A DNA stretch of 64,000 nucleotides, from the IMG/VR virus record IMGVR_UViG_3300033068_001924, positions 3,305-67,304 of that record; one strand, written 5' to 3'. Both the position numbers and the translations under genes were made by a program. The notes beneath the pieces are model-generated. The model was not told the DNA's origin. It did not search any database and saw only the letters and a list, made by a program, of their open reading frames with translations. This document shows positions 1 through 64,000 of this stretch, one piece after another. Each line of letters opens with the position of its first letter. The first letter of the stretch is position 1. The stretch is from a virus (lineage: Duplodnaviria > Caudoviricetes).

Positions 1-2
1 CG

Positions 3-1610
3 ATGACCGCCAAGAACCGCGCCGCCATTCTGGCTGAAATCGATCTTCTGATCGACAATACCACCAAGGCGATCACGCCGGCGCAGCTGCGGGCGGTGCT
101 GACGACCTTGGTCGATTCCGGCTTCATCAAGCTGGAGAACGAGATCGCGCAGGGCAACGTCACCAGCCTGCCGGCTGATCTCAATGCCATCACCGCCAGC
201 ATCGCCGGCCTCAGCAAGCCCGACAAGCTGTTTCACAACAATGTCTCGCAGCGCGCGGTCGCCACCTCGACCGGGCTGTGGCTGTTCACGCCGAATTACG
301 AGAGCAATGCCGCCGCTATCGCCGGCGGGCTGCAGCCGGGCGAATTATACATCACCGCCGCCGGCGAGGTGCGCGGTGTCTACGCCGCCTCGACCGCCAC
401 CATCGTCGCCCCGACCGGCGTCGATGCCCCGACCGGGCGCGGCACGCTGGCGGCGCCCTACAAGACGCTGGCCTATGCCCATGCCCGCGCCGTACCGGGC
501 GACACCATCCTGATGCGGGGCGGCACCTACGCCCTGACAGTCTCGGACGTATTGACCAAGGACGGCACCGCCGGGCTGCCGATCACCGTCGGCAATTATG
601 GCACCGAGGTGCCGATTCTCGATGGCTCGGCGCTTGTCGCCGGCTACGATTCCGGCTGGTGTCTGGTGCTCGATTCCTGCTCGTGGCAGAATATCTACGG
701 CCTTGAGATCAAGGACGCCCCGGATGGTGGCCTGATCCTTGTCGGACTGTCGGGCAACAACAATCTCACCGGCCTCCACGTCCATCACATCGGCCCCTCG
801 ACGATCGAGGGCAAGGGCATCACGCTCTATGGCTCCGGCTCGAACAATTACTTTCTCAACTGCGATGCTCATCACTGCACCAACACCGATTACGAGGATG
901 CTGACGGCTTCCAGATTTCGACCACCGGCAGCGGCACCATCCTGCGCTGGTGCCGGGCGTGGAGCAATTCCGACGACGGCTTCGATCTGTTCAATATTCA
1001 GGACAACACCGTCGGCGGCCTCGCTCTGGTTGACGGCTGCTGGTCGTGGCTCAACGGCTACCGTGAGGATGGCGTTACCGCCGGTGGCGACGGTTCCGGG
1101 TTCAAGCTCGGCGGCACGCGCGGCGGCACCACCGGCAATTCCGGCGGCCATACCGTGCGCAATTGTCTGGCGTGGAAGAACCGGGTCTATGGTTTCTCCG
1201 ACAACGGTGCGCAGAAGGCGATCTTTGTCTACAACAACACCGGCTGGGCCAACCGCAACGAAGGCGTCAGCAACGGCTACAACTTCTATTTCCAGAGTTC
1301 GACCGCCGACACCCTGCGCAACAACCTCTCGGCCGGGCCGATCGGGCTCGACAGCGTCGGGGTCGCTTCGAGCAACATCCAGACCAACAATTCGTGGAAC
1401 GCGGCGATCGGCGTCACCGTCTCCGACGCCGATTTCGTCTCGCTGGTCTACACCCACATGGACGATGCGCGCGGCGCCGATTTCGCGCTGCCGGCCAATG
1501 CTGGTTTCCTGCGCCTTGCGCCGGGCTCCGATTGCATCAACAAGGGGGTCAATGTCGGCCTGCCGTTCAATGGCCCGGCGCCCGATCTCGGCGCCTATGA
1601 AACCGTGTAA
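3..1610 (+). CDS. Tail spike/depolymerase with PL9 (pectate lyase L-like) right-handed beta-helix
   Basis: PYKTL..A...GDTILMRGGTY, DADGF, NSDDGFDLF and GDGSGFKLGG motifs typical of PL9; lies just before the tail adaptor and fibre genes. Confidence 0.75.
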   Translation: MTAKNRAAILAEIDLLIDNTTKAITPAQLRAVLTTLVDSGFIKLENEIAQGNVTSLPADLNAITASIAGLSKPDKLFHNNVSQRAVATSTGLWLFTPNYESNAAAIAGGLQPGELYITAAGEVRGVYAASTATIVAPTGVDAPTGRGTLAAPYKTLAYAHARAVPGDTILMRGGTYALTVSDVLTKDGTAGLPITVGNYGTEVPILDGSALVAGYDSGWCLVLDSCSWQNIYGLEIKDAPDGGLILVGLSGNNNLTGLHVHHIGPSTIEGKGITLYGSGSNNYFLNCDAHHCTNTDYEDADGFQISTTGSGTILRWCRAWSNSDDGFDLFNIQDNTVGGLALVDGCWSWLNGYREDGVTAGGDGSGFKLGGTRGGTTGNSGGHTVRNCLAWKNRVYGFSDNGAQKAIFVYNNTGWANRNEGVSNGYNFYFQSSTADTLRNNLSAGPIGLDSVGVASSNIQTNNSWNAAIGVTVSDADFVSLVYTHMDDARGADFALPANAGFLRLAPGSDCINKGVNVGLPFNGPAPDLGAYETV

Positions 1611-1622
1611 GGGGGAGCCGGC

Positions 1623-2261
1623 GTGGCCACGACGATCACCTTCGACTCCCTGACCGCCGATCTCGGGCGCTATCTCGAAAAGGCCCGGCGGCCCGATTCC
1701 GAGGCTTACGCGCAAATTCCGCGCGTCATCAATCTCGCCGAGCGGGTGATGGTCGACGAGTTGAAGCTGCAGGGCTACGAGGCGACCCTGCGCGGCGCCA
1801 TGCAGGCCGGCAAGGCGATCTACCCCAAGCCCGATCGCTGGCGCGAGACGCTGTCGATGTTTGTCGAAGTTGATGGCGAGATGCGCCCGGTCTATCCGCG
1901 TGGTTATGAATATGCCCGCCAGTACTGGCCCGATGTCGGCGAGACCGAGGTGCCGCTGTTCTATGCCGATCATGGTGTCGATCATTTTCTGATCGTGCCG
2001 ACGCCGGCCGAGGCCTATCCGTGGGAATTGAAGGCCTATCTGCAGGAGCGCCTGCTCGGCCCCGAGACGCAGGCCAACTGGCTCACCCGCGCCAACGGCC
2101 CGGCGCTGCAATGGCAGAGCCTGAAACAGATGGCGATCTTCCTCAAGAAGATCGAGGAGGCGAAGTTTTTCGAGAGCCAATACGCCCAGACCATCGGCGC
2201 CAAGGTGGCTGAGGACGGCAAGAAACTGATGGACCGCGCCGCCGAGCGGGATGGAGCCTGA
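1623..2261 (+). CDS. Putative head-tail adaptor (tail tubular protein A-like)
   Basis: 212 aa, GTG start after GGGGAG; position and size in a podovirus-type tail module. Confidence 0.5.
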   Translation: MATTITFDSLTADLGRYLEKARRPDSEAYAQIPRVINLAERVMVDELKLQGYEATLRGAMQAGKAIYPKPDRWRETLSMFVEVDGEMRPVYPRGYEYARQYWPDVGETEVPLFYADHGVDHFLIVPTPAEAYPWELKAYLQERLLGPETQANWLTRANGPALQWQSLKQMAIFLKKIEEAKFFESQYAQTIGAKVAEDGKKLMDRAAERDGA

Positions 2262-2263
2262 TC

Positions 2264-4225
2264 ATGAGCTGGTTGGACGTTTTTGGCGGCAACACGGTGC
2301 ACCAGACGGTGGTGTCGCTGCGCGAGTATGACATCACCGGCACCCTGACACTGGACTGGCCACGTGAGGCCACGGCCGGTGATACGCTCGCCGATCTCGT
2401 CATTCTCTCCGGCAATGGCGGCACCGTGGTGATGCCGGAGGCCAGCGCCGGCTCGCTCGGCCCGGCCGCGCTGATCTACAACATCGGCACCGACGATTAC
2501 ATCGTCACCAAGAACGACGCCGTCGAGATCGCGACGCTGGCGCCCGGGGTCGCCTATCTCGTCGTCCTGCGCGACAACAGCGACAGCGCCGGGACGTGGC
2601 TGGCCTTCGAGTTCGGCGCCGCGTCGAGCCTCGTGCAGGCCGCCTCGCTGGGTTCGCCGACCATCGTGTCGCGCGGTGGTCTCTTGGTGCAGGCGATGCC
2701 GGTCTCCAGCATCTCCAGCGATTATATTCTCGGCGAACTGGAGCGCGCCCAGCTGATCAACTGGGTCGGCGGTGTCGGCATCCTGACCCTGACCTCGGCG
2801 TCGACCCTCGGCAATGGCTGGTTCTGTCATGTCCGCAATTCCGGCGACGGCACGCTGACTGTCGATTCGCCCGGCAGCGAAGAGATCGACAACACCTCGG
2901 CGGTCCAGCTCAATCCTAACGAGAGCATGATCGTCGCTACCGACGGCGCCAATTTCTTCACCGTGCGCGGCGATGCCGACGGCGGTAGCGAGGCCTTCTC
3001 CTACATCTCGATCGACGTCAACGGCGCCGGCGATTACGTCCTGTCGGCGGCTGAGCAGGGCTTTTCCGCCTATCGTCTGACCGGCGGCCTGTCGGCGGCG
3101 CGCAACATCATCGTGCCGACGACGCTGGGCCGCTTCATCCTGCGCAACGAGACCACCGGCCTCTTCACCCTGACGGTCAAGACCGCCGCCGGCACCGGCG
3201 TCACCGTCGGCACTGACGAATCGAAATATCTCTATTGCGACGGCACCAATGTCCGCGACGCCGCGACCGCCGGCATCTCGACTCCGGTGCAGGTGTCGGA
3301 GGGCGGCACCGGCGCCACCTCGGCCTCAGCCGCGCGCAACAATCTCGGCCTGACCTCGATCGGCAATGCCATCGCCACCGCCGCCAACGACACCGCCGTG
3401 CGCTCGGCCGCCGGTGCCTCGACGATCGGCGATGCGGTGTTCGTCGCCACCACCACCGCCATTGCGCTCACCGCGCTCGGCATGTCGACGATCGGCAAGG
3501 CGCTGGCGGTCGCCTCCTCGGCGGCCAATGCCCGCAACACGCTGGTGCTCGGCAACGTCAACAACACCGCTGATCTCGACAAGCCGGTCTCGACGGCGCA
3601 GACTGCGGCGATCAATGCCGCTGTCGCCAATCGGGTGAGCAAGACCGGCGACACCCTTGAAGGGCTGCTCACCATCAAGGGCGCCGGGACTGCCCAAGGC
3701 GTGCTGGCGCTCAACGGCTATGGCACCATCGGCGGGGTTAATTACGGCAGCACCATCACCTTCAATGACTTCTCGTACGGTGGCCCGGTGCTCATCCGGC
3801 CATTCCACCAGCCCGGCGTGGTGGCTGGTCTGCAAATCTCACTTAACGGCATCGATCGTTGGGAATTCATCAATGGCGGCGCCGCGCTCAAGGCGGTCGC
3901 CGGCAGTTGGTCGGCTTTGTCGGATGCCCGCATCAAGCGCAACGTCACGCCTTATCTGTCGGGGCTGGAGCAAATTCTGGCCCTCGATCCGGTGCATTAC
4001 TCGTTCCGGCATGACAGTGGCTATGATCCCGGGCCGGTGCATATTGGCCTGATCGCGCAGGCGGCCGAGCTGGCGATGCCGGAGCTGGTCTCGATTGCCC
4101 CCGGGGTTGCCGGCGCGATCGAATGCGAGGATATGCGGACGCTCGATCCGACCGCCCTGACCTACGCCCTGATCAATGCGGTCAAGGCCCTGCACGCCCG
4201 CGTCGTCGAGCTGGAGAGCCGCTGA
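2264..4225 (+). CDS. Tail fibre with C-terminal intramolecular chaperone (peptidase S74)
   Basis: Ala/Gly/Thr-rich repeats; C-terminal SDARIKRN...GLIAQ...LINAVKAL..RV.ELE signature. Confidence 0.8.
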   Translation: MSWLDVFGGNTVHQTVVSLREYDITGTLTLDWPREATAGDTLADLVILSGNGGTVVMPEASAGSLGPAALIYNIGTDDYIVTKNDAVEIATLAPGVAYLVVLRDNSDSAGTWLAFEFGAASSLVQAASLGSPTIVSRGGLLVQAMPVSSISSDYILGELERAQLINWVGGVGILTLTSASTLGNGWFCHVRNSGDGTLTVDSPGSEEIDNTSAVQLNPNESMIVATDGANFFTVRGDADGGSEAFSYISIDVNGAGDYVLSAAEQGFSAYRLTGGLSAARNIIVPTTLGRFILRNETTGLFTLTVKTAAGTGVTVGTDESKYLYCDGTNVRDAATAGISTPVQVSEGGTGATSASAARNNLGLTSIGNAIATAANDTAVRSAAGASTIGDAVFVATTTAIALTALGMSTIGKALAVASSAANARNTLVLGNVNNTADLDKPVSTAQTAAINAAVANRVSKTGDTLEGLLTIKGAGTAQGVLALNGYGTIGGVNYGSTITFNDFSYGGPVLIRPFHQPGVVAGLQISLNGIDRWEFINGGAALKAVAGSWSALSDARIKRNVTPYLSGLEQILALDPVHYSFRHDSGYDPGPVHIGLIAQAAELAMPELVSIAPGVAGAIECEDMRTLDPTALTYALINAVKALHARVVELESR

Positions 4226-4229
4226 GATC

Positions 4230-5786
4230 ATGGTCAGCACCCCAACCCCGGTCCTGTCGAAGCCCGGCATCCGCCGCGACGGCACCCGGCTGTCGTCGCA
4301 GGCCCATACCGATGGCGTCTGGGTCCGCTTTTCCGATGGCGTGGCGCGCAAGATCGGCGGCTATCGCTCGCTCACCCGCCGCCTCGGCGGGCTGTCGCGC
4401 GGGTTGCATCTCGGCGCCGCCAATGGTGTCAATTACCTGCACAGTGGCGCTGCCGACCGGCTCGAACAGATGCAATTGCTGCCCGGCGGCACCGCCGCGC
4501 CGCTGGTCGCCCGCACTCCGGCAGGACTGGTGCCGGATGAGCATCACGTCTGGAGCTTCGATTCGATCTTCGACACCGTCGACGGCAAGTGGAGCCTTGT
4601 CGCGCATGCCGCGCCGAATGCCCTGCGCATCGACAGCACAGTGCCGGGCGGGGTCTATATCGGCGATCTGTCCGCCACCGCCATCCTTACCGCCGTGCCC
4701 GATGGCGGGAGCGATTTCGCGGTCTCCGGCGGGCTGTGCGCGGTCCACCCGTTCATGTTCTATTTCGGCGACAGCCTGATCTGGTCGGTCTCGAACAAGC
4801 CCGGCAACGTCACGTCGGTCTCCGGCACCGGCACCAACATCGCCGCCGGCGAGGCCCGCCCGGCCGGCTCGAAGCTGATCGCCGGGCGCTCGCTGCGCGG
4901 TCTCGGCGTGCCCGGCGGCCTGTTCTGGTCGCTCGACACCCTGATCCGGGGCACCTATGTCGGTGGCGCCGCGACGTGGGATTTCGACACGCTCGCCGGC
5001 ATCGACATCCTGTCGCCGCGCTCGATCGTTGAATACAATGGCATCTATTTCTGGGTTGGCGCCGGCCGTTTCTGCATGTTCTCCGGCTCCGGTGTCGTCG
5101 ATGTGCCGAATCCGTTCAACCGGGCATGGTTCTTCGATCACCTCAACAAGGCCTATGCGGCGCGCATCTTCGGCTTTGCCATCCCCGAGCGCGGCGAGGT
5201 CTGGTTCTGTTTCCCGAAGGACGATGCAACCGAATGCAACCATGCGGTCATCCTGCATGTTGCCTCCGGCAATTGGTGGGACACGCCGCTGCCCGGCGGC
5301 GGGCGGTCGGTCGGGCTGTCGCCAGCCTCGACCTTTCCGTGGCCGATCCTGTCCGGGGTCGACGAGGATGACAACCAGTTCACCTTGTGGAATCACGAAT
5401 TCGGTCTCGACGAGGTCGACGGCGACCGCGCCCCCCGGGCGATCCGGTCCTACTTCACCACCAGCGACATCACCCTGTTGCGCGGCGACAAGCCGTCGCT
5501 CGGCTCAGTGCAGGTGCTCGGGCTTGAGCCCGATTTCGTGCAGGTCGGCGACATGACGGTGACCGTCTACGGCAATTCCACCAGCCGCGCCCCGACCGAG
5601 ATCGCCGCGCCGGTGGTGATTTCCGATCCCGGCACCGGCGTCGCCGAGGGGCTGGAGGTCATCGAACTCGACAACGAGCACCGGCAAATCCGCTTCCGTT
5701 TTGAATCGAACTGCCTCGGCGGTGATTACGAGGCCGGGCAGACCTTCGCCCACATCACCCCGGTCGAAGGGCGGGTGACCGGATGA
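4230..5786 (+). CDS. Putative tail nozzle / packaged-DNA stabilisation protein
   Basis: About 518 aa, beta-rich; sits between the fibre and ejection genes; start moved to ATG 4230. Confidence 0.5.
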   Translation: MVSTPTPVLSKPGIRRDGTRLSSQAHTDGVWVRFSDGVARKIGGYRSLTRRLGGLSRGLHLGAANGVNYLHSGAADRLEQMQLLPGGTAAPLVARTPAGLVPDEHHVWSFDSIFDTVDGKWSLVAHAAPNALRIDSTVPGGVYIGDLSATAILTAVPDGGSDFAVSGGLCAVHPFMFYFGDSLIWSVSNKPGNVTSVSGTGTNIAAGEARPAGSKLIAGRSLRGLGVPGGLFWSLDTLIRGTYVGGAATWDFDTLAGIDILSPRSIVEYNGIYFWVGAGRFCMFSGSGVVDVPNPFNRAWFFDHLNKAYAARIFGFAIPERGEVWFCFPKDDATECNHAVILHVASGNWWDTPLPGGGRSVGLSPASTFPWPILSGVDEDDNQFTLWNHEFGLDEVDGDRAPRAIRSYFTTSDITLLRGDKPSLGSVQVLGLEPDFVQVGDMTVTVYGNSTSRAPTEIAAPVVISDPGTGVAEGLEVIELDNEHRQIRFRFESNCLGGDYEAGQTFAHITPVEGRVTG

Positions 5787-5995
5787 TCGACAAGAGTGAT
5801 CCGCTCGATCCGCGTGAGGCCGGCCTGATGGCCCGCGTCCGCCGCTGGATCAATGGCCGTTCCGGGGTCGGCGAAACGTCTGCCCGACCGCTGGCGCCGC
5901 CGTTTGTCGGCTACCCCTATTTCGACACCACCTTGGGCATCCCGATCTGGTGGAATGGCACCGGCTGGGTCGATGCCACCGGAACTGCCGCCTGA
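5783..5995 (+). CDS. Small virion-associated hypothetical protein
   Basis: ATGA overlap with the upstream gene; YFDTTLGIPIWWNGTGWVDATG motif seen in phage tail modules. Confidence 0.55.
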   Translation: MIDKSDPLDPREAGLMARVRRWINGRSGVGETSARPLAPPFVGYPYFDTTLGIPIWWNGTGWVDATGTAA

Positions 5996-5996
5996 C

Positions 5997-6031
5997 CCCT
6001 TCCCGCACTATGGCGGGGCACGGTATATCGC
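5997..6031 (+). promoter_or_regulatory. Candidate late promoter (CCCTT..CGCACTAT-N10-GGTATATCGC)
   Basis: Matches the motif found upstream of other late operons. Confidence 0.5.
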
Positions 6032-6052
6032 GCCGGTGGAGGGCGGGCCGTC

Positions 6053-7222
6053 ATGTTCAATAGCGACTTTTTCCCCGTTCGTCTCAGCGAGGGCGGTGTG
6101 CCGGGCTATGCCGAGGGCGGCCTTGCCTCGGCGGCTGACGCGGTCTCGGAGGCCGGGCGCGGCGGCGACGACGTCATCATCCACATCAACCGCGACGAGC
6201 TGGATGAGCTGGTCAAGGAATGGGGCGAGCCGACGATCAACCCCGAGACCGGCTACCCGGAGTTTTTCCTTAAAGGTTTGCGTGACTGGTTCTCCGACAA
6301 CCAATGGGCCAACATCGCCCTGCCGATCGCCACCGGCGTGCTGGCGCCGGGCCTTGGCTCGGCCATCGGCTCGACGCTCGGCGGCGCCGTTGGCGCTGAC
6401 CTGTCGCCGGCATGGACCGGCGCGCTCGGCAATGGCCTGCTCGGCGCCGGGCTCGGCGCCCTCACCGGCGGCGGCACCGGCGCCCTGCTCGGCGGCCTCT
6501 CTGGCGGCCTGACCGGCTATATGTCTTCGCCCGGCGACAGCCTGCCGACCGTCGCCAAGGGTGGCATGGGACCGGACATTCCGGCCGGATTCACGCCGCC
6601 GTCAGGGTCGTCCTCGTCGGGCTTCTCGCTCGGCGACACCGGCGCGGCGTTGAAGGCAGCGGTGCCGATTCTGGCGCTGGCCGGCGGCCTTGGCGGTCTC
6701 GGCAAGGGCAGCAGCAAGCCGGCGACCTCCTCTATCGAGCAGCAGGAGGCGGAAGCGCGCAACAATGAGCCGCTGTCGCGGGTCAGGATGACCAAGCAGC
6801 GCCGCCCCATGCCGCGTGATCTCCGCAATTACGGCCGCAGCGGCTCGAAGGAATATGCGTTCTTTTCCGGCAACGCGCTGCCCGAGGAATATGCCGATGG
6901 CGGCGACGTGGCGCCGGCGTTCGCCGAGGATTTGTCGCCGGGCGGCTACACCAGCGCGATGACCGAGGATGGCCATACCGGGAATCAGGCGCCGGGCGAT
7001 GGCCGTGCCGACACCATGCCGGCCTTGGTCTCCAACAACGAGTACATTTTCGATGCCGAGAGTGTCGCCCTGCTCGGCAATGGCTCGCCCGATGCCGGCG
7101 CCGAGGCGCTCGACGAATTCCGGCGCAATCTGCGCAAGCACAAGGGCCGGGCGCTGGCGCGAGGAGAGATCAGTCCTGACGCCCTCGCCCCCGAGCAATA
7201 TCTGTCGCGAGGTGATTTCTGA
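6053..7222 (+). CDS. Internal virion/ejection protein 1
   Basis: TINPETGYPEFF and GDGRAD..PA.VSNNEYIFDA..VALLGNGS motifs, Gly-rich hydrophobic segments, YAEGG and YADGG motifs. Confidence 0.65.
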   Translation: MFNSDFFPVRLSEGGVPGYAEGGLASAADAVSEAGRGGDDVIIHINRDELDELVKEWGEPTINPETGYPEFFLKGLRDWFSDNQWANIALPIATGVLAPGLGSAIGSTLGGAVGADLSPAWTGALGNGLLGAGLGALTGGGTGALLGGLSGGLTGYMSSPGDSLPTVAKGGMGPDIPAGFTPPSGSSSSGFSLGDTGAALKAAVPILALAGGLGGLGKGSSKPATSSIEQQEAEARNNEPLSRVRMTKQRRPMPRDLRNYGRSGSKEYAFFSGNALPEEYADGGDVAPAFAEDLSPGGYTSAMTEDGHTGNQAPGDGRADTMPALVSNNEYIFDAESVALLGNGSPDAGAEALDEFRRNLRKHKGRALARGEISPDALAPEQYLSRGDF

Positions 7223-8436
7223 TGGCGAGCGACCTTTCCGGCTTCTTGTTTCAGGGCACGCCGCCGCCCAACGTCAATTCGACCGGCCAGACCACGACGT
7301 CGGTGCCGAAATATATTCAGGACTACAACAAGCGCCTGCTGTCACAGGCGACCGCCGTCGGTAACCAGAAATACACCACCTATGGCGGCCAGCGCTTGGC
7401 CGATGTCGATCCGGCTCTGACCCAGAGCTGGCAGACCGCGATGGGCGCCTCGGGTTCGTACAAGCCGGCCTTCGGGCAGGCGACCGGGCAGCTCGACAAG
7501 GCGGCCGGCGGCGACGCTTCCGGTGCGGCGGCGCCCTACCTTTCGACGGCTGCCGGGATGTCGGCCACCGGCGCCGCCGCACCGGCGCTCAACATGGCGA
7601 TGGGGTCGACGGCCGACAGTGTCGGGCAGTATATGTCGCCCTACATCAGCAATGTCATCGACACCATCCAGCAGCGCGGCACGCAGAACCTGCAGGACAA
7701 TCTGCTGCCGGCGATGGGCGATGATTTCATCCGCAGCGGGCAGCTCAATTCGACGCGCCATCAGGCTGCCGCCGGCAAGGCGATGGCCGACACCCAGCGC
7801 GCCGTCACCGACGCCACCTCGCAGGCGCTCAACACCGGCTACACCACGGCGCTGGGGGCGGCTCAGAACGATCTCTCGCGTTACGCCAGCGTCGGCCAGA
7901 CGCAGGGCAACCTGACCAATGCCGAACAGCAGAATCAGGCCAATATCGGTCAGATGGCCGGCAACTTCAATTCGGTCGATACCCGCAACGCGCTCGATAC
8001 CGCGAGCGGCTATCTCACCGCCGGCAAGTCGACGCAGGCGGCTGGGTTGACCGAGGCGGCGGCGCAGGAGGCGGTCGGGCGCGGCCAGATGGGCGAGGAG
8101 CAGAAGAACCTCGATCTCGCCTATGGCGATTTCACCGACCAGCGCGATTACGACCGCAACCAGACCGCATGGCAGGCCGATCTGCTCAAGGGCCAGCCGT
8201 CGATGGGCGGCACCGTCTATACTTCGGAGAACAAGCCGCTTCCGGGGGCGCAGTATGGGTCGAGCGGGCTATCGCAGATCGCCGGTGCAGCGACCGGCGC
8301 GGCGGCGCTCAATGACCTGATCAAGAAGGCCAAGGGCGGCTATATCTCGACGCCCCGGCGCGGTTATGAAAGCAGCGGCCAGCGCCCACCACCGATACGG
8401 GTGCCTCGGCGCCAGAGTCAGAGGGAATACGCATAA
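7222..8436 (+). CDS. Internal virion/ejection protein 2
   Basis: Gln/Ala/Thr-rich pilot-protein-like composition; overlaps neighbours by 1 nt. Confidence 0.65.
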   Translation: MASDLSGFLFQGTPPPNVNSTGQTTTSVPKYIQDYNKRLLSQATAVGNQKYTTYGGQRLADVDPALTQSWQTAMGASGSYKPAFGQATGQLDKAAGGDASGAAAPYLSTAAGMSATGAAAPALNMAMGSTADSVGQYMSPYISNVIDTIQQRGTQNLQDNLLPAMGDDFIRSGQLNSTRHQAAAGKAMADTQRAVTDATSQALNTGYTTALGAAQNDLSRYASVGQTQGNLTNAEQQNQANIGQMAGNFNSVDTRNALDTASGYLTAGKSTQAAGLTEAAAQEAVGRGQMGEEQKNLDLAYGDFTDQRDYDRNQTAWQADLLKGQPSMGGTVYTSENKPLPGAQYGSSGLSQIAGAATGAAALNDLIKKAKGGYISTPRRGYESSGQRPPPIRVPRRQSQREYA

Positions 8437-10151
8437 TGGCCGGCGCGTTCAACGACATGGAGAGCCTGCTGGCGACGCGCCGGGCGCGCGAGACCGAGGC
8501 TTACAATTCGGCTCAGGCAGCAGCCGATCAGGCTTCGGCAGCGTTTGCCACACCGCGCCGCTCAAAGGCGTTGCTGGCGATGTCGGCCGGCTTTCTCAAG
8601 CCGACCCGTTCCGGCAGCTTTGGTGAAAGTCTCGGCTCGGCGCTCGAAGGTTATGCCACCGCCTCGGGCCTCGACGACGAGCGCGAACTCGACCGCAACA
8701 GCAAGCTCGCCGCCATCGCCGCCGGCAAAGCCCGGCTCATGCAGGATCGCGCCATCGGCGATTTTAATTCCGGCATGGCCCGCTTCGAGCTGCCCGGCCT
8801 CGCGCTCAAGCACCGCTACGACATGGAGGACCTCAGCGACGACGGCTCTGACGTTCCGGTTTTCCGGCCGCAGCTGCCGGGTCAGCGCAGCGACGTGCCG
8901 CCGGGCGGTGCGCCGACGCTGGCGCCGGTGGTGCCCGGGGCTCCCGCTCCGGCACCGCAGAATCCCAACACCAATGTCGGCTCGATCGCCCCGGTCGCAG
9001 AACAGGCGGTTGCCATGGCCGGCGATCCGGTGCAGCCCGGTGACGACGCGGTCAACTTCCCGCAGACCAATGGCCAATTGGCCAGCCTCGGCACGGTGGC
9101 CTCCGACGCTCCCCAGCCCGGCCTGCCGGCTGATCCCGCCGCGACAGCGCCGCCACCGTCGCCTCCAGCGCCGCAGCAGATGGCACAGGCCGCGCCGGCG
9201 GCCGTCCAGCAGCCGCAGCAGCCACCCGTGCCGACCTTGGCCGAGCAGCGCCTGCAATGGGCGCAGCAGGTCCGTGATGCGGCGATGAGCGACCCGGCCA
9301 AATGGGCGCGGCGGCCGAAGAACCGCGCCGCGCTGGAGATGGCCAACAAGACCATCGCCGAGGCGCAGCAGCAGCAGAGCCGCGACGTCCAGAACCAGCT
9401 CCGGTCGCTGGAGATCGACCTTAAGGAAGATCGGGTCAAGCGCCTTGAGACGCCGATGCTGGTCGAGCAGCGCAAGGCCGACATGAAGCGCATGGAGGAG
9501 GTCAATGCCGGGGCGCGGGAGGCGGCCAACACGCGGCAGGCGATCGACTCGACCGAGGCCGCCCGCCAGCGGCTGGTCGGCGGCGAGGCATGGCGTACCG
9601 GCTCGAACATCCAGTCGCGGTTTATCAACGGCCTGACCGAACTGCTCGTGGATGGTGGCGAAGGTGCGCTCAAGCAGGCTGTCGGCAGCCTTACTGCCGG
9701 GGTGATCAAGGCGCAGAACACCGGCGCGATCTCGGATGGTGAGCGCCGCACCTTCGAGGCGCAGGTGCCGGGCACCCAGATGGGGCCGAATTCGGCGCGC
9801 TGGGTGCTCGACATGGGCAGGGCTATTGCCTCGCGGGCCGAGGAGCAGGCGAATTTCTACCGCCGCTACATGACCACCTATGGCACCACCCTCGGTGCCG
9901 ACGATCAGTGGACGAAATTCATCAATGAAAACCCGCTCATCGGCATGGGCATGAAGGGTGAGCCGGTGGTCAAGGCCGAGCGTGCCGGGCAATGGCAGGA
10001 ATACCTCAAGCCACCGCAATATCTGATTGAGAGCGGGCGTTTTCCTCAGGCCGGCAGTGCCCCGCGCGGCATCACCCGGGAGGAGTATGACCGGCTCCCA
10101 TCGGGGGCCTCCTATCCCGGTCCCGATGGCTTGATCAGGCGGAAACAATAA
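8436..10151 (+). CDS. Internal virion/ejection protein 3
   Basis: Pro/Gln-rich linker with helical ends; coupled to neighbours. Confidence 0.6.
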   Translation: MAGAFNDMESLLATRRARETEAYNSAQAAADQASAAFATPRRSKALLAMSAGFLKPTRSGSFGESLGSALEGYATASGLDDERELDRNSKLAAIAAGKARLMQDRAIGDFNSGMARFELPGLALKHRYDMEDLSDDGSDVPVFRPQLPGQRSDVPPGGAPTLAPVVPGAPAPAPQNPNTNVGSIAPVAEQAVAMAGDPVQPGDDAVNFPQTNGQLASLGTVASDAPQPGLPADPAATAPPPSPPAPQQMAQAAPAAVQQPQQPPVPTLAEQRLQWAQQVRDAAMSDPAKWARRPKNRAALEMANKTIAEAQQQQSRDVQNQLRSLEIDLKEDRVKRLETPMLVEQRKADMKRMEEVNAGAREAANTRQAIDSTEAARQRLVGGEAWRTGSNIQSRFINGLTELLVDGGEGALKQAVGSLTAGVIKAQNTGAISDGERRTFEAQVPGTQMGPNSARWVLDMGRAIASRAEEQANFYRRYMTTYGTTLGADDQWTKFINENPLIGMGMKGEPVVKAERAGQWQEYLKPPQYLIESGRFPQAGSAPRGITREEYDRLPSGASYPGPDGLIRRKQ

Positions 10152-13021
10152 TGGCCGAATGGTGGGAAAACGATCCGGTCATCGCCGATACGGCGCCGCC
10201 GCTGGCTGACGGGCCGCAGGTCGCCGGCCCCGGCGGCGGCAATTGGTGGGACGCCGACCCGGTCATCGCCAAGTTCGATCCCGGGCGCTTCAAGATCGAG
10301 GACGGGCGGCAGTTCGAGCGCAGCATGACCGTGCCGCTCGCCGCCGAAGGTGACCGCCGCGCCAAGGGCAATCGCCGCCGCGTCGGGGCAGGAGGTGCCG
10401 CCGCTCTCGGCTTCGGCAATTGGGCTGGTATGGGCTTCGCCGACGAGGCGGTCGCCGGGCTGCAGACCGGCGCCGATTACCTGCTCGGCGATCTCGAAGA
10501 GGGTGAGAGCCTGCCGACCCGCTATAGCCGGCGCAAGAAGCGTTACGAGCAGCTCTCCGACGATGCATGGCAGGATCATCCCGGCGCCTATGCCGCCGGC
10601 GCCATCCCGGGCTTTGTCGCCTCGGCGGTGCTGACCCCGACCCTGCGCGCCTCGCAGGTTCTCAATGCCAGCGGCAAATTACTGGCAGGGGCACCGCGCG
10701 CTGCGCTGGAACGCCTCGCGATCCGACGCGCCGCCACCGAGGGTGCGCTCTCGACCGGCGCTACCACCGGCGCGCTCTGGGGCGGGATTTCCGGTTTCGG
10801 TGAGGGGGATTCGCTCGATGAGCGGCTGGCCAATGCCGGGCTCGGGCTCGGGCTTGGCGGCATCGGTGGTGGCATCCTCGGCAAGGTCGCCGACGATGTC
10901 GGCTCACGGATGTCGCGTCGGGCCGTGCAGGAAATTGCCGACGAGGGGGTTGCCAATGCGGCCCAGCGTGAGGCTGGTCAACATGGCATTACCCTGACCC
11001 GGGGGCAGGCCTCCGGCGATGTCGCGACGCAGGCGACCGAGAATTCGATGCGTACCGCCGGCTATGGTGATCCTGCTACCCGCATCGCGCAGGAGGCGAC
11101 CGAGCGCCAGCGCGGCCAGATGGCGGCGGCCAGTGACGACATCAACACCCGGATCGCCGGTGTCGACCCATCGACCGGCCTGCCGCGTGCGGTGATCAAC
11201 CAGCCCGACGAGGCCGGGACCCTGTTGAAGGGGGCAATTGAGCGCGAGGCGGTCGCCGGGCAGGCGGCGCTCGATGCCGCCAATGCCGGCGACGTCAATA
11301 CCGCCAAGGCGGTCGATGATCTGATTCAGCAGCAGCTCGGCAAGGGCCAGCAGCTGGTCGACAGCGATGTCTCCACCGGCGCCCGGGTTAAAGAGGGCAT
11401 TGCCCGCGCCAAGGAAGACAGTGGCAATATCCGCGATGCTGCCTACAAGGCCGCCGCCGATCTGCCGACTTCCCTGCGTCGCGAGGGCATCGAGGGCATG
11501 TCGGATCGCATCCGGCACAATATCACCTATAACCGCGAGCGCCCGGCGGTGGTGACCAAGGACACCACCAATGCGCTCGAAGCGCTGCGGATGATCGACG
11601 ACGTCGCGGAATTTCGTGGCCCCAACAATCTCGCCGACCCAGCCGGGATGCCGAGGGCCGAGGACATCGTGGCGATCTCGCCGGCCGGCATCGAGAATGT
11701 GCGCCAGCGCCTCGTGCAGCTGGCCCGCGCCGCCAACGGCAAGGCCCGCACCGGCGATTCCTCCGACGCCGTCGCGATGCGGGCGATCATGGAGGAATTC
11801 GACAACCAGCTTGAGCAGATTCGGATCAAGGGCCTGTTCGACGGCGACGATCGCTGGTTCGAAGCCTACAAGGCGGCGCGCGCCCTGCACAGCCAGCACA
11901 TGCGCAAGTTCCGCCCCGATGACGCGCTGAAATCAGCGATGCGCGATATCGTCGAGAAGGACGCCACGCCGGAACAGGTCGCCAATTATCTCTATGGTGG
12001 CACCAAGCTGGGTCAGTCGCGCACCTCGGCCCATCTTGCCGAGCATCTGAAAGGGGTGTTGGGCAAGGATTCCGAGGAATTTGCGGCGATCAAGCAGCGC
12101 GGCTGGCAGCGCCTGCTCGCTGTCGATGGCCAGATCGACCATGACAGCGCCTTAAAGGTCGCCAAGCGCATCGACGAGTTTTTGACGGACAAGGGCTCGA
12201 CGCTGGCCAAGACGCTCTATGACGACGCCGAGCGCCAGACCATGGCGCGCTACGCCCAAGGTCTGCGCAACATGTCGACCTCGAAGCGCACGCCCGGCCC
12301 GGCGCTTGAACAGATGTTGAAGATCGGCGGCAAGAATGCACAGCCGACCGAGCTGGCCCGCATGCTGGTCGGCGGCTCCGGCAACAAGGTGCTGCAGAAC
12401 GGCGATTCCGGTCGCCTCGTCGAGAGCCTGAAAGAGGTCTTTGGCGCTGATTCCGACGAGGTCCGCGCCGTCGCGCAAGCGGTCTGGCGCCAGCTCACCG
12501 ATGTGCCTGAGGGCACCACGCCGAAAGGGGCGCAGCAGATGGCGACGGCGATCAGCGCGCTCGTCAACGGCCCCGGCCGACCGACCGCCGAGAAGCTGTT
12601 TTCCTTTGCTCCGGGTCTGCTCGACGAGATGGGCGCCTATGCCAACACCCTGCGCCGGATCGCCGGATCGGCCGACGCCAAGAACCCGCCCAACACCGGC
12701 TCGCGCGTCTCCAAGCTGGTCAGCGAGCAGGGCCGGATGATCCTTGGCGCCCTCGGCATGGTCTCTGGCGGCGTCGATGGCGGCGTCAGTGCCTTCCTCT
12801 CGGCGCAGGGCGCGAGCATGGTCAGGGACCACGTCGCGGCCAGCAACGCCCGCCGGCTGTTCGGTGGCAGCAAGGCGCATTCGCTGTCACGCGGCATCGA
12901 GGACGGCTCTGGCGAGCTGGCGCTCGGCCTTGCCCGCAAGGGCCGCCGCCTGCCCGGCCCGGCGGCTGGCCAGATCGGCTATTTCGGCACCGGCGTCGCG
13001 GCCGATGAGGATGAGCGTTGA
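10151..13021 (+). CDS. Large internal virion/ejection protein 4
   Basis: 956 aa, N-terminal WW..DPV repeats, Ala-rich helical; last gene of the virion operon. Confidence 0.65.
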   Translation: MAEWWENDPVIADTAPPLADGPQVAGPGGGNWWDADPVIAKFDPGRFKIEDGRQFERSMTVPLAAEGDRRAKGNRRRVGAGGAAALGFGNWAGMGFADEAVAGLQTGADYLLGDLEEGESLPTRYSRRKKRYEQLSDDAWQDHPGAYAAGAIPGFVASAVLTPTLRASQVLNASGKLLAGAPRAALERLAIRRAATEGALSTGATTGALWGGISGFGEGDSLDERLANAGLGLGLGGIGGGILGKVADDVGSRMSRRAVQEIADEGVANAAQREAGQHGITLTRGQASGDVATQATENSMRTAGYGDPATRIAQEATERQRGQMAAASDDINTRIAGVDPSTGLPRAVINQPDEAGTLLKGAIEREAVAGQAALDAANAGDVNTAKAVDDLIQQQLGKGQQLVDSDVSTGARVKEGIARAKEDSGNIRDAAYKAAADLPTSLRREGIEGMSDRIRHNITYNRERPAVVTKDTTNALEALRMIDDVAEFRGPNNLADPAGMPRAEDIVAISPAGIENVRQRLVQLARAANGKARTGDSSDAVAMRAIMEEFDNQLEQIRIKGLFDGDDRWFEAYKAARALHSQHMRKFRPDDALKSAMRDIVEKDATPEQVANYLYGGTKLGQSRTSAHLAEHLKGVLGKDSEEFAAIKQRGWQRLLAVDGQIDHDSALKVAKRIDEFLTDKGSTLAKTLYDDAERQTMARYAQGLRNMSTSKRTPGPALEQMLKIGGKNAQPTELARMLVGGSGNKVLQNGDSGRLVESLKEVFGADSDEVRAVAQAVWRQLTDVPEGTTPKGAQQMATAISALVNGPGRPTAEKLFSFAPGLLDEMGAYANTLRRIAGSADAKNPPNTGSRVSKLVSEQGRMILGALGMVSGGVDGGVSAFLSAQGASMVRDHVAASNARRLFGGSKAHSLSRGIEDGSGELALGLARKGRRLPGPAAGQIGYFGTGVAADEDER

Positions 13022-13161
13022 CAGCCACGGCCATCGGCGCATAATCGCCGGGTGGTAATCCTATCCAGAGAGTACCCCGGGCCGGCCGCTGTGGTGGCGT
13101 CCAGCCCGGGCGATTCTCGAAAGAGGAGGTCGTCATGATCTCGCCCCAGCAATGGGGACTC

Positions 13162-13189
13162 AAAACCCGCTCCCAGAGGCGGGTTTTTT
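13162..13189 (+). terminator. Rho-independent terminator
   Basis: AAAACCCGC-TCCCAGAG-GCGGGTTTTTT; may act in both directions. Confidence 0.8.
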
Positions 13190-13204
13190 GATGCCGATTC
13201 TTTG

Positions 13205-13243
13205 GCCAAGCCTGTTGACATCTGTGGCTAATAGCCACAAAAT
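13205..13243 (+). promoter_or_regulatory. Sigma70-type promoter with operator
   Basis: GCCAAGCCTG-TTGACA(13215)-17 nt-CAAAAT; GTGGC-TAATA-GCCAC at 13224-13238. Confidence 0.75.
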
Positions 13244-13267
13244 GATCTCACGCAACAGGAGATCGCC

Positions 13268-13912
13268 ATGGCCCGCACCGCTCAAGACCGCCTCACCGCC
13301 GCTGCTGCCGCCTTCGAATCCGGGTTCCTGTCCATGGCGGCCAAGAAGCGGGCCCTCGACGATCTCAACCGCGCCTACGACGAAATTCGCCGTGGTGCGC
13401 ATGATCGCCAGATCACTGCCGCCAACAACAACCCGGGCATGAACAACGACGGCGAAAACCGGATGGCGTTTTTTGCGAAACACGACCTCCCCTTCGACCT
13501 GCATCAGGTCCGCGACCGCCATATCGAGATCATCGGTCTCTGGAGCGATGATGCCAACCTCGTCCGCGAGCTGATCGCCCTGCGTGCCGCGATCAAGGAA
13601 GCTGCGATCGCCCCAGCCCCTGCCAAGCCCGAGATCGAGGTGCGCGCCGAGACCGTCCGTCGCACGATCGTCGAGGAGATGGCACGCCGCAAAAGCCTGT
13701 TCGTCGAAGGGCTCGACCTCGGCCGCCTCTGGAACGAGATGTTTCCCGGCAAGGATGGTGAAATCAGCCTGCCGGTATCGGTCAACGCGCACTGGGTCCA
13801 TGGCCACAAGGGCGCGCATTTCGTCCGTCACTTTTTCTACCTGCGCGGCAAGCTGACCCCGCTCAACACCATCCTTGCCATCGCCGAACAACTGGAGCGG
13901 GAGAAGGCGTAA
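13268..13912 (+). CDS. Hypothetical early protein
   Basis: 214 aa, AGGAG RBS, own promoter and terminator. Confidence 0.7.
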   Translation: MARTAQDRLTAAAAAFESGFLSMAAKKRALDDLNRAYDEIRRGAHDRQITAANNNPGMNNDGENRMAFFAKHDLPFDLHQVRDRHIEIIGLWSDDANLVRELIALRAAIKEAAIAPAPAKPEIEVRAETVRRTIVEEMARRKSLFVEGLDLGRLWNEMFPGKDGEISLPVSVNAHWVHGHKGAHFVRHFFYLRGKLTPLNTILAIAEQLEREKA

Positions 13913-13929
13913 GCCTCGCCCTCTCCAGC

Positions 13930-13949
13930 AGGCCCTTCGGGGCCTTTTT
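13930..13949 (+). terminator. Rho-independent terminator
   Basis: AGGCCC-TTCG-GGGCCT followed by a T run. Confidence 0.85.
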
Positions 13950-13954
13950 CTTTG

Positions 13955-13993
13955 GCCAAGCCTGTTGACACCCGTGGCCTATTGCCACAAAAT
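13955..13993 (+). promoter_or_regulatory. Sigma70-type promoter with operator
   Basis: GCCAAGCCTG-TTGACA(13965)-17 nt-CAAAAT; GTGGC-CTATT-GCCAC at 13974-13988. Confidence 0.75.
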
Positions 13994-14038
13994 AGGGGCA
14001 GGCCGCTCCCGGCCATTCCTGAGACAAGGACCGCGATC

Positions 14039-15541
14039 ATGACCTTCGTTCCCTCCCCGCAGCAGGCTGACGTTTTCAAATTCATCGCCACCCAGCGTGG
14101 CAACGCCTTCGTCGAGGCCGTCGCCGGCGCCGGCAAGACCACCACCCTCATCCATGCCTGCAAGCTGCTCTCCGGCAAAAAGATCGCGTTCGCGGCCTAC
14201 AACAAGAAAATCGCCGTCGAGATCGGCGCCAAGACCAAGGCGGCCGGGCTCAACAATGTCTATGCCGGCACCTTCCACTCTTTCGGCTACAGCGCCGTGC
14301 GCAAGGTATTCCCGAACGCCAAGCTGGATGAGCGCGCCAAGTGGAATCTGATCTGTCTCAACACCGGCATGCCCGAGCAATATGCGGCCTTCGCCAAGCG
14401 TGCCGTCTCGCTCGCCAAGAACAACGGCCTGCGGCCGGATCAGGCTGACGACACCCGGTTCTGGATGGGGCTGGTCGAGCATTTCTCGCTTGATGACATG
14501 CTCGAGGATGAGGAGGGGGTGACGGCCGAGCAGAGCCTCGCCAACGCCCTTAACGCCACCCGCGAGGCCTTCATCGCCGGCAACGAGCTGCGTGCCGAGC
14601 TGATCGATTTCGACGACATGATCTATCTCGCTCTGATCTACGCCCGGCGGCAGGTCTGGCAGCACGACGTCGTCATGGTTGACGAGGCGCAGGACACCAA
14701 CCCGGCCCGGCGCGAACTGGCGGCCCTGATGATGAAGCGCAACGGCCGGATTTTCTTCGTCGGCGACCGCCATCAGGCGATCTACGGCTTCACCGGCGCC
14801 GATGCCGACGCGGTCGACCAGATCATCGAGCAGTTCGAGTGCGTCCGCCTGCCGCTGACCGTCACCTACCGTTGCCCGAAAACCGTGGTCACCGCCGCAC
14901 AAGCCTATGTCAGCCATATTCATGCGCACGAGAGCGCCCCTGACGGCTCCGTCACCAGCGTCGTCTATGACGATTTCGGCAAGGCTTACGCTGCCCTCGG
15001 CCCGCAGGATGCCATCCTGTGCCGCAAGACCAAGCCGCTGGTGACGCTCGCCTACGACCTTATCCGCAACCACATCGCCTGCCATGTCGAGGGGCGCGAC
15101 ATCGGCCAAGGCCTAATCGAGCTGACCAACAAGTGGAAAAAAATCAAATCGGTCGGGCCGTTCCTCGCCAAGCTGGAGGAATTCACTGAGAAACGCGCCA
15201 AAAAGTTCGAGCAGGATGGCAAGGATGCGCAGGCCGAGGCCTTGCGCGATCGTTACGACACCATGGTCGTGATCTGTCAGGGCAAGACGAGTCTCGATCA
15301 GGTCCGCGCCGCGATCTACGACCTGTTTCAGGATACCGAGAGCGGTCAGCCGTCGCCTAATCTGACCCTGTCGACGGTGCACAAGGCCAAGGGCCGCGAG
15401 TGGCACCACGTCTACGTCTATGGCTTCCGCGATTACATGCCATCGCCGATGGCCAAGCAGGCGTGGGAGATCGAGCAGGAGATCAACCTGATCTACGTCG
15501 CCTTCACCCGGGCGCAGTCCACTTTGACGCTGGTGGGATAA
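14039..15541 (+). CDS. UvrD/Rep-like superfamily 1 helicase
   Basis: AVAGAGKTT (Walker A), VDEAQD (Walker B), VGD.HQAIYGFTGA, STVHKAKGREW, YVAFTRA. Confidence 0.9.
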   Translation: MTFVPSPQQADVFKFIATQRGNAFVEAVAGAGKTTTLIHACKLLSGKKIAFAAYNKKIAVEIGAKTKAAGLNNVYAGTFHSFGYSAVRKVFPNAKLDERAKWNLICLNTGMPEQYAAFAKRAVSLAKNNGLRPDQADDTRFWMGLVEHFSLDDMLEDEEGVTAEQSLANALNATREAFIAGNELRAELIDFDDMIYLALIYARRQVWQHDVVMVDEAQDTNPARRELAALMMKRNGRIFFVGDRHQAIYGFTGADADAVDQIIEQFECVRLPLTVTYRCPKTVVTAAQAYVSHIHAHESAPDGSVTSVVYDDFGKAYAALGPQDAILCRKTKPLVTLAYDLIRNHIACHVEGRDIGQGLIELTNKWKKIKSVGPFLAKLEEFTEKRAKKFEQDGKDAQAEALRDRYDTMVVICQGKTSLDQVRAAIYDLFQDTESGQPSPNLTLSTVHKAKGREWHHVYVYGFRDYMPSPMAKQAWEIEQEINLIYVAFTRAQSTLTLVG

Positions 15542-15542
15542 A

Positions 15543-15743
15543 ATGACAGTACCCTACGATCGCATCGGCGAGCTGGAGAAAGCGATTCTCCGACTCGAAC
15601 GGGACATTGCCGCCGAGAAGGTCAAGAACGGCCTGCAGGACCGGGATATTGCCGGCATAAGGGCAGTTCTCAGCGGTGACCTCCCTGATATCATCAAGGC
15701 TGTCGGCATCATCCACAGCCGCACCAAGCAGCCAAGATCATGA
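15543..15743 (+). CDS. Hypothetical protein
   Basis: 66-aa ORF directly after the helicase. Confidence 0.5.
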   Translation: MTVPYDRIGELEKAILRLERDIAAEKVKNGLQDRDIAGIRAVLSGDLPDIIKAVGIIHSRTKQPRS

Positions 15744-15797
15744 GCTGCTTCGATTGCGATGACGGGCCGTGCTACATGAATTGCGGCCCGGTTGCGT

Positions 15798-15835
15798 CCA
15801 AGCCTGTTGACATCCGTGGCGAACTGCCACAAATT
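15798..15835 (+). promoter_or_regulatory. Sigma70-type promoter with operator
   Basis: CCAAGCCTG-TTGACA(15807)-17 nt-CAAATT; GTGGC-GAACT-GCCAC at 15816-15830. Confidence 0.7.
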
Positions 15836-15871
15836 AAGGGCAGGCAATCACGCCGCCTGAGGGGACCTGTC

Positions 15872-16102
15872 ATGAAACTCATTCACTTCGCCAAGGTCGA
15901 AATTCCCGCCGCGCCGCTAAAGCTACAGCGCAAGTTCTATTTCTCCAGCCAGCAGGAGCTGGAGGCATTCATTCGCAAGGCCGCCGAATCTGTCCCCGGT
16001 ATCCGCATCCCCGGCTTCGGCATCGAGCACCTGATGACCGCCGGTGAGGTGATTGCCGAATGCCAGCGCGAGGCCGCCTCGGTCGACGCCCTGCACATCT
16101 GA
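15872..16102 (+). CDS. Hypothetical protein
   Basis: GAGGGG RBS then ATG 15872, downstream of the promoter cassette. Confidence 0.6.
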   Translation: MKLIHFAKVEIPAAPLKLQRKFYFSSQQELEAFIRKAAESVPGIRIPGFGIEHLMTAGEVIAECQREAASVDALHI

Positions 16103-16107
16103 CCACC

Positions 16108-16142
16108 CCCTTCCGCTCTATCCCCCGGCCGAGGTAAGTCGC
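16108..16142 (+). promoter_or_regulatory. Candidate late promoter of the lysis cassette
   Basis: CCCTTCCGCTCTATC-N10-GGTAAGTCGC; first 15 bp identical to 53639-53653. Confidence 0.55.
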
Positions 16143-16173
16143 ACCTCGGCCGTTTTGCGTCGGGGGGATCGAA

Positions 16174-16440
16174 ATGAAGCTGCTCTCCAATTGGCGAGAG
16201 ATCGTCAAAAAGGCGTGGTCGATGCGCGCCGCCGCGCTCGCCACCGTTCTCTCCGGTCTCGCTGTCGCGCTGCCAATGATCAGCGCCGAGGGCTGGGAAA
16301 ACTGGCTTGCCGCCGGCGCATTCTTCTCGACTGTTGGTGCCTTTCTCGCCTCGATCGGCGTCGGCATCACCCGGGTGGTCGATCAGGGCATCGCCAGCGG
16401 CGTAGCCCCGGATCATCCCGACGATCCGACGTTCATCTGA
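16174..16440 (+). CDS. Putative holin
   Basis: 88 aa, two hydrophobic helices, MKLLSNWREIVKKAWS start; directly upstream of the endolysin. Confidence 0.65.
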   Translation: MKLLSNWREIVKKAWSMRAAALATVLSGLAVALPMISAEGWENWLAAGAFFSTVGAFLASIGVGITRVVDQGIASGVAPDHPDDPTFI

Positions 16441-16441
16441 C

Positions 16442-17026
16442 ATGGCGAGGCAAAAACTGGTCCCGTCAAAGCGGGCGAGCGCGGCGATTTTCAGCGTCCT
16501 TGCTCTGGCTGTCGCCGGGTATGTCTCACTCCCGACCGGGGAGAAAGTGCCGCCGTCTGTGGTGATCGCCATGGATCATCTTATCCAGCCATGGGAGGGG
16601 GTCGAGCTTCGAGCCTACCTCGACCGGATCGCGAAGCCGCCGGTCTGGACGATCTGCGCCGGCGACACCAACAACGTGCGCGCGGGCATGGTCGAGACCC
16701 CGGCTGGCTGTGACAAACGCCTGCGCACGCGGCTGATCGCGGATTACTATCGGCCCCTGACCCGTTGTGTTGCGGGGTTCGACGGCAAGCCGCCCTCTTG
16801 GGGGGCGATGATGATTTCCCTGTCGTGGAATATCGGCGTATCGGCCGCCTGCAAATCCACGGCAGCGCGACTCGGCCGCGAGGGTAAATATCTCGACAGC
16901 TGTCATGCGGCAACGGCCTTTAATCGGGCTGGCGGCAAGGTTGTCATAGGTCTCGTCAAGCGCCGGGAGATGGGGGATAAAACCCGCATCGGCGAAGGCG
17001 AGCTGTGTGTGAGTGGTCTGCTGTGA
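16442..17026 (+). CDS. Endolysin, GH24 lysozyme, possible SAR type
   Basis: WEG..LRAYLD...WTICAGDT catalytic E-D-T pattern; GLVKRR..E near the C-terminus; weakly hydrophobic N-terminal helix. Confidence 0.85.
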   Translation: MARQKLVPSKRASAAIFSVLALAVAGYVSLPTGEKVPPSVVIAMDHLIQPWEGVELRAYLDRIAKPPVWTICAGDTNNVRAGMVETPAGCDKRLRTRLIADYYRPLTRCVAGFDGKPPSWGAMMISLSWNIGVSAACKSTAARLGREGKYLDSCHAATAFNRAGGKVVIGLVKRREMGDKTRIGEGELCVSGLL

Positions 17027-17397
17027 TCGATAAACTGCTCGGCCTGACATGGCTTAAAGCCGCCATCGCCGGTCTTATCGCGGTGGCGATCGGCATCTCG
17101 GTCATCGGCCACGTCGCCAACCGCCGGGCGACCCGTCTGGCGCAGGTCGAAGCCGCCATCAAACAGGGCCGGGAAGCCGAGCGCAAGGACTGGGTGGCGG
17201 CACGGGACGCCGAGATGGCCCGGCAGGCCGAGGTCAGCGCCAAAGCCGTCTCAGCGGCGCTCGCAGAGGTTTCCCGGCTCAACGACGAGAACGCAGCGCT
17301 CGAAGCGGCGTTGAAGGAGGCAGAACGTGAAGCAGCTCTTGATCCTGATGCTGGCCGCGCCTGTCTTGGCGATGACAGCCTGCGCCGCCTCCGTTGA
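17023..17397 (+). CDS. Inner-membrane spanin (Rz-like)
   Basis: N-terminal TM plus coiled coil; GTGA overlap with the endolysin stop. Confidence 0.75.
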   Translation: MIDKLLGLTWLKAAIAGLIAVAIGISVIGHVANRRATRLAQVEAAIKQGREAERKDWVAARDAEMARQAEVSAKAVSAALAEVSRLNDENAALEAALKEAEREAALDPDAGRACLGDDSLRRLR

Positions 17398-17614
17398 CCG
17401 GCGCCCGGCCTATCTCGACCTGCGTGCTGCGCCGGCGCCTCTGCTGGCGCCCTGTGCGGCGCCGGTCGACCTGACCGGGGTGCGCGGCACCCAGCTGGTG
17501 GTCGAAACCCTCTGGGGGCGCGACCGGGCGGCGCTAAAAGTCTGCCGAGCCCGCCACGACGCGCTCGGCAGGTATTATGTCGATCGTGATCAGGCCTTGG
17601 TCCACGGCCGGTGA
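17327..17614 (+). CDS. Outer-membrane lipoprotein spanin (Rz1-like)
   Basis: Signal peptide with lipobox-like AMTAC, Pro-rich, overlaps the 3' end of the i-spanin. Confidence 0.75.
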   Translation: MKQLLILMLAAPVLAMTACAASVDRRPAYLDLRAAPAPLLAPCAAPVDLTGVRGTQLVVETLWGRDRAALKVCRARHDALGRYYVDRDQALVHGR

Positions 17615-17871
17615 TAGCCGATCTGGCGGGCGACAAAATCCATCGTTGCTCCCTGCGGCCGGCGGGTCTCGCCGAGCTGCCACTTGCGAATGCAGGAGCG
17701 GCTGACGCCGGATTTCTCGCATAGCTCGGACAGATTCGGTTTGCGCTTGTTGAGCAGCGCCACCAGCTCGACCATCGCCCGGTCGGCGGGCGCCGGAGTG
17801 CGCTGGGCGAGTTTCGCTGCTGACCGGCGTTTGTGTTTGCGCTCGAAGCGCACGACGTTGGTTCTTGCCAT
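17590..17871 (-). CDS. XRE/Cro-CI-type HTH regulator
   Basis: LSELCEKSGVSRSCIRKWQLGETRRPQGATMDFVARQIG pattern. Confidence 0.75.
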   Translation of the reverse strand: MARTNVVRFERKHKRRSAAKLAQRTPAPADRAMVELVALLNKRKPNLSELCEKSGVSRSCIRKWQLGETRRPQGATMDFVARQIGYHRPWTKA

Positions 17872-17877
17872 ATGAGA

Positions 17878-18315
17878 TTACCCCTCTTTTTGGCGTTTGG
17901 CGGGAAAGCCCCGGGATTCCAGTTTTCGGCCTTTCGGCCACTGGCTCTTCTTTCTGGCCTTTCGGCTGTCGTCAGGCAAGGTCTTCTCTGCTGCCAGCAA
18001 GGCGCGGCGGGCATCCTCGATCCGCTTAACCTTAGCGGCCTGCGAGGTGTCGCCACCGCCGTTCGAGGAATACTTCGATTCCCCTTTGCGGCCGGTGGTC
18101 TTGACGGCGTGGTCCTTGCGCCGCAGTGGCCGCAGGTAGCGCGGGTCATGCTGCGGCGGGTCCCAGTCGCTGCCATCTGCCTTGACCGGCCGCAGCGCCA
18201 GCGCCGGGAAGTGATCCCAGTCAATGTCCTCGCCGGGCTCAAAGCCGAGTAGAATCAGGCAGACCGCCAGCTTGGTGCCGACCGAGGGCGGCTTGCGCTT
18301 CGGGCTGTCAGCCAT
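17878..18315 (-). CDS. HNH-like protein, probably degenerate
   Basis: DWDH...H.VKT...D....AKVKR and a basic tail typical of small phage HNH proteins; no Zn cysteines. Confidence 0.45.
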   Translation of the reverse strand: MADSPKRKPPSVGTKLAVCLILLGFEPGEDIDWDHFPALALRPVKADGSDWDPPQHDPRYLRPLRRKDHAVKTTGRKGESKYSSNGGGDTSQAAKVKRIEDARRALLAAEKTLPDDSRKARKKSQWPKGRKLESRGFPAKRQKEG

Positions 18316-18318
18316 CTC

Positions 18319-18696
18319 TCACTCTCCGATGTGCCGCTTGGCGGATAGCGCGCATGATTTCGAGTTCATTGGCCGTTTGCGATCTACCTCCCAGCCGACG
18401 ACTCGCTTGATAGCGTCATACTGGGCCTCGACGGTACGGTCGACGGCATCCTTTAGTCCGTCGAGGTATTCCCGTGGATCGCGCAGCCGGAAGTTTTGCG
18501 GCCCCCAGCGGTAGCGCCCGATGACATTGTCGGCGCGCAGCTCGGCCGGTGACCACCACAGGTCCTGATAATGGCAATACAGCCAGAGCCCTTCCGCCTC
18601 GGCCTTGGCGATCAGGGCCTCGCGCGCTGCATGAGCGCGAGCAAGGGCCTCGTTGCCGTCCTTGATAGCCTTGTCGATGTCATTCGGCGTTATCAT
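18319..18696 (-). CDS. Hypothetical protein
   Basis: GGGGAG RBS before ATG 18696; within the leftward operon. Confidence 0.6.
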   Translation of the reverse strand: MITPNDIDKAIKDGNEALARAHAAREALIAKAEAEGLWLYCHYQDLWWSPAELRADNVIGRYRWGPQNFRLRDPREYLDGLKDAVDRTVEAQYDAIKRVVGWEVDRKRPMNSKSCALSAKRHIGE

Positions 18697-19186
18697 CGTA
18701 CATCTCCCCTTCATCCTTGCCACGGTTGCCTTTCTTGGCGTCGGCGTAAGTATAGCCTAGCATCTTCTCTACCTCCTGAATGAAGGCTTTCTTCTGCCCC
18801 GGCATAATGTAGGTAAAAATGAAGTCGAAAGCGCGGTCGCAGAACTCCTTGTAATCTTCCCAGTTACTTTCGAGATCAGATGTCGATCTCATCTCCTTGA
18901 TGAAATTCATATCATGATCAATAACGATATTATAATAATCAAGCGCATGCTTGATAGCGACGTGTAGTTGTTTGGGGTAATGATAGTAAGGACTGTTGTC
19001 ACAGACCCGGCCGAGAATTGCCCAGTAGAGATTGCGCAATTTGGCAGACGGTGGGGTATGATCCTCGGCGACTATCAGCGCATTTTGTTTTTTTTTCGCG
19101 AGCCATTCCCAGTCTTTCTTGTAGGCTGGGACGAGGAATCCTCCCGGGAATTCCCGGGAGACGTGCTTGCGCAAGAGGACACCCAT
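18680..19186 (-). CDS. DUF1367/NinB-like recombination-associated protein
   Basis: LYWAIL...LH..IK..L...STS...Y.EF.DRA pattern; follows ERF; AT-rich. Confidence 0.5.
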   Translation of the reverse strand: MGVLLRKHVSREFPGGFLVPAYKKDWEWLAKKKQNALIVAEDHTPPSAKLRNLYWAILGRVCDNSPYYHYPKQLHVAIKHALDYYNIVIDHDMNFIKEMRSTSDLESNWEDYKEFCDRAFDFIFTYIMPGQKKAFIQEVEKMLGYTYADAKKGNRGKDEGEMYDDNAE

Positions 19187-19191
19187 GACCC

Positions 19192-20271
19192 CTACTCGGC
19201 CGGGTTGAGCTTGTCGGAGCGCTTTTTCAACTCCACCTGCATGTTGCGGAATTTCTTGGTGATCTCCTCACGACCTGCCGGCTGCAGCATGTTGCGCTCG
19301 CGCTCATGCTTTTTCGACCACGCTTCAAGATCGAGCTTGAGTTGATCGGCATCAGCCAATGTCATCTTCGGGTTCTGGAGCCCTGCCGCGATCGGCTTGA
19401 GATCGGCCACCATCGCCTTGTAGGCTTCAAGCGAAGCCTCCTCGTCGTAGCCGGTGGCCGTTGTTTGCTCCGTCTGCTCCGACTGGTCCTGCTCGTGCTT
19501 TTCGTCGTCGACGCGGTTGGCTGGATCGCGGCGGGCGTCGAGGACGTCCCAGAAAGCGTCGTAGCCGACGCGGTCGTTTTTCTCGGCGGCGTCGACGAGC
19601 TGCTGGTTCGACGGGTTGCGGGTGAGCGCCTCGACATCCTCCAGCGTCTTGGCATTGAGGACCATTTTGGCAAGCATGGCGATGCTGTCGGCGGCGGGGC
19701 CGACCGGCGGGGCTTTGCCCTTGCCTTTACCGGGTGCGCCCTCGAACCGCCCCCGGTTGCGCTGCTCGACAAGCTCGGCGTCATCATCCTCGGCGGCAAG
19801 ATCGAGGATCGCCATCTTGGCGTAGCGCCGGGCATAGGAGATCGTCGAGCCGATTCCTTGTGGGGTCCATTTCTGGACCGGCATCGAAATGGTTGATCGG
19901 ATGAATTCGCCCGAATCGTGCAGCAGTAGTGTCGTCACCGAGATGTTGCGCGGGACCGTGTTGGGGAATTGCAGCAGCGACAGACCGTTGGCCGACAGTG
20001 GGTCGCGGGTCGCCCTGCGCACCGCTGCGAGCGAGGCGTAGCGCATCTTGAAATGCGGGTTGGCGGAATCCTTCTCGGCATCCTCGATCTGCCCCTGTGC
20101 CTTGGACAGGGCCATCGCGAGTTGGGAGATGCTGTCGGAGGCCTCGTAGGCGACAACCGTCACCATCGCGACATCCGCTTCGGCCGGCGGCGCTGTGAGC
20201 GCTTCGCGGGCGTCGAAACGATCATCGTCGCCATAGCGCTCATAATCGGGGTCGTTGCTGTAATTGGCCAT
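19192..20271 (-). CDS. erf: ERF-family ssDNA-annealing recombinase
   Basis: ALSKAQ...KDSANPHFK.RYASL...HDSGEFI...QGIGSTISYARRY...EDDDA. Confidence 0.9.
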   Translation of the reverse strand: MANYSNDPDYERYGDDDRFDAREALTAPPAEADVAMVTVVAYEASDSISQLAMALSKAQGQIEDAEKDSANPHFKMRYASLAAVRRATRDPLSANGLSLLQFPNTVPRNISVTTLLLHDSGEFIRSTISMPVQKWTPQGIGSTISYARRYAKMAILDLAAEDDDAELVEQRNRGRFEGAPGKGKGKAPPVGPAADSIAMLAKMVLNAKTLEDVEALTRNPSNQQLVDAAEKNDRVGYDAFWDVLDARRDPANRVDDEKHEQDQSEQTEQTTATGYDEEASLEAYKAMVADLKPIAAGLQNPKMTLADADQLKLDLEAWSKKHERERNMLQPAGREEITKKFRNMQVELKKRSDKLNPAE

Positions 20272-20274
20272 GGG

Positions 20275-21030
20275 TCAGGCCTCCTGTTTCTGGCTGTATT
20301 CAACGCCGGGGATACCGAACACCTTGGCGCGGCAATCGGCATCAACGAGGGTTTTCAGGAACGCCTCCAGCGCATCCCCCTTGGTGGCGGCGTAGAAACG
20401 CAGCACCGCCTTGCGGTCGACGATGGTGGCAACGGTGGTGGTGCGCAGGCCGATAGCGCGCCCGCCGGTGGCGAGCTGGACCTTGGATTTCTCGACCTGA
20501 CGCGCTGCCTTGTCGGCCTCCTTAGCCTTGTCGAGCAGCTCCTCGGCCTGCTCCCGGGCGGCGAGGTCGGTGACTTGTGATTCCGCAAAGGCCTTGCGCG
20601 CCGCCTCGGCGGCCTTGTCGGCCTCGTCGCGGGCGATCTTGGCGAGCCGGTCCTTTTCCGCCTGCAGCTGCAGCAGCCAGCCATCGGCGGTGCGTTTCAG
20701 AGCGGCCATGGCAAGGATCGCCGAGCCCTTCTTCGAGGCATCGCCGATGAGCGGGTTGTAGCGCCCCCGGATTTCGGTCAGCGCCTCGTTGTGTGGCTTG
20801 GTCTCAGTGTCGAGCCGCTCGCCAGCCGTCCTGACCGCCGCGCGCAACTTGACGATCAGTCGGCCGACCTCATCGGCCTGCTCCTGCGATGCCAGTTTGG
20901 TGCCGTCGGCCCAGTTGCGGGCTTCCAGCAGAAGATCATTGATCTCTGTCTCACTGGCGTAGAACGGGACCAGTTTTGGGTCGATGTTATCGGTCTTTTC
21001 GATGATGCGCTCAGTGACGGTGTCGGTCAT
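20275..21030 (-). CDS. Coiled-coil hypothetical protein of the recombination operon
   Basis: GAGGGG RBS; first gene of the leftward operon. Confidence 0.65.
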   Translation of the reverse strand: MTDTVTERIIEKTDNIDPKLVPFYASETEINDLLLEARNWADGTKLASQEQADEVGRLIVKLRAAVRTAGERLDTETKPHNEALTEIRGRYNPLIGDASKKGSAILAMAALKRTADGWLLQLQAEKDRLAKIARDEADKAAEAARKAFAESQVTDLAAREQAEELLDKAKEADKAARQVEKSKVQLATGGRAIGLRTTTVATIVDRKAVLRFYAATKGDALEAFLKTLVDADCRAKVFGIPGVEYSQKQEA

Positions 21031-21063
21031 AATTATCCCCTCGATCAGGTGTCTCCAGCCATG

Positions 21064-21120
21064 ACCGTAAGCCTCGGGGGACTTGACTGTCAAATGATTT
21101 TTGTGGCGTCATGCCACAAA
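21064..21120. promoter_or_regulatory. Divergent control region with operator
   Basis: TTGAC-T-GTCAA palindrome (21083-21093) gives overlapping -35 boxes on both strands; TTTGTGGC-GTCAT-GCCACAAA at 21100-21120. Confidence 0.7.
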
Positions 21121-21133
21121 TCGGAGGGGTATC

Positions 21134-21565
21134 GTGACGATTCGCTTGAAGGACCTCAAGGGCTGGAAGGGTATCGATCTACAGGGGCGGCAGAAAAAGG
21201 GCCGCTTCCCGGTGGTCGCCAAATCGCGGCGCACGCTCGGCGGCATCGTGTTCGATTCGCGCGGCGAGATGCTGCGCTACGCCGATCTGCAGCTGCTCGA
21301 ACGGGCCGGGAAAATCAGCGAATTGCGGCGCCAGCGCGACTTTCCTGTGTATATCGGGGAAAAACTGCTTTGCACCTTCACCGCCGACTTCTCTTATCGA
21401 GAGCTGCCGTCAGGCGCTGAGGTGATCGAGGATGCCAAATCCTCCGGCACCCAGAAGGATACCGCTTATCGTCTGCGCAAGACAGCCGCAGAACTCTATT
21501 ACGGCTTCCATGTGCGGGAGTTTGGGGTAATCAACCCGGAGCGCCTCTTGTCAGGAGAGGGGTAG
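21134..21565 (+). CDS. DUF1064-family PD-(D/E)XK endonuclease (resolvase-like)
   Basis: GIVFDS..E..RY..L.LL..AGKI..L..Q, Y/F.ADF.Y, EDAKS motifs. Confidence 0.75.
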   Translation: MTIRLKDLKGWKGIDLQGRQKKGRFPVVAKSRRTLGGIVFDSRGEMLRYADLQLLERAGKISELRRQRDFPVYIGEKLLCTFTADFSYRELPSGAEVIEDAKSSGTQKDTAYRLRKTAAELYYGFHVREFGVINPERLLSGEG

Positions 21566-21641
21566 ACCCTGACACGTCGTGAGACCGACGGACGTGAAAT
21601 AGCCGAGGGAGGGGTGGTTCGCCATCCCTGAGGGGTAGGGA

Positions 21642-22199
21642 ATGACCTTAAATCTGTGGACGGAGGAGCAGGATAAGCTCCTCCGAGAATTGTGTGAGTC
21701 AGATCGCAAATTGTCGGCCCCGGCGATTGCGATTGCGATCTCCACCGCCTTCAACATCGTGCCGCCTCTGACCCGTGCCGCCATCGTCGGTCGTGCCCGG
21801 CGCCGCCAGATCAGCCTGCCCTTGCCCCGCACTGGCCGTGGCTTGCGCAACCCGGCAGCCACGCCTCAGCACGACACCCTGATTACCCCGAGGAATCGCC
21901 CGCCCGAGGCACCGCCGCCAAAACAGCAGCGACGCGGCAACATTCTGCCGGAGGTCGATGCCCCGGGTGTCTATCTGCTCAATGCCGCCGACGGGGATTG
22001 CCGTCGGCCGCTGACCGACTTGCCGGAAGGGGAGCGCCACCTGATGCGGGTCTGCGGCGAGCCGGTGCGGGAGGAGAGCCATTACTGCGCCGCCTGCTGC
22101 GAGCTGATCTACACCAAGCCTGAGCCGGAGGAGGTGGGGGGTCCGCCACGGTCACGACAACCGTTCATTCTGCCATCGAAACAGAGGGGTCTGAAATAA
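21642..22199 (+). CDS. gcrA: GcrA-like cell-cycle regulator homologue
   Basis: WTEE...L..L...SA..IA...TRAAIVGRARR N-terminus; LL.....DCRRP...CG.PV...HYC..C domain. Confidence 0.8.
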   Translation: MTLNLWTEEQDKLLRELCESDRKLSAPAIAIAISTAFNIVPPLTRAAIVGRARRRQISLPLPRTGRGLRNPAATPQHDTLITPRNRPPEAPPPKQQRRGNILPEVDAPGVYLLNAADGDCRRPLTDLPEGERHLMRVCGEPVREESHYCAACCELIYTKPEPEEVGGPPRSRQPFILPSKQRGLK

Positions 22200-22642
22200 T
22201 GTTGCCTGATATCCTGACCAAGACCGAAAAGCGTCTTGCCATGGTGCGCCATGTCGCCCGGCTCACCCGGGTGCCGGCGGCCGATATCCTTGGCCCGAGC
22301 CGTCGCCATGATGTGGTGCGGGCACGCTGGCATGCGATGACGCTGATCCGCGCCCATTTCGGCGACAGTTATCCCAAAATTGCCCGGGTGTTCGGGCGCG
22401 ACCACACCACCGCGATGTACGGCATCGCCAGTTATCTGTCGCCGATTCCGCGTCTCGATTATCCCAACCGGCGCCACCGGCTCGGCGATGTGATCGGGCT
22501 CGGGTTCTGGCTTGGCCGCGAACAGCTGGCGCGCGAGGCCGAGAAGGCGATTTCGACCGACAATGCGCTCAAGCACGCCGCCCGGGTGGCCCGTCGTGCG
22601 CGTGGCGAGCCGTGCTTTGCGGATTATCACCATGCAGCCTGA
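22199..22642 (+). CDS. Stand-alone DnaA C-terminal (domain IV) HTH protein
   Basis: ADILGPSRRHDVVRAR..AM.L...SYPKIARVFGRDHTT.MYG. Confidence 0.8.
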   Translation: MLPDILTKTEKRLAMVRHVARLTRVPAADILGPSRRHDVVRARWHAMTLIRAHFGDSYPKIARVFGRDHTTAMYGIASYLSPIPRLDYPNRRHRLGDVIGLGFWLGREQLAREAEKAISTDNALKHAARVARRARGEPCFADYHHAA

Positions 22643-24059
22643 GCGCCCCTTGCCGGTTGCCGGCACCGAGACGATCGAGGTCGAGCAGGTCCTGCTCGGC
22701 ACCCTGCTGGTTCATCCCGACAAGATCGACACCATCCGCGAGGTGCAGACCGAAGATGATTTCATCGAGCCGCTGCACCGCACGATCTGGCGCACCATGC
22801 TGGAGCGGCACGATGCCGGCGAGCGGATTACCATCGCCAATCTGACTGCCCGCATCGGCCCGGTCGAGATGGGTGGCATCTCCCTGCGCGAGTACCTCGC
22901 CCGCATGGCGGCGCAGATGGGGTCATCCTCGCATTCGCTTGTCGGCACCAGCCGGGCGGTCAGAGATGCCGCCGGCATGCGGCTGTTGCAGGACATCTCG
23001 GCCGATCTACTGCGCGACCTCTCGACCGGCGGCATCATCGACCCGGTGCCGGTGGCAGTCGAGATGATCCGCAAGGCCGACGAGATTGTGGCTACACACC
23101 TCGTCGATACGGCCCGGCCGATGACGTTGGGGCAGGCGGCGCGCAAGGCCGTCGAGGCGGCCCTCTTGGCGCGCGAATGCGGCACCCCGCCGGGCACCAT
23201 GCTCGGCCTGCCGGAGGTCGACCGCATGACCAATGGCGTCCATCCCGGCCAGCTGGTGATTCTGGCCGGCCGCCCCGGGATGGGCAAGACCGCGACCGCC
23301 ATCACTTTCAGCCTCAACGCGGCCCGCAAGGGCGTCTCGGCGTTGATGATCTCGCTGGAGATGACGGCACAGGACCTCGCCGAACGGGCGCTATCCGAAC
23401 AATGCTACCGGCAGGGCCATGATCTCGAATATCAGAAGGTTGCCGAGGGCGTGCGGTTGTCCGATCTCGACGTCCAGCACCTTGACCGTGCCGAGACCGA
23501 TCTGGCCAAGTTGCCGATGCGGATCGAGCAGCGCCCGGGGATGACCTTGGCGCAGATCGCCTCGGCGGCCCGGCGCTACTTTGCCACCCAGCGCGAGGCC
23601 GGCTACCCGGAGGGGTTGTTGGTGGTCGACTACCTCGGGCTGGTGCAGGCCTCCGGCCGCTACCGGGGGCAGCGCGTCAACGAGACCGGCGAGACTACGC
23701 GCGGCCTCAAGGCGCTGGCAAAGGAGCTGGGGGTGCCGATCATCCTGCTCTGTCAGCTCAACCGCGCCGTCGAATCGCGCGACGACAAGAAACCGCGCCT
23801 GCCTGATCTGCGTGATTCCGGCGATATCGAGCAGGATGCCGACACGGTGATTTTTTGTTACAGGGAAGAGTATTATCTGGCCCAGCTTGACACCAACCAG
23901 ATGTCGTCTGATGAATTGATGGCGCACATGGAGGCGATCACTCACAGCCGCAATGTGATGGAGATCGGGGTCGCCAAGCAGCGCAAGGGTCCGACCGGCT
24001 GGGTCCGTAATTTCTGCAACATCGGCTGTAACGCTATTACAGGCCTAAGCACGCAATAG
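22632..24059 (+). CDS. dnaB: Replicative DNA helicase
   Basis: ILAGRPGMGKT, SLEM, VVDYLGL, LCQLNR, DLRDSG.IEQDAD, KQR.GP. Confidence 0.95.
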   Translation: MQPERPLPVAGTETIEVEQVLLGTLLVHPDKIDTIREVQTEDDFIEPLHRTIWRTMLERHDAGERITIANLTARIGPVEMGGISLREYLARMAAQMGSSSHSLVGTSRAVRDAAGMRLLQDISADLLRDLSTGGIIDPVPVAVEMIRKADEIVATHLVDTARPMTLGQAARKAVEAALLARECGTPPGTMLGLPEVDRMTNGVHPGQLVILAGRPGMGKTATAITFSLNAARKGVSALMISLEMTAQDLAERALSEQCYRQGHDLEYQKVAEGVRLSDLDVQHLDRAETDLAKLPMRIEQRPGMTLAQIASAARRYFATQREAGYPEGLLVVDYLGLVQASGRYRGQRVNETGETTRGLKALAKELGVPIILLCQLNRAVESRDDKKPRLPDLRDSGDIEQDADTVIFCYREEYYLAQLDTNQMSSDELMAHMEAITHSRNVMEIGVAKQRKGPTGWVRNFCNIGCNAITGLSTQ

Positions 24060-24070
24060 GGGAGACGCCG

Positions 24071-25066
24071 ATGGCCGTAAGTCTTGAGCTTCTGGAATAC
24101 TTGGCATCCAAGGGATTTTCGACACAAGAATTGCTCGAAGCGGCGCGCGCCGCCGAGGCTGGCGTGGTGGTAAAGCGCTCGTCAGGAGCCGAGCGTCAGG
24201 CTCGTTACCGGGCGAATAAAAAGATCAATGAAATCAATGGTAGTAACAAAAGTGACGTAACGAGTGACGTAACTGTAGACGTAACAAGTGACGTAACAAG
24301 TGACGTAACGGTCAAGGCTGACGACACTCCTCCCCCTGCACCCCCTTCTCAAGAAAATCCTTCCTCCAAAAAGGACCCTAAAGGGTCCCAAAAAGGTTCC
24401 CCCTTACCGGAAGGTTGGAGGCCGTCTGAGGCAGCTCTGGCATGGTCCGAGGAGCGTGGAATCACTGCCGAACAAATCGACGAGCAGGTCGCAGCGATCG
24501 AGGACTGGGCGTTAGCGAATGCCCATCTTTCAAAAACACGGAAATCCAACTGGGATCGATTTTATTATAGCTGGATGAGGGATAAATACCCACTTAAACC
24601 GAAGCCGACGGCGGCCGCCCTGTCGCTCGACACCGAACTGGGTATCATGATCAAGGAATACCCCAAGCTCGCCAAGCCGATGGGCACCGCGCTCGACAAC
24701 ACCCGCGAGGCCTATGCCCGCGCGCTCGCTACCGGCGCCACAGCGGCCGAGATACTGGCCGGGGTGATCGGCTATGCCCGCGACTGCCGCCGCCGGCCCA
24801 AAAACGAGCAGGACGATCGCTTCATCCCGGCGCTCGGGCGTTTCCTCGACGAGCACCGCTGGAAGAACTACCACGCCGCCACCCCGACCGCCGGCGGCGT
24901 CCCGGTCGAGATGTGGCGCAAATTCGTCGAGCGCGCCAAGGAGACCGGGCAATGGCCGGATGGCCTCGGGCCACCGCCGAGCTTCCCCACCCCCCGCGTG
25001 CCGCGCGAATTGCTGGTGGAGTACGGCTTCGTGCAGGAAGAATTGCCGCCGGCCAAGTCTGGATGA
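24071..25066 (+). CDS. Lambda O-like replication initiator
   Basis: AERQARYR motif, internal iterons, LPEGWRP and ...Y.K...A...Y domain; follows dnaB. Confidence 0.7.
   Translation: MAVSLELLEYLASKGFSTQELLEAARAAEAGVVVKRSSGAERQARYRANKKINEINGSNKSDVTSDVTVDVTSDVTSDVTVKADDTPPPAPPSQENPSSKKDPKGSQKGSPLPEGWRPSEAALAWSEERGITAEQIDEQVAAIEDWALANAHLSKTRKSNWDRFYYSWMRDKYPLKPKPTAAALSLDTELGIMIKEYPKLAKPMGTALDNTREAYARALATGATAAEILAGVIGYARDCRRRPKNEQDDRFIPALGRFLDEHRWKNYHAATPTAGGVPVEMWRKFVERAKETGQWPDGLGPPPSFPTPRVPRELLVEYGFVQEELPPAKSG
24250..24309 (+). repeat. Five tandem 12-bp repeats (candidate ori iterons)
   Basis: AAGTGACGTAAC, GAGTGACGTAAC, TGTAGACGTAAC, AAGTGACGTAAC x2, next to an A-rich stretch. Confidence 0.85.
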
Positions 25067-25121
25067 TCTAGCGGTGGATCGAGCAGGGATGGTAAGTCGC
25101 CCCAGTATCTGGGGGCGGATC

Positions 25122-25460
25122 ATGGCGCTGATAAAAGACGAGGGTGTGATTGTCCTGCCGCGCAAGATCGGCCTGTGGCTGGTCCTCGGCGGCATCCTCT
25201 ATCTCGGCCAGCAGGTCTGGTCGGAGGCGGCGATGCGGGCGACCGTTGCCGGCGAGATTACCAACCTCCAGCGCAGCGACATCGAATCGCGCCAGCGCGG
25301 CGATGATATCCGGCGCCGGGTGACGGCGCTGGAGCAGACCGGGTCAGAAATCAACGGCCGCCTGATCCGGGTCGAGGAGCGTCTCGCGGGCGCTGTGGAT
25401 ATCCTCCGGCAAATCCGCGAAGACCAGCAAAAGAACAATTCCCGGCGTTTGGAGCCTTGA
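25122..25460 (+). CDS. Single-TM coiled-coil protein (holin/XhlA-like?)
   Basis: IGLWLVLGGILYLG TM followed by heptad repeats. Confidence 0.6.
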   Translation: MALIKDEGVIVLPRKIGLWLVLGGILYLGQQVWSEAAMRATVAGEITNLQRSDIESRQRGDDIRRRVTALEQTGSEINGRLIRVEERLAGAVDILRQIREDQQKNNSRRLEP

Positions 25461-25493
25461 CGGCCAAGCCAGTCGGCAGTAGCGTACAGCCAC
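25457..25493 (+). promoter_or_regulatory. Sigma70 promoter with one-mismatch operator
   Basis: TTGACG-17 nt-TAGCGT; GTAGC-GTACA-GCCAC (25479-25493) overlaps the -10. Confidence 0.5.
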
Positions 25494-25520
25494 AGTGTTC
25501 GTTTTTGAGCGGGGTGGTAA

Positions 25521-25928
25521 ATGTCGGTGCGGCGCGCACGCAAGGATCGTAGCCTGATCACGGGGTGGGATTTGACTGCCTCGTTCATCAAGCTCGATAC
25601 CTCCTACGCGGCGTTGTCGCGGTTCTTCCTGTCCGATCGCCGTACCGGCCATCGCTGGCAGGTCGAGGGGCCGTCAAACCCGGTGGCGCGGCTGATTCAG
25701 CTGATGTTGGCGTTGGGTCTGACGCTGGAGGATACCAAGTTACTCATCGATGCGGGGGTCGCAAAGGCCGGCAGTGGGGTGCTGCCGGCGCCGGTTGTTG
25801 ATCTGTCCTCTTGGTTGGCAGTGCTGTCATCCGAGCAGGAGGCAAGGATGAAGGACACCCCGAATGATAAACGTGATCGATCTGAGGCTGGCGCGGATTC
25901 GTCGCGCAGCACAACGCCTGCAGGCTGA
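25521..25928 (+). CDS. XRE-like HTH DNA-binding protein
   Basis: L..SYAALSRFF.SD.RTGHRW...GP..PVARL..LML pattern. Confidence 0.65.
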   Translation: MSVRRARKDRSLITGWDLTASFIKLDTSYAALSRFFLSDRRTGHRWQVEGPSNPVARLIQLMLALGLTLEDTKLLIDAGVAKAGSGVLPAPVVDLSSWLAVLSSEQEARMKDTPNDKRDRSEAGADSSRSTTPAG

Positions 25929-25996
25929 TGATGATGCCGGAGCGCGGGGTGACCTGCGCGCGGCGAAGTTCCATAAGCAGGTTCTAGAGGGGAATT

Positions 25997-26296
25997 ATGG
26001 CCAAGTCAGCACCGGCTGCCAACCGCGAGGTCGACAGCAGCGACAACGAGTATCAGACCGAGTCCGTCGCCGGCGACCAGCTTAAAGCCTTCATCGAGCG
26101 CATCGAGCGACTGGAGGAGGAGAAGGCCGGCATCGCGGGCGACATCCGCGACGTCTACGGTGAAGCCAAAGGCAATGGCTTTGATGCCAAGGTGATCCGC
26201 AAGATCATCGGCATCCGCAAACGCGATTATGCCGAGCGGCAGGAAGAAGAAGCGATCCTCGAATTGTATATGCAGGCGCTGGGGATGGTAAGGTGA
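25997..26296 (+). CDS. gapR: GapR (DUF2312) nucleoid-associated protein homologue
   Basis: [37 protein letters not shown]...E.EAIL.LY..ALGM. Confidence 0.92.
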
Positions 26297-26865
26297 CGAT
26301 GACTAGGTATTTTTTTTCAAAAGAGAATCCGTTAACCATCATTGTCCACGGCACGGCGCCAGACAATCGGATCGGCGTGGAGTTCCATGAAGGGCGGGTA
26401 GATCAACTTGATCGTATCTGCCTCGACAGGGCTCAGGCAAATCTCGTCCAGCACTTTCTTAAGGCCGCTATTAGCAAGGTTGATGAACAGGAGGACGGGG
26501 TGGTCGATCAGGGGATGGATTTTTCGCAGGCGCTCGTCGCCATGAAGCGCGGCCACAAGGTCTCCCGCGCCGGTTGGAATGGCAAGGGCATGTGGATATG
26601 CCTCGGTAAGAGGCAGTGGCTGGAGCCGGAGGCGTTCTGGAATAAGCACACCCGCAAGTTTGCCGAAGATCAAGTCGCTGTCTGCGAGGCCAGAACCGGA
26701 CTCAAGCGCCACACCTCATCGGCTGATTTCAATGCACTCAAGCATTGCAAGACTGAGGTGCTGCCGTATTTCATCATGAAAACCGCCGACGACAAGATTT
26801 TGATGGGCTGGCTCGCCAGCCAGACCGATCTTCTCGCCGACGACTGGGGGATTGTGGAGGATTGA
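26293..26865 (+). CDS. DUF2829 / Tad2-like protein with N-terminal extension
   Basis: From 26515: [21 protein letters not shown]...PY..MKT.D....[14 protein letters not shown]. Confidence 0.8.
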
Positions 26866-27775
26866 TGGAATCTCGTGTTGGGGAACTGGCCCTCGGGCAA
26901 GAAAACGAATGAGGTGGCGATCCCAACCAGCCACTTCCTCCACCCGGGGGTCGATGGAAGATCAACCGCGCATGTCTTGGAGGCCCGGGCAGCGGTGACA
27001 GATCGGAGAGACGATCACCTGTTTTGCCCGAATGGGCATCCGAGAAGGTGGGCGGGGTTGCCGGGGCCTGCAGCGCCTTTATCACGCGGAGAGAACCGGA
27101 CGAGAACCGAGATCGCCACCAGCGGTGACAGCCGGAGAGACGGCAACAAAATTCAGTTCGGCCGGGTGTCTTACTCTGACGCGATCCGGTTGGGCGTCGA
27201 TCGGGGGTCTCCTACCGTAAGGGTGGAGGCGCTGTGCGAGACGGGCGGTGATAGCACCCGGCCTCCGGTCACGAGTTTCCAACCTGTGCAAAAACCGCAC
27301 GAGTTGGTCCGAAGAGTGGAGAGCGACCACTCCTTCCCGGTTCGGGAATAGCACGCTCGCGAACGACCCTCGAAAGGGGGCCTCGCCTTCACTGGAATCG
27401 CCATGGCGGCCGGTTGGGATGGGGGTATCAGGCCAACAGCGCATGACGGCAGTCGAGAGCGGGTCGGGCGGATGCGGAGCCGGCTAGACCCTCGCCGGCA
27501 ACAAATTTCCCCAGTGATGGGGAGAAGAGGCAGGCCGGTTCGATCCCGGCTCGTTGGCCGAGGTCTGGTGAGAGAGACGGTTCGAGTCCGTCACAGGCGA
27601 GCCCCACGGGAGGGGTGGCCGAAGGGAGTGCCCCACCGGGGATGGGGTGGCTGTCGGGGAAAGGGGACGGGGCGCGCGACCCGCCTCTTTCCCCGGAGAA
27701 TTCGGCACTGTTGTGTGAGCTGGCAGTGTCAATGAGAGGCCTCGGGGCAGTTCACCTTCCCCGGGCCTTTTCTTT
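26866..27775 (+). ncRNA. Candidate large structured non-coding RNA (~900 nt)
   Basis: No credible CDS; many hairpins, GNRA loops, a covarying internal repeat, two T-arm motifs and a 3' terminator. Confidence 0.6.
27737..27775 (+). terminator. Rho-independent terminator
   Basis: AGGCC(T)CGGGG...CCCCGGGCCT followed by TTTCTTT. Confidence 0.65.
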
Positions 27776-27815
27776 GGCCAAGGCTGTTGACGGTCTCGCA
27801 AATCTGTGGCGATAT
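27776..27815 (+). promoter_or_regulatory. Promoter cassette variant with operator half-site
   Basis: GGCCAAGGCTG-TTGACG(27787); TGTGGC at 27805 without a second arm. Confidence 0.5.
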
Positions 27816-27838
27816 GGTCGATGAGAGGGGTCTCATCC

Positions 27839-27988
27839 ATGTACGAATGCCCAGCCATGACGTGGCGCAGGTTCTTGCTGATAACTCTGCCGATTGTCGG
27901 TCTGGCAGTGACGCTCGGCTTCGGCCCGGCTAGATTGTATCTCTCGGGGTTGATGATCTGGCTGATCCTCAGCGGTCGGGGTATCTGA
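27839..27988 (+). CDS. Small membrane protein
   Basis: GAGAGGGG RBS, ATG 27839, two hydrophobic stretches. Confidence 0.5.
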   Translation: MYECPAMTWRRFLLITLPIVGLAVTLGFGPARLYLSGLMIWLILSGRGI

Positions 27989-27989
27989 C

Positions 27990-28355
27990 ATGCTGGGGGC
28001 CGTCATGTCGAAAAAGCCACACAACGACACGCCGATCGAGGAATGCCTGCACTGCGCCCTGCTCGCCACGATCGTGCGCTGGCGTGATGCTCACGGTGCC
28101 CGCGACGGAATTACCGGCGAGCTGGCCTATGATCCGGCTCAGGAGACGCTTGCGCTGGCGCACTGTCTCGGCGACCTCATCGCTGGATCGACATTTGATT
28201 CCGACCCGATGGAGACACTGGAACGGACCACTGATCTGTTCGGCATAATCGCGACCTTCATCGCGCTCGAATATGACCGTATGGCTGGTTACAGCGGCGA
28301 ACCGGCCGAGACCGACCTGCGTCTGATGAAGGTCGCCAGTCATGCCAAGAACTGA
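27990..28355 (+). CDS. Hypothetical protein
   Basis: In the operon; true start may be 28005. Confidence 0.55.
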   Translation: MLGAVMSKKPHNDTPIEECLHCALLATIVRWRDAHGARDGITGELAYDPAQETLALAHCLGDLIAGSTFDSDPMETLERTTDLFGIIATFIALEYDRMAGYSGEPAETDLRLMKVASHAKN

Positions 28356-28821
28356 TCTGACCTTCATCGGCTTCGAGCGGCCGGAGCGGGGCGATAACAT
28401 CGTCGCCTATCGCGGTAACATGGCGTTGGGCCACATCTCCTGTCTGACCTTGGACGGCAGCTTCTCGATCTCGCTGGTGCTTGGTCAGGCCATTATCGGC
28501 AAGCACGGCATTGACACGCTGGATGAGGCCAAGGACGAGTTTGTGGCGCTGCTGGAGGACCTGCTGCAGCAGAACGGCCTGATGTTCGATCCGGCCTTTA
28601 CGCCGCCGCCGGCGCCCGATTACGCCGAGCGCATCATTTCCGAGGCCAAGATTTTCACCAAGGCCAAGGAGGTGCTCGACCACATGCAGCACCCGATGAC
28701 CCAGCGCTACCTGCGCGAGATGTTGCCCGGCACCCGGGATCGCGTGCGCAAGGTCGTCAACCGCCACTATGCCGCCCTGCGCGACAAGGAACAGGCTGAG
28801 GAGGAAGCCCATCATGGATGA
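28342..28821 (+). CDS. Hypothetical protein
   Basis: Overlaps both neighbours. Confidence 0.6.
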   Translation: MPRTDLTFIGFERPERGDNIVAYRGNMALGHISCLTLDGSFSISLVLGQAIIGKHGIDTLDEAKDEFVALLEDLLQQNGLMFDPAFTPPPAPDYAERIISEAKIFTKAKEVLDHMQHPMTQRYLREMLPGTRDRVRKVVNRHYAALRDKEQAEEEAHHG

Positions 28822-29806
28822 CGATATCAGAGTTGCCTACGCCGTCGCGCACACCTCGGAGGGCGGTGAGCATATCGCTTCGATCCGCGATATCCCGGGG
28901 GTCGAGGGGCGTGGTGCCTCTCTGGAAGAGGCGCTCGAAGCGTTGTCGCCGAAGCTCGCCGAATTCCTGTTTCAGCGCGTTCATGCCAACGAGCCCCTCC
29001 CGGTAGCAACGCCGACGCAGGACGGTGAGATGATGGCGGCGATCTCTATCGCGCGCGGCGACCCGGAGAGCGACGAGCATGAGGTCACCTCTAAGGTCAC
29101 TATGACCGACGGCTTCCCCCTCCCCAGCGAGGTTTTCAAGCCATCTGGCCACACCAGTGTCATGAACAACCGCCACGACCGCAACGATGTGGTGCAGGAT
29201 TTCCCGACCCCGCCATGGGGGACGCGGGCGCTGGCCGAGCACCTCAAGCGCCTCGGCGTCTATTTCGGCACGGTGCTTGAACCGGCGGCCGGGCGCGGCC
29301 TGATGTCGGGGGTGTTGGGGGCGTACTTCCAGCGCGTCCTGACGGCCGATGCCTACGATTACGGCCTGACCGGCTGTAAGCTCGCCAGCTACGTCCAGCC
29401 GCCCGAAGAATGGGCGCCAGACAGCGTCGACTGGATGATCACCAACCCGCCCTTCGCGCTGATGGAGGCCTTCCTTGCCCGGGCGCTGGTCGAGGCCCGC
29501 TTCGGCGTCGCCATGCTGACCCGGCTGCCATGGCTCGACACGCAAGGTCGTTACGAGCGCATTTTCAGCATCAACCCGCCGACACAGGTTTTGATCTTCT
29601 CGGAGCGGCTGGCGATGTACGAGGGCCGATGGGTGCCGGGGGGCTCGACGGCCACCGGCTATTGTTGGGTGCTGTGGATCAAGGGGCGCGATCCGCTGCC
29701 GCTGGCGTGGGTACCGGTGGGTAGTCGCGACCGTCTGTCCTTCCCGGCCGACCTGATCCACTACGCCCACGCCATCAAGGATAATCCCATCGAGGACAAG
29801 CCATGA
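28814..29806 (+). CDS. HicB-like domain fused to an amino (N6A/N4C) DNA methyltransferase
   Basis: N-terminal A.I.DIPGV...G.SLEEALE.L...L...LP; then DFPTPPW, LEPAAG.G (motif I), ITNPPF (motif IV). Confidence 0.8.
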   Translation: MDDDIRVAYAVAHTSEGGEHIASIRDIPGVEGRGASLEEALEALSPKLAEFLFQRVHANEPLPVATPTQDGEMMAAISIARGDPESDEHEVTSKVTMTDGFPLPSEVFKPSGHTSVMNNRHDRNDVVQDFPTPPWGTRALAEHLKRLGVYFGTVLEPAAGRGLMSGVLGAYFQRVLTADAYDYGLTGCKLASYVQPPEEWAPDSVDWMITNPPFALMEAFLARALVEARFGVAMLTRLPWLDTQGRYERIFSINPPTQVLIFSERLAMYEGRWVPGGSTATGYCWVLWIKGRDPLPLAWVPVGSRDRLSFPADLIHYAHAIKDNPIEDKP

Positions 29807-30042
29807 GCGTCGAGGGCGACGGCCATGCCCGCGTCTTGGCCGACCAGCTGCAGGCGGACCCGGCCGCGATCGACGAGAGGACCTCATGGTCTGGCGGGCA
29901 CGAGATCACCATCGCCGGCCTCGACATCATCAGCCGCTACATCGACGCCCTGCTCAAGGCAGAACGCGCCACCGTTGCTGAGGCTACCGCGCGTCTCATC
30001 GATGAGATCGAGGACGCTATTGACCACCCCGACGACGATTGA
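29803..30042 (+). CDS. Hypothetical protein
   Basis: ATGA overlap with the MTase gene. Confidence 0.5.
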   Translation: MSVEGDGHARVLADQLQADPAAIDERTSWSGGHEITIAGLDIISRYIDALLKAERATVAEATARLIDEIEDAIDHPDDD

Positions 30043-30054
30043 GAGGAGACCACC

Positions 30055-30390
30055 ATGACTACCACCGATCCCGGCTGGCAGGAGACCGCTGCCGTCCAAC
30101 CCGAATCCACCCCCGGCATCATCGCCATGGAGGCGGTCAAATCGAGCCAGATCGCCTCGATCGGCCATAGCGGAAACACCATGGCGGTGCGCTTCCTCGG
30201 CAAGGGTGGTAATCCCGGCTCGCTCTACCATTACCAGAACGTCACCCGGGCCGATTTCGACGCCTTCCGCGCCGCCGAATCGATCGGTCTGCACTTTCAG
30301 GCGCAGTTCAAGAAACAGCCCGAGAAATACCCATTCATCAAGGTCGACGAACCGTCGCCATTCACCGAGGAGGCCGCCGATGTCGCGTGA
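30055..30390 (+). CDS. KTSC-domain protein
   Basis: VKSSQIASIGH...VRF...SLYHY.NV...F.AF..A.SIG..F. Confidence 0.85.
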   Translation: MTTTDPGWQETAAVQPESTPGIIAMEAVKSSQIASIGHSGNTMAVRFLGKGGNPGSLYHYQNVTRADFDAFRAAESIGLHFQAQFKKQPEKYPFIKVDEPSPFTEEAADVA

Positions 30391-31105
30391 AATCAGGATC
30401 ACCCGCCTGCCTGACGGAGATGGCAATGACCATCTCAGCGGCAGCCGCTACGTGTTCGCCGCCGGCGGCTTTGTGCAGACCATGACCGGCAGTGAGCTGT
30501 ATGCGCTGAGGAACATGGTCACTCATATGGCTGAGAATGCCACCCCGAAGATTTCGATGGTGATGGAATTCGCCAGCGAGCCAGAATGCACCGAGGACGC
30601 TGGCCCAGACGAGAGCAGCGCCGGCACTGCTCCCGGCTACGATTTCACCTTCCCCAGCGCTGGCGCCGGCAGCGGTGTCGCCCTTGATGAGTGCACCACG
30701 AGCCCGGGAGACGCTGCCATCAAGCGTGGCCATGCCCGCAACGAGCCGCACCCCTCGCTGGCCAAGATCGCCAAGGACCTTTCGGAGGGGATGAGGAAGG
30801 CCAAGGTCGAGACCCAGAAGACGCAGCAGGCCCTGCTGACCATCAAGGCCGCGATCGACGGCCTTAACCTTCCCGACTACGACCCTAACCTCAAGACGTC
30901 GCTCGCCGAGGGGGTGGCTCTCTTCGCCGATTCCCGCATGAAGGCGCGCGAGGATGAGCTGCGCCGGGCTGGCAGCGTGATCGGCAGTGTCAGCAATGCG
31001 GGCCCCGCCAAGCCGTGGGTCGATGTTCCAGAGAGTCAGCGCAGGGCTATCATCGCCGAAGAGGATCAGCGCCGCCGCGCCGAAAGAATAGCTGGTCTGG
31101 CCTGA
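30380..31105 (+). CDS. Hypothetical protein
   Basis: GAGGAGG RBS before ATG 30380; ends before a terminator. Confidence 0.6.
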   Translation: MSREIRITRLPDGDGNDHLSGSRYVFAAGGFVQTMTGSELYALRNMVTHMAENATPKISMVMEFASEPECTEDAGPDESSAGTAPGYDFTFPSAGAGSGVALDECTTSPGDAAIKRGHARNEPHPSLAKIAKDLSEGMRKAKVETQKTQQALLTIKAAIDGLNLPDYDPNLKTSLAEGVALFADSRMKAREDELRRAGSVIGSVSNAGPAKPWVDVPESQRRAIIAEEDQRRRAERIAGLA

Positions 31106-31128
31106 TCCTTACCGACTGGCTCCCCCCG

Positions 31129-31168
31129 AACCTCCCCGTTTTGTTCTCATCCGGGGAGGTTTCTTTTT
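31129..31168 (+). terminator. Rho-independent terminator
   Basis: AACCTCCCCG...CGGGGAGGTT followed by TCTTTTT. Confidence 0.75.
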
Positions 31169-31169
31169 G

Positions 31170-31204
31170 CCCTTCCGCACCATCCCCGACCCACGTTACA
31201 TCGG
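31170..31204 (+). promoter_or_regulatory. Candidate late promoter upstream of TerS
   Basis: CCCTTCCGCACCATC-N10-GTTACATCGG. Confidence 0.5.
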
Positions 31205-31279
31205 TGTTGCATCACCTGCTGCACCGCTGCACATGCAGCACCCACAGTTTACCCCATGAGAGATGGGGTGGGGGACCAG

Positions 31280-32053
31280 ATGGCCAAGCCTAAACTCAAT
31301 GATGCCCAGTGGGCCGAGATCGAGCTGCGATGGGCAACGGGACAGACCAGCTCGTTGTTGGCGCGGGAGTTTTCCGTCACCCGCCAGATCATCGACCGCC
31401 GCGCCAAGCGCGAGAAGTGGACCCGCTCCCTCGCCCATGATGTCGAGGAGCGCACGACCGAGAAGCTCCTCGGTCTGTCTCCGGGGGCCTCCCCCGAGGA
31501 AAAAGCGGCAGCAGTGGAGCTGGCCTCGGACGGCCGGGTGCAGCTGGTCCAGAACCACCGCGCGGCGTGGGTCAACATCCACGCCATGCGCGACGAGGCG
31601 CACCGCATCCTGTGGCTCAACGGTAACCCCCGGCTGGTCGACTTCAAGACCCACCGTAAATCTGACGCCGAGAACGGCATCGAGCGCGGCGACGTGGTGA
31701 TGCGGGCCGGGCGCCCGGTCAAGCAGGAGGTGACGATCCTGCCGCTGCTCGACCGTATCAATATCGCCAACAAGCTGCTGACGATGTTCCAGAAGGACGG
31801 CGAGGCCCTGCAGGCGGTGCAGGAGGGCGAGCGCCGGGCGCACGGCTTCGATTACAAGATGCAGCAGGAGGACGAGAAGAAGCGCAATGAGGGCCACAAG
31901 GCACGGCTGGAATCATTCCAGAAGCTGGCCGAGGCTGTGGACAAAGCCAAGAAACTGCTTCCGCCGCCCGAGGTTGAGGACGACAATATCGCCACAGAAG
32001 AGGAGGGGCCTACCGATGACAAGCTCATTGATCCCGCGCCTGACGCTGATTGA
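31280..32053 (+). CDS. Putative terminase small subunit
   Basis: N-terminal HTH (W.EI...W..G.....LAREF.V....I.RRAKREKW.R), helical middle, acidic tail. Confidence 0.55.
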   Translation: MAKPKLNDAQWAEIELRWATGQTSSLLAREFSVTRQIIDRRAKREKWTRSLAHDVEERTTEKLLGLSPGASPEEKAAAVELASDGRVQLVQNHRAAWVNIHAMRDEAHRILWLNGNPRLVDFKTHRKSDAENGIERGDVVMRAGRPVKQEVTILPLLDRINIANKLLTMFQKDGEALQAVQEGERRAHGFDYKMQQEDEKKRNEGHKARLESFQKLAEAVDKAKKLLPPPEVEDDNIATEEEGPTDDKLIDPAPDAD

Positions 32054-32585
32054 GGGTATCAAGCCGCTCGATCGCCGCCCATTCAAGGCGCGCGGGGTAA
32101 TCATGATCCCCTTGTTTCGTGGTGGAATAGCGATCTGCGACCTACGCCATTTCGAGGAGGTTATGCCCTTCACATGGGGGCTTGTCGGGAGGGGGGCGTT
32201 TTATTATATCAGGCGGGCATACGGCCCGGCCCAGAGCCGAAAATGCAGCTATCTTCATCGCATTGTAGGCCAATCAAGTGCAGCGCGGATGTCATGGTAC
32301 AACGGCGACCATCTCGATTGTCGAGACGACAATCTGCTGCACCTGACGCAACGCGAGATGCGGCGGATCGCCATGAAAACCCGGCGCGAGCGGTTCGGGT
32401 CGATCGGGGTGGTCTACCATCCAGCCTCGAAGCGCTGGCGGGCCGAGATCGGCACCCCGCCACAGCGGTGCCATCTTGGCAGCTTTCTCACCAAGGAGGA
32501 GGCACAGCGGGCCTATGACCGCGCCGCCATCGCGGAATATGGCGACGAGGCTGTGCTCAACCTTCCCGAGGAGCATGGCCGGTGA
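32016..32585 (+). CDS. HNH-AP2 homing-endonuclease-like protein with degenerate HNH
   Basis: YLHRIV; AP2 motif GVVY...KRWRA.I...LG.F.T.EEA.RAYD.AA...YG..A.LN. Confidence 0.75.
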   Translation: MTSSLIPRLTLIEGIKPLDRRPFKARGVIMIPLFRGGIAICDLRHFEEVMPFTWGLVGRGAFYYIRRAYGPAQSRKCSYLHRIVGQSSAARMSWYNGDHLDCRDDNLLHLTQREMRRIAMKTRRERFGSIGVVYHPASKRWRAEIGTPPQRCHLGSFLTKEEAQRAYDRAAIAEYGDEAVLNLPEEHGR

Positions 32586-32944
32586 CCCGCCCGCGCCCGA
32601 TCTTGGATGCCCGCAGCCCTGAGAGCGTTACCTATGCGCTGGAGGTGCATGCCGAGCGTCGCCTGACGCAGCGCTATGACATCCCCTCCAGCCGGGCGCG
32701 CGAGGTGATGTTTCACCATATCGCCCTGACGCTGGCCGATGAGGGCGAGCGCGTCCGCTGCAAGGGTGCCAAACTCGGCACCAAGGAGTTCCGCCTGCTC
32801 AACGATGGCGGCACCGAATTCGCCTTCCTGTACTGGCCCGGGGCGCAGCGCATCATCACCTACTTGACGCCGGCGACGATGACTGATGCGCTGCACAAGG
32901 CCTACATCAAGCACATGCGCCAACGCCGGAAGGAACAGCGATGA
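32582..32944 (+). CDS. Hypothetical protein
   Basis: GTGA overlap with the upstream gene. Confidence 0.55.
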   Translation: MTRPRPILDARSPESVTYALEVHAERRLTQRYDIPSSRAREVMFHHIALTLADEGERVRCKGAKLGTKEFRLLNDGGTEFAFLYWPGAQRIITYLTPATMTDALHKAYIKHMRQRRKEQR

Positions 32945-33225
32945 GGCCACACAAGATTCCACGCCCCGACGATCCGCCGGTTGAGAGTTTCAGCGACGTC
33001 GTCCAGCGTTCTTACCGGCTCACCCGGGAGCGCCAGATCGCCCGCGAGCTGGGGCTGCCCCGGCTCGCCCTGCGCCGCCTCATCGCACGCAGCGAGGCGA
33101 TCGAGCCGGCGCCACGCAGCCCGAGCGAGAGCTGGCTGTTGAATGCCGGGCTGATCGACAAGGCTGGGATATTGACATGGGCCGGCCGCACCTTGGTGGC
33201 GCGGGCGCGCAAGGAGGGCTGGTGA
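32941..33225 (+). CDS. Hypothetical protein
   Basis: ATGA overlap with the upstream gene. Confidence 0.5.
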   Translation: MRPHKIPRPDDPPVESFSDVVQRSYRLTRERQIARELGLPRLALRRLIARSEAIEPAPRSPSESWLLNAGLIDKAGILTWAGRTLVARARKEGW

Positions 33226-33668
33226 TGCGTCGATCGAAGAACCTGCAGAGCGTCCGCCGGCGCCGGGATGGTGTCGTCAGGCGCAAGGAAAACGATCTGG
33301 TATCCATGCCGATGCCGTTCAATGAGCCGACTCCACTGATCAGCCATTTCGCTCATGTGGAGCAGATGATGCAAAACGGCTACCAAGGCGACAGTGGGAC
33401 AGTCTACCCGTTCTACCAGATGAAGGGAGGCGACGCGCGCCCGACCCAGCAGGAGCCGCTCAGTGAGGAGGAGGCCGAGCGCAACCGCAGAATCGCCCAG
33501 CAATGGATGCGAGACCGGGGCCTGCACCTGCTTCATAGTGAGGACCCGCCACCGCGCCCTCAGACCGGCTTCTGGCGCCCATTCTCCAAGCCCGAGAAAC
33601 GCGCCCTGCTCGCCATGACTGGCGTATTCACTCTGATCGTCCTCACTGTCATGGGAGTGTTCCACTAA
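33225..33668 (+). CDS. Hypothetical protein with C-terminal TM
   Basis: AAGGAGG RBS, TGATG coupling. Confidence 0.55.
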   Translation: MRRSKNLQSVRRRRDGVVRRKENDLVSMPMPFNEPTPLISHFAHVEQMMQNGYQGDSGTVYPFYQMKGGDARPTQQEPLSEEEAERNRRIAQQWMRDRGLHLLHSEDPPPRPQTGFWRPFSKPEKRALLAMTGVFTLIVLTVMGVFH

Positions 33669-33674
33669 TTTGTG

Positions 33675-33712
33675 GCCAAGCCTCTTGACACTGTGGCCGT
33701 TAGCCACGAAGG
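33675..33712 (+). promoter_or_regulatory. Sigma70-type promoter with operator
   Basis: GCCAAGCCTC-TTGACA(33685); GTGGC-CGTTA-GCCAC at 33693-33707. Confidence 0.7.
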
Positions 33713-33734
33713 TGGGGTCAAGAGGAGACGACCC

Positions 33735-33947
33735 ATGACCCGCGCCGAACTCAACACTCTCTCGACCAAGGCACACGCGAAGGGCGGCGCTGTCATGCAC
33801 CTGATGGGCTCGGCCGAGGATAATACTCGGGAAACGGTTGGGGCTGATGAGGTTGCTGTAACGGTCTCGTCGCTCAGGGAATCCCTGAGTGAATGCAACG
33901 ATAAAGGGGCGGTCGCATGGTTCGCTGCCCATGGCGTCAAAATCTAA
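33735..33947 (+). CDS. Hypothetical protein
   Basis: GAGGAG RBS before ATG 33735. Confidence 0.6.
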   Translation: MTRAELNTLSTKAHAKGGAVMHLMGSAEDNTRETVGADEVAVTVSSLRESLSECNDKGAVAWFAAHGVKI

Positions 33948-33963
33948 CCAACAGGAGGGCTAA

Positions 33964-34527
33964 ATGCCCGGTCTCAACAAGGCTATTGTCGGCGGCTACG
34001 TTGCCCGCGACCCGGAGGTCCGTCGTCTCGGTAATGGCGATCCGGTGGTCAATCTGTCGATCCCGACCTCTGAGAAGTGGAAGGACAAGAACACCGGCGA
34101 GGCGAGGGAAAAAACCCAGTGGCACAACATCGTCTGCTTCAATGAGCGCCTGTGCGGTATCATCGAACAATACGTCCACAAAGGTTCGCAGATCGTCGTC
34201 GTTGGCGAGATGCAGACCCGCAAATGGCAGGACCAAAGCGGCGTCGAGAGGTACACCACCGAGATCGTCTTGCCGCGATTCGGCGGCGAGGTCCACCTGA
34301 TGGGTGAATCGAGCGGTGGTGGCGGCCGTGATCGTCAGTATTCCGAGGAGCAGGAGGGCCGCTACAGCCGCCGCACAGGGAGCGCCAACGACAGCGGTCA
34401 GGGCGAGCTGGGCATGACCCGACGGGACAGCCATATTGGCGGCCCAGCGCCGCTGGAGCGCCGCAGCGCGCCATCCTCGGGTGGTGGCTCGAAATACGGC
34501 GACATCGACGACGACATTCCGTTCTAG
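33964..34527 (+). CDS. ssb: Single-stranded DNA-binding protein
   Basis: LNK.I..G....DPEVR...T.WHNIV...KGSQI.V.G..QTRKW; C-terminal DDDIPF. Confidence 0.95.
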   Translation: MPGLNKAIVGGYVARDPEVRRLGNGDPVVNLSIPTSEKWKDKNTGEAREKTQWHNIVCFNERLCGIIEQYVHKGSQIVVVGEMQTRKWQDQSGVERYTTEIVLPRFGGEVHLMGESSGGGGRDRQYSEEQEGRYSRRTGSANDSGQGELGMTRRDSHIGGPAPLERRSAPSSGGGSKYGDIDDDIPF

Positions 34528-34536
34528 GAGAGGCTC

Positions 34537-34788
34537 ATGTTCACCGTCGCCATCTGGGGTCCGCACTACGAATTGCGGGAGCCGTGGTATCAGCGCCAAC
34601 CCCTCATCAAGGGCAGCGCCACATGGACCGCCGACAGCACTTTCGACACCGGCTACATCGCTACCCTGCGGCTGTTCTTTGACGATAAGGAGGTCGCCAA
34701 ACGCGATGTCCAGCACGGCTCGATTGTGAACGCCGGTGAAACTCTGACTGTCGAGTGGTCGATCTCAATCGAAGGCGAGAAGGACTGA
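34537..34788 (+). CDS. Hypothetical protein
   Basis: GGAGAGG RBS. Confidence 0.55.
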   Translation: MFTVAIWGPHYELREPWYQRQPLIKGSATWTADSTFDTGYIATLRLFFDDKEVAKRDVQHGSIVNAGETLTVEWSISIEGEKD

Positions 34789-34789
34789 C

Positions 34790-34966
34790 ATGAATACGAA
34801 ATCACACATCATCGTCCCTGCGGCCGTTGCTGCCGGGGTGGTATTCTGGCTTGGCGCACTCTGGCTTGTCGGGCGCCCGGTCCCCGTGACGTCGATCTCT
34901 TATGCCCTCGGGGCTGTCGTCGGGGCTGTCGTCTGTTCTATCGGGATGGCAGTTTTCAACAAGTAA
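34790..34966 (+). CDS. 58-aa two-TM membrane protein (not in the ORF track)
   Basis: Translated by hand: MNTKSHIIVPAAVAAGVVFWLGALWLVGRPVPVTSISYALGAVVGAVVCSIGMAVFNK. Confidence 0.55.
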   Translation: MNTKSHIIVPAAVAAGVVFWLGALWLVGRPVPVTSISYALGAVVGAVVCSIGMAVFNK

Positions 34967-34994
34967 TTCTATCGCATCATTCGAGGGGTCTATC

Positions 34995-35519
34995 ATGCCA
35001 AGTGTTCTGCCCGACTGGATGGCCGAGTTGCCGCTGCAGCAGCAGAGCGTCCTGATTCTCGCCACGCGGGGGCCTGACGGCGTCCGCAAGCATCACCCCT
35101 GCAAGCATGTCGTGCGGGCGTTGCGGGCCTGCGTGCTCAAGGCGGCGCGGTACGGCCGCATGCTCGGGCCTGACGAGGAAGGCGACACCTTCATGTCGAC
35201 CAAGCCTCTGACCAGCTCGTTTGCGTGGGGTGATGCTTGCGACGAGTTCTTCAATCACGTCGACGAGCTTCCGCATCATTATTACCTCCATCTCGCCCAT
35301 GCGGCGCAGATACTGTCGATCCATTATCCGCAATCCTACGATGCGCTGCTCTGGGGCGACTTCTATGACCGGGTCTGTGAGGACCTGCACATGGCACCGG
35401 AATCGCCCGAGGCGATGGCGGCGCGCCTCAATGACTGGGGGCGTTATGCGTGGGATGACGAGGCGCCCGTTGTCATCACCGGATGCGTCGCACACCCCAA
35501 CGCGATCGAGGAGGCCTGA
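34995..35519 (+). CDS. Conserved phage hypothetical protein
   Basis: GAGGGGTC RBS; SVL.DW..ELPL.QQSVL..A.RGPDG..K motif recognised from phage proteins. Confidence 0.65.
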   Translation: MPSVLPDWMAELPLQQQSVLILATRGPDGVRKHHPCKHVVRALRACVLKAARYGRMLGPDEEGDTFMSTKPLTSSFAWGDACDEFFNHVDELPHHYYLHLAHAAQILSIHYPQSYDALLWGDFYDRVCEDLHMAPESPEAMAARLNDWGRYAWDDEAPVVITGCVAHPNAIEEA

Positions 35520-35520
35520 C

Positions 35521-35817
35521 ATGCGACTGCAGGACATCAAGTTGGCTGATCAGCTCGCCAGCCGCCTCGTGCGGCTCAAGCACCTGCGCGAGCTGTTCAC
35601 CACAGAGGTCGATCCGACCGCAACCGTCACAGTGAGGTTCTCGACCAAGGATGAGAAACGAGTGCGGGAGATCGATATTTTCAAGCTCTCCGAGCAGGGT
35701 GTTCTCCTCGATGAGTTGAGCGACAAGTTGCGGCTGGCGGTATCCGACCTGATCGGCGAGTCGATCGAGCGGGTCAGCGATGAACTGCTCGGCCTCGGCG
35801 TCAAACTTGAGCCATGA
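35521..35817 (+). CDS. Hypothetical protein
   Basis: GAGGAGG RBS before ATG 35521. Confidence 0.6.
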   Translation: MRLQDIKLADQLASRLVRLKHLRELFTTEVDPTATVTVRFSTKDEKRVREIDIFKLSEQGVLLDELSDKLRLAVSDLIGESIERVSDELLGLGVKLEP

Positions 35818-36089
35818 ACACGACCGCCCTCGATCGCCTGCTCGCCGATCTCACCCATGAGGCCGACGGCATTCGCTCGGCGACGCTGGCGCTCAAGTTC
35901 ATGGGGCCGAACAGCAAGGTCTATCTCAGAGACCCGCAGCAGATGCTCGACCAGCTCGATGCCGCCATCCTCGTCATCACCGAATTCCGCAACCTGATCG
36001 CCAAGAAGGAGCTACCCAGTGTCCGACCCGGAAAAGAAACCAGACCTGTCCAAGATGCACCTCGCCCAGCTCAAGGCGGCAAGCCCTGA
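35814..36089 (+). CDS. Hypothetical protein
   Basis: ATGA overlap with the upstream gene. Confidence 0.55.
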   Translation: MNTTALDRLLADLTHEADGIRSATLALKFMGPNSKVYLRDPQQMLDQLDAAILVITEFRNLIAKKELPSVRPGKETRPVQDAPRPAQGGKP

Positions 36090-36255
36090 CGGTGAGATTA
36101 CCTTCGAGCCCCTGCGCGGCCTGCCGCTGGCCAATTGGCGCCACCTGATGCGCTCGATGGTGGTTGCCGGTCTGGTGCTGGAGGTGGTGACAGACGTCTA
36201 CCAGATCAGCACCGCCGGGCAGCTGGCGCTCGACGCGGTAGAAGCTGGGGAATAA
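36019..36255 (+). CDS. Hypothetical winged-helix-like protein
   Basis: GGAG RBS plus GTG start; LV....Y.IS.AG..AL tail. Confidence 0.45.
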   Translation: MSDPEKKPDLSKMHLAQLKAASPDGEITFEPLRGLPLANWRHLMRSMVVAGLVLEVVTDVYQISTAGQLALDAVEAGE

Positions 36256-36258
36256 CCG

Positions 36259-36297
36259 CCCAAGCCTGTTGACATCTGTGGCTGCACGCCACAGACT
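36259..36297 (+). promoter_or_regulatory. Sigma70-type promoter with operator
   Basis: CCCAAGCCTG-TTGACA(36269)-17 nt-CAGACT; TCTGTGGC-TGCAC-GCCACAGA at 36275-36295. Confidence 0.75.
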
Positions 36298-36320
36298 GTC
36301 GGCTCACAGAGGGGTCTGTC

Positions 36321-36755
36321 ATGACATTGAAAGAGACGCAGGAATCCATCGGCCGGATGATGGAGGCCATCGTGGCGCATTTCGCGCCCGGGGTAAAAAT
36401 CACCGTGATGGTCAGGTCGCCGGGGTATCCCGACCGTGATTTCATGATGACCGACGACGATCCAGCCGAGGTCGCGGCCATGTTACAGCGGCGATCGGAC
36501 GCGGTGGCGCAGGCGACCGTCGTGCCTGAGCTGGCTGGCTCCAGCGCCCAGCCAGTGACGCTGGCGGACGCCCATGCCGTTACCCGGGCGCAGCATGAGG
36601 AGATTCGTCGGCTGATGGGCGCTGCGACAGTGCAGGGGCAACTGCTCACCGAGGCGAAGGGTGCGTTAGACGACCTCTTGACGCGGCCGACCGATGGCGC
36701 TGCGCGCATGCGATCCCGCGAAATTCTCGCCCGCTTGAAGGGGCGTGACCAATGA
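36321..36755 (+). CDS. Hypothetical protein
   Basis: GAGGGGTCT RBS; first gene after the promoter. Confidence 0.65.
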   Translation: MTLKETQESIGRMMEAIVAHFAPGVKITVMVRSPGYPDRDFMMTDDDPAEVAAMLQRRSDAVAQATVVPELAGSSAQPVTLADAHAVTRAQHEEIRRLMGAATVQGQLLTEAKGALDDLLTRPTDGAARMRSREILARLKGRDQ

Positions 36756-37357
36756 GTGACGAACTCCAATTCGCTCTCAGCGATCGTGTCGAGAAGCACA
36801 CCGGCGAGGCGCGCTACACCGGCAAGGTGGTCAGCGTCTACGAGACCAGCAAGGGCGGCACCAGCTACGTCGTCGAGGTCGAGCCGCAGGGCTTCCAGAT
36901 GATCTGCACCGCCAGCATGCTGCGCCCGGCGCCACCAACCGAGCCGGCGGTGTTGACCTACACCAACTGGCGCGGTGAGACGGCGATGCGCACCATCACC
37001 CCGAAATACGTCTATTTTGGCTCGACGCCGTGGCACTCGGGGGAGGAGCAATGGCTTCTGGTCGCCTTCGACCACGACCGGCGGGGGGATCGGCATTTCG
37101 CGCTCAAGGATTTCGGCGCTACGCCCGCACCTGTGGCAGGCGGCTCCCTCACCTTGATCGCGGCGCATCTCCGCTACTGGATCGACCACAACACCAGCAA
37201 GCGCCGTCGTGCAGGGCTGGAATCAGATGACGACACGATGGTCATGGTGCCGCCGGCGTGGCCGACGCATGGCCAGCTCAAGAATTGGATTGCAGCTCTG
37301 GAAGCTCCCGCACAAATCGCTATTGCCATCAGGAGGAATGGAAATGAGCGAGATTAA
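36752..37357 (+). CDS. DfrB-like SH3 domain fused to a WYL-like domain
   Basis: F...DRV.K..G.A...G.VV..Y.T...Y.VE.E; then YTNWRGE...R.I.P...W...QWLL.AFD.DR...R.FAL. Confidence 0.6.
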   Translation: MSDELQFALSDRVEKHTGEARYTGKVVSVYETSKGGTSYVVEVEPQGFQMICTASMLRPAPPTEPAVLTYTNWRGETAMRTITPKYVYFGSTPWHSGEEQWLLVAFDHDRRGDRHFALKDFGATPAPVAGGSLTLIAAHLRYWIDHNTSKRRRAGLESDDDTMVMVPPAWPTHGQLKNWIAALEAPAQIAIAIRRNGNERD

Positions 37358-37601
37358 CGACGGCGGGCCTGCGTTCCCGTCCGAGGGCGAAGGTCACGGC
37401 AATCCGCACTATCACTCCCCCGGCATGTCGCTGCTCGATTATTTCGCGGGACAGGCTCTCGCGGGTTTGCTTGCGGCCGATGCCAAATACAACGGCAAGA
37501 CTGACGAGCGGGAACGGCTGGCAGGAGATGCCTACGGGCACGCTTACGCAATGATGAACGTCCGCGCCTCTCTCTCCAAAGCCACAGCACCGAAGGAGTA
37601 A
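37344..37601 (+). CDS. Conserved phage hypothetical protein
   Basis: INDGGPAFP...GMSL.DYFA.QAL.GL.A...AY..A.AM motif. Confidence 0.7.
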   Translation: MSEINDGGPAFPSEGEGHGNPHYHSPGMSLLDYFAGQALAGLLAADAKYNGKTDERERLAGDAYGHAYAMMNVRASLSKATAPKE

Positions 37602-37605
37602 GAGG

Positions 37606-37833
37606 ATGGTACACACGAACCTCTCCATAGAACGTCCCCGTTACGCTCGTGAAGCCTTGGAGATCGCCAAACTCCGCGCTGAGCTGGAATTCTGGATGCG
37701 ACACGCTGAGGGCCTTCAGGATGAGATCGAGAACATCCCGCGCGCAATCGAGAGGTATGGCCACATCGATATCAGCCACGAGGGCGGACGCCTGACGCTA
37801 ATCGCCAAACCTGAGGACCCCTCCGATGTCTGA
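37606..37833 (+). CDS. Hypothetical protein
   Basis: GAGG RBS. Confidence 0.55.
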   Translation: MVHTNLSIERPRYAREALEIAKLRAELEFWMRHAEGLQDEIENIPRAIERYGHIDISHEGGRLTLIAKPEDPSDV

Positions 37834-38269
37834 AGCACAACTAGAGCAGATCGCACCGTACTGTTATCTGCACATGCACCCAGAGCACCCGACCGAGGTT
37901 TGCGGCCCGCCGTTGACCGAGGGGGACAAACTCGCTGGCTGGACTGATCTCGCACTCTATACCGCCGAAGCTCTCGCCTCTGCCAAGGAAGAGGGAGCGC
38001 GCGAACCCTCAGACTATTTCGGCATACTGGTCGATCGGGCACGGGTGTCGGCCGAGAAAGCGTCGATCAAGTTCCCGCAGCCCAACTATGTCACTCTGAA
38101 GATTGCCGAGGAGGCCGGCGAGGTCGTGCGCGGAGCCGTCCACTACGCCGAAGGGCGTATGCCGTGGTCCGAGGTTGAGGGCGAGATCGTCCAGCTCCTC
38201 GCCATGCTGATACGGTTCGTCACCGAGGGCGATCGGGTCAACGGGGTGATCCCGCCGGAGGTGCCATGA
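37826..38269 (+). CDS. MazG-like all-alpha NTP pyrophosphohydrolase domain protein
   Basis: LKIAEEAGEVV...EGEI.QL.AM pattern. Confidence 0.55.
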   Translation: MSEAQLEQIAPYCYLHMHPEHPTEVCGPPLTEGDKLAGWTDLALYTAEALASAKEEGAREPSDYFGILVDRARVSAEKASIKFPQPNYVTLKIAEEAGEVVRGAVHYAEGRMPWSEVEGEIVQLLAMLIRFVTEGDRVNGVIPPEVP

Positions 38270-38448
38270 CCCGGCTGATCATCATCCTGATCGCCCTCGC
38301 TCTCACCGGCTGTGCTGCTGGCAGCGTCCTCGGCGGCGCTCTGTTGCTCCACAATGTCAGACAGTATCGCAATCCGACCTGCCCGCCAGATAAGACCATC
38401 CAGCGCGGCACCTATGCTGGCTTCTGCGATCGCCGGGATTTGCGGTGA
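38266..38448 (+). CDS. Small lipoprotein
   Basis: LALTGC lipobox after a hydrophobic signal. Confidence 0.65.
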   Translation: MTRLIIILIALALTGCAAGSVLGGALLLHNVRQYRNPTCPPDKTIQRGTYAGFCDRRDLR

Positions 38449-38684
38449 TGGGCGTCTCTCCCAAGGTCATGGCGCCCTGCCACCAATGTGGTGGCCCCAG
38501 CAAGGTCGACACCATTCGCGTCGCCAAGGGGGTGACCCAGCGCCTGCGTGAATGCAGCGATTGCGGCAACCGCTGGCTGACCCGAGAGGTTTATGTCCGC
38601 ACCCTGCTGCCTCGGGTCAAGGGCGTCGTGCTCGATGCCCGCGATGCCCCGGTGGTGCCCGTCCTAAAAAGGAAAGCCCGATGA
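38445..38684 (+). CDS. Zinc-ribbon protein (NrdR N-terminus-like)
   Basis: CxxC...SKV.DT...R.RECxxCG.RW.T.E. Confidence 0.65.
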   Translation: MMGVSPKVMAPCHQCGGPSKVDTIRVAKGVTQRLRECSDCGNRWLTREVYVRTLLPRVKGVVLDARDAPVVPVLKRKAR

Positions 38685-39145
38685 CCGAGAAGAAACCCGT
38701 CTACACCATCATCACCAAGTCAGGTCGGGCCGAGAACTGCAGCGAGAAGGGCTATCATGACATTCTCACCAGCATTGGCTACGGTAAGGGTGCCAAAGAC
38801 CTGCCGCATGCGCTGATGCGGGATGGTCTGGTAATCGTCCATGATGGGCTGATGGAGCTGGGGCTGGCCTATGTCGAGCAAGGCAGGCGCCTCCATGACG
38901 AGGCTGAGGCGGCGCGGGTGGCTCTATTCCCTGAACCTGACCCGGATGACGAATCCGATCATCATGAAGTCAACCAGCTGCTGATGGATGCTTTCAACCT
39001 CATCGATCCATGGGCGCGTTACCCGACCAATGATGCGGGCGCCTCTGACGAGAAGACCGTGCAGAGCAGTTTCACCTACGGCGAAGCCCGCAAGGCGCGG
39101 GCACTGTCACAGAAAATCCAGCGGATCCTCGCCGAGCGGCTGTAA
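38681..39145 (+). CDS. Hypothetical protein
   Basis: ATGA overlap, AAGGA RBS. Confidence 0.55.
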   Translation: MTEKKPVYTIITKSGRAENCSEKGYHDILTSIGYGKGAKDLPHALMRDGLVIVHDGLMELGLAYVEQGRRLHDEAEAARVALFPEPDPDDESDHHEVNQLLMDAFNLIDPWARYPTNDAGASDEKTVQSSFTYGEARKARALSQKIQRILAERL

Positions 39146-39159
39146 AAGCTGGGGACAGA

Positions 39160-39194
39160 CCATTCCGCTCTGACCCCGGGTTGCGGTAGATCGC
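39160..39194 (+). promoter_or_regulatory. Candidate late promoter upstream of the TerL operon
   Basis: CCATTCCGCTCTGAC-N10-GGTAGATCGC. Confidence 0.5.
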
Positions 39195-39237
39195 CGGGGA
39201 GGCGCTGGCGGCAAGGCCGGCGCGGGAGTGAGAGGAA

Positions 39238-39525
39238 ATGCCCGACAATCTCGTGTCGTTTCCCGGGACCAACGCGGCCGAGGTCGCGCCGGGCGTCCCC
39301 CGTCATGACATCGTCAATGCGCTCATCGACATCGCCATTCGCGCCGAGGCGGGCGAGATCGACGCGCTGGCGCTGGTCGCCTCGTACACCGAAGGTGGCG
39401 TCATGACCCTGCTGTCGACGCCGCAGCACGGCTATTATGGCCTGCTCGGCGGCTTGGCCGAGCTGACCCATGAGATCATTCGGGCATCGCAGGCTACTCC
39501 CGGGCCACGACTCACGGAATACTGA
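39238..39525 (+). CDS. Hypothetical protein
   Basis: GAGGA RBS; TGATG coupling to TerL. Confidence 0.6.
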   Translation: MPDNLVSFPGTNAAEVAPGVPRHDIVNALIDIAIRAEAGEIDALALVASYTEGGVMTLLSTPQHGYYGLLGGLAELTHEIIRASQATPGPRLTEY

Positions 39526-41066
39526 TGTCGGACCTGCGGCGGGCCGGCATCGGCGACAATGGTGGTCCAGCATGGACGCCCGACGAGCTGCGCGGGCTGG
39601 AGACGCTCGATCGCGCCTATTGGCGCTGGCAGTTCGAGTGGCTGCTGACCCGGCGCTGGAATCAGGTCGAGCCCAAGGGCGACGAGTGGGGTATCTGGAA
39701 CATTCTTGCCGGGCGCGGCTTCGGCAAGACCCGAGTCGGCGCCGAGACCTTGGGCAACTGGGCGGTTCTCAACCCCGACACCCGCTGGCTCGTCTCGGCG
39801 CCGACCTTCAACGACTTGCGCACGGTATGCTTCGAGGGCGAATCCGGGTTGCTGGCGGTGCTGCCGCCGGAGCTGATCGCCAACTACAACAAGGGCACAC
39901 TCGAACTGACGGTCAATTGCCTCGAAGGCGGGACATCTTTAATCAAAGGCATCTCATCGGAAGAACCGGAAAGGTTTCGTGGGCCGCAATTCCATGGCGG
40001 CTGGCTCGATGAGCTGGCGGCGTGGAAGTATTTGCAGGCGGCATGGGACATGATTGCTTTTGGAATGCGCCTTGGTGACAATCCAAGACTGATCACCACC
40101 ACGACGCCGCGACCGAAACCTTTGATCACCGCGCTCTACAAGAACAAGCTGTCGGTGCCGGTGGTGACGACGCATGGCTCCTCGCGCGAGAATTTCGCCA
40201 ACCTCGCCCCGACCTTCCGTCGCACCCTGATGCAATACGAGGGCACCTCGCTTGGCAAGCAGGAGATCGACGGCATCATCCTCGATGCCGAAGAGGGTGG
40301 CGTGATCAAGCGCAGCTGGTTCTCGCTCTGGCCGCACGACATGCCGCTGCCGGCCTTCGACGAGATCGTGCTGTCGCTCGATACGGCCTTCACCGAGGAG
40401 ACCCGTGACAAGAAAACCGGCGATGCCGACCCCACCGCCTGCACCGTCTGGGGGGTGTGGACCTCGAATCCGATCGGCAACAAGGGGCCGAAGCGCATCT
40501 CGGCGATGCTGCTCGATTGCTGGGATGAGCGTCTCAGTTTCCCGCAGCTGCTCACCGCCCTGCGGCGCGATCTCAAGGTGAAGTACGGTGGCGCCGATCA
40601 GAAGCCGATGTTCGAGCCGCTCGAAGGCCCGCCCAACGTCGAATGGGCCGGGCGCAAGGTTTCGACGGTGATCATCGAGAACAAGGGTTCCGGCATTTCG
40701 CTGCGGCAGGTCATCGAGGCCGAGGGCATCTACGCCTACCGCTACAATCCCGGCAATGCCGACAAGCTGACCCGCCTTAATCTTGTCTCGCACATCGCCG
40801 CCGCCGGTGCGGTCTACCTGCTCGAATCGGAGAATATGGAGAAACAGCCCAAGAGCTGGTACAACGATTTTCTGGCGCAGGTCTGTGCTTATTCCGGCAA
40901 GGGCTCGACCCAGCATGACGATTACGTCGATTCGTTTAGTCAGGCCCTGCGCTATATTGCCGACACATGGGGCATCAACACCCTGCCGGTGAAGAAAAAG
41001 GACGATCGGCTGGAAGAGGATTTGCCCGAGGACCGGCCGCGCCGGAGCAACCCCTATAGCCGCTGA
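39525..41066 (+). CDS. terL: Terminase large subunit
   Basis: AGRGFGKT (Walker A), FRGPQF..GWLDE (Walker B), TTTP, SLDTA, HDDYVDSFSQAL nuclease motifs. Confidence 0.92.
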   Translation: MSDLRRAGIGDNGGPAWTPDELRGLETLDRAYWRWQFEWLLTRRWNQVEPKGDEWGIWNILAGRGFGKTRVGAETLGNWAVLNPDTRWLVSAPTFNDLRTVCFEGESGLLAVLPPELIANYNKGTLELTVNCLEGGTSLIKGISSEEPERFRGPQFHGGWLDELAAWKYLQAAWDMIAFGMRLGDNPRLITTTTPRPKPLITALYKNKLSVPVVTTHGSSRENFANLAPTFRRTLMQYEGTSLGKQEIDGIILDAEEGGVIKRSWFSLWPHDMPLPAFDEIVLSLDTAFTEETRDKKTGDADPTACTVWGVWTSNPIGNKGPKRISAMLLDCWDERLSFPQLLTALRRDLKVKYGGADQKPMFEPLEGPPNVEWAGRKVSTVIIENKGSGISLRQVIEAEGIYAYRYNPGNADKLTRLNLVSHIAAAGAVYLLESENMEKQPKSWYNDFLAQVCAYSGKGSTQHDDYVDSFSQALRYIADTWGINTLPVKKKDDRLEEDLPEDRPRRSNPYSR

Positions 41067-41151
41067 TATCCACAGCTTCTTGTGCACCGAGCCATGGCCA
41101 GAGGCCACAAAAGCGGGCACATTCGGGCCTCTCTCAGCCAAGGGGTCCATC

Positions 41152-41484
41152 ATGATCGTCTACCAGCGGAATGCCAAGGTCGAGGCATTCCAGATCACGC
41201 AGCCGGAGGATACGGATGCGCTGATTCAGCATACCCGCGAGCTGTGCGAGTTTTCCGGCAAGCACCAGCTGCAGGTCACCTTCCCGGCGCCGGGCGCGTC
41301 GACCTTCGAGGTCGGCTCGATCTACAGCACCAGCCGGGCGACCGGCAATCTCGGCGACTGGATCGTTGTCGGCAGCGATGCCCGTATTTACTCACCGATC
41401 GAGTTCGCCGCCGAATTCAGCCTTGAGGACCCGACGGCCTTCGACAAGGCCGGGGCAGCGCTCGACAGCGCGAGGACGCCATAA
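41152..41484 (+). CDS. Hypothetical protein
   Basis: AAGGGG RBS; V.A.Q...GDWIV...F..EF pattern. Confidence 0.55.
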   Translation: MIVYQRNAKVEAFQITQPEDTDALIQHTRELCEFSGKHQLQVTFPAPGASTFEVGSIYSTSRATGNLGDWIVVGSDARIYSPIEFAAEFSLEDPTAFDKAGAALDSARTP

Positions 41485-41691
41485 ATGGTCTGGCACATCC
41501 CGACCGGGCTGGTCTCCTACGCCCTGCGCCTCGCTTTCGGGTCGCAGAAGCCGCTGCACCCGGTTTATCGCCCGCCCGAAAACACCATTGCCGAGCGGAT
41601 CGTGCCGCAGCCGCGCGGCACCCGTGAGCGCGCCCGCCGGCGCAAGCAGATGGCCAAGATCGCCGCCAGACGGCTGGAGGAATCCCGTTGA
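41485..41691 (+). CDS. Small basic hypothetical protein
   Basis: Starts immediately after the upstream stop. Confidence 0.4.
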   Translation: MVWHIPTGLVSYALRLAFGSQKPLHPVYRPPENTIAERIVPQPRGTRERARRRKQMAKIAARRLEESR

Positions 41692-42149
41692 CTGATACCC
41701 CTGACACCCCAAGCCCCCTTGCTGTCGACCTCAGCAGCCTCAGCGATGAGGAGGTTACCGCCCTCAATGATCTCCTGCAGGACGGCCCAACCGCTGCCGA
41801 GGTGGCGGATCAGGTCGCGGTTCCGGCTGATCGCGAGCCGTCGCAAAAGCCCGGTCTGACCGAGTGGCATCAGCGCAGCCTGCACCGCGAGAAGGCCGAG
41901 GCGCTGGTGCCGGCAGAGCGGCTCGGGCCAGCCAGACACCGCCCCAACATCAATCCGGTGATACCCGGCCGCATCGTGATGTTCTTTCCCTCGTCAACGG
42001 CCGCGCCGATGGTCGCCATGATCACCCATGTCTACGGCGATGATGACCGCGTCGACCTGACGGTGTTCCGCCGGGGTGATGTCCCGACCTATGCCGACAA
42101 TGTGCCGCGCGGGCAGAAGCACGACCGCTGCTGGGTTTTCCCGGGATGA
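41688..42149 (+). CDS. Hypothetical protein
   Basis: GGAGGA RBS, TTG start; P.PGRIV.F...A.IT.V...V.L.VF motif. Confidence 0.55.
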   Translation: MTDTPDTPSPLAVDLSSLSDEEVTALNDLLQDGPTAAEVADQVAVPADREPSQKPGLTEWHQRSLHREKAEALVPAERLGPARHRPNINPVIPGRIVMFFPSSTAAPMVAMITHVYGDDDRVDLTVFRRGDVPTYADNVPRGQKHDRCWVFPG

Positions 42150-42655
42150 GTGTGCACAACGCCACGCCGCCCGAGGTGGTGGCCAAGATTCGCGCCGACC
42201 GTCAGCAGCGTCACCCCGCCATCGAGATCGCCGATCGCTATGATGTCAGCGTCTCGACGGTGTGGCGGCTGACCCGCGATCTTGCCATCAACCGCAGTCT
42301 CCGCATCCCGCCGCAGCGGCTGAAAAAGATGTATGCCCTGCATATACAAGGCATGCGCCAGCGTGACATCGCCAAGGCGACCGGCCTGCGGCCCTGTCTC
42401 GTCAGCCGCTATCTTGGCGGTCACCACCCGCCGCCGATGACCAGCGTCGAAATCGAGGCGGCCGTGGCGTTATGGCGGAAGGGCTGGAGCCGCAAGGCGA
42501 TTGCCGCCGAACTCGGCCACACCCGCTCGCGCATCGAGCGCGCCACCACCGGCATTGCGCGCCTGCCGCTCGCCGATCGACCAGCACCACCGGCGCCGCC
42601 GCGCCCGGTCATGGCGCTGCCACCCGAAGCCATTCCCAGTCGAAAGAGAGCCTGA
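42146..42655 (+). CDS. Multi-HTH DNA-binding protein
   Basis: Three HTH-like segments: EIADRYDVSVSTVWR, RDIAKATGL...VSRYL, KAIAAELGHTRS.I. Confidence 0.65.
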   Translation: MSVHNATPPEVVAKIRADRQQRHPAIEIADRYDVSVSTVWRLTRDLAINRSLRIPPQRLKKMYALHIQGMRQRDIAKATGLRPCLVSRYLGGHHPPPMTSVEIEAAVALWRKGWSRKAIAAELGHTRSRIERATTGIARLPLADRPAPPAPPRPVMALPPEAIPSRKRA

Positions 42656-42658
42656 ATC

Positions 42659-42994
42659 ATGCCTATTAAGCATAAGCGCCCGATGATCTCGACCGAACGC
42701 GCCAACGACATCCTGCAGCTCGCTCCCGGGGAGCGTGTCACCGAGGTCACCATAGCGGCGCGGATCAGGGATACCCAGTACTGGCACCCGCCCGGCACCA
42801 CGCTGACGGTCTGCTGTCTGACCTTCGATAACGGCTACACCACGCTCGGCGAGGCCGGTTGTGCCGACCCGCAGAATTTTGACAGCGACGTCGGCCAGCG
42901 CTTTGCCTATGACGCGGCGATCCGCAGGGCATGGCCGCTGTTCGGTTTTCTGCTCTCCGAGGACCTGCACCGGCGGCGCAATACGCCTGTGTGA
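42659..42994 (+). CDS. Phage Gp49/66-family protein
   Basis: TLTVCCL...NGY...GEAGC.DP.NFD..VG...AY..A....W.L.GFLL signature. Confidence 0.8.
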   Translation: MPIKHKRPMISTERANDILQLAPGERVTEVTIAARIRDTQYWHPPGTTLTVCCLTFDNGYTTLGEAGCADPQNFDSDVGQRFAYDAAIRRAWPLFGFLLSEDLHRRRNTPV

Positions 42995-42997
42995 AAC

Positions 42998-43050
42998 TGT
43001 GGCCGTGCGCCACAAACCATTTGACAAGGTGCGCTGGCGCACACCAGACT
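42998..43050 (+). promoter_or_regulatory. Operator upstream of a sigma70 promoter
   Basis: TGTGGC-CGTGC-GCCACA (42998-43014); TTGACA(43021)-18 nt-CAGACT. Confidence 0.7.
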
Positions 43051-43087
43051 AAGGTTCGATTCGCACATCCAAAGAGGGGTCTTTACC

Positions 43088-43561
43088 GTGCCGGCATCAT
43101 TCACCAAGCATCTCAACAGCAAGACGTCGTCCGACATCGCCGACGAGCTGCGTGATCATTACCTGTTTCGTTCGGAATCGGGTTATCACGCCTATCACGA
43201 CCCGCTGATGACGGACAAGCTCGCCGGCGAGCAGATCAGCAACAAGCTGGAGCTGGACACCATCGCCAGTGCGCCGCAGATCGCTCGCATCCGGCGCGAG
43301 TGGAAATGGCACTTCGCACCCAAGGAAGCCGTCAGGGCAGCCCCGGATGCGACTTCCGACGATCCGCGCAAGCTGATCACCGACCTGACGCTGGAGGTCG
43401 GCCGCCAGCAGCAGACGCTCAACACCCTGCTCAAGGAGATCGGCGAGAGCAATGCCCGCATGGTGGCGCTGGAGAACCGGATCGAGCAGCTGATCGCCGA
43501 CCGGCCGCGCCAGCAGCAGCTGGCCTTGGTGCATCCGGGGCCGGCCCATGCGCAAGTTTGA
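43088..43561 (+). CDS. Hypothetical protein with C-terminal coiled coil
   Basis: GAGGGGTCT RBS, GTG start. Confidence 0.65.
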   Translation: MPASFTKHLNSKTSSDIADELRDHYLFRSESGYHAYHDPLMTDKLAGEQISNKLELDTIASAPQIARIRREWKWHFAPKEAVRAAPDATSDDPRKLITDLTLEVGRQQQTLNTLLKEIGESNARMVALENRIEQLIADRPRQQQLALVHPGPAHAQV

Positions 43562-43655
43562 CCGCACCGACGCGAAGGTCGCTTCGGCGATCCTGATCTT
43601 GGCGTTGGCGATGCCGTTCATCATCGCCGGGCTGTTTGCGGTGTTCGCGCCATGA
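43548..43655 (+). CDS. 35-aa membrane peptide (not in the ORF track)
   Basis: MRKFDRTDAKVASAILILALAMPFIIAGLFAVFAP; ATGA overlap with the next gene. Confidence 0.4.
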   Translation: MRKFDRTDAKVASAILILALAMPFIIAGLFAVFAP

Positions 43656-44095
43656 AAACGCTGCTCCCGAGCGCTCCCAAAAACGCCTCGTCGCAGTCAA
43701 GGCTGCGCTATGTCGACAACGAGGGTTACGATCGCATCCCGGCTGGCATGGCCGGGCTGCCGGGCTCCTGCCCTGATGTCAACCAGACCTGCCGCACCTG
43801 TGCCTTCTGGGGCGGCAACACCACCATGCAGCTGGTGCCGGGAATGCCGGCCAAGCAGGTTGTCAACCACACCCGGCGACGCTGGGCCGGGACGGCACCG
43901 ATGGCGCAGGCCTGTGGCAAATATCGCCTGCTCCGGCGCCAGCAGGCCTTGGCCGAGGATTCCTCGCGTCGGGTGCCGGCCGAGACCCCAGCCTGCCGCT
44001 ATTTCGAGGCGTATGACAACCCGCAGCCGAAGGTGCGGCCACCGAAGGTTAAGCGTCAGGCCAAGCCAAAACGCAAGCGGCGCGCGTCGGGGTAG
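43652..44095 (+). CDS. Cys-containing hypothetical protein
   Basis: TCRTC.FW...C.KY...C.YFE pattern. Confidence 0.55.
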   Translation: MKTLLPSAPKNASSQSRLRYVDNEGYDRIPAGMAGLPGSCPDVNQTCRTCAFWGGNTTMQLVPGMPAKQVVNHTRRRWAGTAPMAQACGKYRLLRRQQALAEDSSRRVPAETPACRYFEAYDNPQPKVRPPKVKRQAKPKRKRRASG

Positions 44096-44104
44096 GGGTG
44101 TGAA

Positions 44105-44177
44105 GCGGGCTCTGGCTGCCGAGGGGTCGGGACACCAGAGCCCGCAAGGTCGACCCATCCTGTGCACGGGGTGGGTC
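44105..44177. other. Two strong adjacent hairpins
   Basis: GCGGGCTCTGG/CCAGAGCCCGC (44105-44145); GACCCATCCTG/CGGGGTGGGTC (44152-44177). Confidence 0.6.
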
Positions 44178-44372
44178 TGTGCCGACATCGACAGGTGAGG
44201 GGGTGATCACCCGTCGAACGCATCAACCTCTCTACGGGACCATAGGTTCCATTGAAAAACAAGGGCTTTTTCGGATTAACCCGGGTCATAGGCCTCCTGT
44301 CCTGACAGATGGGCGAACTATCCCCGGTTATGCTAGAACGCAGGAGGGCAACGACGGTTTGGTGGCAGATTG

Positions 44373-44741
44373 ATGACGGACAAACTCTCGCAGCATGGCC
44401 TTGCGGCACGCTCGCCGGCATATCGCCGCAAGATTTCCCGCCTCGGCGGCCACGCCGTACCGCGTGAGAAGCGCGCCTTTGCCCGCGATCGCGAGCTGGC
44501 CCGGGTGGCAGGCCAGAAGGGCGGCTTCCGCCGCCGCGAGGCCAATGCCAAGGATGCCGAGCTGCTCAAGCTGGCCCTGATCGAGCCGTTGACGATCCCG
44601 CACGACGCCAGTGGCCGCATGAAGGCCCGCATCCAGCGCCTGCTCAAGCTGGATTACATTATCGCCGCGCCGGCGATCAGCCAGCGCAGTGACCGCTACA
44701 GGATCACGGAAGCCGGACGGGGGTTTCTCGCCGGATTGTAA
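44373..44741 (+). CDS. KGG-repeat general-stress-protein-like domain with C-terminal extension
   Basis: GLAA.SP...R.I...GG..VP.EKRAF..DRELA..AG.KGG. Confidence 0.7.
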   Translation: MTDKLSQHGLAARSPAYRRKISRLGGHAVPREKRAFARDRELARVAGQKGGFRRREANAKDAELLKLALIEPLTIPHDASGRMKARIQRLLKLDYIIAAPAISQRSDRYRITEAGRGFLAGL

Positions 44742-44758
44742 GCCCGGGGGAGGGCGTT

Positions 44759-45127
44759 ATGGCGCGATGGGGATGGAGAGCGTTAAAGGCGGTCGCGGCG
44801 GCCGTGATCGGGGTGCTGCTGGGCTGGATCATCGCCGCCGGCATCGGAGTCGCTGCCGCGCACGAGTTCTATAGCGGCGCCTGCTGCAATGAGACCGACT
44901 GCAAGCCCTATCTCGGCACGGTCGAGATCACCCGAAATGGTTTCTGGGTGCCGGAATTCGGCGCCATGATCCCCTTCCGAACTGCCGCCAACCCGGTCTA
45001 CGATGCCCGCAAGGACGGCGCCCGCTATGACATGCCGGGCGATGACCCCTACACCTATCACCTGTGCGAGCTGCCATGGAAGCGCGGCATCATCCGCTGC
45101 TTCTATGCCAAGCTCGGCGGGGTCTGA
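44759..45127 (+). CDS. Secreted Cys-rich hypothetical protein
   Basis: Signal peptide, AH..Y...CC...DC, H.C...CF motif. Confidence 0.6.
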   Translation: MARWGWRALKAVAAAVIGVLLGWIIAAGIGVAAAHEFYSGACCNETDCKPYLGTVEITRNGFWVPEFGAMIPFRTAANPVYDARKDGARYDMPGDDPYTYHLCELPWKRGIIRCFYAKLGGV

Positions 45128-45211
45128 GACAGCCGCTCCCACGGGGCTACGGGGAACGGGCGCGGCCGGTTGAGGCCCTGATGCCATAACGGAGCATCGG
45201 GGCCTCGCTGC

Positions 45212-45246
45212 CTCTGGCGAACGCTCCCGCCGATCGGGTATAAGCG
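45212..45246 (+). promoter_or_regulatory. Candidate late promoter upstream of the polyvalent protein
   Basis: TCCCGCCGATCGG-GT-ATAAG shared with 63357-63376. Confidence 0.45.
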
Positions 45247-45267
45247 GGGCGTAGCAGGGGGCGCGGC

Positions 45268-48114
45268 GTGGCACCGATCAAAAAACTGGCGAGCAAGGCC
45301 CTCGACCTCATCGGCCCGCGTCATGCGGCGCTTGAGGAGGCACGCCAGAATGCTGTTCGTCTGCTCGGCCTGCCGGAGGACAACACTGCGCTCGACCGCG
45401 CCGCCGCGCTCGGCTTTAACAAGCTGGTCTATCACTCCTCGTTGGAGGAGCTGGACAGGTTCGAGCCGCGCGGCAAGTTTATGGGGCACAAGGGTGTGAC
45501 CGGCATCCACATGACCGACAAGCCCGAGGTCGCCAATGCCTACCTCGATCGCTTTGGTGATTATCGCTATGACGGCACCAAGTTCCAAAAGAACGTCATG
45601 CCGCTGCTGCTGAATGACGAGGGGTTCATCCCGCGCTCGATTCATGGCTATCCGCCGCCGAGGGGTGGGCCGACGGGTGCCCCGGTGCCGGAGGGGTTCG
45701 AGAACCCCTTTCGTCGGCAGGGTGCTGAGGGGGCAACTTTCACCGATGCCATCAAGATCAAAAAGGGTGTCGTCGAGCACGGCGATGGCAAGAAATCCCT
45801 GCGCTACAAGGAATACGTCACCGACAACCCGGCCCGGGTGCGGTCGCGATTTGCTGCCTTCGACCCCGCCCGCATCAATGAACGCGATCTCCTCGCCTCC
45901 GGCGCTGGTGTTGCAGTAGGCGCAGGCGCGGCAGCTGAGGGCTACCAGAGCGCGCCCGGCTACGCCGGCGGCGGCGCGGTGCGCAAACTGGCTGGCAAGC
46001 TCACGGCTGTTTCCCGTGAAACACCGGGCAAGCCATCCTCGTTGCTGATCCCCGGTCGTGGCCGGGTCGAGGCAGCACCGATCAAGGAGCTGGAGGATGC
46101 CGCTTCGGGCTACATGACCAGCCGGGGCGTTCCCGATGCCCACAGGATCGAGGCCTTCCCTGAGTTTGATGAGGAGAAGGCGGCCAAGATCGCCGAGGCC
46201 TTCGAGCGCATGAAGCACAACCCCAACGATCCGGCGGTCAGGCGCTCCTATGACGCCATGATCGAGGAGACGCTGGCGCAGTACAAGGCGCTGGAAGATG
46301 CTGGCATCGATTACCGTTTTCTCAAGGACGGCGAGGCCGACCCTTATGCGCTGTCGCCGGCGCTCGGCTATGCCGACCTGATCGAGAATGGCAAGTTGCA
46401 CGTGTTTCCGACCGAGCAGGGTTTCGGCACCCTCAATGCGGTCGACGACAACCCGCTGTTGAAAAAGGTCGGCCGCATCGGTGACCTCAAGGACGCCACC
46501 GCCAACGACGCCTTTCGCGCCGTGCATGACTCGTTTGGCCACTTTGCCCCGGGCAACCCGTTCTTCCGCCACAAGGGCGAGGACCGGGCATGGTATGCCC
46601 ATTCCAAGATGTATTCCGACGATGCTTTGCCGGCGATGTCGACCGAGACCCGGGGGCAGAACAGCTGGCTCAATTTCGGCCCCTATGCCGAGCACAACCG
46701 CACTGCCTTGGGTGGCGATACGGTGTTTGCTGACCAGAAGATCGGCATCCTGCCTCAATGGGCCTACAAGGGCTACGCCAAGGGCGGCCAGACCCGCAAC
46801 TGGCGCGTCTCAGCCAATGTCGAGGATCGCCGCCCGCCGGACGACCCGACCCGGTTCGCGCCATTGCCGGATCACGGCTCCGGCGCGGTCGAGAGCTGGC
46901 TGCGCCGCAACGCCAGCTGGCTCTGGGATGACGGTGCCGCCCACGCCAAGGGCGGTGAGCGCTCCGATCCGCGACGGGCCATCCCGGGGCATTTCATGAC
47001 CGTCCCCATGGAGCCCGATTTGTCACGCGGGGTCTACGAATCCGATGACGATCTCGCCGATCTGCCGATTCGGATGCCGACCGGGATGCCGCCGCGCCAC
47101 TTCGCTGCTGGCGGCTACCAGAGCGCCGACGCCATGCGCGACAACGACCTGATCGAGGATGCCACCTTCGTCGGCAAGGCATCGCGCATCGGCCGCCGCA
47201 GTCTCGACGATCTCGGGCGGCTGCTCCGGCGCGGCGACGCCCTCCCAATTGACGATCAGCGCCAGATTTGGCGCGAAGATGGTGTCGGCGTCACCCGTGA
47301 CGGCCATCCGATGGCCGAGATCAGCGATCGCGACGCCCGGCTCAAGGAATTGCCGGATTTCGGCCCGCAGCGCGACGAGGCGCCCGATCTCAACAGCTAC
47401 CTGATCCGCAAGGAAAAATGGGAGAAGGCGGGCGGCAAGGTGCCGGAGAACATGGTGCTCGGTGACGCCCTCGACCACCCTGAGCTGTACGACAATTACC
47501 CGGCGCTCAAGAGCCTGCCGCTCCGCTGGCGCAGCGATATGCCGGATAACTATGGCGGCCAGATGGACCTGATGAACGGCATGCCGCACACCATGCACCT
47601 CAACCGCCGCCGGGCGCCGGATGATATCCTCTCGACGGCGCTGCACGAGGGCCAGCATGGCGTGCAGGGGATTGAGGGCTGGGCCAATGGCACCGCCCCG
47701 GAAACGGTCGCCGATCTGATTTGGCAGCAGAAGGATATCGAGCAACGGGCGCTGAACGCGCAGGCGGTCAAGGACCTGCTCGAAGCCGGGTTGGCGCCGG
47801 CGGATATCCTCAAGCACGACGCCATGGGTCACATCCCGCTGGTCGACCGCAAGCAGGTGATCGAACTGGCCGAAATGTTGCCGGCCGACCAGATCGAGGG
47901 GCTGGTGCAATCCTCGCGCCGGCTCGCTCGTGTCTACGACAGCCCGTTCAATGTCTACCAGCGCCAGATCGGCGAGCGGCAGGCGCGCAATACTCAAGCC
48001 CGGCAGTCACTGACGCCGGAGGAGCGGCAGGCCAAGTTCTGGCGCGACACCGAGGATCGCCCCGGCGAGGCGATCATTACCGGCGGCAAGTACGGGGATT
48101 TTACATTTGACTGA
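45268..48114 (+). CDS. Large polyvalent protein: ART-like domain, unknown domain, LPD23-like HExxH domain
   Basis: YHSS..F...GI..TD.P.VA..Y (ART-PolyVal-like); HDSFGH; LDHPELY..YP.L...HEGQH..Q.IEG...GE..ARN.Q.R. Confidence 0.7.
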   Translation: MAPIKKLASKALDLIGPRHAALEEARQNAVRLLGLPEDNTALDRAAALGFNKLVYHSSLEELDRFEPRGKFMGHKGVTGIHMTDKPEVANAYLDRFGDYRYDGTKFQKNVMPLLLNDEGFIPRSIHGYPPPRGGPTGAPVPEGFENPFRRQGAEGATFTDAIKIKKGVVEHGDGKKSLRYKEYVTDNPARVRSRFAAFDPARINERDLLASGAGVAVGAGAAAEGYQSAPGYAGGGAVRKLAGKLTAVSRETPGKPSSLLIPGRGRVEAAPIKELEDAASGYMTSRGVPDAHRIEAFPEFDEEKAAKIAEAFERMKHNPNDPAVRRSYDAMIEETLAQYKALEDAGIDYRFLKDGEADPYALSPALGYADLIENGKLHVFPTEQGFGTLNAVDDNPLLKKVGRIGDLKDATANDAFRAVHDSFGHFAPGNPFFRHKGEDRAWYAHSKMYSDDALPAMSTETRGQNSWLNFGPYAEHNRTALGGDTVFADQKIGILPQWAYKGYAKGGQTRNWRVSANVEDRRPPDDPTRFAPLPDHGSGAVESWLRRNASWLWDDGAAHAKGGERSDPRRAIPGHFMTVPMEPDLSRGVYESDDDLADLPIRMPTGMPPRHFAAGGYQSADAMRDNDLIEDATFVGKASRIGRRSLDDLGRLLRRGDALPIDDQRQIWREDGVGVTRDGHPMAEISDRDARLKELPDFGPQRDEAPDLNSYLIRKEKWEKAGGKVPENMVLGDALDHPELYDNYPALKSLPLRWRSDMPDNYGGQMDLMNGMPHTMHLNRRRAPDDILSTALHEGQHGVQGIEGWANGTAPETVADLIWQQKDIEQRALNAQAVKDLLEAGLAPADILKHDAMGHIPLVDRKQVIELAEMLPADQIEGLVQSSRRLARVYDSPFNVYQRQIGERQARNTQARQSLTPEERQAKFWRDTEDRPGEAIITGGKYGDFTFD

Positions 48115-48307
48115 GCGCGATAAAATGATCGAGCAAGTCGGGATTGCGCAGCCATGCACCCGCCGGCAGCAGCAGCTCGCAGTCACCGCGCACCTCGCGG
48201 ATCATCATCTGGCCCTCGGGCGTCAGGAAATACTCCGAGCGCCCGCCGACACGCTCGATCACCTTCGGATTCTCGCGGGTATCGGCTGCCGTGATGTCAT
48301 AAACCAT
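48101..48307 (-). CDS. Small antisense hypothetical protein (68 aa)
   Basis: GAGGA RBS 7 nt before ATG; fills the gap between two + strand genes. Confidence 0.4.
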   Translation of the reverse strand: MVYDITAADTRENPKVIERVGGRSEYFLTPEGQMMIREVRGDCELLLPAGAWLRNPDLLDHFIALSQM

Positions 48308-48323
48308 GGGGGATTCCTCTGAG

Positions 48324-49895
48324 ATGGCCAAGGCAGGATACACCTCTTACGCCGAAGGGGGAAGCGCCGAGCGCGAGCTGGGTGAGCGGCTGGTGCCGTC
48401 AACCTCGCGCAAGCTGCGTTACGGCATGCGCTATGGCGGCGTCGACCCGCTGCTGATCGCCGATCGCCGCGCCGCCGACGGTTACACTGACATCAATCGG
48501 CCGCTGTCGATGATCCCGGCCAAACTTGAACCATCGAGCATCACACCAACATTGCGCCAGCGCACGGCCCGTGCGTTCTTGGGCGACAACCCGACCTCGG
48601 CGGCGCGGCAAATCCTCAACCTTGCCATCGGTCAGGATGAGGGGGTCGGGGAGCCCGGCCTGTCGCTGATAGACCTGTCGCCGGTCAATCCGTTCGACGT
48701 CGAAGAAGGCTATCGCGACAGCGGCCTCGTCGGGGCCTTTCTCGGGCTCGGTGCCGCCAAGGCCAAGAAGGGCTGGAAACCCGCCAAGCGGCTCGCTAGG
48801 CCGCTTCTCGGCTATGCCGGCGGCGGTGTCGTCAATAAGGCGGCGAAGATTCTCGCCAAGACCTTCGGTGACGATATCGCTGCGCCGGCGGTAAAAAAGG
48901 CCGATGCGCCGTTGTTCGATTACTCGCGCCTGCGTGAGGTGCCGGATGTGCCGCAGCATGACCTGCCGCGCTGGGTGCCGCCACGCGGTGTCTCGGAGCG
49001 TGTCGGCGATCTGCTCGACGACCGCAAGACGATCCGCAAGCTCGAAAGTGTCATCGATCGCGGTCTCGTCGGCAACGGCCCGGCATGGTACAACAACGAG
49101 CCGTTGCGCGAGGAATTTATCGCCGAATTCGGGCGTGAGGCCGGCGAAGCCAATTTCCGCCGCTATATGGACTACGTCGCTGGCGCCTCGCCGCGCTCCG
49201 ATATCGGCACCAATGTCCGTAACGCCTCGTTTTATTACGGCCTCGACAAGCGCGGCGAGCCGCTGCCGGATATCAACCCGAAGCCCTACGGCCACATGGC
49301 CCAGAAAACCCACCGCAGCAATGCCGAGCAGATTCGGGCTGACGACGGCTGGGATGTCATGGCCAATCCGAAACCGGCCTCGTTCGTCGAGAATCTGGTC
49401 GGCAACCAGAGCCCCGGCACGATGGACGCGCACGCGCTGAAACTGCCGGCGATGCTGTCGGGCGATCCCCGTTTTCTCGCCACCGATTACCGCGTCAAGA
49501 ACAAGAAGACCGGCGAGTTCACCACCTTCAAGCCGCGCCAGATGTTCGAGAGCGGGGAACTCAGCATGAAGGAGGCGTTGCAACGTCCGGCCTTCTTCGA
49601 TGCCCAGCCTAATGCCAATGAATATGGCGCCCTTGAGGGGCTCTATCGTGATATCGGCCGCAAGAAAGGCGCCACGACAGCACAGACGCAGGCCTCGGGC
49701 TGGATCGCTGGCGGCGACATCACTGATCTCGGTTCGCCCGGCGACCCGTTTCTGAAAGTGTTCGAGGATCGCGTTCGTCTCACTGCCGACAAGACCGGCA
49801 AGACTCCGCAGGAGGTCCTGCGGGGGTTCATGCGCGGCAATGTCGACCTGCTCAAGAAGGGCGGCCGGGTGGGGTATGCTTCAAGCAGGTGTTGA
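48324..49895 (+). CDS. Polyvalent-type protein with putative HhH-glycosylase-like C-terminal domain
   Basis: WY...SPR.....N..NA...K..SF..N..GN....T.D.HA...Y...E...R......Q..Q...W pattern; start may be 48306. Confidence 0.55.
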   Translation: MAKAGYTSYAEGGSAERELGERLVPSTSRKLRYGMRYGGVDPLLIADRRAADGYTDINRPLSMIPAKLEPSSITPTLRQRTARAFLGDNPTSAARQILNLAIGQDEGVGEPGLSLIDLSPVNPFDVEEGYRDSGLVGAFLGLGAAKAKKGWKPAKRLARPLLGYAGGGVVNKAAKILAKTFGDDIAAPAVKKADAPLFDYSRLREVPDVPQHDLPRWVPPRGVSERVGDLLDDRKTIRKLESVIDRGLVGNGPAWYNNEPLREEFIAEFGREAGEANFRRYMDYVAGASPRSDIGTNVRNASFYYGLDKRGEPLPDINPKPYGHMAQKTHRSNAEQIRADDGWDVMANPKPASFVENLVGNQSPGTMDAHALKLPAMLSGDPRFLATDYRVKNKKTGEFTTFKPRQMFESGELSMKEALQRPAFFDAQPNANEYGALEGLYRDIGRKKGATTAQTQASGWIAGGDITDLGSPGDPFLKVFEDRVRLTADKTGKTPQEVLRGFMRGNVDLLKKGGRVGYASSRC

Positions 49896-50157
49896 ATTCG
49901 CGCTGCAGGGCGATCAGGGCGTTGGTGTAGGTGCCTTCGATCTTGCGGTAGGCGGGCCAGCCGCCTTGGGTGATCTCGACCTCCCAGCGCAGATCGGCGC
50001 GGCGCAGGATTTTGCCAACCGCCTGCCCTGAGCGTACCGCCGCCCAGATCACTCCGGCGGTGTCGCGCTCCATGGGGATACGTTCATAGATGATGTCGGG
50101 GTTGACTGCAGCGGCGCCGAGCGGCGGCAGGTCAGTCGAGCGCACCGGGCGGGTCAT
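49852..50157 (-). CDS. Hypothetical protein
   Basis: Last gene of the leftward cluster. Confidence 0.5.
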   Translation of the reverse strand: MTRPVRSTDLPPLGAAAVNPDIIYERIPMERDTAGVIWAAVRSGQAVGKILRRADLRWEVEITQGGWPAYRKIEGTYTNALIALQREFNTCLKHTPPGRPS

Positions 50158-50570
50158 GGGGACTTCTCAATGAAGCGCCGGCCAGACCTGAGCTGGCGTT
50201 CGGAGATGTGGATGATATCGCGCACCCGTGCTCCTGAGATACCGTATTGTGCGCCGATGGCTCTGAGTGTCAGACCTTCGGCGCGCAACCGCAGGATTTC
50301 ACAGGAGCGCCGGTTGAGCGGAATGGGTGCGGGTGGTCCGGCGACCTCATAGATGGAGCCCTCATATCGCAAGGGGATTTTATTGAGGGCCAAGGCCTCC
50401 CGAATCTCACATAATGATTTTCGTCCGAGGCCGGGGATCGTGAGAAGATCACGGGCGCTCCATCGTCTGAGCTGGCCGATGGTGGTGATGCCGGCAGATG
50501 CGAGGGTCCGGTTGCTGCGCACGCTCATCCTCAAGCGGGTGATGACGATGTCGTCGATCGTTTCGGTCAT
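50154..50570 (-). CDS. RNA polymerase alpha-CTD-like domain fused to a sigma70 region 4-like HTH
   Basis: L.MSVRS...L...GI..IG.L...DLL.IPGLG.KSL.EI.E.L; then L..R..EILRLR..G.TL..IG..YG.S..RVR.I. Confidence 0.8.
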   Translation of the reverse strand: MTETIDDIVITRLRMSVRSNRTLASAGITTIGQLRRWSARDLLTIPGLGRKSLCEIREALALNKIPLRYEGSIYEVAGPPAPIPLNRRSCEILRLRAEGLTLRAIGAQYGISGARVRDIIHISERQLRSGRRFIEKSP

Positions 50571-51298
50571 TTCGCCAGTACCTTTTGTGGTGGTCGCGCC
50601 GGCATCTCGCCGACATAATTGACCAGCACCGGCTCGATATAGATCGGCCGGGTCTTTTCCCAGTTCTCGCCATAGCGCTGCTCGCGGACGTGGCCGGCGC
50701 GCAGGTGCACCGGCATCGACCGCCCGGTCTTGCCGCTGCCGGCGATCTTGCCGTCGCGGGCGTAGACGGTGCCGACCCGGACCACGGTGTGGCGAGGCAC
50801 GGCGATACGGCCGGCGACGAGGCGCTTGGCGTTGAGGCGGTTCGGCTCGATCAGCTCCTTGGCGATCCCCCGGGTGTTGAGCATCATCAGGGCGCAGAAC
50901 GCCGCGAAAGCAGCATAGACGCCCTCATGCTTGTGCATGAAGCCGTCGACGCTGACGCCGTCGCCGGTAAAACTCAAGGTGGCGGCAGCCGGCGCGACGG
51001 CGCAGACGGCGCCGTGCAACACCGCCTGCCGCGCCTGCAACACCCCAGCGCTTTCCTGCAACAGCACGAAAGCCCGACCGACGCCGAGCGAGAACTCGAC
51101 CAGCAGTCGGGGATAGGGCAACCGGCAGACCCCGGCGGCAATCATCGCGGTGATGCTCTGGCCGACGGAGTCGCTCTGCATGACCGTATTGAGACTGTCA
51201 TCGACGACGTAATGCGGCACTGTCGCCATCTCGCGCAGCAGCGGATCGGGCGAGAATTCGAGCGCCTGATGCAGCTTGGTGGCGATATACTTGGTCAT
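50567..51298 (-). CDS. Conserved phage hypothetical protein
   Basis: C-terminal P.H.R.GH.R.Q.YG......I.P..V motif. Confidence 0.65.
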   Translation of the reverse strand: MTKYIATKLHQALEFSPDPLLREMATVPHYVVDDSLNTVMQSDSVGQSITAMIAAGVCRLPYPRLLVEFSLGVGRAFVLLQESAGVLQARQAVLHGAVCAVAPAAATLSFTGDGVSVDGFMHKHEGVYAAFAAFCALMMLNTRGIAKELIEPNRLNAKRLVAGRIAVPRHTVVRVGTVYARDGKIAGSGKTGRSMPVHLRAGHVREQRYGENWEKTRPIYIEPVLVNYVGEMPARPPQKVLAK

Positions 51299-51501
51299 GG
51301 ACCCCTCTTCTCCCGCCAGCCGCGATCCGGGTCGTAATAGACCTCGCCACGATCTGCGCGCTCGGAGCAGGTCAGGCATAGCGCGGAATCATCGCCGAGG
51401 GCGACATGGTTGCAGATGTGGCAGCGGTTGAGGTTCTGGATGACCTCAACCGCCTTCTCGGATTCCTGTCGGAGGTAACGCACCAGCTTGCGAAAATTCA
51501 T
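51295..51501 (-). CDS. Small Zn-finger-like protein
   Basis: CHIC...CLTC; GAGG RBS. Confidence 0.5.
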   Translation of the reverse strand: MNFRKLVRYLRQESEKAVEVIQNLNRCHICNHVALGDDSALCLTCSERADRGEVYYDPDRGWREKRGP

Positions 51502-51505
51502 CGCC

Positions 51506-51778
51506 TCATCCCTTCCGGGTGGCGACGAACACCGCCGCAGCGCGCGTCCATGCCGACAGTCGGCGGCGCCCGCTCGACGGCGTGGCCTCGCGATAGCCGT
51601 CGAACCACGGCCCGCGAGCCTTGGTGCGGGCAAGCCCGGCCGCGTTGCTGCAGGTGCTGGAGGATGTCTCGGGGTCGCGGCAATGCTTCTGGGCCGCCTC
51701 CAGCGTGAGGCCGGTCTTGACGATAGCCTCCGGGTGGTTGGGGTCCTGATAGAAGCGGACGATCTCATAATCGGGCAT
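51506..51778 (-). CDS. Hypothetical protein
   Basis: YEIVRFY...GLTLE.AQ.HC.DPETSS...WFDGY motif. Confidence 0.6.
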   Translation of the reverse strand: MPDYEIVRFYQDPNHPEAIVKTGLTLEAAQKHCRDPETSSSTCSNAAGLARTKARGPWFDGYREATPSSGRRRLSAWTRAAAVFVATRKG

Positions 51779-51978
51779 CAGACGTACTCCACCTCGAAGC
51801 CGGCAGCCTCAAGGTTGTTGGCGATATCGCGGGCCGGTCGCCAGTCGGTGGTGAAATTGCTCGATACTCCCATCCAGTCCTCGACCGCGAAGTTGGTGTC
51901 AGCGAAGCTCTTGGCTTCATCCGAGACCGCCTTGATGGTCCAGACGGTGCCGTGGTTGGCGGCAGTGAAATCGGCCAT
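51778..51978 (-). CDS. Hypothetical protein
   Basis: GAGGGG RBS before ATG 51978. Confidence 0.6.
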   Translation of the reverse strand: MADFTAANHGTVWTIKAVSDEAKSFADTNFAVEDWMGVSSNFTTDWRPARDIANNLEAAGFEVEYV

Positions 51979-52002
51979 GGTGAATCCCCTCAAGGTTGGC
52001 TG

Positions 52003-52272
52003 TTACAGATAGTTGCCGCGAAACACCTTCACGCCTACCCCGGTCATGGACGTGATCTCACGAGCCTTTTTCTCGGCTTGCTCTTTGGCCCACCCGTTCC
52101 GGGTTTCATCTCCGCGCGGGTAGGGGTAACGGTAACTTTCATCGAAGCCGGCCTCTTTCAACTTAGCTCGGAGCGGCTCGCGTTTCTCGCGGCGCTCCCG
52201 TGATGTCAGTCCGCCAAAATACGGGAGGCCAACGCCCCAGAACTCTGTGATCTGGTGACTGGTGTTGAACAT
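52003..52272 (-). CDS. Hypothetical protein
   Basis: AAGGAG RBS; first gene of the leftward cluster. Confidence 0.6.
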   Translation of the reverse strand: MFNTSHQITEFWGVGLPYFGGLTSRERREKREPLRAKLKEAGFDESYRYPYPRGDETRNGWAKEQAEKKAREITSMTGVGVKVFRGNYL

Positions 52273-52315
52273 TGTCTCTCTCCTTTGCTTCGGCCTTGAG
52301 CCGGCTATGGCTGAA

Positions 52316-52385
52316 AGCATGCCACAACGACAGCCGCTGTCAACTGAATTTGTGGCTTGACGCCACAGATTAGTGCGTGTCTACT
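52316..52385. promoter_or_regulatory. Divergent promoter region with operator
   Basis: Minus-strand TTGACA (52338-52343); TGTGGC-TTGAC-GCCACA (52351-52367) contains a plus-strand TTGACG; extra half-site at 52321. Confidence 0.65.
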
Positions 52386-52420
52386 GCCATGGCCATCCGG
52401 CAATTGAGAGGGGTCTCACC

Positions 52421-52684
52421 ATGTTCGGCAAGTTTCGCCCATTGCATACGCTGCGCCTGCGCAAAGCCGTCAGGGTCGCCAAGATGAACATCCGGCCGTC
52501 GCGGGCGCAGGCGATCCTGCTGCATTCTGACATGCACTTCGTGCCAGCCGGTCGTTTGATGACCGATACCGAAAAGCATGCGATTTCGCCGTTGTATTGC
52601 CTTCTCTGTGAAGATGAGGGTTGCCACTCGGTCGGGTGGGGGAATGCCCTGCGGGCAGCTCTAGCCAAGGTCGCTGCGTCATGA
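52421..52684 (+). CDS. Hypothetical protein
   Basis: GAGAGGGGTCT RBS. Confidence 0.55.
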   Translation: MFGKFRPLHTLRLRKAVRVAKMNIRPSRAQAILLHSDMHFVPAGRLMTDTEKHAISPLYCLLCEDEGCHSVGWGNALRAALAKVAAS

Positions 52685-52863
52685 AAACCACTCTGCGCCT
52701 CCGGCTCTGGGACCATAAGGCCGAGACCTATGTCGTTCGCGATGCGGAGCTGACGATCGACGTCGAAGCGCTTGTCGATCGTTTGGCCGCCAAGGCTATG
52801 CTTAGTAAGACGCGGCGGGCGACCGCGTTCTTCGGCAACATTGTCGTGAAGGTGCTCAAATGA
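52681..52863 (+). CDS. Hypothetical protein
   Basis: ATGA overlaps on both sides. Confidence 0.55.
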   Translation: MKTTLRLRLWDHKAETYVVRDAELTIDVEALVDRLAAKAMLSKTRRATAFFGNIVVKVLK

Positions 52864-53192
52864 GTGCCGATTACACCTACGCGGTCGTCGAGGGCGTGAT
52901 GTGCATTGTCGATGAAAATCTCGGCTCGACCAGCGTCACCAATGACGCCGCCAACATCATCGCCTCGCTGATCCTGACCGAGGCGCTGCCGCCCGGCATG
53001 CCGGTGATCTACCGCGACAGCGACGGCGTCTGGGATGGTATTCTCGTCGACGACGCCTTCGCCGGTTTTATTCCGCTCGGCACCCGCCACCAGCGCGATG
53101 CCGTGATGATGACCAAGGAACGCGAGCCCGACAATGTCGTCTGGCTCTCCCTACGCCAGCGCGCCCAGCGCGGCGTTCACCGCAGGAGATGA
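52860..53192 (+). CDS. Hypothetical protein
   Basis: SVTNDA..I...IYRDSDG.WDGI motif. Confidence 0.65.
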   Translation: MSADYTYAVVEGVMCIVDENLGSTSVTNDAANIIASLILTEALPPGMPVIYRDSDGVWDGILVDDAFAGFIPLGTRHQRDAVMMTKEREPDNVVWLSLRQRAQRGVHRRR

Positions 53193-53199
53193 GCGTCTA

Positions 53200-53634
53200 A
53201 TGCGAACCGCTCTGATGGAGGTCTGGACGGCCGAGGATACTACTGCCCCCGGCGAATTCTATTACCGCTGTGAGGCGATCAACCGTGGTGAGGGTGGTAC
53301 GTTTCAGGTGGAGCTGTATTACCAGCCCTATCACGTGCTGCGCCGTACCGAGAAGGGGGTGTGGATCAGAGTCGACTGGGACAGGGATCGCTTCATCCTC
53401 GATGGCTCGGGTAAGCGCTTCGCCTATCCGACCAAGGAGGCGGCGAAAGAGGGGCTGCTGCGGCGCAAGCTGCGCCAGATCGGCATTGTTGCCTACCAGC
53501 ACGATCTGGCGCAGGAGGTGGTCGCCTTGATCCGGGACAGGGAACTGCCGTCGGTGGCCGCTGCCCGGGATCGTCGAAAGCAATTCTGGATCAACTGGGC
53601 AGCTTACCTGCGCGGGTCTGGGGACGGCATCTAG
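53200..53634 (+). CDS. Hypothetical protein
   Basis: AGGAG RBS; T.KG.WI...RF...KRFAYPT.E.A motif. Confidence 0.65.
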   Translation: MRTALMEVWTAEDTTAPGEFYYRCEAINRGEGGTFQVELYYQPYHVLRRTEKGVWIRVDWDRDRFILDGSGKRFAYPTKEAAKEGLLRRKLRQIGIVAYQHDLAQEVVALIRDRELPSVAAARDRRKQFWINWAAYLRGSGDGI

Positions 53635-53638
53635 GCTG

Positions 53639-53673
53639 CCCTTCCGCTCTATCGCCGGGCTCTGGTAGATAGC
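53639..53673 (+). promoter_or_regulatory. Candidate late promoter of the head operon
   Basis: CCCTTCCGCTCTATC-N10-GGTAGATAGC. Confidence 0.55.
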
Positions 53674-53697
53674 GCTCTCCATGCCGGGGAGCGCTAT

Positions 53698-56508
53698 TTG
53701 TCAGGCCTTCGCACCATCCTGCTCGAACGCTCGCCGCTGCTGCAGAAACAGCCGCCGACCGAGCGCGACCTGCTGAGTCAATACGCCCGTTTCGCCGCCG
53801 ACCCGGAGACCAAGCGCTTCGGCCTTGGTGGTGATGTCGAGGGCGGCGCCGATCAGGGCGTCGGCGGCATGTCGAATGACGGCAACCAGTCGAACGGCAC
53901 CGAATCCAACTCGTCCACGCTCGGCGAGGCGCTCGGCGATACCTCGAATGTCGGCCCCTCCAGTTTCGGCGCTGATCTTGGTGGTGTCACCGGCGGGGTC
54001 GATTACAATGGTGGATCGCCCGGGCGTGACGTTTCTGGTGGCCTCTCCGGCAATTATTCCGGCGGCGGTGGCAATTATGACCATGCCGGCGATGTCGGTT
54101 TCGACTCGTATGGGGGCGAGCTGGGCGGCATCACTGGCGGGGTGTCGTATAACGGCGCAGGTGATCCGTCGCAGGCCGGTGGCCAGTATAACGGCCCGTC
54201 CTCCGACAATTTTGGCATGCCCGGCGGCTCTTACAACGCTTCGGAATTCGGGGGCGATGGCAGTCCAAGTCTGGCCGATCTTGGCATCGGCTCGATCGGC
54301 AGTAACCCGCTTGGTGGCAGCTTCGCCGATTACGCCCCCGGGCCGCAGCAGAGTATGGCGACCGGCCTGACGACGGAAGATGAGGTCGCGCCGGAAACAC
54401 CGATCGAGAGCCTCGCTGCGACCTCGCTAATCGCCGCTGCGCCGCCGGTGATGGCGAGCACGCTCGGCACCCCGGAGATCGACCCGCGCACCGGCATGCC
54501 GGTCGGGCTGCCGAATGCCAGCACGCTGTTCTCCCTCGATCCCCGGGTCAAGGATTCGATTGCTCGCCCCGATGCCCGGGCGCTCGCCGCCATGGGCGTG
54601 ACCGAGAACATGCGGGCACTCGCCAAGGGCAATATCGCCGCCGCGCAGATGCCGATGGAAGTGGCGATGAACCGGGCGCTGGTCGGCTATGACCAGTTCA
54701 AGGGCGCCCGCCGCCCCGGCGTCGACCTCAATGACGTCACGACGCAGGTGATGGCGCCGAGCCAGTTCTCCGGCATGAACGTGCGCGGCAGGCAGAATAA
54801 CACCGGCATCGACAGGGCGATGGCGTTTGGCCGCTCGCACCCGGAATCCTATTCGACCGCCTATGGGGTCGCCAACGACATCCTGCAGGGGCGCGCTGCG
54901 CCGCTGACCGATGGCGCGCTCAACTTCGCCGGCTACGGCCAGCACGACAAAGTCACCGGGCCGAGCCAGAATTTTGCCGGCAATATCGCCTACAACAACA
55001 GCCCTGAGGCCGCAGCGGCCTATGCCAGCCGCGCCACCTCCAGCGTCTCGCCTGACGACAATCCGGCGTTCTCGACCCCGGCGCGCGCTCCCGACAAGCC
55101 GATCTCATCGCTGGAGAATTTCACGCCCGAGGAGCCGGCACAGGTCGCGATCACGGAGGAGGATGTCGACCGCCCCACGATGAACGCGGCGACGGCACTC
55201 TCGAACTACGCCAGCTCGCTGTTCGGTGGCTATTCGGCCTATAGTCCCTACGACTATTCCGGCCTCAATGTCGACAAGAGCGGCATGCGCGATCCGGTCA
55301 ACACTCCGTCGCCGGCCCCAGCCCTGTCGCCAGCGACCCAGCGCACCCCCGACAGCCCGTGGAGCATGGGCGATTATATCGGCGCCGCTTTCGGCATCTC
55401 GCCGGCCTTCGGCAAGGATTACAACCAGCAGGTCCCCGACATCCCCAACCAAGCCGCCTTCGGGCCACAGGTGACGGCGCCGTCGGAATTGGAGAAATCC
55501 GGCATCGGCCCGATTAACGGCGTCCCGGTCGCTGCTGATCGCCAACCCGGGGTTGGTTCGCGCATTGCCGACACCCTGTCGGCATGGGGGCAGTCGCTGT
55601 TTGGTCAGGATCGTGCGGCGGCGCAATCGACCGCGATCGATCCGAGCCGGTTCGATGGCACCTTCGGCTACCAGAGCTATGCCCAGCCGGGCGGCCGGGG
55701 CGGTTTCAGCGTTGGCCCCGATCAGCGCGGCCCCGGCATGGCGAGCGAGATCACCGGCTCGCTCGGCCCGCGCAGCCCGGTCTCGGCCTCTTCTCGCTTC
55801 ACCTCGGATGATCTGCCGGCCTTGGCGCCGCAGCCGCACGAGGTCGACGCGCCGCGCCCCGGCGCCTTGGTGGCGGGCGATGGCGTCGTGCCGGGGGCAA
55901 TCCCGGATGCGCCCGGTCGGGCGGCACCGTCCCGCTCGACGGCACCGTCGCGCTCGACCAGCCCGGCGCGCGGCACACAGGCGATCACTGGCACCGAGGT
56001 TTATGGCCCGACCATGCCCGGCATGTTGCCCGGTGAAACCACCTACCCGACCCATGGCGTCATCAACCAACCCTCGACATGGGCGCATGAGAAGATTGCC
56101 GAGCGTGCCGCCCCCGGTGTTGCCGGCGCGATGGTGCCCGGGCTTGGGTTGGCCAGCCTCGCCTCCGGCCTGTTCGGCGGCCCGACCCTTGGCGGCGTAT
56201 TTGCCAATTCGGCCCCCGGTATGGACCTCTCGCTGGGTCAGCAGACCCGCGCCGACGGCACCCCGTATGAGGGCGGCCGCAGTGACCGCCCGGCTTTCTC
56301 GGGTGGGTTGGCGGCCCCCGAGGGGGCCAAGGACGACAGCACCAAGGACACCACCAAGCCGAAGGCCAAGAAAAAGGCCGCCGCCACTGGCCGGCGCTAT
56401 CTCGGCCCTGACCGCAACCCCAAGACCTACGGCTACCGGCCCGGGCGCCGCTATTTCGAGGGCGCCTTCGCCTCGGGCGGCCCTGTCACCATTAGGACCG
56501 CCCGATGA
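53698..56508 (+). CDS. Low-complexity virion protein with a cell-wall hydrolase (SleB/Hydrolase_2-like) domain
   Basis: E...VAMNR...QVMAPSQFS...A..IL.G...TDGALNF at ~54600-54930; TTG start uncertain; ATGA overlap with the portal gene. Confidence 0.6.
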   Translation: MSGLRTILLERSPLLQKQPPTERDLLSQYARFAADPETKRFGLGGDVEGGADQGVGGMSNDGNQSNGTESNSSTLGEALGDTSNVGPSSFGADLGGVTGGVDYNGGSPGRDVSGGLSGNYSGGGGNYDHAGDVGFDSYGGELGGITGGVSYNGAGDPSQAGGQYNGPSSDNFGMPGGSYNASEFGGDGSPSLADLGIGSIGSNPLGGSFADYAPGPQQSMATGLTTEDEVAPETPIESLAATSLIAAAPPVMASTLGTPEIDPRTGMPVGLPNASTLFSLDPRVKDSIARPDARALAAMGVTENMRALAKGNIAAAQMPMEVAMNRALVGYDQFKGARRPGVDLNDVTTQVMAPSQFSGMNVRGRQNNTGIDRAMAFGRSHPESYSTAYGVANDILQGRAAPLTDGALNFAGYGQHDKVTGPSQNFAGNIAYNNSPEAAAAYASRATSSVSPDDNPAFSTPARAPDKPISSLENFTPEEPAQVAITEEDVDRPTMNAATALSNYASSLFGGYSAYSPYDYSGLNVDKSGMRDPVNTPSPAPALSPATQRTPDSPWSMGDYIGAAFGISPAFGKDYNQQVPDIPNQAAFGPQVTAPSELEKSGIGPINGVPVAADRQPGVGSRIADTLSAWGQSLFGQDRAAAQSTAIDPSRFDGTFGYQSYAQPGGRGGFSVGPDQRGPGMASEITGSLGPRSPVSASSRFTSDDLPALAPQPHEVDAPRPGALVAGDGVVPGAIPDAPGRAAPSRSTAPSRSTSPARGTQAITGTEVYGPTMPGMLPGETTYPTHGVINQPSTWAHEKIAERAAPGVAGAMVPGLGLASLASGLFGGPTLGGVFANSAPGMDLSLGQQTRADGTPYEGGRSDRPAFSGGLAAPEGAKDDSTKDTTKPKAKKKAAATGRRYLGPDRNPKTYGYRPGRRYFEGAFASGGPVTIRTAR

Positions 56509-59105
56509 TCCGCGACGATGATCTTGACGAACTCGATTTCGACCCTGCCGCCAATGACGATGATGACGGGGATGAAATGGTCAGTTCGGAGCTTGACAGC
56601 GATCACCCCGAATCCCTAACCGGGGTCGAGGAATCGCCGGAATTCTACGTCAATCTGGCCGGCATCATCGACGAATCCGAGGTCGACGCAATTTCGGTGC
56701 GGCTCTACGAGCTGACCGATCAGGACAAAATCGCGCATGCCAAGCGGGTCGCCCGCTACGCCGAGGCCTCGGCCCGCACCGGGCTCGATGGCGCCCCCAA
56801 GGCCGGCGCCGATTTCGAGGGCGCTTCGCATGTCGCCAGCCCGATGATCGTCGAGGCGGCGATCGACTTCGCCTCCAGTGCGATCCGCGAGCTGATGCCG
56901 GTCGGCGGCGCCGAGGGTGGCCCGGTCAAACAGAAGACCTTGGCCAAACCGACCCAGAAGCGGGTCGACCGTGCCAAACGCAAGTCGACGCACATGAACT
57001 GGCAGCTCACCACCGAGATGCCGTCGTTTCGCGACTCGATGGAAGAGATGCTGACCCAGCTGGCGATGTCGGGCCGGCAATATATGAAGCTCTATTACGA
57101 TCCGGCCAAGCGGCGCCTGACCGAAATGTTCGTCAATTTCGACGAGGTCTGGCTGCCGGCGGCGTCGACCTCGTTTGCCAGCGCCAAGCGCCACACCCAT
57201 GCCCAGCCGGTCGACCGCATCACCTTCGGCGACCGCGTCGCGGCCGGTATCTATCGCGATCTCGACCTGACCGACGATCCGTCCGCGCCCGAGGTCAACG
57301 AGGCGCAGGCGGCGGGCGACAAGGTTGCCGGCAAGGAGCGCGACAGCACCAATCTCGACGGCACCCGGCTGGTGCGCGAGGTCTTCGCCTATATCGCGGT
57401 CCCGGGCGACGAGCTGACCGGCGGCGAGATCGCGCCCTACATCGTCTCGATCGACGACGAATCGCGGCAGGTGCTGGCGATCTACCGCAACTGGGATGAG
57501 GATGACCCGACCCGCGACCAGATCGGCGCGCTGGTCGAATTCCCCTTCATCTGGTGGCGCGGGGCGCCGATCGGCCTGCCGGACATCATCGGCGGCCTAT
57601 CGGTGGCGCAGGCCGGGGCGCTCAATGCGTTGCTCGATTCGGCCCACCTCAACAATCTGCAGGCGGCAGTTCGGCTCAAGGGCAAGAACGGCGACAACAG
57701 CAAGAATATCGAGATTGCGCCCGGCCAGATCGCCGAGATCAACGCCCCGGTCGGGGTCGACGATATTCGCAAGACGATCATGCCGCTGCCGCTCAACCAG
57801 CCCTCGGCGGTGTTGTTCTCGCTGCTCGGCTTCCTTTCCGAGGCCGGGCGCGGTGTCGTCAATGTGGCGCTCGAAAAGCTCGCCGAGGCCAAGGCCGACA
57901 TGCCGGTCGGCACCACGCTGGCCCTGATCGAGCAGGGCGCCAAGGTCTATGCCGCGATCCATTCGCGCCTGCACCGCTCGTTTGAGCGCCTGCTCAAGGT
58001 CCAGCACCAGCTCAACCGGATGTATCTCGACGAGGAGGCGCTCAAGCGTGAGGCCGGCGAGGTGCTGGCTTTCAGGGCCGATTATGAAGGCGCGATGGAT
58101 GTCGTGCCGGTCTCGGACCCCAACATTTTCTCCGAGACCCAGCGTTTCGCGCAGGTGCAGGCGGTCGCGGCCCGCGCCACTGGCAACCCGCTCTATGACC
58201 AGCGCAAGGTCGAGACGCTGATCCTCAAGCAGCTCAAGATTCCTGAGGCTGAAGACCTGCTCATCGCCGAGCCGGAGGCCAAGCGCCTCAACCCGGTCAA
58301 CGAGAACGTCGCCGCTGCGCAGGGGGCGCCGCTGATCGCCTATCCCGATCAGGACCACATCGCGCATCTGCGCACCCATATCGAGTTTCTGCTGTCGCCG
58401 CTGTTCGGCATGAATCCGATCCTGCAGCCGCTGGTGCTGCCGGTGATGATCCCGCACCTCAAGGACCACATGGTCTATGCCTATGCGGCTGCGGTCGAAG
58501 CCTCGTCGACGGCCTTGGTCGGCCGCCCGATCGTCGACCTGATGGACGATGACGACGAGGTCTCGAAGCAGATGGACGATTTCCTGTCCGAGGGCTCGAC
58601 CATCTTCCTCGATTCCGCCACCGAGATTTTCGAGGCGGTGATGCCGGCGCCGGAGCCGCCGCCGGTGCCGGGCGAGCCGCCGCCGGCGAATGCTTTCTTG
58701 GCGATGCTGACGCAGATGAACCAGCTGCTGCAGCAATTCCAGCCGCCGCCACCGCAGGACCCGGCTGCCATTGCGGCGCAGGACGTCCAGCGCAAGGGCG
58801 CCGCCGATGCCCAGAACGCGCAGATCGAGCAGGTCAAACTGCAGGTCGAAGGCCAGAAGGTCGAGGCCAAGAAGCAGGAGGTCGCCGCCAAACAGGCCGC
58901 CGTCGAGACCGACCGGCTGCAGGAGGACCGGCTGCAGCAGCGTGCGCTCGGCGTGCAGGTGCAGACCAATGCTGTCGACAATGAGGTCAAGGAGCGCATC
59001 AACACCGCCGACAACCTCACCGCGCTCACCATCGCCGAGGGCGAGATCGCGGTTGATGGTGCCAGCGCGCTGTCGACCGGCGGCGGCATCGATCCGGGGC
59101 CGTGA
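56505..59105 (+). CDS. Portal protein (podovirus type)
   Basis: 866 aa, MP.GTT.ALIEQG.KV..AIH.RLH motif, long C-terminal coiled coil; heads the capsid module. Confidence 0.85.
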   Translation: MIRDDDLDELDFDPAANDDDDGDEMVSSELDSDHPESLTGVEESPEFYVNLAGIIDESEVDAISVRLYELTDQDKIAHAKRVARYAEASARTGLDGAPKAGADFEGASHVASPMIVEAAIDFASSAIRELMPVGGAEGGPVKQKTLAKPTQKRVDRAKRKSTHMNWQLTTEMPSFRDSMEEMLTQLAMSGRQYMKLYYDPAKRRLTEMFVNFDEVWLPAASTSFASAKRHTHAQPVDRITFGDRVAAGIYRDLDLTDDPSAPEVNEAQAAGDKVAGKERDSTNLDGTRLVREVFAYIAVPGDELTGGEIAPYIVSIDDESRQVLAIYRNWDEDDPTRDQIGALVEFPFIWWRGAPIGLPDIIGGLSVAQAGALNALLDSAHLNNLQAAVRLKGKNGDNSKNIEIAPGQIAEINAPVGVDDIRKTIMPLPLNQPSAVLFSLLGFLSEAGRGVVNVALEKLAEAKADMPVGTTLALIEQGAKVYAAIHSRLHRSFERLLKVQHQLNRMYLDEEALKREAGEVLAFRADYEGAMDVVPVSDPNIFSETQRFAQVQAVAARATGNPLYDQRKVETLILKQLKIPEAEDLLIAEPEAKRLNPVNENVAAAQGAPLIAYPDQDHIAHLRTHIEFLLSPLFGMNPILQPLVLPVMIPHLKDHMVYAYAAAVEASSTALVGRPIVDLMDDDDEVSKQMDDFLSEGSTIFLDSATEIFEAVMPAPEPPPVPGEPPPANAFLAMLTQMNQLLQQFQPPPPQDPAAIAAQDVQRKGAADAQNAQIEQVKLQVEGQKVEAKKQEVAAKQAAVETDRLQEDRLQQRALGVQVQTNAVDNEVKERINTADNLTALTIAEGEIAVDGASALSTGGGIDPGP

Positions 59106-59314
59106 CCATGTGGGTTCTCGATCCGATCAGCGGCGAGCGGGTCTGGGTCGAGGAGCTGAGTCGTGAATACGCTCGTCAAAATCTGCCTGCTGCTGATCCT
59201 CCTGAGCCAGCTGATCCGGCGGCAGGCCCGGCCCCGGCGCCGCCCCCGGTCGAAAAAGATATCCACAGCCGGTTTGTCGCCAGCCTCTGCCGCACTATCC
59301 CCGTCAAGCGGTAG
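59102..59314 (+). CDS. Hypothetical protein
   Basis: ORF directly after the portal stop. Confidence 0.4.
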   Translation: MTMWVLDPISGERVWVEELSREYARQNLPAADPPEPADPAAGPAPAPPPVEKDIHSRFVASLCRTIPVKR

Positions 59315-59349
59315 GTCGGCGCCAGAGTGTGGTCTGGGAGAGATCGCGG

Positions 59350-59574
59350 GTGATCAACCTGTCGCAGCTGATCGTCGACCTTAACGAGCGCGAAGTCGCG
59401 AGCGTGATGGGATTTCTTGACGGCGCCGACGACAAGGACCCGGCCTTCGTGCTCGGGCAGATGGCGGGCGTCCGCGCCGGTCTCACCATGGCCACCACTC
59501 TGATCCGCGACGCGATGATCCGCGCCCAAGAGAGTGACAAGAGCCATGACCACGATGACGATATCGCCTTCTGA
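59350..59574 (+). CDS. Hypothetical head-module protein
   Basis: GGAG RBS plus GTG 59350. Confidence 0.55.
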   Translation: MINLSQLIVDLNEREVASVMGFLDGADDKDPAFVLGQMAGVRAGLTMATTLIRDAMIRAQESDKSHDHDDDIAF

Positions 59575-60031
59575 CCACCTGCGCAGCAAGAACATTTTCG
59601 ACATGCTGGCCTCCGGTGAGCAGCTCGCCGAGCTGGAGCGCGCCTTCCCGCTGGTCGAGCCCGGCATCCGGCCCTTTGGCGAGCGCGTGCTGATCCAGCT
59701 CAGGACCCCCAAGATCAAGACCGATGGTGGCATCCTGCTCGTGCAGGAGAGTCAGGAAATCGAGGAATGGAACAACCAGATCGGGGTGATCCGCGCCATC
59801 GGCCCGCTCGCTTTCCATAGCCGCGACAGCCGCACCTTGTGGCCCGAAGGGGCATGGGCGCGGGTCGGCGATTTCGTCCGCACCATCAAATATGGCGGCG
59901 ATCGCTGGGACATGAAAATCCCCGGCCGGCCGGATGAGAAGGCGCTGTTTGTCGTGGTCAAGGACCTCGATCTGACCGGCGCCGTCGAGGGCGATCCGAT
60001 CGCCATGACGGCGATCAACAAGAACCTGTAA
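59546..60031 (+). CDS. groES: GroES-like co-chaperonin
   Basis: IRPFGERVLIQ...KTDGGILL...G.I.AIGP...VGD.V...KYGG...D.D. Confidence 0.85.
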   Translation: MTTMTISPSDHLRSKNIFDMLASGEQLAELERAFPLVEPGIRPFGERVLIQLRTPKIKTDGGILLVQESQEIEEWNNQIGVIRAIGPLAFHSRDSRTLWPEGAWARVGDFVRTIKYGGDRWDMKIPGRPDEKALFVVVKDLDLTGAVEGDPIAMTAINKNL

Positions 60032-60043
60032 GGAGGCCTCCCG

Positions 60044-61144
60044 ATGGCTGGCGACAAGGATGACGACAAGGATACCGATCTCGGCCCGGGTGGGGTGACG
60101 ATCGAGAGCGGCATCGATCTCGATTCCGACGAGATGGTCGCGGTCGATCTCTCTGATCTGCCGCCAGCCAAGGACGACAAGGCCGGAGATGGCAGCAAGG
60201 GCGAGAAAGAGGGCGACAGCCGCGCGCGTGACGATAACGCTGATGTCGGCACCCGGCGCCGCGACAACGAGACCCGTGAGGAGAAGCGCGAGCGCCGCCG
60301 TCGCGAGGAAAAGGAATCCCGCGCCCGGCGCAACGAATTTACCCAGCGTGACCAGCGCCTGATCCGCGAATTGAGCGACGTCGTGCAGCGACAGAGCGAG
60401 GTTCTTCGCAATGTCACCGGCAAGCTCACTGCGATGGAGGTCAGCGAGGCGGTCGGTGCCCGCGATTACTGGCTGCAGCAGGAGGCGCTGTTCAAGCGCC
60501 ACCGCGCCAAGGCGCTGGAAGAGGGGCGCGGCGACGATTTCACCCGCTATGACGACAAGGCGAATGACGCCCGTGCCCGGGCGGTGAAGTTCAACAGCGA
60601 TGTTGCGGCGCATGAGGCAGCGGTCGAAAAGGAACAGACCGAGCCGCAACGCCCGCCGGCGGGGACGGTTGATGCCACCGAGGTGGCGCGCGTCACCGAG
60701 AACAACAAGGCATTTTTCCGCAACAAGTTTGCGTGGTTCGACCCAGCCGGCGAGGACGAGGCCTCCGAACTGGTGCGCCAGTTGGACGCCAAGGTCCACA
60801 AGAGCGGCCTGCGCCCCGACAATGCCGCTTATTGGCAGCAGCTCGAAGCGCTGATGGCTGAGGAGGGGCTCGACGAGGACGGCTTTGTCGATGACGACGA
60901 CGACAGGCCGGCCAAGCGCGAGCCGCGCCGCGAGCGGACAGCCCCCGCCCCGGCGCGTGACCGCGATGGTCGCTTCCGGCGTGGCCCGCCGGTTTCCGGC
61001 CGCACCGAAGGTGCGTCGGGAGCGCCGCTGATCCCGAAGGCGCTGAAACAGCAGATGATTGAAGCAGGGCTGTGGGACGACCCGGTCAAGCGCAAGGCGG
61101 TGATCGACGATTACGAGAAGAATCACGCCAAGAAAAAAGCCTGA
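60044..61144 (+). CDS. Putative capsid scaffolding protein
   Basis: Highly charged, coiled-coil, acidic N-terminus; upstream of the capsid genes. Confidence 0.65.
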   Translation: MAGDKDDDKDTDLGPGGVTIESGIDLDSDEMVAVDLSDLPPAKDDKAGDGSKGEKEGDSRARDDNADVGTRRRDNETREEKRERRRREEKESRARRNEFTQRDQRLIRELSDVVQRQSEVLRNVTGKLTAMEVSEAVGARDYWLQQEALFKRHRAKALEEGRGDDFTRYDDKANDARARAVKFNSDVAAHEAAVEKEQTEPQRPPAGTVDATEVARVTENNKAFFRNKFAWFDPAGEDEASELVRQLDAKVHKSGLRPDNAAYWQQLEALMAEEGLDEDGFVDDDDDRPAKREPRRERTAPAPARDRDGRFRRGPPVSGRTEGASGAPLIPKALKQQMIEAGLWDDPVKRKAVIDDYEKNHAKKKA

Positions 61145-61153
61145 TTGTAACCC

Positions 61154-61188
61154 CCTTGCGATCTATCCCGATGGTGCGGTATCTAGCA
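61154..61188 (+). promoter_or_regulatory. Candidate late promoter of the capsid genes
   Basis: CCCTTGCGATCTATC-N10-GGTATCTAGC. Confidence 0.5.
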
Positions 61189-61226
61189 TGACATCGTCGG
61201 GGTGGTCGCTGATTTGGAGAGCGACC

Positions 61227-61727
61227 GTGAGCGACGAACGACTGAATAAATCACGAGGCGAAACCCGCGCCGATAGGGCAGAGACCGACCGCCCTGTAAG
61301 TGAAAACCGCGAACTGACCGACGACGAGCGGTTCGAGGCTTTCCGCGCCACGTTTTACCAATCCCAGCTGTCCGATATTCCGCCAATCCCGGGCTATCAT
61401 ACCTGCTGGCTGACGACCACCAATCCACGGGACTCGATTCAAAGCCGCATACGGCTCGGCTACGAGCTGATCAGGCCCGAAGAAATCCCCGGATTCCAGT
61501 TCTCGACGATTGCATCCGGCGATTACGCCGGGGTCATCGGCGTCAACGAGATGGTCGCCGCCAAAATCCCCGAACGTCTCTACCGCATGTACATGAAGCA
61601 CGCTCACTCGGAGCGGCCGAATCAACAGGTGGAAGCGATGAACGCGGTGCGGGATGCCATCCGCGAGGAAGCCGAGAGGCGCAGCCTCAAGGTCCAAGAG
61701 GACGACGAGGTTAACGACAACTGGTAA
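61227..61727 (+). CDS. Conserved head-module protein
   Basis: GGAG RBS plus GTG; PP.PG.H..W...R...GYE....GV.EM...KIP motif. Confidence 0.6.
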   Translation: MSDERLNKSRGETRADRAETDRPVSENRELTDDERFEAFRATFYQSQLSDIPPIPGYHTCWLTTTNPRDSIQSRIRLGYELIRPEEIPGFQFSTIASGDYAGVIGVNEMVAAKIPERLYRMYMKHAHSERPNQQVEAMNAVRDAIREEAERRSLKVQEDDEVNDNW

Positions 61728-61793
61728 TCCTCCCGCCTTGCGCCACGGCGCTCTCGCGGGGGTCCCATCCACCCCTGCGAGGGAGAGCCGGCA

Positions 61794-62366
61794 ATGCCCG
61801 CCACCAACGCCCCCTTCGGTCTTGAGCCGATCCGTCACGCTTCGGGTCAGGTTCTGTTCGAGACCGCCCAGATTGCTGGCGCTTATGCCTCGGCGATCTA
61901 CAAGAACTCCCCGATCAAGTTTCTTGATGACGGCACCATCGGCATTGCCGTCTCGGGTGACGCCTTTGTCGGCTCGTTTCAGGGCTGCAAGTTTACCGAT
62001 GCGACCGGCCGCCCCCGGATGGAAAACCACTGGCCGGCGGGGCAGACGATCATGACCGGCACCACGGTCGAAGCCTTCATCACCCGCGATCCCGGCGTCA
62101 TCTACCGGATTCAGGCTGACGGCCCGATGGAGCAGACCGATATCGGCAACTGCGCCGATTTCACTGTTCTCGCCGACGATACCGGCAGCACTGCCACCGG
62201 GCTGTCGACCGCCACGATGATGGCAGCCTCCTCGACGACCATGCAGCAGCTGCAAATCGTCGGTTTCGAGCCCGGCCCGCATAACGCCTTTGCGGACGCT
62301 TTTCCCATCGCACTCGTCATGATCGCAGAGCATCAGCTCCGCGCCGTGGCGGCGGCTGGCATCTAA
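61794..62366 (+). CDS. Putative capsid decoration/cement protein
   Basis: N.PFGL.P start, beta-rich, directly upstream of the MCP. Confidence 0.6.
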   Translation: MPATNAPFGLEPIRHASGQVLFETAQIAGAYASAIYKNSPIKFLDDGTIGIAVSGDAFVGSFQGCKFTDATGRPRMENHWPAGQTIMTGTTVEAFITRDPGVIYRIQADGPMEQTDIGNCADFTVLADDTGSTATGLSTATMMAASSTTMQQLQIVGFEPGPHNAFADAFPIALVMIAEHQLRAVAAAGI

Positions 62367-62379
62367 GGGGGCCTGAGCC

Positions 62380-63294
62380 ATGCCTATCACGATGCAATCC
62401 TCTGACTTCAAGGCCGTCACCGAGCCGGTCCTCAACAAAATCTTCCTTGACCAGTACGACCTCCGCAAGGACGAGTGGAAGCAGGTCTTTACCGAGAAGA
62501 CCGGCCCGCGTCGGTCGTTCCTCGAAGAGACCGTCCTCTATGCCTTCGGCGCCGCGCCGGAGATTGCCGAGGGGGGTCCGGTCACCTATGTCTCGGGTGG
62601 TCAGCTCTACTCCAAGCGCTACACCTTCCCGCAATACGGGCTGGCCTTCGCGCTGACCAAGATGCTGATCGAGGATTCCGAGCATATCAGCCTCGGCTCG
62701 GCATTTTCCAAGGCGCTCGCCAAGTCGCTGGTCGAGACCAAGGAGACGCTGCTCACCAATCACCTCAACCGGGCCTTCAACCCGAATTTCCAAGGGGGTG
62801 ATCTGCAGCCGCTCAACTCGGCTGCGCATCCGATCAAGGGCGGCACGTTCTCGAACCTGCTGACCACGCCGGCGGCCCTGTCGCATACCTCGCTGGAGCA
62901 GATGATCACCCAGCTGCGCACGGCCGTCGACAACAACGGCAAGCGCACTCCGCTCATCGCCAAGAAACTGGTGATCAGCCCGGCGAACGAATTCACCGCC
63001 GAGGTGATCCTGTCCTCGGCGCAGAAGTCGGGCACCGCCAACAACGACATCAATGCCATCAAGTCCTTGAAAAAGGTCAGCGAAGGCGCTGCTGTCATCA
63101 CCCGCCTCACCTCCGACACCGCATGGTGGATTCAGACCGACGCCGATCAGGGCCTGCAGCTGATCATGCGCCGGCCGCTCGAAAAGAGCATGGAGGGCGA
63201 CTTCGAAACCGACAGCATGCGTTACAAAGCTACAGAACGCTACGGCTCCGGCTGGACCGATCCCCGCTGCATGTGGGGCACCCCGGGCCTCTGA
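62380..63294 (+). CDS. Major capsid protein (HK97 fold)
   Basis: 304 aa; EG..V.Y...Y...YGLAFA.T..., GGD..PL...HP, ERY..GW.DPR motifs. Confidence 0.88.
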   Translation: MPITMQSSDFKAVTEPVLNKIFLDQYDLRKDEWKQVFTEKTGPRRSFLEETVLYAFGAAPEIAEGGPVTYVSGGQLYSKRYTFPQYGLAFALTKMLIEDSEHISLGSAFSKALAKSLVETKETLLTNHLNRAFNPNFQGGDLQPLNSAAHPIKGGTFSNLLTTPAALSHTSLEQMITQLRTAVDNNGKRTPLIAKKLVISPANEFTAEVILSSAQKSGTANNDINAIKSLKKVSEGAAVITRLTSDTAWWIQTDADQGLQLIMRRPLEKSMEGDFETDSMRYKATERYGSGWTDPRCMWGTPGL

Positions 63295-63311
63295 GGCCGG
63301 TGGCTTGTAAC

Positions 63312-63342
63312 AACCCCCGGCCTGACCCGCCGGGGGTTTTTT
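63312..63342 (+). terminator. Rho-independent terminator after the MCP
   Basis: AACCCCCGGC-CTGACCC-GCCGGGGGTT followed by TTTT. Confidence 0.88.
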
Positions 63343-63343
63343 C

Positions 63344-63378
63344 TTAAGGCGCACTATCCCGCCGATCGGCGATAAGGG
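63344..63378 (+). promoter_or_regulatory. Candidate late promoter (variant)
   Basis: GCGCACTATCCCGCCGATCGG-CG-ATAAG. Confidence 0.4.
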
Positions 63379-63395
63379 TGCAAAGGGAGAGTTCC

Positions 63396-63821
63396 GTGAC
63401 CCATACGTCTGACCCCATCAAGAGCGGCCCCCGCTTCGCCGGGAGCGCCGTGGCGTCCAATATCGGCGATGCCGTCCTGCAGCAGAGCGTCATCATGGCC
63501 CATAACGGCGCCAGTGCGGTCTCGGCAACGCTGAAAATCCCGCTCGACGCGACGCTTCTCGACATCCTGTACGACACCGAGGTCAAACCGGCCGGTGGCA
63601 CGGTGATGGCGGTCACGGCTGGCAACGTCGCCGCCGGGACGCAATACGCCGCCTCGATCGACGTCTTCGCCGGTGGCCGCTTCCGGGGCGCCTTCACCGT
63701 CGCCCAGCTTGCTGCATGGCGCGGGCGCACGACGGAGGATGTCGTCATCACCATGACCCCCACCGGCACCATGAATGCCGGCCGGGTCCGCGCCACCGTG
63801 CTTTACGCCCGCAACCTCTAA
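63396..63821 (+). CDS. Putative virion structural protein
   Basis: GGGAGAG RBS plus GTG; beta-sandwich-like composition; follows the MCP. Confidence 0.6.
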   Translation: MTHTSDPIKSGPRFAGSAVASNIGDAVLQQSVIMAHNGASAVSATLKIPLDATLLDILYDTEVKPAGGTVMAVTAGNVAAGTQYAASIDVFAGGRFRGAFTVAQLAAWRGRTTEDVVITMTPTGTMNAGRVRATVLYARNL

Positions 63822-63867
63822 CCGGACGGGGCCTTAAGCGCCCCGCCGCACCTGCGAGGAGGCCCGC

Positions 63868-64000
63868 ATGCGGCCACAGGAACGCAGCCAGACCGGCGCC
63901 GGGTCGACAAGCCCGATCGTCATGGACATCAACGGCGCCCCGTTTGCCGTCGGCATGGGCGTGATCGTGTCGGGCACGGTCACCTACACGGTCGAGCACA
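63868..64000 (+). CDS. Partial virion protein running off the window end (not in the ORF track)
   Basis: GAGGAGG RBS; MRPQERSQTGAGSTSPIVMDINGAPFAVGMGVIVSGTVTYTVEH... Confidence 0.6.
   Translation, partial: MRPQERSQTGAGSTSPIVMDINGAPFAVGMGVIVSGTVTYTVEH

What the first reader, a model, noticed from the sequence alone, without database searches (positions are those of the whole stretch)
6107..56481. A shared [YFH]-A-x-G-G peptide tag at the ends and domain boundaries of five probably injected proteins
Seen: YAEGG (6107) and YADGG (6890) in ejection protein 1; KAKGG (8326) near the C-terminus of ejection protein 2; YAGGG (45961), YAKGG (46774), HAKGG (46942) and FAAGG (47101) in the 948-aa polyvalent protein, where they bracket its ART-like, middle and LPD23-like domains; YAEGG (48348), YAGGG (48813) and LKKGG (49851) in the next protein; FGLGG (53818) and FASGG (56467) at the two ends of the SleB protein. 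Several are followed by x-V. I did not see the motif in the replication, lysis or capsid proteins. The carrier genes lie 40-50 kb apart and are otherwise unrelated. Inferred: a common signal, either a di-Gly protease site that releases individual effector domains or a capsid-loading/ejection tag. That would amount to a modular cargo-delivery system.
Basis: partly seen in the sequence, partly recalled or inferred. Interest (0 to 1): 0.82.

Follow-up and report, generated by a model that had tools for sequence, protein, structure and literature searches.

The report
Gly-Gly joint motif of ejected phage proteins
Five proteins that this uncultured short-tailed phage probably carries in its particle and ejects share a short conserved peptide (bulky residue, Ala, x, Gly, Gly, x, Val/Ile) at their ends and module borders. 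Phage T5 cuts its tail ruler protein at the same peptide, so it is probably a processing joint, but no cut has been shown here.

Summary
All 12 motifs are at the stated coordinates. YA.GG occurs 6 times in the roughly 80-gene proteome against 0.5 expected, and all six lie in three of the named proteins. In the five carriers, [YFH]A.GG occurs 9 times against 0.44 expected from shuffles that keep their Gly-rich composition. Ten of the 12 sites are conserved in homologues.

The full motif is [Y/F/K/R/H/M]-A-x-G-G-x-[V/I]. It recurs in hundreds of metagenomic polyvalent and ejection proteins. It sits in disordered linkers and near termini, brackets modules that are gained, lost or re-fused exactly at it, and is almost absent from tail and capsid proteins.

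The only experimental anchor is phage T5. Its tape measure protein is cut after R1127, which I read in the T5 record as R|AEGGMM. Lambda gpH and JBD30 tape measure proteins carry two copies each near their C-termini.

My best reading, at about 0.4, is a maturation cut site for an unidentified, possibly host, protease. A docking handle is the main rival. Tandem copies, copies at the extreme C-terminus and leaderless N-terminal copies favour the handle.

The carriers are not 40-50 kb apart: the record is rotated and they lie in one late module. This scan has found the same motif before on other DNA.

The parts
6053..7222 (+). g389, ejection-module protein with a Gly-zipper membrane segment. It is the first of four genes that follow the tail-fibre genes.
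   Evidence: ORF. 409 homologues. Pfam Gly-zipper hint. Synteny with RLK gp066c.
6107..6127 (+). Motif YAEGGLA at residues 19-25 of g389, after an 18-residue leader.
   Evidence: Among 118 homologues: Y/F/M at 19, A in 101, G22 and G23 in 112 each, L24 in 106. Some homologues start directly at M-Y-[YF]-A-x-G-G.
6890..6910 (+). Motif YADGGDV at residues 280-286 of g389, in front of the conserved C-terminal module.
   Evidence: G283 is invariant, A281 is present in 113 and G284 in 111 of 118 homologues. RLK gp066c has MARGGYA at this place.
7222..8436 (+). g404, DNA ejection protein.
   Evidence: phrog_4287 'DNA ejection protein', E 1.5e-09. 66 homologues lie next to g389 homologues.
8326..8346 (+). 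Motif KAKGGYI at residues 369-375 of g404, opening a 36-residue basic C-terminal tail.
   Evidence: Most g404 homologues end without a tail. Those that carry an appended tail have the motif at the joint, for example FASGGDV, YARGGFV, KASGGPV and FADGGPL.
45268..48114 (+). g948, polyvalent protein. It has a poorly modelled N-terminal part (1-231), a very widespread middle domain (241-504), a disordered linker (505-633) and a conserved HExxH C-terminal domain (about 680-905).
   Evidence: 7345 hits to the middle domain, in proteins of up to 3484 aa. AF2 domains and pLDDT. Conserved LHExxHxxQxxEG. Weak zincin fold matches.
45961..45981 (+). Motif YAGGGAV at residues 232-238 of g948, just before the middle domain.
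   Evidence: The same place holds YAGGGAVRKL in P0122, YAEGGIVSKL in P0124 and KAGGGLVNKI in P0129. pLDDT rises from about 40 to above 80 at residue 241.
46774..46794 (+). Motif YAKGGQT at residues 503-509 of g948, directly after the middle domain.
   Evidence: 65 of 148 homologous domains have the motif within 30 residues after the domain end, 47 of them within 10. pLDDT falls from 97 to 50 here.
46942..46956 (+). HAKGG at residues 559-563 of g948, inside the disordered insert. This is a weak instance.
   Evidence: It lacks the x-V, and its conservation was not checked. It lies in the 508-611 insert that P0122 lacks.
47101..47115 (+). FAAGG at residues 612-616 of g948, closing the insert in front of the C-terminal domain.
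   Evidence: Homologues have YAAGGFV (P0122), YAPGGMV (P0123) and FAAGGQV (P0127) before the same conserved D-L-[IV]-E-D-x-x-F-x-G stretch.
48306..49895 (+). g529: an N-terminal module (1-169) followed by a DUF7178 module (about 170-515).
   Evidence: Pfam DUF7178, E 3.1e-06. The module stands alone in L005 between likely terminase and portal ORFs. It is a cassette in 17 of 149 polyvalent proteins.
48348..48362 (+). YAEGG at residues 15-19 of g529, after a 14-residue leader.
   Evidence: Sequence only. Conservation was not checked.
48813..48833 (+). Motif YAGGGVV at residues 170-176 of g529, opening the DUF7178 module.
   Evidence: In P0136 (KAGGGAV at 1704) and P0131 (KAGGGPV at 264) the same module starts at the motif, right after a g948-type middle domain.
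49851..49871 (+). Degenerate motif LKKGGRV at residues 516-522 of g529, closing the DUF7178 module 14 residues before the stop.
   Evidence: Homologous modules close with KATGGAV, KKRGGSV, RKDGGSV, YADGGSV, FATGGDV or FAEGGTV at this position.
53698..56508 (+). g936, a Gly/Ser/Pro-rich protein encoded immediately upstream of the portal gene. The SleB label is unverified.
   Evidence: ORF. Three homologues. No Pfam, NCBIfam or PDB match. The portal gene follows at 56505.
53818..53838 (+). Variant motif FGLGGDV at residues 41-47 of g936.
   Evidence: K39, G42, G44, G45, D46 and V47 are invariant in all four family members. P0271 has a second copy, FAKGGKV, just upstream.
56467..56487 (+). Motif FASGGPV at residues 924-930 of g936, 13 residues before the stop.
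   Evidence: The same alignment position holds YAQGG in P0272 and YRDGG in P0273. P0271 lacks it.

Best explanation
The motif is a short linear recognition peptide, [Y/F/K/R/H/M]-A-x-G-G-x-[V/I]. It sits in exposed linkers and near the ends of proteins that travel through the phage's DNA channel: podophage ejection proteins, polyvalent effector proteins and, in long-tailed phages, tape measure proteins. I think it most likely marks endoproteolytic maturation joints. In this reading the chain is cut between the bulky residue and the Ala, as in T5 pb2. That would trim short leaders (g389, g529, g936) and tails (g404, g529, g936), and would separate the modules of g948 and g529 during assembly or on delivery. 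What is shown: the motif is real, conserved and placed at module borders; T5 is cut at one such peptide. What is inferred: that the copies in this phage are cut, and by what. The phage shows no head protease, so the cutter would be a host enzyme, the HExxH domain of g948, or self-cleavage.
For: Enrichment in the window is 6 against 0.5 for YA.GG and 9 against 0.44 in the carriers. In 149 polyvalent homologues [YFHWM]A.GG occurs 224 times against 25 expected, with V at +5 in 221 of 447 A.GG sites. In 79 related loci the strict motif occurs 73 times against 8.3 expected. Sites are conserved by position in the g389 family, the g936 family, and on both sides of the g948 middle domain and the DUF7178 module. 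The sequence flanking the motif is not conserved, so this is a peptide and not a domain. The motif lies at pLDDT breaks and in a disordered linker. Spacing between copies is either 8-72 aa or at least 113 aa, with nothing between, which fits whole domains lying between copies. Motif density is 0.011 per 1000 aa in tail and capsid homologues, against 0.3-0.5 in ejection-module proteins. T5 pb2 is cut after R1127 (PMC10038345). The T5 record reads R1127-AEGGMM, and this leaves the published 92-residue pb2C. By chance a site would fall beside one of pb2's two A.GG sites in about 2 of 1219 positions. Lambda gpH has FATGGFT at 733. A cut there gives 79.8 + 12.5 kDa, which fits the reported loss of about 14 kDa from the Gly-rich C-terminal region. 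JBD30 tape measure protein has FASGGHI and HATGGQI in its last 140 residues. N-terminal copies at residues 15-41 recall the 20-residue leader that host OpdA removes from P22 gp7 (record note).
Against: No cleavage has been shown for any protein of this phage or its relatives, and T5 is a single mapped site. Several features are awkward for a pure cut site. Tandem copies 8-18 residues apart occur at C-termini. 41 of 120 g389 relatives end in Y-[M/L]-x-G-G-x-x. Some g389 relatives start directly with M-Y-[YF]-A-x-G-G and have no leader to remove. No protease was identified. No head protease gene lies between portal and capsid. The motif is not associated with the g948-type HExxH domain: 18 of 88 proteins with the motif carry it, against 15 of 61 without (p = 0.55). 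Many polyvalent proteins lack the motif altogether, including the cultured Planktothrix phage Pag-Yong1.
Confidence: 0.4

Rival explanations
1. Docking or assembly handle. The peptide is bound rather than cut, by a common partner. That partner could be a channel or portal surface, another internal protein, or a host envelope component met after ejection. Binding would recruit or order the proteins that leave through the tail. The T5 cut at this peptide would then be secondary, a consequence of an exposed loop.
For: Copies occur at extreme ends where a cut would release almost nothing. Tandem copies could give avidity. Leaderless proteins begin with the motif. The motif is strongly conserved in stand-alone proteins that have no module to release. 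C-terminal enrichment is 30 against 6.8 expected and 18 against 5.0. The motif is restricted to the ejected class of virion proteins.
Against: Tape measure proteins (tail lumen) and podophage ejection proteins (head and portal) share no known common receptor. Many copies lie between domains deep inside proteins of 1000-3000 residues. No partner was identified. The only experimental datum at this peptide is a cut.
Confidence: 0.27
2. Passive hinge and recombination seam. The peptide is mainly a flexible Gly-Gly joint. It persists because cassettes are exchanged by recombination at it, and nothing recognises it specifically.
For: Whole modules are gained, lost or re-fused exactly at the motif. 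The 508-611 insert of g948 lies between two copies and is absent from P0122. Tails are appended to g404 relatives at the motif. The DUF7178 module keeps the motif on both sides in 17 different architectures. Ala is GCC in 9 of 10 copies in the window and Gly is mostly GGC.
Against: A passive hinge does not explain selection for a bulky residue at -1, Ala at 0 and Val/Ile at +5 across very distant phages. The shared DNA is only about 11 bases and is close to what codon bias gives. The motif is conserved in single-module proteins.
Confidence: 0.15
3. Classical di-Gly site, cut after Gly-Gly by a C39-, adenain- or JAB-type peptidase.
For: The Gly-Gly pair is invariant. Di-Gly processing is known from bacteriocin leaders and from adenovirus and asfarvirus polyproteins (my own knowledge, not tested here).
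Against: The mapped T5 cut lies four residues upstream of that position, before the Ala. No cysteine or JAB peptidase family was hit in the carriers or in the other window proteins searched. The conserved Val/Ile two residues after GG and the bulky residue before Ala are not features of those sites.
Confidence: 0.08

Closest known systems
Maturation cut of phage T5 tape measure protein pb2 into pb2* and pb2C (Linares et al. 2023, PMC10038345)
   Same: The cut after R1127 falls at R|AEGGMM, which matches the motif residue for residue (bulky, A, x, G, G, x, hydrophobic). It lies in a linker in front of a C-terminal module of a protein that leaves through the tail.
   Different: T5 has one copy in a siphophage tail protein. 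Here there are 12 copies in five proteins of a podophage, several of them at the extreme ends. The T5 protease is also unknown, and cutting here is untested.
Polyvalent proteins of phages and conjugative elements (Iyer, Burroughs, Anand, de Souza, Aravind 2017, PMC5512222)
   Same: g948 and the DUF7178 module of g529 belong to this world of shuffled multi-domain proteins encoded among late genes. The paper proposes that zincin (MPTase) domains process them into units.
   Different: A term search of the paper's text found no mention of glycine or of a linker, and I found no junction motif described there. In my data the motif is not tied to the HExxH domain. It extends to ejection proteins and tape measure proteins that are not polyvalent.
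Lambda gpH maturation to gpH* plus gpHC (reviewed in PMC12617516)
   Same: gpH carries FATGGFT (733) and YATGGYV (779) in its Gly-rich C-terminal region. A cut at the first copy fits the fragment sizes. A 21-residue stretch after the motif resembles the g389 C-terminal module (hhalign E 0.035).
   Different: The paper states that the lambda site and catalyst are unknown, so this is consistency and not proof.
Removal of the 20-residue leader of P22 ejection protein gp7 by host oligopeptidase A
   Same: An ejection protein of a podophage loses a short N-terminal leader next to a Gly-Gly, through a host enzyme (record annotation). g389, g529 and g936 carry the motif 15-41 residues from their N-termini.
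   Different: The P22 sequence is E20|KGGKGG, which is not the A-x-G-G-x-V motif. The likeness is only loose.
Head-protease codes of T4 (gp21, L/I-x-E) and phiKZ (gp175, S/A/G-x-E)
   Same: These are short motifs that punctuate internal head proteins and are cut during maturation (my own knowledge).
   Different: The motif is different, the cut is made by a phage head protease, and this phage shows no such protease.

Membership tests
T5-pb2-type maturation joint | Sequence: bulky residue, Ala, x, Gly, Gly, x, hydrophobic residue | tested here: met
   T5 reads R-AEGGMM. One strict copy occurs in each of the five carriers.
T5-pb2-type maturation joint | Lies in an exposed linker in front of a separable module of a protein that exits through the tail | tested here: met
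   pLDDT breaks at residues 232 and 503 and a disordered stretch at 505-633 in g948. Module borders in homologues. The ejection role of the carriers rests on synteny and on phrog_4287.
T5-pb2-type maturation joint | The chain is actually cut between the bulky residue and Ala | not testable with these tools
   This needs virion mass spectrometry. No proteomic data exist for this uncultured phage.
Polyvalent proteins (Iyer et al. 2017), for g948 | Two or more unrelated domains in one polypeptide, recombined in many architectures | tested here: met
   Two confident AF2 domains plus further segments. The middle domain occurs in 7345 proteins of up to 3484 aa. The DUF7178 module is found in 17 architectures.
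Polyvalent proteins (Iyer et al. 2017), for g948 | Zincin-like MPTase domain | tested here: inconclusive
   HEGQH lies within a conserved LHExxHxxQxxEG block. VIA matches to the zincins PprI (Z 6.4), VgrG2b (5.7), SPRTN (4.9) and Wss1 (4.8) all fall below the level the tool calls reliable. There is no Pfam hit.
   No Pfam family at E 0.01 for the whole protein, and none at E 5 for the C-terminal part. The N-terminal part is modelled with low confidence.
Polyvalent proteins (Iyer et al. 2017), for g948 | Packaged in the virion and delivered with the DNA | not testable with these tools
   Only the position in the late module between terminase and portal speaks for it.
Di-Gly leader or polyprotein sites (C39, adenain, JAB type) | Cut directly after Gly-Gly by a dedicated cysteine or JAB peptidase encoded nearby | tested here: inconclusive
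   No such peptidase was found among the proteins searched. The T5 precedent cuts before the Ala. Not every small ORF was searched.
Capsid targeting sequence of T4 type | A single N-terminal tag removed by the head protease | tested here: not met
   Copies are internal, C-terminal and multiple. The motif also occurs in tail-lumen proteins. No head protease gene was found.
SleB / Hydrolase_2 cell-wall hydrolase, for g936 | Match to the family profile | tested here: inconclusive
   No Pfam, NCBIfam or PDB sequence match for g936, its central segment or its three homologues.

The most novel reading that the evidence does not exclude
One seven-residue 'cut here' code, read by a conserved and possibly host-encoded protease, matures every class of protein that leaves a tailed phage through its DNA channel. 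These classes are tape measure proteins of long-tailed phages, ejection proteins of short-tailed phages, and polyvalent effector chains. Because the code is shared, effector cassettes can be moved freely between these carriers.
Probability: 0.3. Interest if true: 0.8.

Novelty: new variant of a known kind. Interest (0 to 1): 0.6.

Why it matters
How tape measure proteins are cut, and by what, is openly stated to be unknown for lambda and T5 (PMC12617516). Whether polyvalent proteins are processed into units is a prediction that has stood since 2017. A shared, easily recognised peptide makes both questions testable. It predicts exact neo-N-termini (A-x-G-G...) in many phages. It offers point mutants to test. 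It suggests looking for a common, perhaps host, protease or binding partner. It would also allow cargo cassettes of uncultured phages to be delimited from sequence alone.

Tried and rejected
Several searches and tests led nowhere.
- Megablast of the g948-g529 region against 50,697 phage records found nothing.
- Pfam, NCBIfam, PHROGs and PDB sequence searches gave almost no names for the carriers.
- A literature search for the motif strings (YADGG, YAEGG, FADGG, YAxGG, AxGGxV, FAxGG) found nothing relevant. A broader search for mapped tape-measure cleavage sites was swamped by unrelated papers.
- Foldseek on the whole g948 model and on its C-terminal domain gave no match at E 0.001.
- The ESM Atlas placed the middle domain only among unnamed viral clusters.
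- I tested whether the g948-type HExxH domain travels with the motif, as a cis protease would. It does not.
- I tested DNA-level conservation of the motif as a recombination signal. Only about 11 bases are shared and codon bias explains most of that.
- My first scan of Caulobacter phage RLK used [YF] only and wrongly suggested that RLK lacks the motif. Its gp066c has MARGGYA at the conserved place.
- My last homologue search, on the lambda gpH C-terminus, returned only near-identical E. coli prophage copies and says nothing about tape measure diversity.
- The JBD30 authors' guessed cut at R1066 does not lie at a motif copy; it is a prediction, not a mapped site.
- Chance was rejected as an explanation on the shuffle statistics.

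Full report
WHAT THE WINDOW IS. The window is bases 3305-67304 of a 67.3-kb IMG/VR virus record with no end repeats and an estimated completeness of 77%. Its G+C content is about 64%. Its portal, terminase and capsid proteins are 41-60% identical to those of Caulobacter podophages RLK, RW, KcrB and GB2A. More distant relatives are Roseobacter CRP-901/902 and Pelagibacter HTVC023P-type phages.

The gene order on the + strand is as follows.
- Terminase at 39525.
- About 15 kb that RLK lacks, which holds g948, g529 and g936.
- Portal at 56505.
- A GroES-like gene, a likely scaffold gene, and the capsid gene at 62380.

The order then continues from the start of the record: tail genes, a tail fibre gene (2264), and the ejection module of g389, g404, g571 and g956 (6053-13021). 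All five carriers therefore lie in one late module.

THE OBSERVATION. Shuffles that keep each protein's composition show the following.
- A.GG is not enriched: 19 observed against 19.7 expected.
- YA.GG is enriched (6 against 0.5), as are GYA.GG (4 against 0.06) and [YFH]A.GG (10 against 1.3).
- Within the five Gly-rich carriers alone, [YFH]A.GG is 9 against 0.44 expected. The other 16,374 residues of the proteome hold one copy.
- The stricter form with Val/Ile/Leu two residues after Gly-Gly occurs once in every carrier.

CONSERVATION ELSEWHERE.

The g389 family. g389 has 409 homologues. In an alignment of 118 of them, both of its motifs are among the best conserved columns. Gly is present at both G22 and G23 in 112 sequences, Ala at A20 in 101, and G283 is invariant.

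The g948 middle domain. This domain has 7345 relatives in a 1.84-billion-protein library, mostly inside proteins of 1000-3400 residues. In the best 149 of them:
- [YFHWM]A.GG occurs 224 times against 25 expected.
- The residue before the Ala is Y, F, K or R.
- The residue two places after Gly-Gly is Val in 221 of 447 A.GG sites.
- Nothing further out is conserved.

The consensus is G-[YFKR]-A-[DEG]-G-G-x-[VI]-[DE]. It behaves as a short linear motif and not as a domain.

Related viral loci. In 79 related viral loci (1.15 Mb) the strict motif occurs 73 times against 8.3 expected. Its density is 0.011 per 1000 residues in tail and capsid homologues. It is 0.3-0.5 per 1000 in g389 and g404 homologues and in the ORFs just downstream of them.

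The g936 family. The N-terminal K-F-G-L-G-G-D-V is invariant in all four family members. The C-terminal copy is kept in three of the four, as FASGG, YAQGG or YRDGG.

WHERE THE MOTIF SITS.
- AlphaFold2 models g948 with two confident domains, at 241-504 and about 680-905, and a disordered stretch at 505-633. The motifs fall at residue 232, at residue 503 and inside the disordered stretch.
- In 65 of 148 homologous middle domains the motif follows within 30 residues of the domain's conserved ...DQKxGLxPxW end.
- Distances between successive copies are either 8-72 residues or at least 113 residues.
- Modules come and go exactly at the motif. P0122 lacks the 508-611 insert of g948 and joins the two flanking copies into one.
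- g404 relatives mostly end without a tail. Those that have an appended tail carry the motif at the joint.
- The DUF7178 module of g529 appears in 17 of the 149 polyvalent proteins, at different places. It opens with the motif in P0136 and P0131, and closes with a variant in six of them. This validates g529's degenerate LKKGGRV as a true copy.
- The motif is lineage-specific. More distant middle-domain relatives, and the 2772-residue polyvalent protein of the cultured Planktothrix phage Pag-Yong1, lack it.

LINK TO KNOWN BIOLOGY. Earlier notes of this scan pointed me to T5, and I checked the point myself.
- Linares et al. 2023 (PMC10038345) localised the pb2 cut after R1127 by mass spectrometry.
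- In record AY543070, R1127 is followed by AEGGMM. The fragment left is 92 residues, matching the published pb2C.
- Lambda gpH has FATGGFT at 733 and YATGGYV at 779. A cut at 733 gives 79.8 + 12.5 kDa. The 2025 Ur-lambda paper says that about 14 kDa is lost from the Gly-rich C-terminal region, and that both the site and the catalyst are unknown.
- JBD30 tape measure protein has FASGGHI at 1019 and HATGGQI at 1081.
- A 21-residue stretch downstream of the second g389 motif aligns with lambda gpH's GEFVF segment. The match is weak (hhalign E 0.035).
- P22 gp7 loses a 20-residue leader through host OpdA at E|KGGKGG. This is only a loose likeness.
- I found no published description of the motif. 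A term search of the polyvalent-protein paper found no mention of glycine or of a linker.

MECHANISM. I commit, at about 0.4, to a processing joint cut before the Ala. The support is the T5 precedent, the linker placement, the domain-sized spacing and the leader-like and tail-like terminal copies.

The weak points are real.
- No protease was found. No head protease gene lies between portal and capsid.
- The HExxH domain of g948 is only weakly zincin-like. It does not co-occur with the motif (p = 0.55).
- Tandem C-terminal copies 18 residues apart are better explained by a binding handle. So are the 41 of 120 g389 relatives that end Y-[ML]-x-G-G-x-x, and the relatives that begin M-Y-[YF]-A-x-G-G with no leader.

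The two readings are not exclusive: a targeting peptide can also be cut. A passive hinge or recombination seam explains the cassette exchanges but not the selection on the flanking residues.

The labels ART-like, LPD23-like and SleB found no support in any profile or structure search. That the carriers are ejected rests on three things only: synteny, one PHROG annotation for g404, and the polyvalent-protein literature.

VERDICT. The feature is real, widespread and conserved, and I found it undescribed in the papers I could search. One experimental anchor supports a cutting role, but its function here is unproven. The scan has met the same motif repeatedly on other DNA.

Noticed in passing
window 59534-60031 (+): A GroES-like co-chaperonin gene sits just downstream of the portal gene (Pfam Cpn10 E 8.3e-07, above its cut-off; phrog_3188). 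It is 52% identical to an RLK gene at the same place. No head protease gene was found in this block.
   Followed up: partly
window 1-64000 and record bases 1-3304: The record is cut open inside the structural module. The capsid gene ends the window, and the head-tail and tail genes continue at the record start. RLK synteny shows this is one continuous late operon.
   Followed up: yes
window 7025-7090 (+), g389 residues 325-345: The stretch LVSNNEYIFDAESVALLGNGS aligns with lambda gpH IVHRGEFVFTKEATSRIGVGN (hhalign E 0.035). Both follow a motif copy. This hints that the g389 C-terminal module and the tape measure C-terminal region are related.
   Followed up: partly
window 46789-47100 (+), g948 residues 508-611: A disordered insert of about 104 residues lies exactly between two motif copies. 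It is absent from the closest homologue P0122 and present in P0123.
   Followed up: partly
window 49852-52320 (-): A block of minus-strand ORFs of unknown function (102, 138, 270, 157 and 105 aa among them) interrupts the + strand late module between g529 and g936.
   Followed up: no
window 42146-42655 (+): A 169-residue protein has three or four successive helix-turn-helix segments (HTH_23, HTH_7, HTH_31 and HTH_3 hits). It is encoded among small genes between terminase and g948.
   Followed up: no
window 30206-31105 (+), residue 84: This is the only strict motif copy outside the five carriers (FAAGGFV). It lies in a 299-residue ORF of the early region that has no family match. It is compatible with the 0.7 copies expected by chance.
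   Followed up: partly
P0273 compared with window 54600-55000 (g936 family alignment A3, columns 370-500): One g936 homologue carries a different sequence in the central conserved segment, while the N- and C-terminal parts stay aligned. This looks like a swapped central module. Neither version matched a cell-wall hydrolase profile.
   Followed up: partly
L004 25119-27922 (Caulobacter phage RLK): In the RLK record the large terminase subunit is annotated as two CDSs, with a SAM-dependent methyltransferase CDS between them. The window's terminase is a single 513-residue ORF.
   Followed up: no

Follow-up and report, generated by a model that had tools for sequence, protein, structure and literature searches.

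A gene-free interval beside a Tad2-like gene in a phage contig carries modules of two uncatalogued structured RNA families

Positions 26866-27775 of a 64-kb window, the whole stretch of DNA that was analysed and itself part of a 67-kb IMG/VR virus contig, form a genuine non-coding RNA region of ~900 nt in which two uncatalogued phage RNA families occur side by side. One of these, motif 2, is a small element characterised by a UGACAG linker and a GAGAGA loop, and is present in two tandem copies; the second, motif 1, is a tRNA-like module of ~130-150 nt that carries two T-arms. We find a modular 'RNA island' more likely than a single ~900-nt RNA: conservation resides in short units, two of ~80 nt and one of at least 130 nt, that recur independently and recombine, while outside of these units relatives share almost nothing. 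The explanation that we prefer, although our confidence in it is evenly balanced, is that this non-coding island ends a GapR-Tad2 gene block and is composed of independently folding modules from two related families, with tRNA-operon-like handling of the transcript. It is built on observations, namely the non-coding status of the interval, the conservation of the modules and their covarying helices, their tRNA neighbourhood and the gene-free gaps that they occupy in relatives.

No credible coding sequence was found within 26866-27775 by ORF, family, homologue and codon-position checks. The longest open frames encode 158 aa (26875-27351, + strand) and 110 aa (27403-27735, + strand), with three more on the - strand, and none of the five matched any Pfam or PHROG family. 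Searches with ORF158 and ORF110 returned zero tblastn matches against 50,697 phage records, and a search of 5.8 billion protein clusters, within the range of 86-277 residues, brought up no relative of ORF158. The GC spread between codon positions is 0.04-0.22 over 26900-27725, compared with mostly 0.24-0.58 in the flanking genes. Frame-breaking changes among the RNA homologues lend further support to the non-coding reading: the spacing of the T-arms varies from 44 to 50 nt across motif 1 homologues and the offsets of the first stem (P1) vary by 1 nt among motif 2 homologues, in both cases through indels that are not multiples of three. We regard it as extremely improbable that one of the overlapping ORFs (103-158 aa) is an unrecognised protein-coding gene. 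The 158- and 110-aa frames are indeed open on the + strand, and GC3 weakly exceeds GC2 in the ORF158 frame over 26900-27200, but at 62-68% G+C chance alone is expected to leave long frames open, and both the frame-breaking indels and the lack of any family, tblastn or protein-cluster match weigh against a gene.

The interval comes after the replication genes, and the large terminase gene follows ~12 kb further on. It directly follows a Tad2-like gene (26293-26865, + strand; PF11195, 83.9 bits), which is in turn directly preceded by a GapR-like gene (25997-26296; PF10073, 115.8 bits). GapR is typical of alphaproteobacteria, and the gene is consistent with the alphaproteobacterial host that an earlier note on this DNA had proposed; here the GapR-like DNA-binding protein is encoded by the phage itself, beside the island. 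The Tad2-like stop codon lies 75 nt from the first RNA module, and a terminator scan, which accepts loops of 3-8 nt only, found no terminator between the two. Given this distance and the lack of an intervening terminator, the island is probably co-transcribed with the Tad2-like gene as a 3' extension of its transcript. Adjacency is the only link that was found between this anti-defence gene and the RNA. The island transcript likely ends at an intrinsic terminator at 27738-27775 (+ strand), which was read by eye and missed by the scan owing to its 11-nt loop; it comprises a G+C-rich 9-bp stem with one bulge, followed by a T-run. Terminators also directly follow motif 1 in three relatives (loci L082, L087 and L089). 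On the 3' side of the interval is a small membrane-protein ORF and then an odd antitoxin-methylase fusion, in which a HicB/UPF0150-like N terminus and a DNA methyltransferase are combined in one 345-aa ORF (28769-29806; phrog_799, 1e-43; phrog_497, 2e-5).

Folding of the + strand of the interval yields -442 kcal/mol and z = -5.0, compared with z = -2.0 for the - strand and z = -1.8 and -2.8 for two coding stretches of 910 nt, taken from this window as controls, each z-score being estimated from only 20 shuffles. The earlier note, which had described a gene-free, densely structured + strand region between the Tad2-like gene and a terminator, with two T-arms and internal repeats, was accurate in each of these respects, and the stems that it listed are all present at the positions given. 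One is a hairpin in the spacer that separates the motif 2 copies (27015-27050, + strand), with an outer 5-bp stem, an inner 4-bp stem and a 4-nt loop; by eye, a similar hairpin follows motif 2 at locus L121. Two more, at 27279-27307 and 27367-27380, are local hairpins of the middle segment (27151-27507, + strand), which by its sequence also holds hairpins at 27313-27331 and 27333-27348 and for which no homologue was found with the motif models (R1 for motif 2, R2 for motif 1) or by blastn against phages. The next, H0 (27508-27523, + strand), has a GNRA loop and precedes motif 1; in most motif 1 members inspected by eye, a hairpin of differing sequence occupies the same site in the alignment. 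Two others (27657-27694 and 27705-27730, + strand) are lineage-specific hairpins between motif 1 and the terminator, identified from the sequence and the MFE fold. The internal repeats lie at 26990, 27120 and 27245, the first two of which are the motif 2 core. The repeat at 27245 was considered as a third copy and rejected, as R1 finds no third copy.

The core of motif 2 consists of a variable first stem domain, the UGACAG linker, a 5-bp stem (P3) that is opened by the last G of the linker and closed by a GAGAGA loop, and a terminal CA. Copy A spans 26940-27021 on the + strand (R1, 43.2 bits, E 1e-8) and contains P1 (26943-26948 with 26984-26989), P2 (26958-26961 with 26975-26978), the linker (26996-27001) and P3 (27001-27005 with 27012-27016, around the loop at 27006-27011); all three stems covary in a set of 24 sequences. 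In one subclass that includes copy A, an H-type pseudoknot is predicted from complementarity between the conserved inner-hairpin loop (26964-26969) and the five bases before the linker (26992-26996), a pairing whose 3' strand is fixed by the collecting pattern; many other members have only a plain first hairpin. Copy B is more divergent (27067-27150, + strand; R1, 26.8 bits, E about 1e-4), and its recognisable parts are the 3' strand (27122-27126), the linker (27126-27131) and P3 (27131-27134 with 27141-27144), whereas its local P1 is poor. A perfect 10-nt complement between 26913-26922 and 27111-27120 would enclose copy A, and this helix could supply, as a long-range P1, the first stem that copy B is missing.

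Both families were gathered with exact patterns, so that their invariant blocks are partly invariant by construction, and the pair counts for each were made on alignments fitted to the models R1 and R2 themselves. Counted in this way over 24 sequences, the P1, P2 and P3 pairs of motif 2 are formed in 91.7% of alignment cells, compared with 65.6% after shuffling and 24-42% with slid partners, and 72 cells are altered on both sides against 23 in the shuffles. The covariation of P3 was repeated in 51 further sequences. A 20-base motif 2 pattern occurs at 33 viral loci where ~0.1 would be expected by chance, according to a rough estimate from collection size, and the exact 16-base core is found in at least 120 viral contigs of IMG/VR.

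Elsewhere, motif 2 resides in short spacers and ends ~13-27 nt before the start codons that were inspected. The genes that follow are mutually unrelated and encode an HNH endonuclease, a head morphogenesis protein, a GH46 hydrolase, a PDDEXK nuclease or AlpA with an integrase; in a further context, a short ORF is followed by a large polymerase-like ORF, a label assigned without a family-library search. Tandem pairs of motif 2, 100-300 nt apart, recur at L114, L182 and L219 and in Ralstonia phage GP4 and Planktothrix phage Pag-Yong1. In the two cultured phages these pairs (L259 1370-1527 for GP4 and L260 1295-1527 for Pag-Yong1) end 22-24 nt before small HNH genes, and in GP4, where the first copy has a different loop, the pair and the HNH gene adjoin the terminase genes. 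At L117, L118 and L120, motif 2 lies among or beside tRNA genes on the same strand, within ~30-300 nt.

Such positions could also be explained if both motifs were purely cis-regulatory leader or UTR elements that leave no stable product, whether as a riboswitch-like or protein-binding leader, as antitermination in the style of put RNA, or as elements of translation or mRNA stability. We consider this possible, though on the unlikely side. In many phages the start codons that closely follow motif 2 are accompanied by ribosome sites, the order in the L118 group is motif 2, terminator and gene, and the tandem arrangement of motif 2 is one that is typical of some riboswitches. Motif 1 can likewise be followed by terminase genes, after a terminator at L089 and together with an HNH gene at L112. 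In the present interval, however, no ORF follows either copy of motif 2, and more than 650 nt pass before the next plausible start; the unrelated downstream genes argue against a metabolite switch, and neither T-arm mimicry nor a tRNA neighbourhood would be expected of a leader. Known riboswitch classes were rejected separately, on the absence of any Rfam match and on the same diversity of downstream genes.

Motif 1 is detected at 27526-27654 on the + strand (R2, 103.5 bits, E 2.5e-25) and probably starts at about 27508, at H0. T-arm 1 (27534-27550), with a T-loop that is almost fixed in sequence across the family, is directly adjoined by an invariant D-arm-like hairpin (27550-27562), which is followed by a conserved linker (27565-27571) and T-arm 2 (27576-27592). 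Downstream of these lie hairpin Hx (27596-27620), which is often capped by a tetraloop in the family, hairpin Hy (27630-27648), with 6 bp and a loop that usually holds GG, and a 3' tetramer, GGCC (27649-27652), all on the + strand. The tetramer is able to pair with the D-like loop (27556-27559), and this pairing is possible in 91% of cells; covariation was never seen. As a covariation-supported pseudoknot it was therefore rejected and stands as compatible only, the apparent compensatory change in Ruegeria phage RpAliso hinging on a 1-nt alignment shift.

The first relative of motif 1 came from a stretch of 72 nt in Pseudomonas phage Touem01, the sole blastn match of the interval among deposited phages, in which both T-arms show compensatory changes around an identical 13-nt block. 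The match sits within a 944-nt unannotated gap, which, when used as a query, found no relative among deposited phages. The final set comprises 26 members: pattern scans of viral contigs, metagenomes and genomes enlarged it to 25 distinct sequences, and a further blastn of deposited phages supplied the 26th; carriers include a Variovorax soli prophage in addition to Touem01 and RpAliso. Three of four genome matches to the pattern, in Rothia, a gammaproteobacterial MAG and a Myxococcales MAG, lack the T-arms and were discarded as chance. Over 25 sequences, the motif 1 pairs are formed in 95.1% of cells, compared with 69.7% in shuffled and 34-54% in slid alignments, 119 cells are altered on both sides against 33 in the shuffles, and 17 of the 22 pairs change on both sides. 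The covariation is carried by the T-arm, Hx and Hy hairpins, while the D-like hairpin is invariant. The earlier note had looked to homologues and covariation as a check on its proposal of a structured RNA, and this check has come out in its favour for the stems of both motifs.

The surroundings of motif 1 in its relatives are recurrent. A tRNA gene lies on the same strand within ~30-300 nt at five loci (L088, L095, L104, L112 and L113). Of six motif 1 gaps that were measured, five are 0.8-0.95 kb in length; in Touem01, L089, L109 and L112 the motif occupies such ~0.8-0.95 kb gene-free gaps, at either gap end. The sixth, in RpAliso, is a 1.8-kb unannotated stretch that follows a cluster of seven tRNA genes. 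No k-mer upstream of motif 1 was shared at a consistent position among the relatives. Also in RpAliso, positions 1101-1269 of OR257569 (L261 921-1089) contain two T-arm hairpins and match the motif 1 model weakly (18.6 bits); L261 921-1042 is annotated in the record as a 122-nt 'tRNA-Gln(ttg)', and what the region holds is probably not an ordinary tRNA but a second module with twin T-arms.

A genuine tRNA was considered for the interval and rejected, with no Rfam tRNA match (29 bits are required) and tRNA-Sec as the best match within the clan, at 16.2 bits against a cut-off of 47. ARAGORN reports a 'tRNA-Ser(cga)' at 27508-27603, an artefact in which T-arm 1 is misread as the anticodon arm; in L095 the program labels this module tRNA-Leu, and in most relatives it makes no call. 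These tRNA-like T-arm sequences, the ARAGORN call and the tRNA genes near the motif in relatives would also be accounted for by decayed tRNA genes, or by a functionless attP remnant bearing the 3' part of a host tRNA or tmRNA gene. This appears to us very improbable, given that, in phages of Pseudomonas, Ruegeria, Variovorax and uncultured hosts alike, blocks with no likeness to tRNA do not vary and the stems compensate, that the Rfam tRNA model is silent and the clan score low, and that no integrase gene was found among the neighbouring ORFs scanned. A tmRNA was likewise rejected, as neither ARAGORN nor Rfam detected one, permuted and two-piece forms included. The upstream sequence, read by eye, showed no complement to the 3' flank of T-arm 2. 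The island does resemble tmRNA in that pseudoknots and a T-arm-bearing tRNA-like domain are placed in one transcript, but it differs in having no acceptor stem or CCA end and no tag reading frame that could be seen.

Among 50 sources searched with both models, this window is the only one in which full motif 1 and motif 2 occur together. Hybrids are found at L095, L096, L097 and L113, where the linker-plus-hairpin of motif 2, here with a GAAAGA loop, comes directly after the 3' tetramer of motif 1, and R1 detects them weakly in L095-L097. Both motifs follow a common syntax of a hairpin loop, a complementary downstream strand, a linker and a purine-loop hairpin, and this shared order suggests that the two are related, motif 1 being the more elaborate form.

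The earlier note had proposed a large RNA, either GOLLD-like or of a new class. The first part of this proposal has not survived comparison with Rfam 15, in which no family reached its gathering score in the 64-kb window and only chance-level matches appeared at E <= 10 in the 1.7 kb of 26500-28200; the GOLLD and ROOL models in particular gave no match in the window, in 26500-28200 at E <= 10 or in 24 related loci. The same library, run on 38 related loci, returned only ordinary tRNAs and chance-level matches, blastn and nhmmer comparison with 80 loci carrying Tad2 relatives revealed nothing that resembles the interval, and neither motif was seen to be described in the literature searched by topic and by sequence string. 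The second part stands as far as an uncatalogued, conserved and structured RNA is concerned, whereas a single RNA of ~900 nt is less likely than a chain of modules. A likeness to GOLLD and ROOL persists in that all are phage-borne, gene-free structured stretches of several hundred bases, often found beside tRNA genes. The difference is that conservation here is limited to modules of ~80-130 nt that recombine freely.

One ornate RNA of ~0.9 kb and of a new class, with the modules as domains that share one tertiary fold and act as a unit in the style of GOLLD or ROOL, is in our view unlikely, although several observations are in keeping with it. The interval has one terminator and none internally, its low z-score applies to the whole, the 10-nt complement joins 26913-26922 with 27111-27120 over a long range, the gaps that hold motif 1 in Touem01, L089, L109 and L112 are of similar size, and short blocks beyond the core are common to Touem01, L089 and L108. 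On the other hand, relatives share almost no sequence beyond the ~130-nt core, the end of the gap that carries motif 1, 3' or 5', differs from phage to phage, motif 2 stands alone in spacers of ~150-180 nt, and the GOLLD and ROOL models are unmatched.

Further known classes were compared. Self-cleaving ribozymes (hammerhead, twister, pistol, hatchet and HDV-like) were rejected with no Rfam match; on visual inspection, one base that is invariant in the hammerhead core is different in the linker, and an HDV-like double pseudoknot is ruled out by the plain first hairpin of many motif 2 members. The placement of a motif 2 pair directly upstream of a small HNH gene in the GP4 group and in Pag-Yong1 recalls the HEARO/IscB omega RNAs. 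This identity was also rejected, since the ORFs after the island contain no HNH domain and Rfam HEARO is unmatched; HNH genes follow motif 2 in these two cultured clades only, most other copies examined precede unrelated genes, and the HNH proteins concerned are of 162-201 aa, which we take to be too small for IscB.

Structured RNAs that are co-transcribed with tRNAs, or shaped like them, have precedents. The tRNA gene cluster of phage T4 yields the stable RNAs 'species 1 and 2', which are structured but are not tRNAs, and the aminoacylated 3' tRNA-like structures of plant viruses have upstream pseudoknot domains, as a pseudoknot may precede the tRNA mimic here. In both cases hosts and genome types differ from ours, and the likeness is drawn from descriptions and not from sequence.

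The nearest analogue in logic is YrlA, a tRNA-like Y RNA of bacteria and phages in which a T-arm mimic is followed by a D-arm mimic, the reverse of the order in tRNA, and which is not aminoacylatable (Chen et al. 2014, PMC4201824). The same arrangement is seen in motif 1, where T-arm 1 is directly followed by the D-like hairpin. Both RNAs occur in phages, both would escape aminoacylation and for both recognition by tRNA enzymes is expected. The analogy has limits, as a Ro60 neighbour is a defining feature of YrlA, and a search for Ro60/TROVE (PF05731), to which control genomes responded, was negative for the 67-kb record and for five related records; nor was there an Rfam match to YrlA at E <= 10. 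Furthermore, motif 1 has two T-arms and two extra covarying hairpins, and no acceptor-like hairpin is present between the T and D elements.

On the preferred explanation of a modular island, we propose with moderate confidence the following course of events. Read-through from the Tad2-like gene would generate an island transcript that ends at the 27738-27775 terminator and is handled as a tRNA-operon-like precursor. The tandem pseudoknot elements might serve as general cis-acting punctuation, a role suggested by position, and by the same token motif 2 may mark and protect the 5' side of the RNA downstream of it, which elsewhere is mRNA and here is tRNA-like. The twin-T-arm module would accumulate as a stable RNA that is not aminoacylatable but mimics the tRNA elbow. 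Its T-loop elbows could be recognised by host tRNA-elbow binders, such as processing or modifying enzymes or tRNA-directed nucleases, and the module may occupy or titrate these factors during infection. A more specific proposal is that the island is an anti-defence RNA to match Tad2, either as a T-arm decoy for elbow-recognising immune nucleases or through the tandem, highly conserved pseudoknots, whose pockets would bind small signalling nucleotides. We hold this to be improbable; if true, it would mean that a phage uses folded RNA, and not protein, as a sponge against bacterial immunity.

Two widespread and strongly covarying phage RNA structures are thus absent from Rfam 15. Their carriers include phages with tractable hosts, namely Touem01 of Pseudomonas syringae, RpAliso of Ruegeria pomeroyi, the Ralstonia phage GP4 group and the Planktothrix phages, and the presence of both motifs in cultured phages makes their function directly testable. 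The findings strengthen the case that reusable RNA modules, among them tRNA mimics that have neither anticodon nor acceptor end, make up the large gene-free gaps next to phage tRNA genes, and provide annotators with two models for stretches that are now left blank or mis-called as odd tRNAs.

Several smaller observations were made among the relatives. Blocks of 14-34 nt outside the motif 1 core are common to the gaps of Touem01, L089 and L108 (L082 at about 2020-2060 and 2130-2150, L089 at about 2210-2250 and 2330-2360, and L108 downstream of motif 1), a hint from shared sequence that there may be further reusable modules. A phage tRNA cluster at L120 6080-8090 has a weak copy of motif 2 between its tRNA genes (7934-7995), and ARAGORN reports in this cluster two tRNAs with anticodons of 2 or 4 bases. 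Finally, L121 5230-5460 (- strand) is a compact island in its own right, comprising a full motif 2, the hairpin that is similar to 27015-27050, a T-arm hairpin and a second UGACA-GAGAGA core.
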